Below are positions 1-64,000 of a stretch of 64,000 nucleotides of DNA, piece after piece. The notes beneath the pieces were generated by a model. It saw nothing but the letters and a program-made list of their open reading frames with translations, was not told the origin of the DNA and made no database searches. How positions within the stretch are numbered: the stretch's first letter is position 1; each line of letters opens with the position of its first letter. This DNA is from Haliotis rubra (lineage: Eukaryota): the NCBI RefSeq assembly GCF_003918875.1, contig NW_025767002.1:3410001-3474000 (forward strand). Reading direction: 5' to 3'. A program made the position numbers and the translations under genes.

Positions 1-3000
1 TAGTGTCATTATTTCAGACGGATGGACTGTTAAGGCTGCCTGGTTGCCATAGTGTTAGTTCTAGTGTCAGTATTTCAGACGGATGGACTGTTAAGGCTGC
101 CTGGTTGCCAAAGTGTTAGTTCTAGTGTCAGTATTTCAGACGGATAGACTGTTAAAGTTGCTTTTTTGCCATAGTGTTAGTTGTAGTGTCATTATTTCAG
201 ACGGATGGACTGTTAAGGTTGCCTGGTTGCCATAGTGTTAGTTCTAGTGTCAGTATTTCAGACGGATGGACTGTTATAGTTGCCTGGTTGCCATAGTGTT
301 AGTTCTAGTGTCATTATTTCAGACGGATGGACTGTTAAGGTTGCTTGGTTGCCATAGTGTTAGTTCTAGTGTCATTATTTCAGACGGATGGACTGTTAAG
401 GTTGCCTGGTTACCATAGTGTTAGTTCTAGTGTCATTATTTCAGACGGATGGACTGTTAAGGTTGCCTGGTTGCCATAGTGTTATTTCTAGTGTCATTAT
501 TTCAGACGGATGGACTGTTAAGGTTGCTTGGTTGCCATAGTGTTAGTTCTAGTGTCATTATTTCAGACGGATGGACTGTTAAGGTTGCCTGGTTGCCATA
601 GTGTTAGTTCTAGTGTCAGTATTTCAGACGGATGGACTGTTGCGGTTGTCTGGTTGCCATAGTGTTAGTTGTAGTGTCAGTATTTCAGACAGATGGACTG
701 TTATAGTTGCCTGGTTGCCAAAGTGTTAGTATCTCTAGTGTTTATGTCAGTTGGACTATCAACGTGGCCTGGCAGTTTTAGTGTTATTTCTCGTGTCAGT
801 ATATCGGTAAGATGGGTTCTTGACGTGACGGATGGACTGTTAAGGTTGCCTGGTTGCCTTAGTGTTAGTTCTAGAGTCATTATTTCAGACTGATGGACTG
901 TTAAAGTTGCCTGGTTGCCTTAGTGTTAGTTCTAGTGTCAGTATTTCAGACGGATGGACTGTTAAAGTTGCTTGGTTACCATAGTGTTAGTTCTAGTGTC
1001 ATTATGTCAGACGGAAGGACTGATAAGGTTGCTTGCTTGCCATAGTGTTAGTTCTAGTGTCATTATTTCAGACTGATGGACTGTTAAGGTTGCCTGGTTG
1101 CCATAGTGTTAGTTCTAGTGTCAGTATTTCAGACTGATGGACTGTTAAAGTTGCTTGGTTGCCAAAGTGTTAGTTCTAGTGTCAGTATTTCAGACTGATG
1201 GACTGTTAAAGTTGCTTGGTTGCCATAGTGTTAGTTCTAGTGTCATTATTTCAGACGGATGGACTGTTAAGGCTGCCTTGTTGCCTTAGTGTTAGCTCTA
1301 GAGTCATTATTTTAAACTGATGGACTGTTAAAGTTGCTTGGTTGCCATAGTGTTAGTTCTAGTGTCAGTATTTGAGACGGATGGACTGTTAAGGTTGCTT
1401 GGTTGAAATCGTGTTAGTTCTAGTGTCAGTATTTCAGACGGATGGACTGTTAAGGTTGCCTGGTTGCCTTAGTGTTAGCTCTAGAGTCATTATTTTAAAC
1501 TGATGGACTGTTAAGGCTGCCTGGTTGCCATAGTGTTAGTTCTAGTGTCATTATTTCAGACAGATGGACTGTTAAGGTTGCCTGGTTGCCATAGTGTTAT
1601 TTCTAGTGTCATTATTTCAGACGGATGGACTGTTGCGGTTGTCTGGTTGCCATAGTGTTAGTTGTAGTGTCAGTATTTCAGACGGATGAACTGTTAAAGT
1701 TGCCTGGTTGCCAAAGTGTTAGTATCCCTAGTGTTTTTGTCAGTTGGACTATCAACGTGGCTTGGCAGTTTCTTGTGTTATTTCTCGTGTCAGTATACCA
1801 GTAAGATGGGTTCTTGACGTGACCTGGTTGCCATAGTGTTAGTTCTAGTGTAAGTATTTCAGACAGATGAACTGTTAAGGTTGTTTGGTTGCCATAGTGT
1901 TAGTTCTAGTGTCATTATTTCAGACGGATGGACTGTTCAGGTTGCCTGGTTGCCATAGTGTTAGTTCTAGTGTCTTTATTTCAGACAGATGGACTGTTAA
2001 GGTTGCTTGGTTGCCATAGTGTTAGTTCTAGTGTCATTATTTCTGACGGATGGACTCTTAAGGTTGTCTGGTTGCCATAGTGTTAGTTCTAGTGTCAGTA
2101 TTTCAGACTGATGAACTGTTCAAGTTGCCTGGTTGCCAAAGTGTTATTTCTAGTGTCAGTATTTCAGACGGATGGACTGTTATAGTTGCCTGGTTACCAT
2201 AATGTTAGTTCTAGTGTCATTATGTCAGACGGATGGACTGTTAAGGTTGCTTGGTTGCCATAGTGTTAGTTCTAGTGTCATTATTTCTGACGGATGGACT
2301 CTTAAGGTTGTCTGGTTGCCATAGTGTTATTTCTAGTGTCAGTATTTCAGACTGATGAACTGTTCAAGTTGCCTGGTTGCCAAAGTGTTATTTCTAGTGT
2401 CAGTATTTCAGACGGATGGACTGTATAAGTTGCTTGGTTGCCATAGTGTTATTTCTAGTGTCAGTATTTCAGACTGATGGACTGTTAAAGCTGCTTGGTT
2501 GCCATAGTGTTAGTTCTAGTGTCAGTATTTCAGACGGGTGGACTGTTAAGGTTGCCTGGATGCCTTAGTGTTAGTTCTAGAGTCATTATTTCAGACTAAT
2601 GGACTGTTAAAGTTGCTTGGTTGCCATAGTGTTAGTTCTAGTGTCATTATTTCAGACGGATGGACTGATAAGGTTGCTTGGTTGCCATTATCATAGTGTT
2701 AGTTCTAGTGTCATTATTTCTGACAGATGGACTGTTAAAGTTGCCTAGTTGCCAAAGTGTTAGTTCTAATGTCAATATTTCAGACGGATGGACTGTTAAG
2801 GTTGTCTGGTTGAAATCGTGTTAGTTCTAGTGTCAGTATTTCAGACGGATGGACTGATAAGGTTGCCTGGTTGCCTTAGTGTTAGTTCTAGTGTCATTAT
2901 TTCAGACTGATGGACTGTTAAGGCTGCCTGGTTGCCAAAGTGTTAGTTCTAGTATCAGTATTTCATACGGATGGACTGTTAAAGTTGCTTCGTTGCCATA

Positions 3001-3400
3001 GTATTAGTTCTAGTGTCATTATTTCAGACGGATGGACTGTTGCGGTTGCCTGGTTGCCTTAGTGTTAGTTCTAGAGTCATTATTTCAGACGGATGGACTG
3101 TTAAGGTTGCCTGGTTGCCTTAGTGTTAATTCTAGTATCATTATTTCAGACTGATGGACTGTTAAGGTTGCCTAGTTGCCTTAGTGTTATTTCTAGTGTC
3201 ATTATTTCAGACGGATGGACTGTTAAGGTTGCCTGGTTGCCTTAGTGTTAATTCTAGTGTCATTATTTCAGACGGATGGACTGTTAATGTTGCCTGATTG
3301 CCTTAGTGTAAGTTCTAGTGTCAGTATTTCAGACGGATGGACTGTTAATGTTGCCTGGTTGTCCTAGTGTTATTTCTAGTGTCATATTACAGACGGATGG
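1..3400. repeat. Tandem satellite, 61-bp unit, roughly 55 copies; begins at the window edge
   Basis: Unit TAGTGTCATTATTTCAGACGGATGGACTGTTAAGGTTGCCTGGTTGCCATAGTGTTAGTTC repeats every 61 nt with point variants; diverged inserts near 735-830 and 1725-1822. Confidence 0.97.
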
Positions 3401-3594
3401 GCTATCTACGTAGTGTGGCAGTCTAAGTGTGAATTCAAATGTCAGTGATGAGCGGTGTTTGGCAATACCACTAGGAACAACAGTGCGCATGAATGCGTGT
3501 GTGGCTGCATGTTTTACAGTGATGAGGGGCATTTGGGTAGCCTAATGGTTAAAGTGTCCGCTCGTTACTTTAAAGATCCAGGTTCGATTCCACA

Positions 3595-3790
3595 CCCATC
3601 ACTCACCCACCCATCCACCCACTCACCCAACAACTCACTCACACCCACCCACTCACCCACCCATCCACCCACTCATCCAACCAATCCAACCAACCACTCA
3701 CTCATCAACCCACCCATCTAACCAACCACCCAACCACTCATCCACCCACCCTACCATCCACCTATTTACTCACCCAACCACCCACCCACT
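3595..3790. repeat. (CACC/CACT/CAAC)n low-complexity tract following a truncated SINE head (about 3526-3592)
   Basis: Tetranucleotide-like repeats; upstream GGGGCATTTGGGTAGCCTAATGGTTAAAG...GGTTCGATTCC is the SINE family A tRNA-like head. Confidence 0.8.
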
Positions 3791-4987
3791 CAGGGCGCTA
3801 TTCAGAACACTACTTCGAGCCGAGTAGTTTTTGTTGTATTTCCTCAATACCCAGCAACAACAAGTACTGCCCGCCTCTTGGCATGACGTGACAGGACACC
3901 GAACTACCGTCCTCCCGCCATCTAGGCATCTCTCCAACATCCACAAAACAGGGTCAGTTACAATTCCCAAACCCAGGCTTTATTCCAAGTCATTATAAAG
4001 CATGTCATCGTTATGTGAATAGTTTTTTTGTGTCTTCATTAATTAAATTTTCCATCAACTAATTTAATGATTACAGCATATTGCATGAAAAACATAGATA
4101 CACTTAAACATGAATATTTATTCACTGAAGGATACGCATATGTCAATCAGGAAAACGTTATCCTAAAGAAACAAGGTACGATATTATGAATACAGATAAC
4201 TACATATGTTTGGCTATATTGTAAATATATATGATAGATAAAATATAGAATGGATAATTGGACAACACACAAAATATGAGCCTCGTGTATATATTTCGAA
4301 CACAACACGAGCTCGAACTCGACACGAGCTATGATAACACATTCCATGATATGTATGGATTATAATGGCTCTTATTCTCCAAAACAATCGTTATGAGTTA
4401 TACTACTCATAGGAAGTTAAGAACCACCCGATACCTCACATTACAACAGTTAATCCGTCTTGCCATGTTGCAATGTGAAATTCTGAACATCTTAACATCT
4501 GTTGAGTAGGATATATCTCATGTCCTTCTCTCACTGCCCTGTGTTGTATCAGGAACTCGACAACAACATCAAACATAGATTTCCTTCGTACGTCAGTAAC
4601 AGATATTTGCCCTCTCTGATGTCATCCCGATCGATATTTTTTAAATATCACATTTATGAATCTGGATGGAAATATACACTGCAAGTGTTTCCCAGATATC
4701 AATTCAATTCGGCTCAGCCCAGTCTGTCATTAGATCCACAAACCATTATACACAATTATTGAAGATTTTGGAAATTCAGTAAATATAATGTATCGACAAT
4801 TCGCATTAAGGAACAAATTTTCTAAACAAGTGTGTTTTTCCACACAATGTATGTACAACTGTTAGGTATACTCTTCAAAAGAAGTTAGGGATCACTGATT
4901 CTAACACAGCACTATGGGGATAATATGTCATGACATGCCATTAGTAACTCCCTATTGATCTGAAGAATCGACATAACATGAACAATC

Positions 4988-5205
4988 GATCCGGGTTAGA
5001 GTTGATCTTCAGTAATCCATGCTTATCGTTAGAACGACTTACGGGATCGGGTGGTCAGGCTCGCTGACTTAGTTGACACATGCCACCGTATCCCAATTGC
5101 GTAGATCGATGCTCATGCTGTTAATCACCGGATTGTCTGGTCCAGACTCGATTATTTACAGATCGCCGCCATATAGCTGGAATATTGCTGAGTTCGGCGT
5201 TAAGC
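4988..5205 (+). mobile_element. SINE family B copy (internal TCGTAAGAGGCGACTAA-type core, resembling the Meta-SINE domain)
   Basis: GATCCGGGTTAGA...GGGATCGGGTGGTCAGGCTCGCTGAC...GGATTGTCTGGTCCAGACTCG...CCATATAGCTGGAATATTGCTGAG; homologous copies recur across the window. Confidence 0.8.
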
Positions 5206-5425
5206 CCCCCAAAACCCAAACAATCAAACCAAAAAAGGGTATCGACCTGTCCCTACCTTCTTTTGAGTTGTAACTTTTGTCTTAACAAATTGCCCCTTAA
5301 GTCTCTCAGTTTATTCGTGGACATGACACCGGCCATGCATGGCTGTTGCATGTACTTCCGGGCATGCGTATTGGAACGTCGCGCATTGGGTTTTGCGCGG
5401 ACATGTCTTAAGACCGTTTCCTTAT

Positions 5426-8078
5426 TCAGACCTTGGCGTCCGATGCCAAGTATTTCTCTAGAGCGTCCAGCAAGTCATTGACTCCCATGTGGTACGGTGG
5501 TTTCCGGAAGCCCGTTGTCACGTGACAAAGGCCTCTGTCCCACCAGTACTGCAAAATGTCCCTGACCTTTCTGGACTTCTCAACCTCTGACTTCAGCTTC
5601 TCGAGTTCTTCCTCTGCTTCAGCATTCTCCTGTTAGTTGGAAAATATGAAAACATTGCTTAGTTTTATCTTGCACTGCTCGAATGATTTTAACATTAAAT
5701 TATGAAATTGCCATGTATTTTAGCGTTAGTGAAGACGCAGGAGGGTCAGTCGTATGATGTGTAACAGTAAGCCATACAGAGTTGCGTTTCTTAGTTATAC
5801 CAGGATCAGACTCAATAATTGACAATTATCGTTAATTTGTCGTCACAACGCCCGTGCCCATGAGTTTCATTAAGTGGTAAACATATGCGAGCTGCATAGA
5901 TTTGGCCGTATTGCTTGAGCTGTGTAGATGAATACTGTTACAATCGGCGAAATCACAATTCATGCACTAAAATACGCCGTTAGTGTCGAATATTGACACA
6001 GTAGCTAGATTTGTGGTAAATCAAAATGTCATGAACACAGAGCCATTCAAAATGTCATGTCCGTGAAACCATTATCAAGGCATGCACATCACTATTTCGA
6101 ACCATCATCGGTACCTGCATCTGTTTCTTCATCTTCATCTGGCGGTTTAATCTGCTCCTGTTGGCCGAATCCTTGTTCCTTTGCTTTCTGCGATCAATCT
6201 TCTGCTTTTCTTCTTCCGTCAACTGAAGGGAAAAATTCAATATTATCAAATGATACAGATATCGATACATTTATCTATCTGAAAATTATTCACTGAATTT
6301 TAATACATAGAATCAGTTTGAATATTTCTCCTACCTCTCCAGACGGTTTGTTGGTGAAATAAACCATGAGTTCCTTTTCCCCTCTCTGGAGTCGCTTGAG
6401 CTGTATCTTCGACTTCAGTCCCTCTTTAACTGAGACAGTTGTAGGAGGGCCATGTGCTGCAACGGATGTGTCGCTCATCACTTCCGGTTCCGGAGGCGGA
6501 ATGTATCTTAGATGGGACGACTGCTCGGTGTGCTGTTGGTAGAGGACATCAACCTCTGCCAGGTCCATACCAGGATCAACCATCGTCTGGGTGGACATGA
6601 GGTCGGTCTCTGCAGAATTGGACGTGGAACCAGAGAGAATGTTCAAAATTTCTGGGAGCTCTGAACTTGAGCTGGAGGTCGGTGTTCCGAACGGTTCGGT
6701 CTTGTGGTTGGTAAATGGATTCGTCGTTGGTCCTAGTTGAGCGTTGATGGATCCAGGCTCCACCACTGAGTCTGTAGTGAAAGGTTCACTCAATTGCGGT
6801 ATGTTTCCATCAGGAATACCAGGAGTACCACAAGCAGTGGCAGCTCCAAAAGTAGGGTTCGGTTGGTACGTCGGCTCAAACCCCTGGATCCATTGCAGTA
6901 GATCGGCCAGGTCGACATGCGACAGGTCAGGCTGCAACGGAACAGCTCCTTGCATGGGGGTGTCAGCAGCAGCTTGGACGTCTTCAGCGTCGTTGGTAAA
7001 TGATGTTGGCAGCCGATCCGGGTTCTGCAGCATGGGGTTTCGAGCCTGTGTTGGGTTTCCGTGAAGCTGCATGGTCAAACTTCCCGGTGTCCCCATCGTG
7101 TCGGAGATCAGAGGGAGGATGTCTTCCACTTCAGGCACATTGGTAGTAGGCACAGGAGGAGTGGTAGTAGGCTGATGAGTAATGGTAGTAGGCAGAGGGA
7201 CAATGTTCGTAGGCAGAGGAGCATTGGTCGTTGGTAGTGGAACAATGGTAGAAGGCGGAAGAGCAATGGTAGCAGCCATTGATTCTTGGGAAGAGTAAAC
7301 ATCCATGGCCTCGAGGTCGTTTGCCCTACTTCTGCAATGTCTCTCAGTTTCACGTTGAGTGACATAGGCTTGGTCCATGGTGCTCGTTCCGCTAGGTTCA
7401 GGGACCTTTGTAGGTGTGAATGTGTACGTCTGGCTCATACTATTATGTATATCTGCATTGCTCCCTGATTGGACAGTGCTAATCATGTGACCTGTCTTTT
7501 CGACTTCTGATTGGTAGTCTACCGTGGAAGCGTACGACACGTCAAGGGGACTTCCTTCAGCCTATGAAGGAGAAAATGCTAATTTACCATTCACATCTAT
7601 TTTTAAATATGAATAATGTACACATAACTAAAGCTATTATCATCTCGATAAATGAACTAACTCCATTTTTTCTAGCTGAAATGTAAATGTATTGATCAAT
7701 GTTGTATTTATGATTCTCTTTCAGAAATGCAAATTGTTAAATAAAAAAAATATATAAGTCTTGATTAATCATAATTGGTAAAAAATGGTAGTCCCTGCCG
7801 TAACGAAATGAATTATCAAAAATGCGGTAACAACGTTTTCATTTTATATACATTTAGAAATTAAACGAATATCCTTTGGTGCATACATTTTCCAGAACAG
7901 TCTAACGGTAAATCAAACGAAAATCACTCACCTCGCAATATTCCTGATCCAAGTCGGGAAAGAGGATTGCCTTGTTCCACGCACTGTTGTTGCCGAAAAG
8001 CGCCTTCAGGTAGCTTGTGGGGTTGTCTGTGTCCACACCGTTCATATCCATTTCTTGCTTCCTTACACTGGGTTCCAT
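5426..8078 (-). CDS. bZIP gene copy 1, ATF3/Fos-like transcription factor, 4 coding exons, about 561 aa
   Basis: Exons 8078-7932 (MEPSVRK...QEYCE|gtgagt), 7561-6335 (long P/T/S-rich exon ending VSVKEGLKSKIQLKRLQRGEKEL...KPSGE|gtagga), 6222-6115 (108 nt, LTEEEKQKIDRRKQRNKDSANRSRLNRQMKMKKQMQ), 5629-5426 (ENAEAEEELEKLKSEVEKSRKVRDIL...DAKV*). All introns GT-AG, phase 0, frame continuous. Confidence 0.9.
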
Positions 8079-8215
8079 TTTAATTCCCCTGTCCGATTTC
8101 TGCTAAACGCCTTTTTATCAGTATTTATCTGCGACCGTCACCAAAGCTTGCTCGCGAGTCAATGGGCTGCTGTGGGCTGCGACCATCGCCAGCAGGCAAA
8201 TTGCTATTCAAACCG

Positions 8216-8264
8216 CCACGTCATTTTCTAGTCAGGGAAAACTTGTACACGAGTGATTGCATCA
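8216..8264 (-). promoter_or_regulatory. Candidate promoter motifs of copy 1: TGACGTGG (UPRE/CREB3/XBP1-type) and TGATGCAAT (C/EBP-ATF, ATF4-type)
   Basis: Plus strand CCACGTCA at 8216-8223 and ATTGCATCA at 8256-8264, about 140-190 bp upstream of the ATG; motif match only. Confidence 0.45.
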
Positions 8265-8486
8265 TCTTGCTTGCACTGTCTCGTGATGAGTTTCAACCAC
8301 GTGCCTGTCCAGGATTAAACACACATAAATATTTTAACTATCTTTATACTTCCTGGATAGATTACATTCAAATACTTTTACTCGCAGTAGTATGCACGCA
8401 TATGGGGCTACTACGTTGTGCACTTGCATCATATGCGTTGTGTTTAGGGGTGGTAATAAAGAGAAATGGTGACGCGTTGATAATGA

Positions 8487-8650
8487 ATGAGTGAGTATGG
8501 TTTTACCCCGCTTTTAGCACTATTCCAGCAATATCAACACGGGGGACACCAGAAATGGGCTTCACACATTGTACCCATGTGGGGAATCGAACGCGGGTGT
8601 TCGGCGTGACGAGCGAACGCTTTAACCACTAGGCTACCCCAACGGCCCCG
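8487..8650 (-). mobile_element. tRNA-derived SINE family A, near full length
   Basis: Reverse complement GGGGTAGCCTAGTGGTTAAAGCGTTCGCTCGTCACGCCG...TTCGATTCCCCACATGGGTACAATGTGTGAAGCCCATTTCTGG...GCTGGAATAGTGCTAAAAGC with (ACTC)n tail. Confidence 0.9.
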
Positions 8651-8759
8651 GTGCGTTGATAAGATGTCTGTCTTTGAAAAGTTTGTTAACGCTTGTACGT
8701 CCTATCCAAATTGAAAGTTTTTTTAAGTATCAATAACCGAACACAATGCCAACATCTGG

Positions 8760-8990
8760 GGTAACTCCTACCAACTGTATACATCCCCGATCCCCCTTCG
8801 CACTGACTGTGTCAGACGTTGACCTTGACCAGGTAGTGCGGTCCATTCTTGATGGAGGTCTTGTTCCAGTACATCTTGTGCTGGAGGATCTCTGCGACAC
8901 CCCATAATGTGAAACACAATCGCAAACATGCTCTATGGGACTGAGATGTGGACACCGATGGGTCACGTTAGCGTTGTTAACGCATCTTCC
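8760..8990 (-). mobile_element. Degenerate Tc1-like transposase C-terminal fragment
   Basis: Translates to CPHLSPIEHVCD, resembling the Tc1 SPDLSPIEHxW motif; no intact ORF. Confidence 0.5.
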
Positions 8991-9046
8991 CGAACGAAAT
9001 CACCAACGGCATGTGCACGAGAGGTCGGCCATCAAATGTACAACAT

Positions 9047-9330
9047 TGACATCTCTTGACCGCCTGCTAGTTCAACTCTCGCTTGCGTTCCTGGGGGCCA
9101 GTCGTTTTGAGGCATTCCTGATTTGTGAAAACAACTGGGTTTGAAGTTTTACATCAAAACCTCGTGAATCCGAACAGAGCCATCTCAGTGAAATTATAAT
9201 ACTCTTGGATTTACAATCATGAATGTGCAGAAATATCCCTCAAATTTGAACGGTAATTGTCCGGATAATGTGGTGTCCGGACTAAACATGTTTTATAGGG
9301 AATATAGGATTCATGAAATCTTGGCCAAGG
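9047..9330 (-). pseudogene. Pseudogenised fragment of bZIP copy 2 (basic-region exon plus upstream intron)
   Basis: After an acceptor AG, 9117 onward reads ECLKTTGPQERKRELN*QAVKRCQ versus copy 2 EYLKTLPPEERKRELNRRAAKRCR, with an in-frame TAG at 9069-9067; 9125-9330 closely matches intron sequence 14325-14540. Confidence 0.85.
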
Positions 9331-9617
9331 ATTGCCATCGATATTTAAAACATTGACAAGGATGTCAGTGATGTATCGTTGTCCATTCAGATTCTATCTG
9401 ACCATGTCAAGGCCCAAAGGGTTGTCCGATGTGTTGCCAATCACACAATTGTATTCATACGTGGTGTCTTATGTTACCTCGCTGGAGGTAATACGGCATG
9501 TACATTTTGAAGAATGACGTTGTATGGCGAAGAATATATAAGGTGTTTCCGTAGATACATATGCTATGTTTGAAATGATAAGCATGCCGCTGTATGGTCT
9601 GTACCATGTGGACACAT

Positions 9618-10665
9618 GACTAATAATCTGTATGTAATCTGTGGGTGTCCAGGTGGATGCTAGACTAGTAATCTGTATGTAATCTGTATGTGTCCAGGAG
9701 GACACCAGACTAATAATCTGTATGTGTCAGGAGGACACCAGACTAATAATCTGTATGTAATCTGTATGTGTCCGGGAGGACAGGAGGACACCAGACTAAT
9801 AATCTGTATGTAATCTGTATCTGTATCCAGGAGGAGGAGACTAGACTCATCTGTATGTAATCTGTATGTGTCCAGGAGGACACCAGGATACTAGAATAAT
9901 CTGTATGTAATCTGTATGTGTCCAGGAGGATACTAGACTAATAATCTGTATGTAATCTGTATGTGTCCAGGAGGACACTAGACTAATAATCTGTATGTAA
10001 TCTGTATGTGTCCAGGAGGACACCAGACTAATAATCTGTATGTAATCGGTATGTGTCCAGGAGGATGCTAGACTAATAATCTGTATGTAATCTGTATGTG
10101 TCAAGGTGGATACTAGACTAATAATCTGTATGTAATCTGTATGTGTCCAGGAGGATACGAGACTATAAATCTGTATGTAATCGGTATGTGTCCAGGAGGA
10201 TACTAGTGTCCAGGATGGATACTAGACTCGCCAGCAACACTTCTTTTACTCAGTGTCTGTGTTTTTGTTCTAATGTAATCTGTATGTGTCTAAGAGGATA
10301 CTAGACTAATAATCTGTATGTAATCTGTATGTGTCCAGGAGGATAATGGAATAATAATCTGTATGTAATCTGTATGTGTCTAGGAGGATACTAGACTAAT
10401 AATCTGTATGTAATCTGTATGTGTCCAGGAGGATACTAGACTAATAATCTGTATGTAATCTGTATGTGTCCAGGAGGATACTAGACTAATAATCTGTATG
10501 TAATCTGTATGTGTCTAGGAGGATACTAGACTAATAATCTGTATGTAATCTGTATGTGTCTAGGAGGACGAGACTAATAATCTGTACTAGACTAATAATC
10601 TGTATGTAATCTGTATGTGTCCAGGAGGATACTAGACTAGTAATCTGTATGTAATCTGTATGTGT
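9618..10665. repeat. Tandem minisatellite, 45-bp unit, about 20 copies
   Basis: Unit CCAGGAGGATACTAGACTAATAATCTGTATGTAATCTGTATGTGT; source of the SWTHTDYIQIISLVS ORFs. Confidence 0.95.
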
Positions 10666-11344
10666 CGTCATGGTCAATAATGTCGCAAGAAATGCTACCA
10701 GGAGACTACATCTTCGCCAGCAACACTTCTTTTACTCAGTGTCTGTGTTTTTTTGTTCTTTTTGTTTTTATTGGTTGGGGGATTTGGTCTGAGTGTCTAA
10801 AGCTTGACTTACTTGCATGCCACACTGTTTACTTTGTACAACTATTGGTTGTCCTGTTGAGGTAGCATCACCCTATAGCCCATCTCACAGACTTCCCCCA
10901 CAATGAAAACACTTCTCCAAACCAGGTGAAGAGGATATGTGTTTAATGTCGCATTGGTGCCTGCGTACGCGCGCGCGTGCGTGTGTGTGCGTGGTGGACA
11001 GTGTGTTGTCACCGATGCAGGGTACCAACAAGTACCATATTTTAAAATCTAACGGTATGACGCTGCTGGGGATCGAACCGCCCACCTACCCTCCCTTCTG
11101 ACATACATGTCATTCCGTTATTTATTACCTACGAGGGCGAAAATATCGGGGTTCATATTTTTCATACGATGTCCTAGGGCAAAATATCACTTTGTCATGG
11201 TGACGTGACGGCATGAAACAATGCTATGACGTCGAGTTTCTTCTGTGACGTTGCATTCTACATGCGGCGACGGCGGGTAGCCAGCCTATGTTTGAAAGTA
11301 GATTTGGCTTTAATTTCCTCAATTTGACGACTTCGGTAATAAAC

Positions 11345-11494
11345 AGAGTATTATATTCGTGCCCACATCATACTATGTTTACGACACTCGTGCCTAAATA
11401 TCGGCATATCCCTCGCTCTCGCTCGGGAAATACCAACATTTAGGCACTCGTGTCGTAAACATAGTATGGTATGGACACTCATATAATATCCTCT
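11345..11494. mobile_element. About 150-bp palindromic hairpin, probably the end of an unclassified non-autonomous element
   Basis: Left arm ...CATACTATGTTTACGACACTCGTGCCTAAAT... is nearly the reverse complement of right arm ...ATTTAGGCACTCGTGTCGTAAACATAGTATG...; arms about 70 bp. Confidence 0.7.
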
Positions 11495-11654
11495 ATGTAT
11501 AACTGACTAGATACTGGAAACAGTTCTCAGAAAATACGTTTTGTAGTGAACCAGTAATGTTTATCAAGCATGCATATCATACGGGTATACGTTTACATTC
11601 GTGTCAGTCCGTGATATCTCCTCAGAAAGATGCCAGTTGTTCCTAGTGCATATG

Positions 11655-11816
11655 GGCGGTGGGGTAGTCTAGTGGTTACAGCGTTCGCTTGTCACGCTGA
11701 AGACCCGGGTTCGATTCCCTTCATGGGTACAATGTGTGAAGCCCATTTCTGATGTCCCCCGCCGTGATATTGCTGGAATATTGCTAAAAACGGTGTAAAA
11801 CCAAACTCACTCACTC
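11655..11816 (+). mobile_element. SINE family A, full length
   Basis: GGGCGGTGGGGTAGTCTAGTGGTTACAGCG...GACCCGGGTTCGATTCCC...CCAAACTCACTCACTC. Confidence 0.9.
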
Positions 11817-12187
11817 CGAGTGTACAACAAGCTGACACAGGTCATAGAACAAGTAAACATTGATACTTTTTAATCAATATCAGTAAAATAAATTACACAT
11901 TCAGATAATACATGATCATTCATTGTACTCAATCACCGAAATCAAAGATATTGTGCTTGCTTTAAAGTTTGTGTAAACAGCTCCTGAATCATGACAAAAA
12001 AAACCCCCCCCCCCCAACCCCCCAAACAAACCCCGAAAGTTCTGTGGCAGTTTCGTCACTATACACATAAACAATGTTCCGTGAGGGAGCCTCGCAGCTT
12101 CATACAACTATTGTAATGTCGCGGATCTCCACCTTGACATGTTGTTGATCTCATGCCAGACCCCTTGAAAGGGTCAGCCACCTTGAC

Positions 12188-24628: not shown

Positions 24629-27600
24629 TTATACACGGCTGTTTTGGTTCAACCTTGTCCGAACTTGCAGAAGCCGTTGTCTTACTTCTGTTAAGTCGCT
24701 GCGCTGTTGGAGGAGAAGTTTCACCCTCTGAAATATGATCAATAAATTCATGTGTTAATTATATGTCATTTAATTATGATGAAAAACATACCTATATCAC
24801 CTAACACTTTTTAACCCGTCATAGCCTCCAACATAGTATTCGCTTCAGGACCTGTTACATGAAAGTATCCGTCATACTTTCCATCATTGTACCCACATCG
24901 TACCCGCCCAAGTACCCGCTGTGACCGTTACAGTCACGATGCCGGTCATGAACTGACTACAATCATGAATTGGGTTTTATGTTGCTTTTTGCAATATTCC
25001 AGCAATATCATGGCGGGGGACCCCAGAAATGTGCTTCACGCATCGTACCCATGGGGGGATTCGAACCCGGGTTTTCTGCTTTTACCATTAGGCTACCCCA
25101 CCGCTCCATAATATCATGGAAGGAACAGTCGCTTAACACTGCTATGTCATCATCAAATCAAGGTCCAGGACATACTATGGTAACTGCATGAACGCCAAGA
25201 ATAATTTCTTGCTTGTATAATATTCAGCCATCGTCAAACAAGGGTGGATACTTTCTTTTGTTCGTAAGTTTATTTCCCGTCACAGTACCCGCTTTTGATA
25301 GTGATACACCGTTCCTCATACTATGTAGATAATATCCGTTGTCACTTCCGGTTAGGGTCTGTGCCTGCCATAATACCAGTTTAGTACGCGTCAAAGTACA
25401 GGTTGTAGCACTCACATTATAACCCGTTAAAGTAACTATAGTCTGTTTGCAGTGAAGACGTACCGATGAATTTCACTTTAAACAAAAAAGTAAAGCAAAT
25501 AATGTGAAATTAAGATTGCGACACCCTCGTAATTTTACCTTGCCAATTGCACTTTGAATCTCAGAATTTTATTCATCTTAGGAAAAAAGTTGTTTAACAA
25601 ACGATCATAGATTCAAATCGATATTATTGGTTTGTATTACAAGGGGGTACGCGCAGAAGTTGGAACACTGAAACAAATGCACGTGCGGTACGTGATGAGC
25701 GTTAACTTAGACCAGCCCTACTTGTTCTCGGTGTTTCATTTAATGTGCATACACCCTTGTAATACAAACCAAAAATAATGATTTGAAACCACGATCGTTT
25801 GTTAAACAACTTTTATCCTAAGTTTAATAAAATTCTGATATATTTTAAATGTTCAGTTGGCAAGATAAAATTATGAGGATTCGCAATCTTAATTTCACTT
25901 TTTTCGATTTACTTTCTTGTTTAAAGTGAAATTCATCGGTACGTTTTCACTGCAAACAGACTATAGATTTCGCAGACACAGCTTTTTGAGGGGGTGAGGT
26001 GGGGGCTACACAGTACATATGGTCACTTAATAGGGGTGGGTGGGGTGCGCACCCCTGCATCCCCCGTCTGGATCTGTTTATGAGTCCCCACTAAAATATT
26101 TCACTAAAATTTCATACTACCAACCTGTTCCAAGTCCTTCAGGTTCTGTAGTCGCTTGTCTCGGCATTTCTTTGCCGCCTTCCTGTTTTGTACACGTCTC
26201 CGAACCAGTGCGTCGTCACAGTGATCGGCGGCCTGTAGTATATAAAACAAGCATGATTTGAAACAACGGGTTTAACGTCTCGTTCAAGATGTTTCATTCA
26301 GAAAGCGGCGTACATTTGTACTCGTCGGGATTTTATAGTCTGTACTATGCAGGTTTGGTAGTACTAGCCACCATGCCACAACTCAACATTAATACACACT
26401 CATTGAGTGAGTATAGTTTTACGCCTCTTTTAGCAATATTCTAGCAATATCACGGCGGGGGACACCAGAAATGGGCTTCATACATTGTATCCATGTGGGG
26501 AATCGAACCCGGGTCTTCAGCGTAACGAGCAGACGCTTTAGCCATTAGGCAACCCCACCCCGATACCCACCCAGGCATACTATATTGACTCCGAGCCGAC
26601 CAGTAGGCTACTTGATTTATTCTCTCAATGCCGAGCACCAGGCAGGGAAAAAACTGGTACCATCATTTAACGCTTTTAGCGTTCGGCAGGGGCAGCCTGG
26701 TGGTCAAAGCGTTCTCTCGTCACACCGAAGACCTGGGTTCGATTTCCCACATGGTTACACTATGTGGAGCCTATTTCTGGTGTTCCCTGCTTAGATATTA
26801 CTGGAATATTGATAAAAGCTGCGTAAAACCATATTCACTCACTTTTGGCTTTTCGCGTTCAGGGACTCGAACAACCGACTGAGGCTCCACGGACGGACAC
26901 TCTATCTACTCGACAACGGAGGTGGTGGTCTGAGATGAGTTTGTTCCTGAATGTTACATAAAAGTATAATTTTATGCATGTACCTGATGGCTTTTGTCCT
27001 CCGACCTCCCCTCCTCTGTTGCCATGGTTACATGGCTGAGGGTTCCAATTGACTTCTGGAGTAAGGGCGTTTCAGTACCACCACGTATCGAGCTCCTTTG
27101 GATGTCTTTGTTGGTATCTTCGAAATGACCGTCCGTTGAATGACCAGGACCCTTCAGATATGCGATGAGGTCATTGTAGGCCCTTTGTGTGATGTGGTCA
27201 TTGCATGAAGGAGTGCAGTGCCCAGCACTTCCGGTCCCCTCTGCAGAAAATGGACCCGTTTTGGCAAAGTCCAAACTGACCTCGTGACGACCTATCCCGA
27301 TTGCCAAAACATTAATCTCTGCATCCTTAGCAAACGTTTGACTGCTGCAGGAACCGGTGCCTTGTACTTGGTATTGTTCATCTTCTGATGAGGGATACAG
27401 AGCTTCCATTGCTTCAGAACGTTGTTGCAGTGATGGAGATACTCCTTTCTTTACCACCATGGTGTCAGTATTTACCAATTCCTGCAACACTGACCGAGGT
27501 ACCTCATCATAGATCACATTCATAACATCATCAAGCAACCCAGATACATCAGGGCTGACGTCATTGTCCATCAGGATGGTGTGAAGGTTCTGTGACGTCA

Positions 27601-28029
27601 GACAAGATTCATCGCCTGCTTGTTGGGGGTCACTATTCAGGCTGACCTGTTGAAAATAGACACGCTGGTCTTGGAGTTCTAATGTTCAAGAAGGATTTAG
27701 TATTTGCCACAAAATACTTTCAAAGTTTATTGAAACAACTTGCTCATTTTGTAGGCCAGATATGATATCATAAATGATGATAAACATAATAGAAATACGA
27801 TTATTTCCGGTACACTTTCCTATATATTCATATTAAAATTACAATTTAAATATATTGAATAAAAACAACTTATTTTTGTTCTAACTTCAATCAACGAAAT
27901 TTCCATTTTCAGCCCAAAGAAGGTGTCGTGTACGTACCAACATCTGAATATAGACCAGTTCAAAATTACAATTTAAATACGAAACACAACTGTAATCTTA
28001 CTTACAACTGTTCTCTTGGTAGTCATCAT
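24629..28029 (-). CDS. bZIP gene copy 3, Fos/ATF3-like transcription factor, 4 coding exons, about 297 aa
   Basis: Exons 28029-28006 (MMTTKRTV|gtaagt; least certain), 27646-26984 (VSLNSDPQ...EDKSHQ|gtacat), 26232-26125 (108 nt, AADHCDDALVRRRVQNRKAAKKCRDKRLQNLKDLEQ|gttggt), 24727-24629 (RVKLLLQQRSDLTEVRQRLLQVRTRLNQNSRV*). Confidence 0.87.
24970..25107 (-). mobile_element. SINE family A (internally deleted) in intron 3 of copy 3
   Basis: Family consensus on the minus strand. Confidence 0.8.
25436..25966. mobile_element. Fold-back MITE with about 215-bp imperfect terminal inverted repeats, in intron 3 of copy 3
   Basis: CTATAGTCTGTTTGCAGTGAAGACGTACCGATGAATTTCACTTTAAAC... and ...GTTTAAAGTGAAATTCATCGGTACGTTTTCACTGCAAACAGACTATAG. 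Confidence 0.9.
26403..26843. mobile_element. Two SINE family A copies in opposite orientation (26403-26560 minus; 26688-26843 plus) in intron 2 of copy 3
   Basis: Family consensus on both strands about 130 bp apart. Confidence 0.85.
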
Positions 28030-28829
28030 TGAAGGCAGAAATCGATTTACCTTATTGTTAAATGTATTGCTTAAGATCTCAACAGAAATCACTTTCATGA
28101 AACCGAATTCCTTATCGAGTATTTAACAAATTGAGAGATGAGTAATCGAGCTTTTCAAGCTTATGTTATACGGCGGGGCTTGTTTGAGCGCGCTTTTGTA
28201 TTAATGTTTGTGCATGGCGTGTTTCCCGATTTAGAAACATGAGTGATATGAACGGGTGATATCTTTGTAGGATTGCGAATGATGATCGTCGTATATCACA
28301 TGTCTACATTATTCATCTTCCGCCATCGGCATTTGATTAAGACTATGTCCTGAATTGGGAACAGCTGACCACAATGACCAGATAACCGGGACAGGTTACC
28401 ATCAGTTTGAATATTGTTTGGGGCGATGGGGTAGCCCATTGGTTAAAGCGTTCACTCGTTCACAAGAACCCAGGTTCGATTCCCCGTTTGGGGAAGTTAA
28501 AATAAACAAAACAGCAAAATTAATTAAATAAACCAAAAACAAGAAACAACCACCCCAAATTGATGCAAATACAAGTCATTATGAAAAACAATAACGATAT
28601 TACAACAACCATAAGATAGTGTAAATTGGAGAAATCCCTGGAATCTAAACACTTCTGAAGAAGAAGTGAATGAGAGTTTAGTTTTACTCCGCTTTAAGCA
28701 ATATTCCAAGCAAGACTATCTGTAGCCGATGGTTGTCGTGACTCAGTCATGAGTGAGTGAGTTTAGTTTTACGCCGCACTCAGCAATATTCCAACTGAAT
28801 GGTGGCGGCCTGTAATACTCATGTCTATG

Positions 28830-30490
28830 CAGAGGTCTAGCAAGCTTGTCACGTACTAGTTTTAATGTATTACTTACAACAGCGTTCGTGAGTGAGTAGA
28901 TCGGTGGTTGAGTGGTTGAGTGAGTAATTGAATATAGTTTTACGGCGCTTTTATCACTATCCCAGCCACCATGTCGTGAGAAACGTCGCAAATGTCTTAG
29001 ACCATAGTACCCAGTTTTAATAATAACAGCTTTTTTAACAAGATTTTCTGGAATCAGAACTGAAATGCGTTGAAAGATTGATACATTGACATCGTCAGTT
29101 TGCACTCTCTTATGTTATGTACGGATAGTAAATAACTATCATAAAAAATATTCAATTCAAGACAGCTTACGTCACCATAGATCATGATGTATCAGTATTT
29201 AGAGTTGGTACAACTGTGTCAATGTGACGTTAAGTGTCCTTGTTATTCATCCATCACGGGATTCACATGCTTAATTATGTAAACGGTGTTTACGTATGAC
29301 CTTTATTAACCAGTAATGTGTGGGTGTGCGGAAATATATGCACCTGACAATGCATGTTATGTTCGTAAACATTGCTAAACAAATCATGACATCATTATGA
29401 GGTCGTTTCGCTGACCATTTTTCTGAATAAAAGTAAATAATTGAAATTGACATAACTCTAGGACAGTATGAAACATTATAAAGAAATTATATGTCAAATA
29501 TAATACAGCTATAGGAGGAGAAATCCGTCTAATCTAAAGATGCCGGAAGTAGAAAACAGTCGAGATTTAGCATGAATATTACTGTAACACAACACTGACT
29601 CACTCACTTAGGATGTATTTTTCGTTATAATAACTTTTTCAGACTCCGTTTCGAAACGCGTTTAATGAAATGAGGAAAACATTTATGCAGAGTATTGGCA
29701 AGCTTGTCACGTACTGGTTTAAGAGTATTCCTTACAACAGTGTTCGTGAGTGAGAAGATAGTTGAAGTGAATACTGCCATAACCGAACAATGATTTACTG
29801 ACTCATTTAGCATCTGTTAAGTTAGTTATCATATTTATTTTAATCAGTCTCCGTTTCGAAATGTGTTTAATGAAATGAGGAAAAATTCTATCCAGAGTAT
29901 TGACAAGCTCGTCACGTACTAGTTTTAATGTGCCACCATATAGCTGGAATATTGCTGAGTGCGGCGTAAAACTAAACTCACTCACTCACTAGAGTAGATG
30001 TGTGAGTGAGTGTTTGAGTGAGTAATTGAATATAGTTTTACGGCGCTTTTTTCAATATTTCAGCCACAATATAGCGAGGAACACCGCAACTTTCTGAGAT
30101 CTCGTTCCACATTTGAGGAGGCGTTTTAATCATAAAACTGGAAATACAATATTCTCTTTAACATGAATTTCTGTAATCTGAAATGAAATGCATTGAAAGA
30201 TTGACACACTGATATAATGATTTATACGTCTCTTACGCTAAAGTACGGATAGTATAGAGCTGTCTTAAAAACTATTTGATTCAAGACAGCTTACGTCACC
30301 TTAGATCGTGATGTAGTGGTATTTAGAGTTGACACTGTACAACTGTGTCAATGTAACGTTTAGTGTCTGTGTCATTCACCCAGAACGGGATTCACGTGTG
30401 CTTATGTAAATGATGTTGACGTGTGTTCCTTTTTCACCAGCAAACTGGGTCGCATGTTGGTGTGTCGAGCGGAAATATGCACCTTAAAAA
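28830..30490. repeat. Diverged non-coding tandem duplication upstream of copy 3 (about 28.9-29.35 kb versus 30.0-30.49 kb)
   Basis: Shared collinear blocks GTACGGATAGTA, TTCAAGACAGCTTACGTCACC, GTACAACTGTGTCAATGT, GGGATTCAC, TTATGTAAA, GCGGAAATAT. Confidence 0.85.
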
Positions 30491-30714
30491 ACATAACATT
30501 CTCGTAAAGAAATCATTTCATCATACTTATGACGTGGTTTTGTTGATAATATATCTTAGAACGTGAACATGGAGAATTAGAGCAGGATCCGATTTCCAGA
30601 CCGGCACAAGTCTTATGGTAAAAATTAATAGTTTAAAATATAAATATCCCTCTAGCAGACTGCCGTGGTCATTTTCTACTGTCCGCTTATCTAGATTTGC
30701 CTCCTTGAAGGATA

Positions 30715-30878
30715 GGGGCGGTTAGGTAGCCTAGTGGTTAAAGCGTTCGCTCGTCACGCCGAAGACCCGGGTTCGATTCCCCACATGGGTACAATGTGTG
30801 AAACCCATTTCTGGCGTCCCTCGTGATATTGCTGAAATATTGCTAAAAGCGTCGTAAAACTAAACACACTCACTCACT
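30715..30878 (+). mobile_element. SINE family A, full length, with target-site duplication
   Basis: TTGAAGGATA flanks both ends. Confidence 0.92.
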
Positions 30879-32239
30879 TTGAAGGATACCAATAGCACTG
30901 ACCAGGTGGTTTGACACATATTGTTTTACTAAAAACTATTTTCACAAAATTACAGGGAAGAAAAAACCCCATTCATTTCCCATGTTCTGTTAAAGGTATC
31001 ACACTAAATATCATCTACTTATGTCATGTCCACGAAACTCGTACAGATTCGGATTAGAATTGGTCTCAGCAACCCGTGATATCGTAAGAGGCGACTCCCA
31101 CAAAGTATTCGACAGACTGTGTGCAGCACGCGAATCTACAACATGCGTTGGAGGATATAAACTGTCGTTTATTGCACTGGCACGTGCTCTCCGTGGAAAT
31201 AATGTGACATGTTTTGAAATATTTCCTGCTTCAAAGGGCCAGGAGAAACAATTACGAGTATTTCCGGTCTCAGCAGCAATTCTTTTCGACACGCCACTTC
31301 TCACACATGCACTACGGGTTTTTCGCAGTTTTCTGTTTGAATGTTAAACTTACATGACTTTTTTCAGCGAGTTGGTGTGGCATTTGACTTCAAACTGCCA
31401 TTATCTGCGCAGTGACACATTCGTCACACGTAATATTACAAATGAGGGGCCAATACAGCTTTTTAAGGTGTGTGCATAAATTTCTATAATTGTCAGAGAC
31501 AGAGTAACTATTTCGAAATCTGATTACGAATGAGGTAATATTAACTAAACAGAAAATAATTTATTTATTTTTTGGTTTGTTTGTTTGTTTATTTATTTAC
31601 CCCTCAGGCACATTTGGATTCCCCACCCCCACCCCGACATAGTTTGATACCCCCCTCAGAATTAGTTGGATAGCCACCTGGGAAACGGTTGGGTACCCCA
31701 GTATCGTACAGTTGAATACCCCACTCAGACATAGTTGGATATACCCCTACTCAGAGACCCTAACACAGACACGCGCACGCACGCACGCACATACGCTGAT
31801 ATTATGAGCAACAGTTTATGGCGTCTAGATAGATAGCACATAATGAACGAAGTCGAAGTCACACAATACACAATAGCGTGTTCAGGATATATTCGTACCG
31901 TATCTCGACCGCGGAATTTAGTGGTCGGTTGTACTTTGTGAACAGGTCAGAGCGTACATGAAGGGTACATGTAGGGTGTAGTGTAACTAGCCCGAGGTAG
32001 AGGCATGGAGCTTGTTTACAAGCCTCATGATGTGTCGCATAAATATACCCGGTGTACGTGCATGAAATATGATGAAACGTGTGTATAAAAATAGCCTTGC
32101 ACCCCTTTTGCTCCAAAACGGTAGTAACACACAGACACAAATAGACACACACACACACACACACACACACAGATGGAAAGATAGATCTCAGAAGACCTCT
32201 ACTGTTACTCGAACAGCAAAATTGAGACAAACGTACCTA

Positions 32240-32440
32240 CGTAAGTTCGGCAACCCATGCTTGTGGTGAGAGGCGACTATCAGGATCGGGTGGTCAGAGT
32301 CACTGACTTGGTTGACACAAGTCAAAAAGCGTAGATCGATGCTCATGCTGTTGATCATTGGATTGTCTGGTCCAGAATCGATTATATACAGACCGCCTCC
32401 ATACAGCTGGAATATTGCTGAGGGAGGCGTTAAACAACTG
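32240..32440 (+). mobile_element. SINE family B copy
   Basis: AACCCATGCTTG...GAGGCGACTA...GGATTGTCTGGTCCAG...GCTGGAATATTGCTGAG. Confidence 0.8.
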
Positions 32441-32491
32441 TCTTTAAGGCAGACCTGGTCTCGTCGCTGTATGGCTGGAATAATGTCGATG

Positions 32492-32533
<42 letters not shown>

Positions 32534-33298
32534 CTCATTCCCTTTAACATAGTGGCCAAATAAGTCGAAGTGATGGTTTTTGTTTTGCTTCAGTCTATGA
32601 AAAGCACAGAAACATATCGTGTGGATGTTCTCGTCATAATTGAGGGATACTGATAGCAATAGAATAATCACTCACCCGACGAAACAGATTCCATTTGACG
32701 TAAAAGGCAGCTTTGTAAAAATATATGAATTGATCTCTGAAACATTGGTGACAACTGGTTTCTGTGAAATGTGTGCCTGTTGTCTGCGGTATGTATACAC
32801 ATGAAACAAAGTATCGCAACACCCCTTATTTTTTCACAGTATCAATATGCTACCATTAACCATAGCAAATAAACTTATCCAAACCTCCTCAATTTAAATA
32901 GCTATATGGATAAATTGATACTCAAGGAAAAATTAAATGGCAATGTTAGACGCTGAAAGAACGAAAAACTTAAGCGTGTTTAGAGAAGCACATTTTGTAG
33001 TGCTGATAACTATGACTTTTTGCATAAAATCCTCAAGAAATCACATAATTATCAACAACCGATGATGTCAATATCTGGTGTAATCGCCGCCAACAGCAAT
33101 AACAGTCATGACCCTCTTCATTGAGACGTTAAATTCGACGTTGAGGTATTGCTTTCAATTCTTGACAGTTAGCTTGTTCCAATATAATTAAGGATCCCTG
33201 GTCTATTCACAATTGTGTCTGATCGTCTCAAGGTCAAGTTTACATTCATGTGAGAGGCACCCCACGCCATCAATAAATCCAAACGGTACATGTTCCAA

Positions 33299-33930
33299 GG
33301 GGCAGTGGGGTAGCTAAACGGTTAAAGCGTTCGCTCGTCACGCCGAAGACCTGGGTTGGATTCCCCACATGACTACAACGTATGAAGCCTATCTCTGGTG
33401 TCCCCCGCTGTAATATTGCTGGAATGCTGCTTAAAGCGGCTAAAAACCAAACTCACTCACTCACTACTTGCTCTAAGGTATCCCGTTCTCCAAATGCAGT
33501 ATTTCTGCAGCGCCAAACACGACTCGCTGTGCGTGCGTGCGTGCGTGCGTGCGTTCCTATAGCCTATTAATCAAGGCGGAGTGGAACCAAACTCAGACAC
33601 AGTAAACCCCAAACCGACCAGCCCATGTTTTACCTCCCTTAATGCAGTAAGCCATCTTTAACAGTACAACTTTAACCATATTTTGTATGACTCAGCCAGG
33701 ATCGAACACCTGACCTTTACTCTGCAGGTAGACACTTTACCCACTACACCACGTTGGTGATCTTAATGTGAAGAGGGGGCGGTGGGTTAGCCTTTGGTTA
33801 AAGCGTTCGCCCGTCACACCGAAGACACGTTCGATTCCCTACATGGGTACAAAATGTGAAGCCCATTTCTGGTGTCCCCCGCCAAGATATTGCTGGAATA
33901 TTGCTAAAAGTGGCTCACTCACTCACTCAC
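33299..33930 (+). mobile_element. Two SINE family A copies (33299-33465 and 33776-33930)
   Basis: Family consensus with (ACTC)n tails. Confidence 0.85.
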
Positions 33931-34204
33931 ATGAAGACGTTAGGACTATATAATTACAACCTTCTATGTGCTTTGCAGATCGAACGATCGATATAAATGT
34001 CAAGCATGGAACAGCAATTATAGACGCTAATTAAAGGTCTGAATCTTTTCATGAAAAGCTCAAGTTGATTTGTTTTGCAAGCTCGTGATTTATTGCCTTG
34101 TTGTCTCAAATCTCGGATATGTTGCTGTTGGATGACCGCGACTTCACGTGATCAAGGACGTTGTGATACTGTATTTGTTGATCCTCACGTGGATTTGTTT
34201 ATAA

Positions 34205-34503
34205 ACAAACCATTGCATCATGTCTCATGTAGGAAATTTCCACAAAGGTGTGATCCAGTTTACACGTGGTATACAATGACATGTATGAAGCCTATTTCTG
34301 GTGTCCCCCGCTGTAATATTGCTGGAATGCTGCTTAAAGCGGCTAAAAACCAAACTCACTCACTCACTACTTGCTCTAAGGTATCCCGTTCTCCAAATGC
34401 AGTATTTCTGCAGCGCCAACAAACAAACCATTGCATCATGTCTCGTGTAGGAAATTTCCACAAAGGTGTGATCCAGTTTACACGTGGTTTACAATGACAT
34501 GTT
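34205..34503. repeat. About 79-bp direct repeat flanking an inserted copy of 33381-33516
   Basis: 34205-34283 matches 34423-34503; 34284-34419 is nearly identical to 33381-33516. Confidence 0.9.
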
Positions 34504-34788
34504 TGCCCTAAATGGATATATCAGTTGATCTTTGAATTCGATTCTGTTTCCAACTGTTTGTGTGAAGCCAAACAGTGGTTATGTTTCACAAATGAAAATA
34601 TCGCCACTTTTAATTTTTTCATGGCCCATGTAAAAATGTTATCCTGAACTCTTAATGTGTCATCGTGGAAATTTTTAGGGTGGTAGTTTTAGCAAAAGGT
34701 CACTGTTACCTAACAAATAGCTTGGGTTAAAGTTAGGTAAACATGTTATACCAACACATTGTGTCTGTGTGAAGTCATGGTCAACACG

Positions 34789-34953
34789 AGCCGTGGGGTA
34801 GCCTAGTGGTTAAAGCGTTCGCTTGTCACGCCGAAGACCCGGGTTCGATTCCCCACATGGGTACATTGTGTGAAGCCCATTTCTGGTGCCCCCCGCCGTG
34901 ATATTGCTGGAATATTGTTAAAAGCGGCGTAAAACTGAACTCACTCACTCACT
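34789..34953 (+). mobile_element. SINE family A, full length, with 14-bp target-site duplication
   Basis: TCATGGTCAACACG at 34775-34788 and 34953-34966. Confidence 0.92.
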
Positions 34954-36912
34954 CATGGTCAACACGTACATGTTCAAATACACGAAATGAAATAGGGTGG
35001 ATCCTATTTTCAAATGCAGACGGGGGTAGTTTAAGGTCAAGTTGCCACGGTCATCGTGTGGAAAATTCTTCTTCAGGATACCTTTGTTCCCCGATAAAGT
35101 ATTTTTTTCCTACAAGGAAGTAATTAATATGAAGGCTTCACTTTATTACGATGGATATCTAAAACCAGTGAGTGAGTTTAGTTTTACGCCGCTTATATCA
35201 ATATTCCAGCCATATCACGGCGCGGGATCCCAGGGCTTCACACCTTTACCTGTGAAGGGAATCGTACCTGGATCTTCGGCGTGATGAGCCAACGCTGTAA
35301 CCACTAGACTCCGCCCCTCTCCCTAACACACACACACACACAAAAGAATGGCATAAAATCAGGCCACTTGTTTCGCACGCTTTTGTCTTGTGTTCATGTT
35401 GTTTAACGCCGCACACACGGTGGGGTAGCCTCAGTGGTTAAAGCGTTGGCTCGTCACGCCGAAAATCAGGCCACTTCCCCACATGGGCACAATGTGTTAA
35501 GCCCATTTCTGGTGTCTTGCTTGAATATTGCTAAAAGCTGCGTAAAACTAAACTCAGTCTGTCAGTCAGTTTAACGCCGCACTCAGCAATATACCAGCTA
35601 CCCCAGTGCCCCATCTAACAACAGGAAAGACTATAGAAACTGAAGGACAAGAGTATACATACTGTATATTGTTTAATTCCGTTGATGTATTTTCGGCGTA
35701 TGTTTGTTTGCCAAGTAGAAATATAGTTTTGGGCTGAATTCAATTTAAGCTGTCAATTTAAAATGACAAACCACATATTTTACAGTTGGTGAAATCTGTT
35801 TATTATTTGGGCATAAATGTTAATTCAACAAATTGAGTAATTCTTTTTTATATCATACGTACATGTACTTAAAAAATCACAAATTTTGGTATATATACAA
35901 AGGTTTTCCTATATAAATCATGTATATCTGCCTGGTGATCGATATAGAACAAGATATAAATGGAACACATAAATGAAAAAGATATAAACAGTAACACCCA
36001 CTGTAGTTGCAGCCACGACACCAGGTGTTCGTACAACGTCATGAGTGGACGTGTTCGTTGTTCAACACCACACTCGGCAATATCCAAGTTGCATGACGTC
36101 ATTCTGTAAACAATCGAGTCTGGACCACACAATCAAGTGATTAATATCATGAGCATTGGTCCATTATTGGAATACGTTGCCATATCAACGAGTCTGACAC
36201 TTGTGGTGGACTTAGCAACAAATCTTTAGAGTTTAGACTAAATTGATTGATTTCAATGGATGTTTCCAAGCCTTTTTCTAGTATTTGAACCTGAGCAATT
36301 CTTTGGCCGAAGTGATGTTTTAGATTATGTACGAAAGACTTGTTTAACATTCATTTTAAGGCATGGAAGGAAATTAGATGAATAATTCGATTTTCATTAA
36401 AAGCGTCGGCCTTGTTCACTCATTTAATAAATATGTATCGATTGATCGTGTCAGGTAACAAACTTGCAAGTTAGAGGAAAAAGGAGATTGCAAGATAGAT
36501 TTCCAGCTTCGAATAACTGCCAAAATAGATTTCATTGGGTGTTGAAAGTAAAATAAGGGTAGAAATAATATGAATGGAACACTGAAGATCAGTGATGACA
36601 CCGGGTGTTCAGGAACACGTTAGGTATGTCATGCCCTACCGGTAGCAACTCTTTGACCTTTGTAAACAAAGGATTAACTAGACAAATTCCTAGTTAGGAA
36701 TTCAAATGTCACATAATATTTCCGACAGCGGGGTTTGAGATCAAATGTCTTAACCACCAAATGGCTTTTTCGAAAACTGACCGCAACCGTACCATGTTGA
36801 CGTGATGACGATTCAGTGACGGTGTCTTTCGTGACGACACGTCACTGGTTGTGGCTTTCGTCCCTCGGAGGACCATCAGCCTACTTGAGCTAATTATAAT
36901 TATTATAATTAT

Positions 36913-39424
36913 TCACACTTCACTGATGACATCCGGGCATGAGTGATTCATCAGTACGTCAGTGAATACGTCAACTTCCTCGCTGATACATCGGATGTCC
37001 GCTTCCAGTCGGGAGATGTCTCTCTGCAGCCAGGCAGTTTCCTGGACGAGGAAACCCAATAAGTTGTATTGCATTAAATATTATTAATATATTAAACATT
37101 ACATGATATGCTTACATAAACGAATGCTACCTTGTATACGCAATGATAAACAGATTCATTATCACATGTACATGTAGCTTTAACGCCGCCATGTCCTGCG
37201 CAGAGTTGCGTCCCTTGACCACGCGAGGATTCGGTGATCATGGTTTTGAATCCCAGACTAGGGAGGTTATGCCGTTTTGTTTGTTATAATAGTCACATTG
37301 TTAAACGCATGTCACTATTGTAGCTTTTGTCTGATCATGACACTTCGTAACTACTGTTTGAAGCTCTTAATAATGATAATAAATCATAATAATAATAAGT
37401 AGCCCATTTAGATTGCGCTACATCCACACCGACAGCATGCTCATAGCGCAGGACAGTTAATTATTACCTCGGATAACCCAAGCTGCGCAAGAAGGTTATA
37501 GTCACATGACTTATCCCACCGGGTACCCATTTTCTGCTGGGTCAACAGAGGCAATTTTGAACAAACTCACCTGCCTAAGGTGAAACCACATGTATCACAT
37601 ATGCTTCGTTGTGGGACAGGACTAACGTCCTAGTAACTCTCAGGAGTCAACGTTTCACTCATATAAGATACTCAACGGGCCAAAATGCTCTCAGTAATAC
37701 CGGACCCACCTGTTCCAAGACCGCTTGTCTGAACCTTCTTCTCCTTCTACTCATCTGTGCATGGTGGATGTTCCTTGCTTTGATGCGTTTTTGACTGTCC
37801 TGCTCTTTGCCGATATTCTGAAACACAGGGATAAGGTAGTCTCAGTACCAACATCAACAGGTAGTAGAGGGAGTGAATGAGTTTGCTTTTACGCCGCTTG
37901 TGGCAATACTCTAGCAGTATCACTCCGGGGAACACAAGAAAGGGCTTCACTCACCGTACCCATAAGAGAATCGGACCCAGTCATCGGCAAGACGAGCGAA
38001 CGCTTTAACCACTAGGCTAGCCCAGGTCGTAGATTATTATCAATACAAGAAAGCAGACCCACCTGGCTTACCTGAACGGCCTTCACTGATGTTCTGTTTC
38101 CGGTGCGTGGCCTCTTTCGCTTTGTAGCAGGTTGGGTCGACGTCACTCCGCTCACAGGGCCTTGGCGTCTGTCATGAAGATGCGGATCATCACCATCTTC
38201 GTCAAACATAGATACCCCATCAGCTATACGTTGGACAAACAGAGGAACAGCTAGTGCTCCCGTAGAGGTTGCATTTTCTCCATATACCTGGCCTACATCA
38301 GATATATCTGATACAGGACCTGGGTATGTCTGACAGACACGAGAAGAATCCCCTACGCCAGAAGTTGAAAGGACTTGTCCAGTTCTTCCAAGTCCTCTAT
38401 CAGATGAGCTCCCTGCACCAGGAGCGGAAGTGACATCACCGCCATTTGCCAGATCTTCAGGAACATTCGGTGGTGTCGATAGGGATGCAAAGTGACCTGA
38501 TTGATTTGGGGAAGTTATATTTGGACGTGTATCGCTTCCATTAAATCCCGTATCTGTTCCTTTTTCTCCTAATTTGACCTGGAGATGCTGATGGATGCAC
38601 TGGGTTCCGCCTTCAAGTAGCTGTAGAGCTGTGATGATGGCATCCAGAGCTTGTTGTTCATCGTTCTTGTAGAGCCCTTCCTACAGTGGCGACACAAAAA
38701 ATGTTGAGGACGATATTTAACATGTAAATGTTCCTGCGTCCTGCAAATGTATTCATTGCTAAGGGACTTATAACTGAGGACCTATAGTTACAATTTGATA
38801 TCATACAATTACATTGAGACCATCCAAAGTGTCCAGCGAACAATTATTTTTTAATGGACTCATTGGATCGAACAACCAATGTTCCGCTCTCCCGGAAGAC
38901 GCTCTATCCACTCGACCACGGAGGATTTACCATGATGATAGTGTTACATGCATTAAATGCAGTATGAAAACCTCGTATATCCGGCAACGAGCGACGAGTC
39001 AGTTCTTTAACAGAATTTCACATTCCCCAAACAGCGTATCCTGTTTCAAATCCTTTTCTAAAAAGTGTGACGCAGCGACCTCGATTAAAATAATTGTTCC
39101 ATATACTTTAAACATAGATAATTGTTGTATAATTAATTGAGAAAGTATACACTTGGCGTTTTGAGATTATTTAAATACAAAACCCAAAACAACGTAACTA
39201 TTTTGAAATGTGTTATTATGTACGTAGTCAAAATTAAAACACTTTTCAAAATATTTTCATCGTTTTTCTGGAAAATAATCAGTCTACGCTATCATTGTAT
39301 ACGTCAGTTTACTAATATAATGGTATGAAGCAAAGCGGTATGAAGTATTACGCAATGGAAGGGCTAACGTAATGCGCTGATACGGCATACATTATGAATT
39401 GATAATTATGTTGATACTTACCAT
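36913..39424 (-). CDS. bZIP gene copy 4, divergent Fos/ATF3-like transcription factor, about 282 aa
   Basis: Exons 39424-39422 (ATG|gtaagt; tentative), 38680-38072 (EGLYKNDE...KRKRPRTGNRTSVKAVQ|gtaagc, 203 open codons), 37817-37710 (108 nt, NIGKEQDSQKRIKARNIHHAQMSRRRRRFRQAVLEQ|gtgggt), 37041-36913 (ETAWLQRDISRLEADIRCISEEVDVFTDVLMNHSCPDVISEV*). Confidence 0.87.
37870..38022 (-). mobile_element. SINE family A in intron 2 of copy 4
   Basis: Diverged family consensus on the minus strand. Confidence 0.8.
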
Positions 39425-39550
39425 TGAAATGTGTTTGGTCGACAGTCGAGGTGTAGCAGAGGTAAAATGTGTCGTTGTACCGATCAGCGTATAGGACATA
39501 TGGATAAGTAAACTGTTAAATCTTGAAGCTTTGTAGTGACATCCGTCATG

Positions 39551-39592
39551 CTTATATTTAGAATAACATACGACTTAGTGTCACATGAGTCA
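39551..39592 (-). promoter_or_regulatory. Candidate copy 4 core promoter: TATA-like TAAATATAAG with an AP-1 site just upstream
   Basis: CTTATATTTA at 39551-39560 and TGAGTCA at 39586-39592; GGAAATTTCC (kB-like) at 40133-40142. Confidence 0.4.
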
Positions 39593-40631
39593 GTTGCACA
39601 TGTGTTTAATACAGTTTTGAACATACATTTTATCTTTAAATAATTTTGATATAAGTTTGACATATCCACGCAACCAGCAACGCACGTACGCACGTACGCA
39701 CACACGCACCAGATTCTTTTAAATGATCTGTTCCAACTGAAGCAGCGTTTTATTTCATTCTTGATTTTAATAGCTTTTCAGTGTAAGAAAAGTAGTTCTA
39801 TGGTTGTTAAGGCCTTATTAGGCTGAAAAGTGTGTTCACAAAATATGGCCCCTGTATTGCAGATGATCGTTGACGTTCAACTCCCAAGCCTACGCAGTGA
39901 GTGAGTGAGTTTAGTTTACGCCGCATTCTGCAATATTCCAGCTATATGCGCGCGGGCAATCCTACCCAAATACCAACTGGTTGTAAAAGAATGATCCTAT
40001 GGTATTTCTATTTCTCTTTTTCTGATTAGACGGAAAATATTAATATAACATAGTGTGCAGAATTCAACGACATATGTGTTACAGTGATTAAAATTCCGAT
40101 CATTCTTCCGGGTTCAACTTGACCTCAGTTTAGGAAATTTCCGCCAAGTTTGTTATGCAGAAAATGACCAGTGGGGGTGGTTACCTTAAGCGATGTGGTT
40201 ATTGTGAGATTTCATGGTATTAAGAAGTATAATTCAAGCGTTTTATTAAAAACCACTTGTTCAAATAGAGTTAAATAAAACTCATATGAGATGATTCGAT
40301 CTCTCAGAACAACCGTTGGGGGTACAAGAGGACTGACATAATGTTCTATATACTATTCAAAAACCGAAACGCATAATCCAGAAATCTGTTGCGAAAATGT
40401 TGTATTTTCAAACATGCATAACTCGTCCTCAAATAGACTTTAGTACATGAATTTTTACTTTAGTTTAGCAGAAGGAAATGTCTATACAACCAAATAGATA
40501 ATTTAAGATAACGTAGACGCTGCGCGCACAGTCGAATCTCTCTCAACCTGTTCCGTACAGTTTGACGGGATATCTTCATTATTCCAGGCACTTTTCATTA
40601 TTACTGTTATGAACAACAATGCGCTGAAATG

Positions 40632-40880
40632 AGTGAGTGAATGAGTGTAGTTTTACGCCTCACCCAGTAATATTCCAGCTATATGGCGTCGATCTGTAAA
40701 TAATCGAGTCTGGACCAGACAATCCAAGGATCAACAGCATGAACATCGATCTACGCAATTTGGATACGATGACACGTGTTAACCAAGTCAGCGAGTCTGA
40801 CCAACGTACCGATCCCGTTAGTCGCCTCTTACGACAAACATGAGTTGCTGAAGATCAGTTCTAAACTGGACCTTTACAGG
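40632..40880 (-). mobile_element. SINE family B, near full length
   Basis: Reverse complement of the family B consensus including GTCGCCTCTTACGAC. Confidence 0.85.
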
Positions 40881-42299
40881 TAGCTGATTTGAATGTTTTA
40901 GAAGAGCTCAAGACTGGTTTCAGATTTGGAGAGTAGCGACAGTTGTTTAAATCGGCATTGATTGGTTGTGGCTCCGAAAATACTTCACAAAATATACATG
41001 GATGTTTTCTTCTCTGTTACCTGGCAGGTTTAGTTAGGCGTTGTTATCCAATGGTAAGGAGCATTAACAAGGATATTTGCCTTAAGAGGAGAATGGATTT
41101 AGTTGTGATAAAACTGCATTGAGCGCTCATATACTTGCATGATATTATAGTTGTCAGTCTATTTCTGTTCTGTTGATGTATAGGAAGAAATAAATGAAAA
41201 ATTAAACAAAATATGAATATGACAGAGAATATATACTTCTCTATTATCATCGTGTCGAGAATCCATTGGGCGTGAAAGGCAAACTAGTTTTATGAATGGA
41301 TGACATCGATGGCACTGGGTGTTAGTCATGGGGGTCAGCATGACGTGCTAGAGACCGGAAGCAGTCCGCATTTCTTCATGATAAAAACTGACGTCTGTTG
41401 TTGTACGTGACAAACTCGTTCAAGATAAACGCTGAAATATAACACATCAACGACAGCAAAGAACCTGTGTCATATATCCGAGGAAACGATTCCATTTCGT
41501 TAAAATATTAAAAAACCCGCGGTGACAATCCTATGAAATTTAATACAGAAGGATGACTGCAACTTTCAAACAGCTATCGTTCATATAATGTCCCTAAATA
41601 TACAAGCAATTCCAGCCTATGGTGTCCACGTTGGGTATCTTCCAATTGGCAGACACCCAACTGACAGTCGACTGACAGACACTGATTTAGAAGGTTAATT
41701 AGGGTAACACCTACGGATATAATTGTATCAGATAAATGCTCTGCTTAATGTGCCAAGGATGTCATGATAATGACCAGTAAGCATTACATGTTATGTGCAA
41801 ATTATATGTTATGTACAAATATTATATTTTAGGGAAATGTTTTAGAAATGCAGTGGACGTGATCAACATAGTACCATATTTACTATTTATTTTTTTTATC
41901 TCTGTTGAACTTGTAATAAATATGCTGAATGAACATAACGTCTTTGATTCCATTGGACTGATCCATTATAAGAAATTGGTATCAGCTTGAGGATTAGTTG
42001 TGCACTGAACCAGAAATGTTGTTGTTTTAAGCTGTGTTAGATATGGCTGTCTAAGTTTTGTGAGGGTACCTATGGAACAGTCCCCTGTCTAGTGAGTAGA
42101 TTAGGGTGAGCGTGAATAGGTTCGTTACCGAGAAGTTTGATTGTGTGTTAACAGAACTTTGTTGTGATTAAGTAATTATCTGTCTTCTCAAAATATTTTT
42201 TTACTATCAATTTAAATATTTTATTTTAGTCATTCAAGAAAAGGATTTAGGACAAGTTATCGAACTTAAATTCATGTTATATCAATGTACACAAGTGAC

Positions 42300-43140
42300 A
42301 TACATGGGCTAGGATATGTACAAGAGAAGTTCACTGAGGAAACGTTTTGTTTGAGAGATATAGATGTGTGCATATTTGAAACATTCTTATTTTCAGTAAC
42401 TGAGAGACCTGCATTGCCATGTAATATAAGATTAATCAGTGTCATACTTTAAACAATATTTTCTAAAGATTTTAACAGTTTATGTGTTTGAATAGTATAC
42501 AATGGACATTCAAAGAAGTAATGAAAAACATTCTCACATCCATGGCCACACTGACATGATGCGTCATTTTTCACATTTATTCTAAATAAATCAAAATTAA
42601 GTGTACTCGTCATATATCTTAATCTTGTGTGCAAAAAGTTTAACTTCCTAATTCTATATGAATAATATTTAGATGCACAATTTTCTTTCACGTGGATATG
42701 ATTTAAATGATGCAACAGAGTCGCAATTTATAATAGCTAAGGTTATATTATTCCACATTTTAACTGCTGATGTAATAAAAGATGATGTTGAATACCTCAG
42801 TCTTGTACATGGTTGGCTAAAATTATCGGAGTTTTTAACTCATAACATGTCCGGTTGCCTACTACAGGTGACAGTAAATCCTAAGAAAAACTGTTTTTGT
42901 TCTATTTAGTATGAACTTTATAATTTCTGAAATGCTCCAATCATTTTAGATGTCATTTTGACAATGTTTTCAATATGATGATGCCAACTCCCGTAAGACG
43001 ATAAAGTTAAACCTAAATGTTTATGAAAATCATCTGTTTTCATATTGCAGCAATCAAAATTCAGATTAATGTCTTTTCGGCCATCTTTCAAAGTAAATAA
43101 TATAGCTTCAGTTTTTTCTTGTGTTATTATTTGCACTTTT
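42300..43140 (-). mobile_element. Degenerate CR1-type LINE 3' fragment
   Basis: HKHLGLTLSSYGSWHHHIENIVK and LHTRLRY...CQCGHGCENVFHYFFECPLY C-terminal motifs. Confidence 0.82.
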
Positions 43141-43932
43141 CAAATATAGCATGTAGGTAGTAGCTAGTCTGTTCACTGAACCGTAAAATGTTGTTGTTGT
43201 CTGTCTGTGTAATGGGAGGATACCTCCATGTTTCATGACTTTAAGATGCAATCAATTATGCTTTTTCTCCAAGAGTTGTTGACTCAAAACTTTTTTGTAT
43301 CAAGGTTACAACCATGACCATATTTGAGTTTTCACACTCTTTTTATTTTAGACATGCGCAGGACGCTCCAAATGTGACTCATAGTCACTCTACCATATAT
43401 TCTCGTATTATTTCAGGTGAACAGTGACATAATCACTATTGTATGATGGACACTTTTAGCGGATATTAGGCCATATGGACGTATTTTCTATTTCTGTATG
43501 AACAGATCATGTCGTGAAGGTTGAACTGATTTACTTGTGACTCATTTAATGATTAACATGGTGTACAACAAGGGTACTAACTTCCACCGACCCTCTTCTC
43601 TATTTATTCAGATGACGTAGTGACTTCGACGATTTATGTATGGTATTACTGAACATTTCTATATGCTATCGTATGTGTTGCTAGTGATATTGCCTTGCTT
43701 GCCTCGGATGAAAATTCACTTCCGTATGTTCTGTAAGTGTCAGGAGTGGCGTCTTGATAAAACACATAAATTAAATGCTTCATTTGTTTGATGTTTCGGT
43801 GCGTCGAGTCTGTTGTCTTCTGATTAGCACTGATTATGAGTCTGTTTCAAATGATACGGCCCTAAAAATAGCCATCCCATGAAAAAACAGAGCAACAGAA
43901 TTTCTGTGCTATATGCTCTTCATATGGATACT

Positions 43933-44097
43933 GTGAGTGAGTGAGTTTAGTTTTACGCCGCTTGTAGCAATATTCCAGCAATATCACGGCGGGGGATACC
44001 GGAAATGGGCTTCACACATTGTACCCATGTGGGGAATCGAACCCGGGTTTCGGCGTGACGAGCCAACGCTTTAACCACTAGGCTACACCACCGCCCC
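43933..44097 (-). mobile_element. SINE family A, full length
   Basis: Near-consensus copy with (GTGA)n tail. Confidence 0.92.
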
Positions 44098-45279
44098 TGA
44101 ATGGCGGAGAACAAGCCTACAAAACATCCGTCGTGGAACTTACATAAGCAGCCCGTGTTTATTACGCGATGCTACCAGCGGGAAACAATGGTAAGGTTCG
44201 CTGACTTACTTCATGCGTGTCATTATATACCACTTGTATTGATCGATGCTCATGATGTCAGTCACTGGATTGCCTGCTGAAGACTCAGTTATGTGTAGAC
44301 CGCCTTTTATTGCTGGAATAGTGTGGTGTTAAACAACAACCACAAACACTCTGTGTTTCTAATCTCATACTCAACTGCAAATAAACCTGCGCACATATCC
44401 GTGTTAAAAAAAATACAATACAGAACTATTTCGAATAGTTTTAGTATTTCCCTTTATTCAGATATTAACTATCCTGCTTTAACTGATACAGAAAATGATT
44501 TCCTACTTAAACTAAATCACATATATCTCTATAATACATTTTATGAACAGCAACTTTCATCCTAATTGCTTATTCAATAACTAGGTCTTGCACAACGGAT
44601 CACATGGTCTGTCCGTCAACACAAAACAATTTCAGTGATATGGCTGTCTTAAAGGGGCTCGCTACCACTGAGTCCCGTGGACAGGGAGTGTTCTGCATGC
44701 CGTGAGAAAGACCGAGCCGTAGCCCGATTTAACTGCCATTTACACAGACATCATGAAGTCTGTGTCGGGAGAGAGGCAAAGGATTTTAAGGACGCATGAT
44801 TTGTTACCCAAGTCTTATCAACCCCCTTACCCCCCACAAGAAAAAAATCAACACCCCACCACCCCTCAAGCCGTCCTTCAAGAGGCACAGAGGCAACATA
44901 TTTTCACTGAACGCGGGACAAAACGCAAGATGGCCGACTTTTCATGACTCATACACTGGGTCACGACAACCTGGCAGCAGCTGAATACGTGAGCATCCAG
45001 ATCTTGGCCCGGTTGCGTTGTCATGGCAATAATGACGTCACGACCCCAGGTCACCCGGCTTGATGTTTCAAATACCAGCAAATATTAGGTAGCGGAAATG
45101 ACCTGACATAACCTAATCACTTGAAATAGAGGTTTTGTTTCAAGGGAATAAAGTAACAGATAGACCATTGTTAAGAGAAATGTTGGGAGAATATGTAAAA
45201 CGGCGCCGCCAGAAGAGCGTATGATCTATGTTTGACAACGGGGCCTGATTCAGAAGGTCGACAGGCGACACAGGTAATT

Positions 45280-47224
45280 TCATGTAGGCGGAGTATCACG
45301 GGGAGGTCGAAGAAGACACTCGTGGCGACGGAGAACGTCCTCCAGGACCTGGATTTGTCCACGGCTGTTGGCGATCTCGTCCTTCAGAAGGGCGTTCTCC
45401 GTCTCATATCCGGCGATCTCCTGGATAAACACAAAACGAAATCATTGGCGAGTTAGTGGTGCTGAACGTTTATTGCTCAACTTGATTTCAGTGTTTTCAA
45501 CTGCAATGGGCTTTATAGTTTGGGTGACTACATTGACTTACTATTCAAGCAGTCATAAGGGCGTATTAAACGAGCAGTGTTATTACCGAGGTTCGGGTTT
45601 CCTGGATGTACTACTATGACGTTCATGTTGGGAGACAATGGTTACTATAGAAACGAGGACCTATCCCTTTTCATATGTCCACTTTGCACAGAAAGACATC
45701 CATGACGTCATGTACATCACTTAATCATCTCTGTTTTGAGGACAATGGAATAGTTTTAAACTATAAGAATTTCTTTACCATGTCAATGTTCTCGATACTA
45801 TTGTATAGATCATCCAGAACATCTCACAAGTACGTAAGCTAATAATTATAGATATATGTTTCCCATTTGAGAACAAATAATGCTCATTGAAGGAGTGTTC
45901 GTTGTGGTATTGCACCACAGTCTATGTTGGCCCTAGACAGTCGATAGACGCATAAATTACGCGGACTACAAAAAAATATTTTAAAATGTTTTGCTAACTT
46001 CAGAAATGACCGATTATTGAATGGTTGCTACTGATATAAAGGCTTGAGATACTGCTTTCCAGTCGTCTTATTCTTTATGTATTCACACCTCCCATAACCT
46101 ATTTACCATACATCCTCACTACCTCATGCATTCCTGCTTCCTCTCGATAGAAGATGTTTATATATAGAATATATACAGCAAACCCTCGTTAACACGAGTT
46201 CTTGTGGAACTGTCCGGGTTACCCAATTCTGGGTTAACAATTGCATATACACGCAGAAGCTTTCGAACTAATTGGTTCTGGAATAATCGGGTTTTACGAT
46301 ATTAAATATGTTTAAATTACCTCTTGCAACAGTTGTTCCCTCTCCTTCTTCCTAATACGACTCATGGTGGCGTGGTGCTTGTTTTTCTTCTTGACTTTTT
46401 CTCGTTTGTCCATTTCCCCTGCTGTCATCTGAAAAACGTACATGAACATTCCGTTTACAATCGAGTCTGAACCAGATAATCCAGTGATTAACATCCTGGG
46501 TGAAATATAAGAAGTTATTCTGGTACGAGCATGTGACAGATTAAAAAAAGTGTCAGTTTTATAAAAGACATTCTTGCCCAATGTTTAGCCCATGAACAAT
46601 GTTCATCAAACTTAAAAAACAAGTCTCCTATTGGGTGGAATATACGAAGTTATTCCTGGTACGAACATGTGACAGATGCAAAAACGTGTCAGTTTTAAAA
46701 CGACAAATGTTTATCCCAAGGACAACGGTCCTCAAATTTGAAAAACAAGTCTACTATTGGATAAAAATATGAGACGTTAATTATTCCTGGCATGAGCATG
46801 TAGCAGATAGTTACCTCAGGTGGTGGTTTCGGCTGACTCGACACAGTAAGGTTGGGTCGCCTCAACTTGATTTTGGTGTTGAGTTCCAGCTTGATTAGGG
46901 GCATAAAGCTGTGACATTCGCTTGTGGCAACCATGGCCTTGGCAACCGCAGGGTCAAGACCATTGTCCAGGGGGTCAACCATATTCAGGTGATCGTCCTG
47001 GGGCATCACCATATATAGGTGATCGCATCACCATTTCAGGTGACTCAGATTCATCATCCATTATATATAGGTGAGGCTCAGACATCATCCTGGGACTCGG
47101 GCAAAACCATGTTTAGGTCATCGTCCTGGGGGTCCGACCTCAACATATCCAGACCCACGTCCTGGGGGCCGGGCACAACCATATTCAGACCAGAAACATC
47201 CAGGGGATTATTTGAATGGTCCAT
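45280..47224 (-). CDS. bZIP gene copy 5, ATF3-like; 5' part disrupted (stop and frameshift at about 47013-47082) or translated from the ATG at 47012
   Basis: Exon 47224 (or 47012) to 46815 (...MPLIKLELNTKIKLRRPNLTVSSQPKPPPE|gtaact), 46428-46321 (108 nt, MTAGEMDKREKVKKKNKHHATMSRIRKKEREQLLQE|gtaatt), 45420-45280 (EIAGYETENALLKDEIANSRGQIQVLEDVLRRHECLLRPPRDTPPT*). Confidence 0.82.
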
Positions 47225-50200
47225 GATGGAGAACTGTTCGCGTCACGAGCCTGGATGTCTTCAATAAAACGTGAGATATAAATCGTTAATAAAGTGTTTC
47301 AATTCAAATACCCTCTACCGAAGAATGACAGCTCGGTAGCAATGAAACCAATTTGAAGTCGAAGATTAATATGCATCTCTTCAACCAATCAGAAGCTCTC
47401 ATTGTCACCTGACAGCATTACTCACATTTCGACTTGAGTTCACACTTACATATCACTCACGCTTTATGAATTAAATTGTGCAATTCCTGGCAAAGTTCCC
47501 ATGCACAACATATATAATATATTTTTATATACTGTCTTATGTCAATGAACCTTAGAAGATATTGGTCTTGCAAAGATAGTTTCTACCTTTTAGCTATCAA
47601 TATATGAATTGCGTTCCGTAAATGTTACCCTAACTTAGACGCACAATCGCCGACCGGTTTTCCCCACCACGTGCCTTGTCTTTCGAGCCCTCGCAACTTG
47701 GCTTTCCCCGACCTTGACCTACATGCTGGGTACATGACTGCCTTCACAGGAGCTATGGCCGCTCCCAATGTGACACGCTTGCATCGAACAGTTTTGTTAA
47801 CTCATACGCTATGTAATGGAATTCCCAGCTATCAACGGTTATATGTACAATAATCATACAGGTTCGTGACATGCGAGATGTAATAGCTAGAAATGGTGTT
47901 AATACAATTAGGCCGCTCGGCTGTTTGTTTGATGTTGTATCACCTTCTGTAAGTAGGGGATCCGCTACTTAATTGTTTTCACGGATAATTTACAGTTATT
48001 TTCTGTGAAACTTCATAGAAACTGGTTGCTCCCAGCTTAAGAAATAATCAGCTGAACATATCCAATCAATGCCCACCTTCTGCAATTGCAAATTCTTCTC
48101 CACGATGGGCTGTGCTTTGAAGTCTCGCCCGTTGAACTGAGGACAGCACCTCCCACCTATTTGATGCACGACGCGTTGAATGTCAGGTCGTCGTTGTCTC
48201 GGGAGCATGTGTACTGCACACTGTTCTTGTAATCTATAAATGCTTACACGTGTGTTAGGTCAAGCGATACTTGTTAGGGCAGCATTTTTATTTCTGTGTT
48301 TTTCACCGACCGACCGACCGACCCCCGTAGAAAGCTTTATGTTTCATTCCAACACAGCCGACTCGAACCTTAAATGTACCGCTTCGTCATATAACATGTA
48401 TATCTTTTAATCAGTCGCTGCCACAAGTCCAAAGAACCATGGTAATCCTTACTGGAGAGATGTTTTATCTTCTTGGAGGATATTCTGTAAGAAAATTACT
48501 TTTGTGGAAAATGATGTAGACCAAATCCGGAACTTTTGGTTATAAAGTTGAAGAACTCCTCAATGATAACCTCCAAACTGCTATATTGAAAGGTTTATTG
48601 CAATGAAAAATAATACGTTTAGTTGTTTTACTAGGAAATGGCACTATTTAAATACCGTACGCTGACATTGTAACTTAGCACACATGCAAGTTGACTTACT
48701 CACAGTATTATGTCCAATACAGTTATAGCACTTTCACCCAGCTCCCGTCTATCTATAGATGTACACCCTCATATGTGTATACAATTCTGTACTGACTTGA
48801 TGATGTTACTGCCAACACATGGCACTCGTCTGTCTGTACATGCAGCTTTAAATGGAATAATAAAAAAAGTCCAAAGAACGCGAGAAATTGAATGAGAATT
48901 ACAATACATGAGAATCAGGACATTATTCAGGTAATTTTGTCTGTAAAGTTTTTTGCTATGTTTTGTTTGTTTTGTTGTTTTTTTCCCCGACCAACCGACC
49001 CATGTTCAGAATTTAGTGGTTACGTGAAACACATAAAATAATTATGCCCTTACACCAAATGCAGTGGAAAATTACTGTATGAAATAAAAATAGACAATGA
49101 CTTCCAGTCTCGCAGACATGATTGACCGAGAAAGGTTTAACCCACAAATTTGCTACTTGATCCTTGTCCGCTCCTTTCTTAAAAGGATTTAATTCCGAGA
49201 TGAAAAACTACAAATTATTATGAAGTTGATTTGTGTTGTAGTTTCTCTGTACATAGAGATTGGTACTTTTGCCTCTAATGAAATCGAAATTTGACATAAT
49301 AATTGATCAAATTCTGAATAAACTTACATAGTAATAGGTATTACTGTAACAGTTGTACTTCTGCCTCATCTCGTTATGATCGTTAAAAACATTTTGTGGA
49401 AAAGGTGATATTGATAATAGGTTGATGTGAAAGATGGGGCCTACAGACATATGTGATTGGGATCATAATAAGTTCATGTCTGAAAAGAAAGAAACAAAGA
49501 AAGAAAAAAGGACATACAGACATACGTGAATATCACACTTGATCACAGAATAAGAAACATTTGCCATATTTACCTGAAGTTTACATTAACCCTGATTTTG
49601 TCGGTCAAGATATATCGTTTATCAGAATCGGAAAATCCAGTGTTTGATATTTTGGTATTGTTTTAGGTTTGTGGAAAGAGACTGGAATAATCCCCCATTC
49701 TGTCCCAGTCAACTGTCATCCAAGCCTGGTGACTCTACACGATCAGACAGACAGATTGCTTATTAAAGTGTCACCTTGTTACAATAGACATTAAAATTCT
49801 AAAACATACATCAACAGATTAAATGTAACAAGCCACTCTATGTGAGAGTTATGAGAGACAGTCATGGTAAAAATACATAATTAATCACAAGAGCTAGTAA
49901 ATGTATCACAGTAGCAAATAAGATACAAAATTCACAAATCACATATATTTATGTTAATGCGGGTAAATTACGCCATACAATTTTTTTAATGTGTTATAAG
50001 GAAATTAACATATATACAGAGTAAAAGGGTAAAATANNNNNNNNNNNNNNNNNNNNNNNNNNNNNNNNNNNNNNNNNNNNNNNNNNNNNNNNNNNNNNNN
50101 NNNNNNNNNNNNNNNNNNNNNNNNNNNNNNNNNNNNNNNNNNNNNNNNNNNNNNNNNNNNNNNNNNNNNNNNNNNNNNNNNNNNNNNNNNNATGATTCTA

Positions 50201-51363
50201 AGGCGGGGGGTCATCAATTTTGTACACATGTCCAAGGGGGGTGTTATTCACATCGGTCCCTAATCACGTCATTTATGGAAACGCAATAAGTTAATGTGCA
50301 ATATGCTGTCTTAGGTGGATAAAATTTGTGTTCACAACATTCCATAACAAAAGTAATCCTAAACACGATGTGTGTGTGTGCGTGCGGGTGTGTAAATAGC
50401 TTGTAGTTCTGGGAGTGGAGTAACTCGTTGGAGTGAGGGTGGGGGTGAGGGCGGTTGAAACTATGAGAAAAGGCTGTTAGTCATACTACAACAACACATT
50501 CATGAAGGCATGGGCCTGCTGCCACGTTTCCTAGTCAGGTTTAATCGAGTTTCGATTATATCTACACTTTTATGTTAAGATTAAACCAAGGTCTTACAGA
50601 TCCTGATGATACATGAGTTATGCAAGTTCCTGTGAATCTGGTTTAATTCAATTTCAATATATATTACACAAAATGTCAATATCTAAACACATGAACTATA
50701 TTTGGAAACTATGAACGTTTTAATACTTAACAGTTTAAAACGGGACTTTTTTAGATTAAAGAGCTTTATTGTATAAATGGTATTTAGGCTGTGAGAGGGT
50801 GTTTTTTCATGTGTTTAGACCCAAATGGAGTTTACATAGAACATCTTTATGTATTTCATTTAGGATTCGAACGTCGTTTATACGTGTTTACATTCGAAAT
50901 ACAATTTTCACAGTGCAACCTCTGAATTGTGGTGGTGGAATTGGGTTTAACGTCGTGCTTGAGAATATTTCGCTCGCTCATATGACGAGTGCAACCTCTG
51001 AGGTAACATTAAGCAGGTTTCTACAACGATTACAAAGCGTCCGTGTATCAACGTTTAATTGTAGACGTATGGCAGACAAATCCAAATGTGACTCATCACT
51101 GCCCAAAACGTTATATCCTATGGTAATATATGTGATCCTGAAAGTAAAATTCTAAAAGAAAGGATACGTTACACATAACACAACAACAAAATATTGAAAA
51201 GATTTGTGACAGTGGTTTGGGGCAGTACGATGGAAGATCCTTTGAGATAACTGTATTGAGAAAAGAACATGAAAAGGCACGTTTGTGTTTCTGAGGAAAA
51301 TATATTATATAGGTAACTGATTAGCATATCTATGAGTTATTTCACATTGTAAAGTTCATTGAC

Positions 51364-51498
51364 ATATACTGGACAACAATAGTTAGGGATATATGTAACG
51401 TTTGAAATTATGAATAATGATTTATTTATTCATTGACACACTGATAAAATATTAATCATAAAAATACCAATATCCCTAACTTATTTTGTCCAGTATAT
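51364..51498. mobile_element. Short Tc1/mariner-like MITE
   Basis: TATACTGGACAACAATAGTTAGGGATAT ... ATATCCCTAACTTATTTTGTCCAGTATA inverted ends with TA. Confidence 0.7.
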
Positions 51499-52135
51499 TC
51501 ATACATCTATACTACAATACAACTATACCACTATACCATTTTCATTTCATCATCAAATATCAGATCTTAGTAAATACATTGGAATGTCTAGTCAACACTG
51601 CATAAGGGCTTAAATTCCACCTTGCAACAAGAATTGTCATTGAGCTCAAACAGGAGTGAATTGTTTACGTTGCATACTGACTACATCATTACAACGTCCT
51701 TACATATATATCTCACAGCTCATAACTCACTGGATTGTCTGGTCCAAACTAGATTATTTACAGACCGGCGCCATATAGCTGGAATATTGCTGAGTGAGGC
51801 GTAAAACTCACCCACTCACTCATAACTCACGACCTAATATACACATGGAAAAAAGTATCGCAATACTCAATGTGTTTGATAGTACCATTAACCAAAGCAA
51901 AGGAATGTATCCCAACAAATTTAACAGCTAAATTTACTTATTATCTGAATAAGCAGACTCCAAGGAATAAATAAATGCCAGGACAAGCTAACATGGCAAA
52001 AATGGAGTCATTCTGTAGTGCTGATAACTATGGTTGCATGACGTTACTAGTTGTGGCAATTTTCAAAATATTTGCATAAATCCTCAAGAAATCATGTTTC
52101 AATAACCGAGCACAATGTTAATATCTCATGTGACC

Positions 52136-52301
52136 GGGGCGGTGGGGTAGCCTAGTGGTTAAAGCGTTCGCTCGTCACGCCGAAGACCCGGGTTCGATTC
52201 CCCACATGGGTACAATGTGTGAAGCCCATTTCTGGTGTACCCCGCAATGATATTGCTGGAATATTGCTAAAAGAGGCGTAAAACCAAACTCACTCACTCA
52301 C
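52136..52301 (+). mobile_element. SINE family A, full length, with 12-bp target-site duplication
   Basis: TCTCATGTGACC and TCTGATGTGACC flanks. Confidence 0.92.
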
Positions 52302-53204
52302 TCTGATGTGACCACCGCCAACTACAAAAACGTCCCTGACCCTCTTCATGGACTTTGCATTTGACGTTGACGTTGGGGGACCCGTTCCATGACATCATTA
52401 CATTTTGCACGTATTACACGTGATGCTCGCCCGTGTTCGTCACACGAACCTATCTAAAAATCAGCGTATGGTGTGCCATATAAATGGCTATATGGGGTTT
52501 AAAAATCATAGGTGTTGTATTTCTTGTATACAGACAATAGTTGTCAAGGTCTATAGTTAGGGACGAAACAGTTAATTGTAACACAAAAATTAAGTTTTCT
52601 GAGTTTATAATAAAATCTACCCTAAAGCCTTAGACGGAATTCTTATAACATGCGGAAACATTATAAATACTGACAAGTTATATAGAAATGTTGTACAAAA
52701 CATCCGTTTACAACTTTATGAACATAACCGCGAAATATTTATAACACATTCACATTCTTAGACAGTCTCCTTTACAGAATAATACAATCGACTGGTTATA
52801 AAGTGTCACCTTTCGTTGTCTGTCACGTAGCTGACATGGGTGTTTCCTAATACTTCTACTTAATAATGTATGATAAGACAAGGCTGCATCAGACTCTCAG
52901 CCACTCAGTCCTTGTTGTACCCATTAATGCCGAGCGCCAGGCAGGGACCAACAAGTGCAATATTTTAACGCCTTTTGGTGTGACGCAGCTGGTGATAGAA
53001 TTCGCGACCTCCACAAAGGTGGTTCGGTTAGGAGAGGAATGATATAACTGAGAGTCATTCTTCAAGGCAACACATCTGAAGAACTGTTATGATTTTGATG
53101 CGAAATAACTTCAAATAAGTGAAAGTTCATTTCTCATTTTGCTGTGACAACCACAAGGAATAAAATTGTCAGCATTCAAATGGAATATTTCAACATAAAG
53201 TAAC

Positions 53205-53425
53205 ACCGCACTCAGCAATATTCCAGCTATATAGCGGCGGTCTGTTAATAATCGAGTCTGGACCAGACAATCCAGTGATCAACAGCACGAGGATCGATAT
53301 ACGCATTTTGGGATACGATGACATGTGTCAACCACGTCAGCGAGCCTGACCACCCGATTCTGTCAGTCGCCTCTTACGACAAGAATGAGTTAATGAAGAT
53401 AAATTCTAACCCGGATCTTCACGAG
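53205..53425 (-). mobile_element. SINE family B, near full length
   Basis: Reverse complement of the family consensus ending CCGGATCTTCACG. Confidence 0.85.
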
Positions 53426-55589
53426 CGTCATTGTATCAACTGTACGTAAGGTGTGATGAATTTGAAGATAAAAAATGGCAGTGTCAAAATGCTGTCATCA
53501 CAAATAACTTATCTTTATCCCATCTAAAGAGGCATTATTCCCCAGTCACAAAATAAAACAAGAAATAATACACAGCAAAATATATTCTGGTACAGAGAGG
53601 TAGTACATGTATTTGTACAATAAATCTTCCTCTTGAAGCCATCCACACCAAGAGGCGTTGCGATCCTTAGCTTCCTGGGCCAGTGGTTCATTCCAACCCA
53701 CATATATTGAATGATGAAGCAGCTCAACCAGCTATAAATAGACTATAATATTAATGATAAAAATGCATTACACTAAGCATGTTCTATTGAAATGCTGTAC
53801 TAACGGTACATATTATCTGGATCTACTTCAGGAAAACTATCTCTGTATGATTGACGTTTCGACTAGATAGTATGTTTCTGTTTTCAAATTAAAATTTAGT
53901 CAGATATGTAAAAGTGTGTTGATGGCAGGGATGGGCTATTGGGTTCTTGTCATGATTTGTGGTTTCAAAGGGCTATGTGTATTGTGATATTCCAGGCCCT
54001 GTTAGACAGTGGTATACATGCGCAATGGATGACAATAAAAAACCTTGGCCCTCGTGGTTCACGCTCAATACACTCATGGAGTCCGAGTCTGTCACTCATG
54101 GTTCGCGCATGTTGACTGGAAAATAAACATGGCAAAATTCACAAATTTCAAATCACGACACATCCTCTTTACAAAATATACTGTCACATATGTCGGCTGT
54201 GTTGCATCATCTTAAGCTTGAAACATCCAGATATATCCCCAACGTCTCTGTTAGAACAGTATGGATGGTGAAAACAATTAGGTATAACTGTTACAGCTGT
54301 TTCCTCGTTCGTTGCGGCATCGTTGACAGATATGAATGAGATCTCTACTAATAGGCAAAGTTAAATTGATAACCAATACGGAACAGTTACACCGGTTGTG
54401 GAAAAAAAACCCTTTAACATTTGTAGAAATTATAGAGCAAAAAGGATAAGTAACAATGAATGAAGTAAATGCTGCTCAGGAAGTCATCAGTAAGAGTTGC
54501 GATCCTTTGCAAGGTAGATCAAACATTATCACTCATGTTTCTCACGTGATCAAGAACTGATTGACATTCTGTGACGATCTCGGCCAGGCAAAAATTATCG
54601 ATTATCTTAATTAAATGTGCACTAACCGCGATATATTTTGGGAGTAACATATATGTACAATGAATAGCAATGGGGATCGGTTGACACATGTCATCGTATC
54701 CCAATTACGTAGATCGATGCTCATGCTGTTGATCTCTGGATTGTCTGGTCCAGACTTGGGTGTATTTACAGACCGCCATCATACAGCTGGAATATTGCTG
54801 AGTGTGTCGTTAAACACCAAACAAGTTAAAACAAAATGTTTTATGCTACCGCGCGAATAATATACATACACGTTATGCAGTTAAGTGAAATACTGCAAAC
54901 ACACAACTACAAAGTCAATATCAAATATATTACAATCGAATTAGCTATTGATATTTGATATTGATATTCCTGCATCTTCTTTTTTCACGATCAAACAAGG
55001 ATGCATACTTGCTCATGTTTTCTTTCAGTTAAACATTTCTATAGTTTCTAAGAATGACAATAGTAGAATCTTTTATGGGGTTGGAGTAATTTCCTTGTTG
55101 GGTTCAGATGGCATCCTCTGCAATAAGTAACTTAACTCTGCAATAAGCTTTCTCACGCCCATGCTTCACGTGTTTAATAAGGTCTTAACAAGGGCAGATC
55201 TGCCCCACGTGGAGCGCGCTCAATTCACTCATGTAGTCTGAGTCTTGTCACTCATGTTTCACTCATGTTCACTGGAATAGCGTAACCATGGTCTTGTTAT
55301 AGAACGGGTACTGCTTAGATTTATAACAGGTGCTGTTGGTGAAAAACTCAACTACATGTATCTCATTTTACAAATGATATGTCGGCCATTGTTTTATCTT
55401 TGTCAGATGTGAAAGAACTCTCTTCTATTGTTCGGCATTAAACTAACTTGATATGATCGATATTGACCCGTAACACTGTTGTTTCTGATATGCTCATAAA
55501 AACAAAATGTTTTGAAAAAAATGGGTTAGAATTGATTATAATATACTGGTGGTCAGGCCTGCTGACTTGGTTGACATTTACCGAGAGAC

Positions 55590-56915
55590 ACGTGAAGATC
55601 CGGGTTAGAATTTGTCTTCAGTAACCCATGCTTGTCGCAAGTGGCGACCAAAAGGATTGGATGGTCATCCTATCCCAATTGCGTAGATCGATGCTCATGA
55701 TCACTGGATTGTCTGGTCCAGACTCGATTATTTACAGACCGCCGCTATGTATCTGTAATATTGCTGAGTGTGGCGTTAAGAGACCAACCAACCAACCAAC
55801 TATAATTATAGTGAACTTTATAACAATTGTAGATTAGCGTATACCTTTCTTACTGATATGATGATTGTGAACCACACCTGAAAATGATATTTGCATCATA
55901 TTGTATCTGCGACATGTAAGCCCACTGGTTCAGATTCATAATCCTAACAGTATATTTACATTAACAGCAAAAACGACATTTTGTTCATATTATTGTTTGT
56001 TTTATCTCATTAGATGATATCAAATGAGACATAATACTAACTCACAGCTCACGTAATTGTTTTCAAACACCAACTGTCTCAATAGGATAGTAACAGCCGC
56101 GTTTATTCATTCGAAACTGATGTCAGAAATTGATCGGAGGAAATGAGCTGTATTACCTGTCATTCATATCAGTTCAATGTACAATACGTTTTTTTTCTTC
56201 ACAATACCTTGTTAGTAAATACACACTTCTATTGGTAAATATTATATAAATAAATAATGAATATAACTAAAGAAGATGGAACACTGTTTTTTCCTGATTT
56301 TACGGAATCGCGTATCAAGTATTGGCGATGTGCCAGACTCTCGCAATTTGTCAGTCACGTATGCTAACACACTCTGTAACTCGTGGGTCACGCGTGATTT
56401 ATCAATTCAATGTACAATACGAACATTTACTTACACAGTACCATGTTAGTAAATGCGCAGTAAATATTATATAAATGAATATAACTAAAGAAGATGGAAC
56501 ACCGACTTTCTGATTTTACGGATCAAGTATTTTCGATGTGCCAGACTTCCGCCATTAGCCAGTCACGTATGCTAACACACCCTGTAACTCGTGATTTCAA
56601 AGATAATCTGACTCTCTTTCCATGTGTCTGTATGCAACTGATTTTGATGTTGGATGTGGTATATTTCTCTGTACAGTATTTACAAGGATTAAAGTGAGTA
56701 ACCCATGCTTGTCGTAAGAGGCGACTAACGGGATCGGGTTGTCAGGCTCACTGGCTTGGTTGACACATGTCATCGGTCTCCAATTGCGCAGATCGATGAT
56801 CATGCTGTTGATCACTGGATTGTCTGGTGCAGATTCGATTATTACAGACCGCCGCCATATAGGTGGAATATTGCTGAGTGCAGTAATACTAAACTCACTC
56901 ATTTACTCACTCACA
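55590..56915 (+). mobile_element. Two SINE family B copies (55590-55800 and 56700-56915); a roughly 230-bp local tandem duplication lies between them (about 56170-56600)
   Basis: Family consensus; TTCAATGTACAATACG...GAATATAACTAAAGAAGATGGAACAC...GTCACGTATGCTAACAC occurs twice. Confidence 0.8.
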
Positions 56916-57124
56916 ATATGGCTAAAGCATTCCCGGCGTGACGTGATATACTGCTGGTTTCAGCACGTGTACCACCAAACCCCTGTGTCAAAGATTAAAG
57001 TGCAGCCCGTACAGATGCACACAACATGTGAAACTCTGAAATTGCTGTCACTGTCGAAAGCTTGATCTTTGGTCATTCAAACGTTCACCAATTCACATGA
57101 GAAGTCACATGCACATCATCCCTA

Positions 57125-57470
57125 GATGAACATCTGCTCAACGTCATGAAGCTATTGGAATGGTTCGAGCAGGAATGAGCCAAGAACAGGTGGCAGCACA
57201 TTTTCCAATGCCATGGTAACACGATATCTGCATGGGTCAGGCGTTATCGAAACAGTAATGACGTCGCCGACCACCCATGTTCTGGGCGTTCCCGACGTAA
57301 CGACGCGGAGACAGGACTGATGGATTCGGTGACTCATCTCAGATACAGGTTCCGACGGCAGTGACCACGTCCCGGACCATTCCCCAGTCCTTCAATGCTC
57401 ATTTGCTAGCCTCTATGCGTCTTCGATGCACTGCTGTGCTTCACGCACGCGGTGGTCATACCCATTATTG
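57125..57470 (+). mobile_element. Degenerate Tc1 transposase N-terminal helix-turn-helix fragment
   Basis: Frameshifted reading QRHEAIGMVRAGMSQEQVAAHF / QCHGNTISAWVRRYRNSNDVADHPCSGR / VTTRRQD matches the Tc1 pattern AIGMLxAG...DRPRSGRPRVTTxRQDR. Confidence 0.8.
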
Positions 57471-58037
57471 ACTTTGTGACTCCGTCGTGTGACCCCCTAC
57501 TCGATTTTGAACTTCTGACGTCATCGTTACGGATATTGTTCATGTTCTTTTGACATTTTCTTGTGGTCAGATACTTCAGCTTATAACGTGTCTACATCAT
57601 TTCGTCTTTGCTGTGTTGTATTCCAATTATGAAGGCATTTTCTGTGTGCACAGTTTCTTTATATGGCTAGTATATATGCTCATGATATGGTAACAAGTAT
57701 TGTAAATTGACTCTTATTGATTTCTTATGGATGTGAAAAGGGTTTTGTCGCTTCTATTTAAATTTTAACTCACTTAAATGTTTAAATATCAGTTCCACCT
57801 GAACACACAATGTCATTCATATACATAGGTAGTACCTGATCCTCTTTTTGAAAGAAATTTAAAAAAACTATTTTAATTTTGTGGTTCAGATGTATGAAAT
57901 ACACGCTAAGGCTAAAATTTGATAAGTACTGGACGAGCTTTTTTGTATAAACTTGTATTATTTGATCATGAAACATGCTAATATTGTGTTGACCGCGAGA
58001 ACAATTATTTAGTTTTTGAAGAAACAAACTTGTATTA

Positions 58038-58477
58038 GAGTGAGTGAGTTAAAATTTATCGTCACATCGGCAATATTTCAGCCATATCGTGACGAGAACA
58101 ATTAATTTTATGCATAATGATTAATGGTAAATTGTAAAAACTTGTCAACGAAGGACAGTAAAGTAACTAGATTATCACAGCTCCGAATTTAAAATTAGTA
58201 ATTAGATCTAAAACAGTTTAGCTATACATGACAATACAATATAAAAACAGGCCATATTTTGCCAACAAGTGACGGTAGATCACCATACTAGGGACCATAG
58301 GGACTTACAGTACATTTGCTTCGTGCATGGGCCCTAGCTGGATTTACATCATCCCTTCAGCTGTTAGCAGTTGAGACAAATCTAGCCCTATATTAAAATT
58401 ACACATATTCTACTATTAAAAAAGTGGAGTTTTAATTTACTAGGAATGTTTTGGGACTCACGTACCCTCCCAGGAGG
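58038..58477 (-). mobile_element. Retroelement 3' end with a SINE-like tail but a different body (candidate LINE 3' UTR)
   Basis: Reverse complement ends TCACGATATGGCTGAAATATTGCCGATGTGACGATAAATTTTAACTCACTCACTC. Confidence 0.5.
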
Positions 58478-58789
58478 AAAATATTCACCAGTAGAACACA
58501 GGCGCCACCATTTGCTGTGATGAGTTGGGTCCCGAGGAACGCCAGTAACCAGTGATCGTGGGTTCGAATCTCGGTTTATTCCGACTGTGTTTCAAGGTTT
58601 GTCAGCGAAGTGGTTAATGCCTGGCCGCCATTCGGCAGTCATTGTCGGGGTCAGTGTCGAAGCGTTAGCGCAGCAGATCCCGGAAACCAGGCTGACAGGC
58701 GTTAAACCCAACTCACCCGCTCACATAATGCTTATCATGGCCCCAGCCAAAGCAATCTCCGACTTACAACGAAGCAACACTTTGAATGA

Positions 58790-59710
58790 CAGTGAGTATG
58801 GTTTTAAGCTGCTTTATGCAACATTCCAACAATATCAGGGCGGGAGACACCAGAACTAGGCTTCACACATTGTGCATACGTGGGGAATCGAACCCGCGTC
58901 CGCACCGTAACGAACGAACGCTTTAACCACTTGGTTACCCAACCGCCCTACTTTAAATAAGAACGTGTACTAAGAAAGTGACAGATAAATTGTGATGTGT
59001 ACTTCAATCGAATGGTTTTTTTCGTGTTTTTTTAAGAAACAGAGAACTGTGTATGATGTTTTGTTTGTTTGTTGTTTAACACCAGACGCCAGCCATAATG
59101 ATAATCCGGCTATACAGCGACGGTCTGTAAATAATCCAGTCTGGACCACACAATCCAATGAACAACAGCCAGAGCATCGATCTACGTACACGGGATACGA
59201 TGACATGTGTGAACCAAGGCAGCGAGCATGACCACTCGATCCCGTCAGTCACCTATTACGAAAAGCATGGGGAAATGTATACATCACTTTATCTTAGGCC
59301 TCGCGTCATCCTGTACATTCTCCAGGCGTTTCCGTGTGAGAACAGGAAATACAACCTCAGATAATAGAACTTGTACGTACATCCGGGGGCACAAAACGCT
59401 TTCATAAAAGCTAAGCGACATACCGAGTGATGACTCTCCCAATTTTTACGAAAGCTGTAACATTGCGTACCAGAAACATGGTATAGTTTGATGGGTTTGG
59501 TTTGGTTATTGTTTAACGCCGCAAGCAGCAATATTCCAGCTATATGGTGGCGACCTGTAAATAATCGAGTCTGGACCAGATAGTCCAGTGATTGACATCA
59601 TGAACATCGATGTACGCAACTGGGATACATGACATGTATGAACCAAGTCAGGGAGACTGACAATCCTTCCCGCGGTTGCTGAATACCAATTCTAACTCGG
59701 ATCTTCACGC
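58790..59710 (-). mobile_element. Cluster of SINE A (58790-58948) and SINE B (59060-59270; 59500-59710) copies
   Basis: Family consensus matches. Confidence 0.8.
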
Positions 59711-59799
59711 GCGAGTCCAGTAAGTTGGGTGATTGCTAACTCCCCCACATATGTAAAGTATTGCTATTCATTACAGTATATGAAAATCATTAAATAGCA

Positions 59800-60690
59800 T
59801 CCTATGAAATGTCATGCATATCAATATTCATGCTGTTGTATGATTGCTGTGACTGGATTTCTTGCTGAAAGGTTCCGGTGTACTAAATCATTCACATCAG
59901 TCACAGAAATTACGTCTTTCCTTTTAGCTACAGCCATTTGTGAAATAACGGTCCCAAATGTTATAACGCAAAAGCAATGCTCAAACAATCAACTTGCAGA
60001 AATTCAAATTCTTCACATGCAGTAACACAAAAAACCCTTCTATAAACTCAAGGAGTAACTGCGCAAAGCATATCTGTCTAGTAAAAACATCTAAAGGCTA
60101 CAGGACGTTTAGGATAAACTTATTTCCAATGATATACACCCAAATATTTGTAATAAATGGCAGCTGTTATTTCCTGAAATAGACTCTGATTGGAAAAATG
60201 TATTTACAGTATAAAGGATTGCAAGACACAAAACATATAGATTGTCAATATAGATTTCTACAAGGTGTTTGTTATACAGAAAGAGAATTGCTTTAAATGA
60301 AAACAGTTGATGACAGTCCATGTTGGTTCTCCAATGATCTAAATGAGAGTGTTTGTCATGTGTACTGGGAATGCCAGGAGACACAAACCTTTTGGAAAAA
60401 CCTACAAATTTGGCTGAACAATTTATACCCTCATCCACTGCTATTATCGAAACATATGGTTTGGTTTGGTACTCTACATCAAAATATATTACTACATCAC
60501 ATCATCATTGCAGCAAAAAGACACATTCACGTATGCAGTATTAAGAATACGCATCCAAACATAACTTTATTTATAAAAACGTCTGAAAGAAATAATCTTT
60601 GTGGAAAACCATATATGCAAAAAAATAAATAATAAAATAGAACATTTCAATCATAAATGGGGCATTCTCTTCCCAGTACTTTGTTGAATT
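59800..60690 (+). mobile_element. Degenerate L1/Tx1-type LINE C-terminal fragment
   Basis: CWFSNDLNESVCHVYWECQETQTFWKNLQIWLN...IIIAAKRHIH cysteine-rich C-terminal region. Confidence 0.75.
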
Positions 60691-61109
60691 TAAAATGTAT
60701 TCATATTTACCTGATATCATATTTCTCTTTTATTGACTTATGTATGTGTATTAAAATGATATTCACATAGTACCTGTGCATGACCTATCTGTCTGTACAT
60801 CACTTTTGTACATATGGCATTGTAATCTTGGGAACCAATTAAAAAAATAATGAAAAAAAAATAAATGCGCAAAGCAACGGTTATAATTGCATAAGTGTAG
60901 TGAGACAAACGGAGTGTTGGTCCTGTCCTGTTGATAACCAACGTCAGGTATACAATAGTTTAGAGGAATAGCATTCCATATGCTATAATATTAGTTGGTG
61001 ATATTTTAAACTTGGTCAGTTTAACCCGTGGCCTTTTGTGATAAGGTCGGAGTCTCCTGTCGAGCCTACTTATGACTGTGTCCAAAGAGGCGTGGGAGTC
61101 CCATCCTTA

Positions 61110-62112
61110 TATTGCTGCGTATATCGTCTTTCAACTTGCACAAATATTTTCGGTGCTGATGCTGTATTGTTTGAACCATGTTTACACCGTTATTTTCATC
61201 TTCGACTATGCCCATATTTGGTATCACTATTCCATCAGTCTCAGTTTTAATATATCCCATCAAAATTGTATTGGAAATGAGACACGCTAACAGACGAACA
61301 TTTTGTACTGAAAACTTAATGCAATCTTTGATCATGGAAGAAATTCGCGTATACATCAGAAATGATATCAGTGACGTGAATTGTGTAACAATTCTGTTTT
61401 TAAGCAGATACATAACATATATGAGGCCTATAATTGTCAAATAAACACCAAAATACCCATCTCCATGTAAAGATTTTACGAACTGTACTTGCCTAAATAC
61501 TATAGGGCTTAAAACATGAAAGACGGGTAACCGTGGCGTGGGAGGATGCGCCAAGTCAGCAACAGTCATAAACTTAAATTGCTGCGTATATGGTCTTTCA
61601 ATTTGTACAAATACTTTTGGTGTTGATGCTATTATTGTTGAAACATGTTTAAGCCCTTATTTTCATCTTCGGCTATGCCCATGTTTAGTAATAATAAATA
61701 TGATAATTCATTTTATATAGCGCCTAGTATCCATAGTTGCTCACTGGACGCTGTAATCAGAATCAGACCATGGGCAGTTTGAATCAACATTCGGACTCCC
61801 ATTCCATCAGTCTTAAGTTTAATATCTCCCATCAAAATTGAATTTGAAATGAGACGTGCTAACAGATGAATATTTTTATAATGAAAATTTAATACAGACT
61901 TTAATCATGGGAGACATTCAGGTATACCACAGAAATGATATCTATGACACGAATTGTTTAACAATTCAGTTTATCTAACACGTCATATATATTTAGGCCT
62001 AGATTCGTCAAATACAGAAACAAACACACAAAAATCCCATCTCCATGTAAAATGTGTACGAATTTAACTGGCCTAAACACTACAGGACCTGAAAAATAAA
62101 AGACGGGTAACC
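61110..62112. repeat. Diverged tandem duplication of about 470-600 bp (probable DNA transposon internal repeats)
   Basis: ATTGCTGCGTATAT..., TTCCATCAGTCT..., CCATCTCCATGTAAA... and AAGACGGGTAACC each occur twice in the same order. Confidence 0.75.
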
Positions 62113-62181
62113 ATTTACGGATCATAGAATCGGATATGTCGATCCCCGGCTTAGTCGAACTGTTTATTTCAACCCCAAGTG

Positions 62182-62338
62182 GGTGAGTGAGTGAGTTTAG
62201 TTTTACGCCGCTTTTAGCAATATCACGGCGGGGGAAACCATAAATGGGCTTCACACATTGTGCCCATGTGGGAAATTAGAACCCTGGTCATCGGCGTGAC
62301 GAGCGAACGCCTTAACCACTAGGCTACCCCACCGCCCT
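62182..62338 (-). mobile_element. SINE family A
   Basis: Family consensus flanked by AACCCCAAG repeats. Confidence 0.88.
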
Positions 62339-62629
62339 TTAACCCCAAGAGATTGAGACAATGGGGCTCGCCTGATCTTCTAAACAAACATGCTGCCTGC
62401 CATCAAAGGTAACGCAGTATACTGGATAATCACGACCGGAATATCACTGTATTACAGAAAAAAACCAAATTTGGAACTGACGAGTTTATTGTCTGACGCA
62501 AACTAATCCATCGCTACATGAAACGTTTATGAACCAAATCTTGACTGTAGGCTACATTTTTATTGTATACGTTTCTCCTGTAATTGCCTTAAATAGAAAT
62601 AAAACAATCCGTGTAATTTTGCGTATTTA

Positions 62630-62672
<43 letters not shown>

Positions 62673-63179
62673 TATGATTTTAATGGATAACGCATGTACA
62701 ATGTGAATGACCCCCTAAAATGTATGTACAAAGTGCCCCCTGCATGTCATGTACAAAATCAATGACCCCCTCCCCTTCCAATATTTTTCAAGCATAAGTT
62801 TTAAAATTTATTATTATTCATTAATGGTTTTATGTACAAAAAGCTGGTCGTTCTGTTGAGCTTCGCACCTGTCTGTGGCGTGACAGCTCTCCTTTCCCTG
62901 ATTGGTCCAAATGCATCACCTCATTGGTAGCTCCGCCTCTCCTTGTCAGCGATATTTCTGGACTGACTAACGTTTTACGTTGACGATGTTACATGTGTAA
63001 TCGGGCATGCCCGTTCATTTCGTTGATATATCAAAAATACATACACTGTATCCGTAGTCGCTAAATGTAAAGGTACTGGTTTCCTGACGTAAAGTAGGTC
63101 ATTCTAACCCCTGCCGCGAAACCTGCTTATTCGAATGAGTGAGTGAGTGAGTGAGTTACGAGCACGTATCACATTAAGT

Positions 63180-63660
63180 AATAATAAATAATAATAATAA
63201 TGTGTCCATTTATACAGCGCCAAACTCCACACCAGGTATGCTCATAGCGCTAACAATCAATAAGGCATTATTGAAGTCCATAGAACTTTTTGTAGAGAAA
63301 GTTTTTGAGGTGACGCTTAAAGTTTTCAAGGGTTGGAGACAGCTTAAGGTCATCAGGGAGAGAATTCCAACTGACCGATGCCATGTTCAGGTAAGACTTG
63401 TAGCCAAATGATTTGAGGTTCCACTTTGGTACACGGAGCAGATTAGATGAGGATAAACGCAGAGTTCTTGTTGGCATGTAAGGAGAGAGGAGTTCTTGAA
63501 GATACACAGGTGCAATACCATGAATGGACTGATAAGCAAGTGTAAGGATCTTATAGTCAATGCGAGCTTCAATAGGCAGCCAGTGAAGAGACATTAGGAT
63601 GGGAGTGATGTGGCAATGTTAAGGTTGGAGAGTAACTATGCGGGCAGCTGTGTTCTGGGT
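63180..63660 (-). mobile_element. L2-type LINE 3' end with (TTA)n tail
   Basis: HITPILMSLHWLPIEARIDYKILTL...WNSLPDDLKLSPTLENFKRHLK, followed by the 3' UTR and (AAT)n at 63180-63200. Confidence 0.88.
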
Positions 63661-64000
63661 TCGAAACTATTGTCAGAATTTTTGGATACAATGACATGTG
63701 TTTACCAAGCCATCGGCAAGACCACCCAATCCCGTCAGTCGCCTCTTACAACAAGCAGGGGCTGGTGAAAATTGACAAGCATGGGTTCCTGAACGAGAGT
63801 GAGGGCAATGCATAAGTTCCGACATACGTTTAGACTATGTGTAACAACATCTATATTACACATAGTTCTTAATCTATCCTCCGAGTTAACACAAACAAAT
63901 CACACTTCCGGTCATCTAATTTGCATATTTATGCCACTGGGGTATGCCTTTCGTTTGATGCCATTCGCTTACGTTTAGGGTAAATGCTGTTGTTATAATT

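What the first reader, a model, noticed from the sequence alone, without database searches (positions are those of the whole stretch)
5426..47224. Tandem array of five divergent Fos/ATF3-type bZIP genes plus a dead sixth copy
Seen: five minus-strand spliced genes spaced about 8-12 kb apart. Each has an exactly 108-nt phase-0 basic-region exon (6222-6115, 14320-14213, 26232-26125, 37817-37710, 46428-46321) followed by a zipper exon with heptad positions at residues 5/12/19/26, and copies 2, 4 and 5 have His at 33 followed by Cys. Known: this exon size and intron placement, and the terminal HxxxC-type motif, are characteristic of c-Fos/ATF3. Copies 1 and 5 also carry an upstream motif (VKEGLKSKIQLKR, IKLELNTKIKLRR) resembling ATF3 VKEELRFAIQNK. 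Inference: a lineage-specific, fast-evolving local expansion of AP-1/ATF3-family factors, normally low-copy and conserved. The long second exons show no similarity to each other by eye.
Basis: partly seen in the sequence, partly recalled or inferred. Interest (0 to 1): 0.9.

Follow-up and report, generated by a model that had tools for sequence, protein, structure and literature searches.

The report
Abalone cluster of divergent ATF3-type genes
Five neighbouring genes in a blacklip abalone (Haliotis rubra) window encode very divergent relatives of the stress-response regulator ATF3, and belong to an old, mollusc-wide expansion of that family, not to a recent abalone-only burst.

Summary
The window is Haliotis rubra QXJH01000033.1. 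It carries five intact minus-strand genes. Each has an exactly 108-nt, phase-0 basic-region exon with AG/GT borders, followed by a zipper exon in the same heptad register. Three RefSeq proteins (copies 1, 4, 5) map residue for residue onto these models. A called 363-aa product fits copy 2. Copy 3 is my own model. No assembly gap lies inside any gene.

The family is ATF3-type, narrower than "Fos/ATF3". A profile from copy 1 and its off-window paralogue retrieved 272 cluster representatives. Among them are proteins named ATF3-like in starfish, acorn worm and Biomphalaria. The match covers an upstream [ILV]K-E-E-L-[KR]-x-x-I-Q-x-[KR]-R motif, usually 47 residues before the basic-region Asn. The same 108-nt exon occurs in Asterias, Ptychodera, Patella, Pomacea and Mytilus members.

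"Lineage-specific, fast-evolving local expansion" is only partly right. Copies 1, 2, 4 and 5 were found in H. asinina. The bZIP parts are constrained (dN/dS about 0.2) and the N-termini are not (0.6-0.8). An AU test rejects one array clade (p 0.017). The cluster extends beyond the window. A separate ATF-3-like gene lies on another contig. The "sixth copy" is a 274-nt fragment.

Function is inferred, and no expression data were available.

The parts
5426..8078 (-). Copy 1 (RefSeq 'flocculation protein FLO11-like', 561 aa). Exons 8078-7932, 7561-6335, 6222-6115 (basic, 108 nt) and 5629-5426 (zipper, conserved C-terminal tail, stop).
   Evidence: P0001 maps residue for residue and all introns are GT-AG. 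The ATF3-type motif VKEGLKSKIQLKR lies 47 residues before the basic Asn. Pfam bZIP_1 scores 16.3 bits, below the cut-off of 27.6.
9048..9321 (-). Relic fragment of copy 2: the 3' part of intron 2 plus about two thirds of the basic exon, with an in-frame stop.
   Evidence: 79.3% identity over 290 aligned positions to 14251-14537. tblastn matches the copy 2 domain at E 1e-5. A matching fragment lies at the syntenic place in H. asinina, L003 8317-8588.
13221..16633 (-). Copy 2 (called product of 363 aa). Exons 16633-16481, 15608-14898, 14320-14213 (basic, 108 nt) and 13340-13221 (zipper plus stop).
   Evidence: The called gene span and 363-aa product come. The only in-frame exon 2 that gives 363 aa was found. 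All introns are GT-AG. The basic exon scores 29.5 bits on Pfam bZIP_2, above the cut-off of 22.3.
24629..27571 (-). Copy 3 (my own model, 264 aa from the first ATG). Exons 27571-26984, 26232-26125 (basic, 108 nt) and 24727-24629 (zipper plus stop). The zipper ends one heptad early.
   Evidence: Donor, acceptor and open frames are. The basic exon scores 31.8 bits on Pfam bZIP_2. It is sister to copy 2 with support 93/90. No annotated protein was retrieved for it.
36913..39499 (-). Copy 4 (LOC124284188, isoform X2, 307 aa). Exons 39499-39422, 38680-38072, 37817-37710 (basic, 108 nt) and 37041-36913 (zipper plus stop). It has an unusual N-I-H-H-A-Q-M-S-R basic core.
   Evidence: P0006 maps residue for residue and all introns are GT-AG. 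An alternative donor lies at 38063. Pfam bZIP_1 scores only 10.5 bits. A non-Haliotis family profile scores 33.3 bits, against a maximum of 8 for shuffled sequences.
45280..47224 (-). Copy 5 (LOC124284189, 198 aa). Exons 47224-47084 (or 47090), 47021 (or 47027)-46815, 46428-46321 (basic, 108 nt) and 45420-45280 (zipper plus stop). Basic core N-K-H-H-A-T-M-S-R. Upstream motif IKLELNTKIKLRR.
   Evidence: P0147 and P0164 map residue for residue. The first 62-nt 'intron' has non-canonical ends (GT..AT or GA..GA). It skips a frameshift and a stop relative to the continuous H. asinina exon. The motif and bZIP parts are intact.
12348..13282 (-). 98-nt minisatellite (9.5 units) that overlaps the end of the last exon of copy 2 and runs into its 3' flank. 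Each unit repeats the last 19 codons of copy 2.
   Evidence: Tandem Repeats Finder result. Repeated tblastn matches to residues 57-75 of the copy 2 domain.
17739..19326 (.). Two assembly gaps (17739-17898, 18766-19326) either side of a CTA-type microsatellite. Intergenic, between copies 2 and 3.
   Evidence: No exon of any model touches them.

Best explanation
The five genes are intact, selectively maintained paralogues of the ATF3 family of bZIP transcription factors. They sit head to tail in an old tandem cluster, which also holds at least two more members just outside the window.

Each protein has three parts. The first is a long, low-complexity N-terminal region that evolves quickly and is probably a regulatory or transactivation region. 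In copies 1 and 5 an ATF3-type upstream motif follows. The last is a basic region plus leucine zipper, split by the family's conserved intron.

The likely mechanism is inferred from the family and was not shown here. The zipper pairs the protein with another bZIP. The acidic g positions of copies 1, 4 and 5 resemble partners that prefer heterodimers, such as Fos with Jun. The paired basic regions then bind TRE/CRE-like DNA.

The paralogues differ at DNA-contact positions: Ser or Cys before the invariant Arg, and His-His in copies 4 and 5 where most bZIPs have x-Ala. They also differ at core zipper positions. The cluster therefore most likely supplies a set of partners with different dimer and DNA preferences. 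By analogy with ATF3 these would act in stress or immune responses.
For: Gene models:
- Exon translations and splice borders hold for all five genes.
- RefSeq proteins map residue for residue for copies 1, 4 and 5, and a called 363-aa product fits copy 2.

Family assignment:
- Profile A4 (copy 1 orthologues plus fragments of the H. asinina copy 0 gene) found 272 representatives at E <= 1e-3. The matches span the upstream motif, basic region and zipper.
- Motif-to-Asn spacing is 47 residues in most hits.
- Hits include ATF3-like proteins of Ptychodera and Asterias, 'activating transcription factor 3' of Biomphalaria pfeifferi, and copy 5 itself.
- The same 108-nt phase-0 exon, and a zipper exon with L5/12/19 (26), was found in Asterias, Ptychodera, Patella, Pomacea, Mytilus and a further H. 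rubra member. His33 is present in the Asterias, Ptychodera and Mytilus genes.
- A profile built without any Haliotis row scores the five domains at 33-55 bits, against a maximum of 8 for 140 shuffles.

Selection and age:
- Between H. rubra and H. asinina, dN/dS is 0.21 in the motif plus bZIP parts and 0.61-0.76 in the N-termini, at dS of about 0.3.
- Order and orientation of copies 5, 4, 2, 1 and 0 are conserved in H. asinina.

Zipper residues: the a, d, e and g positions are tabulated.
Against: - No expression or binding data could be examined.
- Copies 1, 4 and 5 score below Pfam's bZIP cut-offs, and no solved bZIP matches copy 1 or copy 4 significantly (best bZIP E-values 0.03 to about 1).
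- Copies 2, 3 and 4 lack a recognisable upstream motif. Their link to ATF3 rests on gene structure, array position, the similarity of copy 4 to copy 5, the terminal His...Cys of copies 2 and 4, and a weak tree join of copies 2+3 with the gene named ATF-3-like (49/32).
- Copy 1 has a poor zipper (A-L-S-L) and copy 3 a short one with charged a positions, so some members may not dimerise in the usual way.
- The first coding exon of copy 5 is disrupted in this assembly.
- A basic-region profile cannot by itself separate ATF3 from other bZIP families.
Confidence: 0.8

Rival explanations
1. One reading: a recent, abalone-lineage burst of local duplications of one Fos/ATF3-type gene, followed by very fast divergence.
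For: The genes are tandem and in the same orientation, with a shared exon plan. There is a relic fragment. The H. asinina copy 5 model fuses two tandem copy 5 units, so turnover does occur. Pairs 2/3 and 4/5 are each other's closest relatives within the window.
Against: Paralogues share only 11-31% identity over the 70-residue domain. Orthologues in three other Haliotis species keep 72-89% identity in the domain. Copy 0 groups with an oyster gene, copy 1 with bivalve and limpet genes, and copies 4+5 with a slug gene. One array clade is rejected at p-AU 0.017.
Confidence: 0.1
2. The genes come from several different classical bZIP families (for example Maf-like, C/EBP-like or CREB-like) that merely lie next to each other.
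For: The best solved match for copy 4 is MafA, and for the copy 1 profile MafG, though all are non-significant. A language-model search put CREBL2-like clusters first. The basic exons of copies 2 and 3 score best on bZIP_2.
Against: All five share the 108-nt phase-0 exon and the zipper register found in genes named ATF3-like. Copies 1 and 5 carry the ATF3 upstream motif at the family's position (47 and 42 residues before the Asn). Copies 2, 4 and 5 end the zipper with His...Cys at the family's fixed position.
Confidence: 0.06
3. Some or all copies are decaying pseudogenes that the annotation pipeline modelled as genes.
For: The RefSeq models of copy 5 need a 62-nt 'intron' with non-canonical ends to skip a frameshift and a stop. 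Copy 3 has no retrieved annotation and a shortened zipper. A relic lies in the array.
Against: All five models have open frames, and every intron but one has GT-AG borders. dN/dS is 0.21 in the bZIP parts of copies 1 and 4. The copy 5 bZIP is conserved in H. asinina.
Confidence: 0.04

Closest known systems
ATF3 (activating transcription factor 3), as named in Asterias amurensis, Ptychodera flava, Biomphalaria pfeifferi and Haliotis (P0163, P0160, P0169, P0173)
   Same: The exon plan is the same: an exon ending about 16 residues before the basic Asn, a 108-nt phase-0 basic exon, then a zipper exon with Leu at 5/12/19/26 and His33 followed by Cys. Copies 1 and 5 carry the upstream [ILV]K-E-E-L-[KR]-x-x-I-Q motif. 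The proteins retrieve each other by profile search.
   Different: None of the five keeps the canonical A-A-A-K-C-R basic core. Copies 2-4 have lost the upstream motif. Copies 1-4 carry long N-terminal extensions of about 200-460 residues. A separate gene named ATF-3-like lies on another contig, so these five are extra paralogues and not that gene itself.
Fos family (c-Fos, FosB), the nearest solved structures
   Same: FosB and c-Fos are the best solved matches for the starfish ATF3-like protein (E 1e-5) and are among the weak best matches of copies 1 and 4. Acidic g positions occur in the zippers of copies 1, 4 and 5. From my own memory, not checked here, c-Fos has the same g positions and a 108-nt exon 3.
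   Different: No window copy matches a Fos chain significantly (E 0.2-8). From memory, the upstream motif is not a Fos feature. The exon plan of Fos genes was not examined here.
Maf family basic region
   Same: Copy 4 and its orthologues have an aromatic or His residue where Maf has Tyr. Copy 4 reads N-I-[HY]-H-A-Q-M-S-R and MafA reads N-R-G-Y-A-Q-S-C-R in the alignment. This suggests a changed DNA contact.
   Different: There is no Maf extended homology region, the match is not significant (E 0.03), and the gene structure and array context are ATF3-type.

Membership tests
bZIP superfamily | Basic region with invariant Asn and Arg (N-x7-R) directly continuous with a heptad leucine repeat | tested here: met
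   All five copies have N-x2-[ASH]-A-x2-[CS]-R, with the Asn 21 residues from the exon end. The heptad d positions are in one shared register. Copies 1 and 5 have only two Leu among the first four d positions.
bZIP superfamily | Score at or above Pfam's gathering cut-off (bZIP_1 27.6 bits, bZIP_2 22.3 bits) | tested here: inconclusive
   The basic exons of copies 2 and 3 pass bZIP_2 on their own (29.5 and 31.8 bits). Copy 1 (16.3 bits, whole protein) and copy 4 (10.5 bits, whole protein) fail. Copy 5 was scanned by its basic exon alone (18.0 bits), which is below the cut-off but is not a whole-protein test.
ATF3 family | 108-nt phase-0 exon holding the basic region, with the downstream intron three residues after the first zipper Leu | tested here: met
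   Met in all five copies. The same exon is present in Asterias ATF-3-like, Ptychodera ATF3-like, H. rubra LOC124284182, Patella, Pomacea and Mytilus members. Whether Fos, JDP2 or BATF share it was not tested, so it may define a wider group.
ATF3 family | Upstream motif [ILV]K-E-E-L-[KR]-x-x-I-Q-x-[KR]-R about 47 residues before the basic Asn | tested here: inconclusive
   Met in copy 1 (spacing 47) and copy 5 (spacing 42), and in the off-window members copy 0 and LOC124284182. Copy 2 keeps only ...N-K-L-R-R and copy 3 only T-P-L-L, both read by eye. It is absent in copy 4.
ATF3 family | Zipper ending in His at residue 33 of the zipper exon, followed by Cys within three residues | tested here: inconclusive
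   Met in copies 2, 4 and 5. Copy 1 has Gly33-Leu-Cys-His and copy 3 stops at residue 32. His occupies this column in most named family members.
ATF3 family | Retrieval of, and by, proteins named ATF3 in a whole-database profile search | tested here: met
   The copy 0/1 profile retrieved the ATF3-like proteins of Ptychodera and Asterias and the Biomphalaria ATF3 cluster, as well as copy 5. Copies 2, 3 and 4 were not among the best 150 hits.
ATF3 proper (orthologue of the single deuterostome gene) | Canonical basic core (A-A-A-K-C-R type) and one-to-one orthology | tested here: not met
   None of the five has that core. The gene that NCBI names ATF-3-like lies on another contig in H. rubra and another chromosome record in H. 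asinina (P0173, P0144).
Fos family | Significant sequence similarity of the bZIP domain to Fos proteins | tested here: not met
   For copies 1 and 4, as single sequences and as profiles, the Fos chains score E 0.17-8.6. The joined domains of copies 2, 3 and 5 were not searched against solved structures.

The most novel reading that the evidence does not exclude
Molluscs, and perhaps lophotrochozoans more widely, may have turned the single-copy stress regulator ATF3 into a large, tandemly clustered family. Its members would have diverged in dimer code and DNA contacts, for example the His-His basic core of copies 4 and 5 and the Ser-for-Cys switches. Some have become invisible to standard domain models. 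If so, this would be a lineage-specific combinatorial network for environmental or immune responses that has not been described.
Probability: 0.4. Interest if true: 0.55.

Novelty: new member of a known kind. Interest (0 to 1): 0.4.

Why it matters
ATF3 is a single, conserved immediate-early stress gene in the deuterostomes sampled here. In abalone at least eight loci in two places carry its gene plan. A profile search suggests hundreds of such genes across molluscs.

Several of the abalone genes are annotated as 'uncharacterized' or misnamed 'FLO11-like', because their bZIP domains fall below Pfam cut-offs. Surveys of mollusc transcription factors are therefore likely to undercount them.

For abalone biology (heat, hypoxia and disease in aquaculture) these are candidate stress-response regulators. 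For bZIP evolution, the cluster is a natural series of paralogues with altered DNA-contact and zipper residues. The finding remains a divergent gene-family expansion, not a new kind of system.

Tried and rejected
- The third word-indexed protein search, with the 105-aa ORF of copy 5, found nothing because the real product (198 aa) lies outside the length window. Copy 5 was recovered later through the profile search.
- Looking up the contig of P0006 failed because only the longest isoform is on record.
- Searches of solved structures with the copy 1 and copy 4 domains and profiles gave only non-significant hits. Ribosomal uS13 came top for copy 1 and is a chance match of charged helices.
- Profile-profile comparison of the copy 1 and copy 4 domains was weak (probability 4%).
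- Language-model look-alikes pointed to CREBL2. I treated this as a lead only, and the gene structure and upstream motif do not support it.
- A TATA-like box and a TGAGTCA site just upstream of Met 47012 first looked like a promoter. The stretch is homologous to coding sequence in H. asinina, so I dropped the idea.
- Six literature searches found no description of an ATF3 expansion in molluscs and no intron map of the family.
- The joined bZIP domains of copies 2, 3 and 5 were not sent to the solved-structure or Pfam tools, because a spliced sequence has no reference. They were analysed in scripts instead.
- Collinearity across the two assembly gaps could not be tested. The H. asinina alignment stops at window 17528.

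Full report
**Source of the window.** A locus fetched around the annotated protein P0001 matches window 1-17738 at 100% identity. The window is therefore Haliotis rubra assembly GCA_003918875.1, contig QXJH01000033.1, at about 3,410,001-3,474,000. The five genes lie on the minus strand.

**Check of the observation.**
- Each of the five claimed 108-nt exons translates to 36 residues without stops and holds a bZIP basic region.
- Each is preceded by a pyrimidine tract plus AG and followed by GT.
- The zipper exons lie 485-1397 nt downstream, at 5629-5426, 13340-13221, 24727-24629, 37041-36913 and 45420-45280.
- A 363-aa product is called over 13221-16633. Only one in-frame exon 2 gives that length.
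- Copy 3 is my own three-exon model of 264 aa.
- Every intron is GT-AG except the first one of copy 5.
- A family profile scanned over all six frames finds exactly these five basic exons (E <= 1e-9; next best 0.83).
- The N-terminal parts of the five proteins show no significant similarity to each other.

**Assembly gaps.** The N runs at 17739-17898 and 18766-19326 flank a CTA-type microsatellite. They lie between exon 1 of copy 2 and the last exon of copy 3. No gene span contains an N. I did not try to fill them. The alignment with H. asinina stops at 17528, so continuity across them is unknown. A missing element inside the gaps cannot be excluded.

**The 'dead sixth copy'.** Window 9048-9321 is 79% identical to 14251-14537, which is the end of intron 2 plus two thirds of the basic exon of copy 2. 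It carries an in-frame stop. It is a fragment and not a whole gene. A matching fragment lies at the same relative place in H. asinina, so it predates the split of the two species.

**Which family.**
- By sequence alone the domains are hard to place. Copies 1 and 4 fall below Pfam's bZIP cut-offs, and the copy 5 basic exon scanned alone does too. No solved bZIP matches copy 1 or copy 4 significantly.
- The decisive result came from a profile of the conserved C-terminal part of the copy 1 orthologues plus two fragments of the H. asinina gene downstream of copy 1 ('copy 0', alignment A4). Searched against 1.84 billion cluster representatives, it gave 272 hits at E <= 1e-3 and 40 at E <= 1e-10.
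- The matched stretch covers the bZIP domain and also an upstream motif, [ILV]K-E-E-L-[KR]-x-x-I-Q-x-[KR]-R. This motif sits 47 residues before the basic Asn in most hits.
- Named hits are mostly molluscs: Solemya, Potamilus, Mactra, Pomacea, Ruditapes, Dreissena, Nucella, Biomphalaria, Gigantopelta, Arion, Patella, Mytilus, Batillaria and Saccostrea. There are two annelids (Capitella, Ridgeia) and three deuterostomes.
- Among the named hits, Ptychodera flava and Asterias amurensis proteins are called ATF3-like, and a Biomphalaria pfeifferi protein 'activating transcription factor 3'. Copy 5 itself is among the hits.

**Gene structure as a direct test.** I mapped six family proteins onto their own loci.
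- The genes were the ATF3-like genes of Asterias and Ptychodera, a further H. rubra member (LOC124284182), and members from Patella, Pomacea and Mytilus.
- All six have a 108-nt phase-0 basic exon. It is preceded by an exon that ends shortly after the upstream motif and followed by the zipper exon.
- In the starfish gene the zipper exon reads L5, L12, L19, I26, H33, then R-P-S-C.
- Fos genes were not examined. FosB and c-Fos are the nearest solved structures for the starfish protein (E 1e-5). No ATF3 chain appeared in that search.

**How each copy fits.**
- An ungapped 70-residue alignment anchored on the basic Asn shows His in the last column for copies 2, 4 and 5 and for most named members.
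- Copy 1 (spacing 47) and copy 5 (spacing 42) keep the upstream motif.
- Copies 2 and 3 keep only traces of it, and copy 4 none.
- Copies 4 and 5 share an unusual basic core, N-[IK]-H-H-A-[QT]-M-S-R.
- A profile built from the non-Haliotis rows alone scores the five domains at 54.8, 40.8, 34.5, 33.3 and 47.7 bits (copies 1-5), against a maximum of 8 for 140 shuffled controls. That profile shows they are bZIPs of this general type. It cannot by itself exclude other bZIP families, for which I had no competing profiles.

**Age and selection.**
- Copies 1, 2, 4 and 5 and copy 0 lie in the same order and orientation in H. asinina. The flanking non-coding DNA is alignable at about 75% identity. The H. 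asinina interval that should hold copy 3 was not fetched.
- Copy 1 also has orthologues in H. cracherodii and H. rufescens, and copy 4 in H. cracherodii.
- Between H. rubra and H. asinina, dN/dS is 0.76 (copy 1) and 0.61 (copy 4) in the N-terminal regions, but 0.21 in the motif, bZIP and tail parts of both, at dS of about 0.3.
- Paralogues share only 11-31% identity over the domain.
- In a careful tree of 35 named rows, copies 2+3 pair (93/90), copies 4+5 join an Arion gene (99/93), copy 1 groups with Potamilus, Mactra and Patella genes (85/88), and copy 0 with a Saccostrea gene (87/87). Forcing all array members into one clade costs 24.5 log-likelihood units (p-AU 0.017).
- Caveats: the tree has 70 columns and many long branches, and I had seen a quick tree before naming the group to test.

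**Extent of the cluster.**
- Copy 0 (610 aa in H. rubra, 595 aa in H. asinina; it has a precomputed Pfam bZIP_1 hit) starts about 7 kb beyond the window's low end.
- LOC124284182 (147 aa) lies 37 kb before the window on the other strand.
- A gene named ATF-3-like (P0173) lies on a different contig.
- Tandem or paired members also occur in Mytilus, where a second bZIP gene lies 5 kb downstream, and in Patella, where a second basic exon lies 4 kb away on the other strand.

**Copy 5 in this assembly.** In H. asinina the first coding exon is one open frame. In H. rubra the same stretch has a frameshift and a stop. The RefSeq models bridge it with a 62-nt 'intron' whose ends are GT..AT or GA..GA. 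This is either an assembly error in a repetitive stretch or a real lesion. If it is real, the downstream Met at 47012 would still give a 148-aa protein with the motif and the bZIP domain intact.

**Mechanism (inferred).**
- The proteins should dimerise through the zipper and bind DNA through the paired basic regions.
- The g positions are acidic in copies 1, 4 and 5 (E-E-E, E-D-D-E, E-E-E). From memory, c-Fos is the same, and this favours heterodimers.
- Copies 5 and 0 keep the Asn at the second a position that the Asterias and Ptychodera ATF3-like proteins have.
- Copies 2 and 3 have charged a positions.
- Copies 2 and 3 keep the Cys next to the invariant Arg, and copies 1, 4 and 5 have Ser. 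One paper in the library treats that Cys as a redox switch of DNA binding. I saw only its title and abstract (PMC1479340).
- No experiment or expression data were available to me.

**Verdict.** The evolutionary reading changes from a recent local burst to part of an old, conserved cluster within a mollusc-wide expansion. I found no paper that describes this expansion. All but copy 3 were found among existing gene predictions, so this is a set of new, poorly named members of a known family.

Noticed in passing
window 1-3400: A long tandem satellite with a unit of about 61 nt. blastn of the matching locus against the window gives a ladder of hits offset by multiples of 61 nt at 85-92% identity.
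   Followed up: no
window 12348-13282: A 98-nt minisatellite of 9.5 units at 97% identity, starting inside the last exon of copy 2. Each unit re-encodes the last 19 codons. H. asinina has only about two extra units, so the array grew in the H. rubra line.
   Followed up: partly
window 5035-5203, 32246-32438, 40645-40874, 53201-53421, 56697-56894, 59101-59271 and others: A dispersed repeat of about 170-210 nt, SINE-like, on both strands, also present in the H. asinina loci. A second dispersed repeat of about 155 nt lies at 8488-8641, 11660-11814, 20705-20858, 26404-26557 and elsewhere.
   Followed up: no
window 20165-20422 (+) and 42918-43136 (-): Short ORFs that look like C-terminal fragments of a non-LTR retrotransposon reverse transcriptase (each has a K-H-L-G motif), judged by eye only.
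   Followed up: no
L002 (H. asinina CM074530.1, upstream of the copy 4 orthologue); protein P0041: The 396-aa H. asinina model is two complete copy 5 units fused head to tail. H. asinina therefore appears to have an extra tandem duplicate of copy 5 that the H. rubra window lacks.
   Followed up: partly
L003 18394-18400 (H. asinina copy 0): The intron after the basic exon of copy 0 starts with GC (AAG|gcaagt), a GC-AG intron at the family's conserved position.
   Followed up: no
H. rubra proteins P0018 and P0159: LOC124284182 has a near-identical twin, LOC124283811 (one residue different), on another contig of 1.2 Mb. This is either a haplotig or a very recent segmental duplicate.
   Followed up: no
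copy 1 and copy 0 C-termini (window 5426-5530; L003 18760-18840): Beyond the zipper, both carry a conserved tail with a similar helix-like motif (L-L-D-A-L-E-K-Y-L-A-S against L-Q-E-A-I-R-D-V-L-E-S). It is nearly unchanged among the three Haliotis copy 1 orthologues aligned there, and its function is unknown.
   Followed up: no
window 50037-50191: A third assembly gap, outside the finding and upstream of copy 5. No bZIP exon was detected between 47.3 and 64 kb.
   Followed up: partly

What the first reader, a model, noticed from the sequence alone, without database searches (positions are those of the whole stretch)
6115..46428. DNA-recognition helix has diversified between paralogs, including an unusual NxHHAxMSR signature
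Seen: basic-region cores are NKDSANRSR (copy 1), NRRAAKRCR (2), NRKAAKKCR (3), NIHHAQMSR (4) and NKHHATMSR (5). Known: in the AP-1/ATF motif NxxAAxxCR the Asn, both Ala, Cys/Ser and Arg contact bases, and replacing the first Ala (Tyr in Maf) accompanies altered specificity. Inference: copies 4 and 5 retain Asn and Arg but share His at the first Ala position plus MSR despite being otherwise very divergent, suggesting a selected non-AP-1 specificity. Copies 1, 4 and 5 also lack the redox-sensitive Cys.
Basis: partly seen in the sequence, partly recalled or inferred. Interest (0 to 1): 0.8.

Follow-up and report, generated by a model that had tools for sequence, protein, structure and literature searches.

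The report
Abalone bZIP array with altered DNA-contact motifs
Five neighbouring bZIP transcription-factor genes of the blacklip abalone really do carry different DNA-contact motifs, and two of them keep an unusual histidine-containing motif that selection has preserved across the abalone genus, although the "double histidine" of one copy is only a variant of the reference animal.

Summary
All five 9-residue cores lie on the minus strand, each in a 108-nt phase-0 exon with good splice sites, followed by a zipper exon. The assembly gaps are intergenic, between copies 2 and 3.

The window is Haliotis rubra. Copy 4 is LOC124284188 and copy 5 is LOC124284189.

**Range.** A profile of the copy 4 and 5 basic exons, searched against 1.84 billion proteins, found only three clusters, all from Haliotis.

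**Conservation across four species:**
- Copy 5 keeps NKHHA(T/N)MSR.
- Copy 1 keeps NKDSANRSR.
- Copy 2 keeps the canonical AA..CR positions.
- Copy 4 reads NIYHAQMSR in three congeners.

**Copy 4 variant.** Spliced transcripts from four other samples with the same species label also encode Tyr at the first His codon (site 37766). The conserved signature is therefore N-x-(Y/H)-H-A-x-M-S-R, not HH.

**Selection.**
- Copy 4: bZIP dN/dS is 0.08-0.25, against 0.58-0.95 for most N-terminal comparisons.
- Copy 5: bZIP dN/dS is 0.20-0.40.
- The core codons differ synonymously between species.

**Verdict.** These are functional, genus-restricted Fos/ATF3-type bZIPs with a non-canonical basic region. 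Altered half-site specificity is plausible by analogy with Maf Tyr and Nrf2 A502Y, but it was not tested.

This is a new variant of a known kind, of moderate interest. The scan had already noted this same array on this window (s1-322294, s1-322377), but not on other DNA.

The parts
6115..6222 (-). Copy 1 basic-region exon (108 nt), core NKDSANRSR at 6151-6177. Part of P0009, 561 aa, named 'FLO11-like' in RefSeq.
   Evidence: The core is invariant in four Haliotis species.
5426..5629 (-). Copy 1 zipper and C-terminal exon, including the stop. The heptads are weak.
   Evidence: Orthologs are 79-90% identical.
9031..9117 (-). Dead copy of copy 2's basic exon, with a stop codon inside the core.
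   Evidence: A counterpart lies in H. asinina at L005:8522-8620.
14213..14320 (-). Copy 2 basic-region exon, canonical core NRRAAKRCR at 14249-14275.
   Evidence: Passes Pfam bZIP_2 on the exon alone. Orthologs read NRRAAKRCR and NRLAAKRCR.
13221..13340 (-). Copy 2 zipper exon with stop. Its 3' end runs into a 98-bp minisatellite (12348-13282).
17739..19326 (.). Two assembly gaps (17739-17898 and 18766-19326) around a CTA-type microsatellite. They lie between copies 2 and 3.
26125..26232 (-). Copy 3 basic-region exon, canonical core NRKAAKKCR at 26161-26187.
   Evidence: Passes Pfam bZIP_2 and bZIP_Maf on the exon alone.
24629..24727 (-). Copy 3 zipper exon with stop. All five d positions are Leu.
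37710..37817 (-). Copy 4 (LOC124284188) basic-region exon, core NIHHAQMSR at 37746-37772.
   Evidence: Spliced on both sides in RNA contigs.
37766..37766 (-). Variant site: first base of the first His codon of copy 4. The reference has C (His). Four RNA samples have T (Tyr).
   Evidence: table 3 (G>A on the plus strand at full depth in X1-X4). Orthologs carry TAC.
36913..37041 (-). Copy 4 zipper exon with stop.
   Evidence: The joint 37040|37709 is seen in four runs.
38063..38680 (-). Copy 4 large N-terminal coding exon, with alternative donors at 38063 (isoform X1) and 38072 (isoform X2).
   Evidence: X1-X3 use 38063 and X4 uses 38072.
39422..39499 (-). Copy 4 first coding exon.
   Evidence: A 1454-nt contig of X3 covers 39421-39502.
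46321..46428 (-). Copy 5 (LOC124284189) basic-region exon, core NKHHATMSR at 46357-46383.
   Evidence: Orthologs read NKHHANMSR.
45280..45420 (-). Copy 5 zipper exon with stop.
46815..47224 (-). Copy 5 N-terminal coding exons (47084-47224 and 46815-47021).
   Evidence: mapping P0001 onto the window.

Best explanation
The window holds part of a tandem, same-strand array of divergent Fos/ATF3-type bZIP transcription-factor genes of Haliotis rubra. The array is older than the split of at least four Haliotis species.

Its members have settled on three kinds of DNA-contact core:
- the canonical x-x-A-A-x-x-C-R in copies 2 and 3;
- x-x-S-A-x-R-S-R in copy 1, and in a further member outside the window;
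- x-(Y/H)-H-A-x-M-S-R in copies 4 and 5.

Copies 4 and 5 are intact genes under selection, and copy 4 is transcribed and spliced. Their basic region and zipper are held by purifying selection while their N-terminal halves evolve fast.

Inferred, not shown: both still bind DNA as bZIP dimers. A bulky His replaces the Ala that normally packs against a thymine methyl. A Met replaces the usual Lys/Arg/Gln two residues on. Together these would shift the preferred half-site or its flank away from TGA(C/G)TCA/CRE. Ser in place of Cys would remove redox control. The H-H pair of copy 4 in the reference is a derived variant of an ancestral Y-H.
For: **Gene structure.** Motifs and splice sites are as described. 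The RefSeq proteins map exon for exon.

**Range.** A profile of the two basic exons against 1.84e9 representative proteins gave only three hits at E<1e-3, all from Haliotis.

**Orthologs and order.** The order copy 5 then copy 4 is kept in H. asinina, H. cracherodii and H. rufescens. The order copy 2, relic, copy 1 and a further gene is kept as well.

**Selection.**
- Copy 4 bZIP dN/dS is 0.08-0.25 at dS 0.14-0.77. The N-terminal region is 0.58-0.95 in five of six comparisons.
- Copy 5 bZIP dN/dS is 0.20-0.40 between species.
- Fisher tests give p from 1e-4 to 3e-7 for copy 4 bZIP.
- The core codons differ synonymously between species.

**Expression.** Spliced contigs of copy 4 occur in four runs, with GT..AG joints and both RefSeq donors.

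**Fold.** An AlphaFold2 model of the copy 4 bZIP is one helix over residues 2-73, with pLDDT 96-98 across the basic region and zipper. Copy 5 passes the Pfam bZIP_1 cut-off.

**Precedent.** These residues contact the bases (PMC5737521; PMC3865217). Ala-to-Tyr at the same position changes Nrf2's flank preference (PMC9756947).
Against: - There are no binding data of any kind.
- Copy 4 fails the Pfam bZIP cut-offs (10.5-19 bits against 27.6).
- Expression of copy 5 was not tested. Copy 4's exons alone account for about the 0.11-0.12 word share of the RNA runs, so copy 5 may be silent in those samples.
- The tree of 82 columns does not resolve whether copies 4 and 5 are sisters.
- Only four species were compared, using pairwise counts and no site model.
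- The runs X1-X4 are recorded only as 'RNA?'. Their spliced contigs show RNA, but whether they come from the same population as the reference is unknown.
Confidence: 0.58

Rival explanations
1. Copies 4 and 5 still bind ordinary AP-1/CRE sites. On this view the His and Met substitutions are tolerated changes that tune affinity but not specificity.
For: Asn, the second Ala, Ser and Arg are retained, which is four of the five base-contacting positions. Ser at the Cys position also occurs in ordinary bZIPs (own knowledge). The nearest solved chains are c-Fos for copy 5 and MafA, Jun and Fos for copy 4, though weakly.
Against: A tolerated change would be expected to vary between species. Yet His, Met and Ser are invariant in all orthologs despite near-saturated synonymous change in the core. 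A bulky residue at this position changed target preference in Nrf2 A502Y and in Maf (PMC9756947).
Confidence: 0.2
2. Copies 4 and 5 do not bind DNA themselves. They act as dominant-negative zipper partners that sequester other bZIPs, in the manner of CHOP.
For: Copy 4's basic exon gets no Pfam bZIP hit, and the whole protein scores below the cut-off. Copy 4's g positions are all acidic, as in Fos, which suggests heterodimers (hand reading of the sequences).
Against: The strongest constraint falls on the basic region itself. Copy 4's basic exon has dN/dS 0.07-0.26 between the species groups, with 0-1 non-synonymous changes in the 15 core codons. A pure sequestering partner needs only its zipper. 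No Pro or Gly breaks the basic helix, and the model is one continuous helix.
Confidence: 0.15
3. The shared H-A-x-M-S-R arose independently in copies 4 and 5 by convergent selection.
For: Only 33-36% identity across the bZIP. The tree does not resolve a copy 4 plus copy 5 clade.
Against: - The two genes are adjacent.
- They are the only cross-hit pair besides copies 2 and 3.
- They have the best profile-profile score: 60.9, against 50.7 for copies 5 and 1 and 18.7 for copies 4 and 1.
- A copy 4 plus copy 5 clade is not rejected (p-AU 0.34).
- A single origin needs fewer changes.
Confidence: 0.12
4. Copies 4 and 5 are decaying duplicates, and their odd cores are neutral drift.
For: They are short proteins with fast-evolving N-termini (N-terminal dN/dS up to 0.95). 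There is birth and death in the array, with a dead copy at 9031-9117.
Against: The frames and splice sites are intact in four species. The bZIP dN/dS is far below 1. Copy 4 is transcribed and correctly spliced.
Confidence: 0.02

Closest known systems
Fos / ATF3 / JDP2 (and BATF) group of animal bZIP factors
   Same: - The basic region sits in a 108-nt phase-0 exon.
- The intron falls after the first zipper heptad.
- A His and a nearby Cys follow the zipper at the same distance (+45 and +47 to +48) in copies 2, 4 and 5.
- c-Fos is the best solved match for copy 5.
- Upstream of the basic exon of copies 1 and 5 there is a short K/L-rich motif resembling one in ATF3 and JDP2 (own recollection, not tested).
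   Different: - Copies 1, 4 and 5 lack the A-A-x-x-C-R core.
- The N-terminal halves have no detectable similarity to Fos or ATF3.
- The similarities are weak (E 0.017-0.8).
- The family is found only in Haliotis.
- An earlier scan note (s1-320422, unchecked) places a more typical ATF3/JDP2-like gene elsewhere in this genome.
Maf family (core N-x-x-Y-A-x-x-C-R)
   Same: A bulky ring-bearing residue replaces the first Ala of the core. MafA is the best solved match for copy 4's bZIP, with NRGYAQSCR aligned to NIHHAQMSR. In Maf, and in Nrf2 A502Y, this residue changes the preferred flank (PMC9756947).
   Different: - The residue is His, not Tyr.
- No Maf extended homology region is matched: Pfam bZIP_Maf alignments begin at profile position 30-33 and fall below the cut-off for copy 4.
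- Met-Ser stands in place of Ser-Cys.
Yeast Yap8 and other bZIPs with substituted contact residues
   Same: Substitutions at otherwise conserved basic-region positions go with a narrowed or shifted target site (PMC3865217).
   Different: The positions and residues differ, and there is no relationship beyond the bZIP superfamily.

Membership tests
bZIP superfamily (Pfam PF00170 / PF07716) | Score at or above the Pfam gathering cut-off | tested here: inconclusive
   Copy 5 passes as a whole protein (bZIP_1 29.9 against 27.6; bZIP_2 22.3 against 22.3). Copies 2 and 3 pass bZIP_2 on the basic exon alone. Copy 4 does not pass (10.5 bits; H. cracherodii ortholog 19.0). Copy 1's basic exon alone scores 18 bits, and its H. 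cracherodii and H. rufescens orthologs carry a precomputed PF00170 hit.
bZIP superfamily (Pfam PF00170 / PF07716) | Asn and Arg eight residues apart in a basic stretch, followed in register by heptad hydrophobic residues | tested here: met
   All five copies have N-x7-R. The d positions at +10, +17, +24, +31 and +38 read L,L,L,L,I (copy 2), L,L,L,L,L (copy 3), L,L,L,I,F (copy 4), L,Y,L,S,L (copy 5), and a weak Q,A,L,S,L (copy 1). This is a hand reading of the sequences.
bZIP superfamily (Pfam PF00170 / PF07716) | One uninterrupted helix through the basic region and zipper | tested here: met
   The AlphaFold2 model of the copy 4 bZIP region has a helix over residues 2-73 of 82, with pLDDT 96-98 over residues 11-60. 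This is a monomer model only.
Fos/ATF3/JDP2 group | Core N-x-x-A-A-x-x-C-R that reads the AP-1 or CRE half-site | tested here: not met
   Met by copies 2 and 3 only. Copy 1 has S-A..S-R. Copies 4 and 5 have H-A..S-R.
Fos/ATF3/JDP2 group | Shared exon plan: 108-nt basic exon with the intron after the first heptad | tested here: inconclusive
   The plan is present in all five copies. That Fos and ATF3 have the same plan rests on my recollection and was not checked with a tool.
Fos/ATF3/JDP2 group | Significant sequence similarity to family members | tested here: inconclusive
   The best solved-structure match of copy 5 is c-Fos at E 0.017. For copy 4 it is MafA at E 0.042, then Jun and Fos at E 0.4-0.8.
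Maf family | Extended homology region N-terminal to the basic region, and Tyr at the first Ala position | tested here: not met
   Pfam bZIP_Maf alignments start at profile position 30-33, so the extended region is not matched. The residue is His, not Tyr.

The most novel reading that the evidence does not exclude
Copies 4 and 5 define a new bZIP half-site specificity class, born within the abalone lineage. His in place of the thymine-packing Ala, plus Met in place of the usual polar or basic residue, would read a non-TGA half-site or a distinct flank. Binding might depend on pH or metal through the His or Tyr-His pair, replacing the lost redox-sensitive Cys.
Probability: 0.25. Interest if true: 0.6.

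Novelty: new variant of a known kind. Interest (0 to 1): 0.4.

Why it matters
bZIP specificity is read by five residues that are nearly fixed across eukaryotes. Natural, selection-maintained departures such as Maf, Yap8 and C/EBP have taught most of what is known about how half-sites are read.

Here a young tandem array restricted to one genus holds three core types side by side. Orthologs in several sequenced species are available for comparison, so it offers a compact natural experiment on how new DNA specificities arise after duplication.

It also carries a practical warning. One striking residue of the reference genome (the first His of copy 4) is not shared by transcripts of other animals.

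It does not change any general principle. The genes are already annotated, as uncharacterised proteins.

Tried and rejected
1. An all-against-all blastp of window ORFs to find paralogous exons was swamped by interspersed repeats and was not used.
2. My first guesses at the first coding exons were too short for copies 4 and 5. The RefSeq proteins showed longer N-termini.
3. Pfam scans of the N-terminal and zipper exons alone found nothing.
4. The word-based homolog search with copy 5 found only itself. Its orthologs are hidden in gene models that fall outside the length filter: 396 aa (two copies fused, H. asinina), 381 aa (H. rufescens) and 237 aa (cut by the locus end, H. cracherodii). They were recovered by tblastn on fetched loci.
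5. A maximum-likelihood tree of the 82-column bZIP alignment resolves only (copies 2, 3) against (copies 1, 4, 5). Long-branch copy 1 lands inside copy 5. AU tests reject none of the three pairings.
6. Copy 3 orthologs were not reached, because they lie in an unfetched 8-kb stretch between loci L002 and L005.
7. Paper searches found nothing on these abalone genes or on a His-containing core.
8. RNA editing as the cause of the 37766 difference was considered and set aside. The same contigs differ from the reference by all kinds of base changes at about 1%, which is what alleles look like.
9. Pseudogene status of copies 4 and 5 is rejected.

Full report
**1. Observation**

Translating the window in six frames places all five quoted cores on the minus strand, at 6151-6177, 14249-14275, 26161-26187, 37746-37772 and 46357-46383. 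Each lies in an exon of exactly 108 nt. Each exon is bounded by a pyrimidine-rich CAG acceptor and a GT donor, and is in phase 0 at both ends. The exons are 6115-6222, 14213-14320, 26125-26232, 37710-37817 and 46321-46428, so the finding's coordinates are the outer borders of these exons.

Downstream of each basic exon lies a zipper exon with a good acceptor. Counting from the invariant Arg, the heptad d positions fall at +10, +17, +24, +31 and +38 in all copies. The heptads are strong in copies 2, 3 and 4, moderate in copy 5 and weak in copy 1.

Copies 1, 4 and 5 have Ser where copies 2 and 3 have Cys.

The N runs at 17739-17898 and 18766-19326 flank a CTA-type microsatellite. They lie between copy 2's probable first coding exon (16481-16633) and copy 3's stop at 24629. 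They interrupt no bZIP exon.

**2. Identity**

I built a profile from the basic exons of copies 4 and 5 (A1) and searched it against 1.84 billion representative proteins. It gave only three hits at E<1e-3. Word-based searches and cluster look-ups name them:

- The window is Haliotis rubra.
- Copy 5 is LOC124284189 (P0001, 198 aa).
- Copy 4 is LOC124284188 (P0005 of 307 aa and P0008 of 310 aa).
- Copy 4 has orthologs in H. cracherodii (P0003), H. rufescens (P0004) and H. asinina (P0006).
- A copy 5-like model in H. asinina (P0002, 396 aa) fuses two tandem copies.
- Copy 1 is P0009 (561 aa). RefSeq names it 'flocculation protein FLO11-like' because of its low-complexity half. It has orthologs in the same three species.

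The RefSeq proteins map onto the window exon for exon.

**3. Conservation of the cores**

I fetched the orthologous loci and ran tblastn against them. The cores read as follows.

| Copy | H. rubra | Other species |
|---|---|---|
| 5 | NKHHATMSR | NKHHANMSR in H. cracherodii and in both H. asinina copies |
| 4 | NIHHAQMSR | NIYHAQMSR in H. asinina, H. cracherodii and H. rufescens |
| 1 | NKDSANRSR | NKDSANRSR in all three |
| 2 | NRRAAKRCR | NRRAAKRCR in H. asinina, NRLAAKRCR in H. rufescens |

The order copy 5, copy 4 ... copy 2, dead relic, copy 1 is kept on one strand. In H. asinina and H. rufescens a further bZIP gene follows copy 1. Its core was read in H. asinina only, as NRESAVRSR.

The codons of the cores differ synonymously between species while the residues stay the same.

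**4. Selection**

Nei-Gojobori counts are as follows.

| Region | dN/dS | Notes |
|---|---|---|
| Copy 4, bZIP (78 codons) | 0.08-0.25 | dS 0.14-0.77 |
| Copy 4, N-terminal region | 0.58-0.95 | five of six pairs; the close H. cracherodii/H. rufescens pair gives 3.6, from 2 synonymous changes |
| Copy 4, 15 codons around the core | about 0.02 or lower | 5-7 synonymous against 0-1 non-synonymous differences between the species groups |
| Copy 5, bZIP (72 codons) | 0.20-0.40 | between species |

The single non-synonymous difference in copy 4's core is the Tyr/His site. Fisher tests on the counts give p from 1e-4 to 3e-7 for the copy 4 bZIP and 2e-7 for its core. These are pairwise counts on four species, not a site model.

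**5. Expression and the Tyr/His site**

Four runs listed as 'RNA?' under the same species label were laid on 36300-42299. All four hold contigs that join 37040 to 37709, and 37817 to 38063 (38072 in X4). The skipped ends read CT..AC, which is GT..AG on the minus strand. One 1454-nt contig covers all four coding exons of the RefSeq model. Copy 4 is therefore transcribed and spliced as annotated, and both RefSeq donors are used.

At 37766 every contig of all four runs reads A where the window has G. On the coding strand this turns CAC (His) into TAC (Tyr). The same contigs differ from the window at about 1% of exon positions, by all kinds of changes, and some of these differences vary between runs. 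That is the pattern of alleles, not of editing.

Together with the three congeners, this shows that Y-H is the ancestral and common state of copy 4. The H-H of the reference is a derived allele or an error. The conserved signature shared by copies 4 and 5 is N-x-(Y/H)-H-A-x-M-S-R.

Expression of copy 5 could not be tested, because only one read-laying run is allowed. Copy 4's exons alone roughly account for the 0.11-0.12 word share of these runs.

**6. Relationship of the copies**

- Within the window, only copies 2/3 and copies 4/5 cross-hit.
- Profile-profile scores are 60.9 for copies 4-5, 50.7 for copies 5-1 and 18.7 for copies 4-1.
- A maximum-likelihood tree of 82 columns supports only (2,3) against (1,4,5), at 100/99. 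AU tests reject none of the pairings.

Adjacency and the best score favour a single origin of H-A-x-M-S-R in a common ancestor of copies 4 and 5. This is not proven.

**7. Family**

- Copy 5 passes Pfam bZIP_1 (29.9 against 27.6). Copy 4 does not (10.5 bits, and 19.0 in H. cracherodii).
- The copy 4 bZIP region is modelled as one helix over residues 2-73, at pLDDT 96-98.
- Language-model neighbours of both proteins are bZIP clusters. These are leads only.
- The best solved matches are c-Fos for copy 5 (E 0.017), and MafA for copy 4 (E 0.042, with NRGYAQSCR aligned to the core).
- The exon plan and the His/Cys motif after the zipper recall Fos, ATF3 and JDP2. This rests on my recollection.
- FOS and ATF3 are a pair that arose on the bilaterian stem (PMC4736632).
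- The Maf extended homology region is not matched.

**8. Mechanism**

Shown:
- The genes are intact, conserved and (for copy 4) expressed.
- Constraint is strongest on the DNA-contact part.

Known from the literature:
- The NxxAAxxCR residues contact the bases of the AP-1 site (PMC5737521).
- The two Ala residues pack on thymine methyl groups in Gcn4 (PMC3865217).
- Maf has Tyr at the first Ala position, and Nrf2 A502Y takes on a Maf-like flank preference (PMC9756947).

Inferred:
- His at this position, with Met two residues on, shifts the half-site or flank preference of copies 4 and 5.
- Ser removes redox control.

I put about 0.55-0.6 on altered specificity, 0.2 on ordinary AP-1/CRE binding, 0.15 on a non-binding partner role and 0.02 on decay.

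**9. Novelty and score**

The genes are annotated but uncharacterised. No paper on them or on such a core turned up.

This is a new variant of a known kind: a genus-restricted bZIP pair with a selection-maintained non-canonical core. The H-H pair is partly a feature of the reference animal, divergent bZIP cores are not rare in invertebrate expansions, and no function is shown. I score interest at 0.4.

The scan had already noted the same array on this window (s1-322294, s1-322377), but not on other DNA.

Noticed in passing
L005:18290-18382 (H. asinina); L006:15473-19875 (H. rufescens): A further bZIP gene (595 and 638 aa, Pfam bZIP_1) lies just downstream of the copy 1 ortholog. In H. asinina its core reads NRESAVRSR. 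In H. rubra it would lie beyond the window's left end, so the array has at least one more member, whose core resembles copy 1's S-A type.
   Followed up: partly
window 9031-9117 (-); L005:8522-8620: A dead copy of copy 2's basic exon, with a stop inside the core, has a counterpart at the same relative place in H. asinina. The relic is therefore older than the split of the two species.
   Followed up: partly
window 12348-13282: A 98-bp minisatellite (9.5 copies, 97% matches) repeats the 3' end of copy 2's zipper exon, including a stop codon in frame. H. asinina also has extra partial copies at L005:5557-5723.
   Followed up: partly
window 5426-8078 (-), protein P0009: Copy 1 is named 'flocculation protein FLO11-like' in RefSeq because of a Thr/Pro-rich half. 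It is a 561-aa bZIP protein with a conserved Trp-rich tail after a weak zipper.
   Followed up: partly
L004:10742-11956 and 28978-29996 (H. asinina): Copy 5 is duplicated in H. asinina. The two copies lie 18 kb apart and are nearly identical (dS 0.02). One gene model (P0002, 396 aa) merges them.
   Followed up: partly
L003:11587-11712 and 14978-15103 (H. cracherodii): An identical second copy of copy 4's zipper exon lies 3.4 kb downstream of the first. This is either a local duplication or an assembly artefact.
   Followed up: no
window 37900-38100, 39900-40100, 40500-40900: Interspersed repeats with a tRNA-like end (loose ends reading ...GGGGAATCGAACCCGGG...) draw contig depths of thousands in the RNA runs. 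One of them sits in copy 4's intron. They look like an abundant, transcribed SINE-like family.
   Followed up: no
window 1-3400: A 61-bp satellite of 55 copies (84% matches) with strong GC and AT skew lies at the left end of the window.
   Followed up: no
window 38063 / 38072 (-): Copy 4 has two alternative donors 9 nt apart, giving the 310-aa and 307-aa isoforms. Both are seen in RNA contigs: X1-X3 use 38063 and X4 uses 38072.
   Followed up: yes
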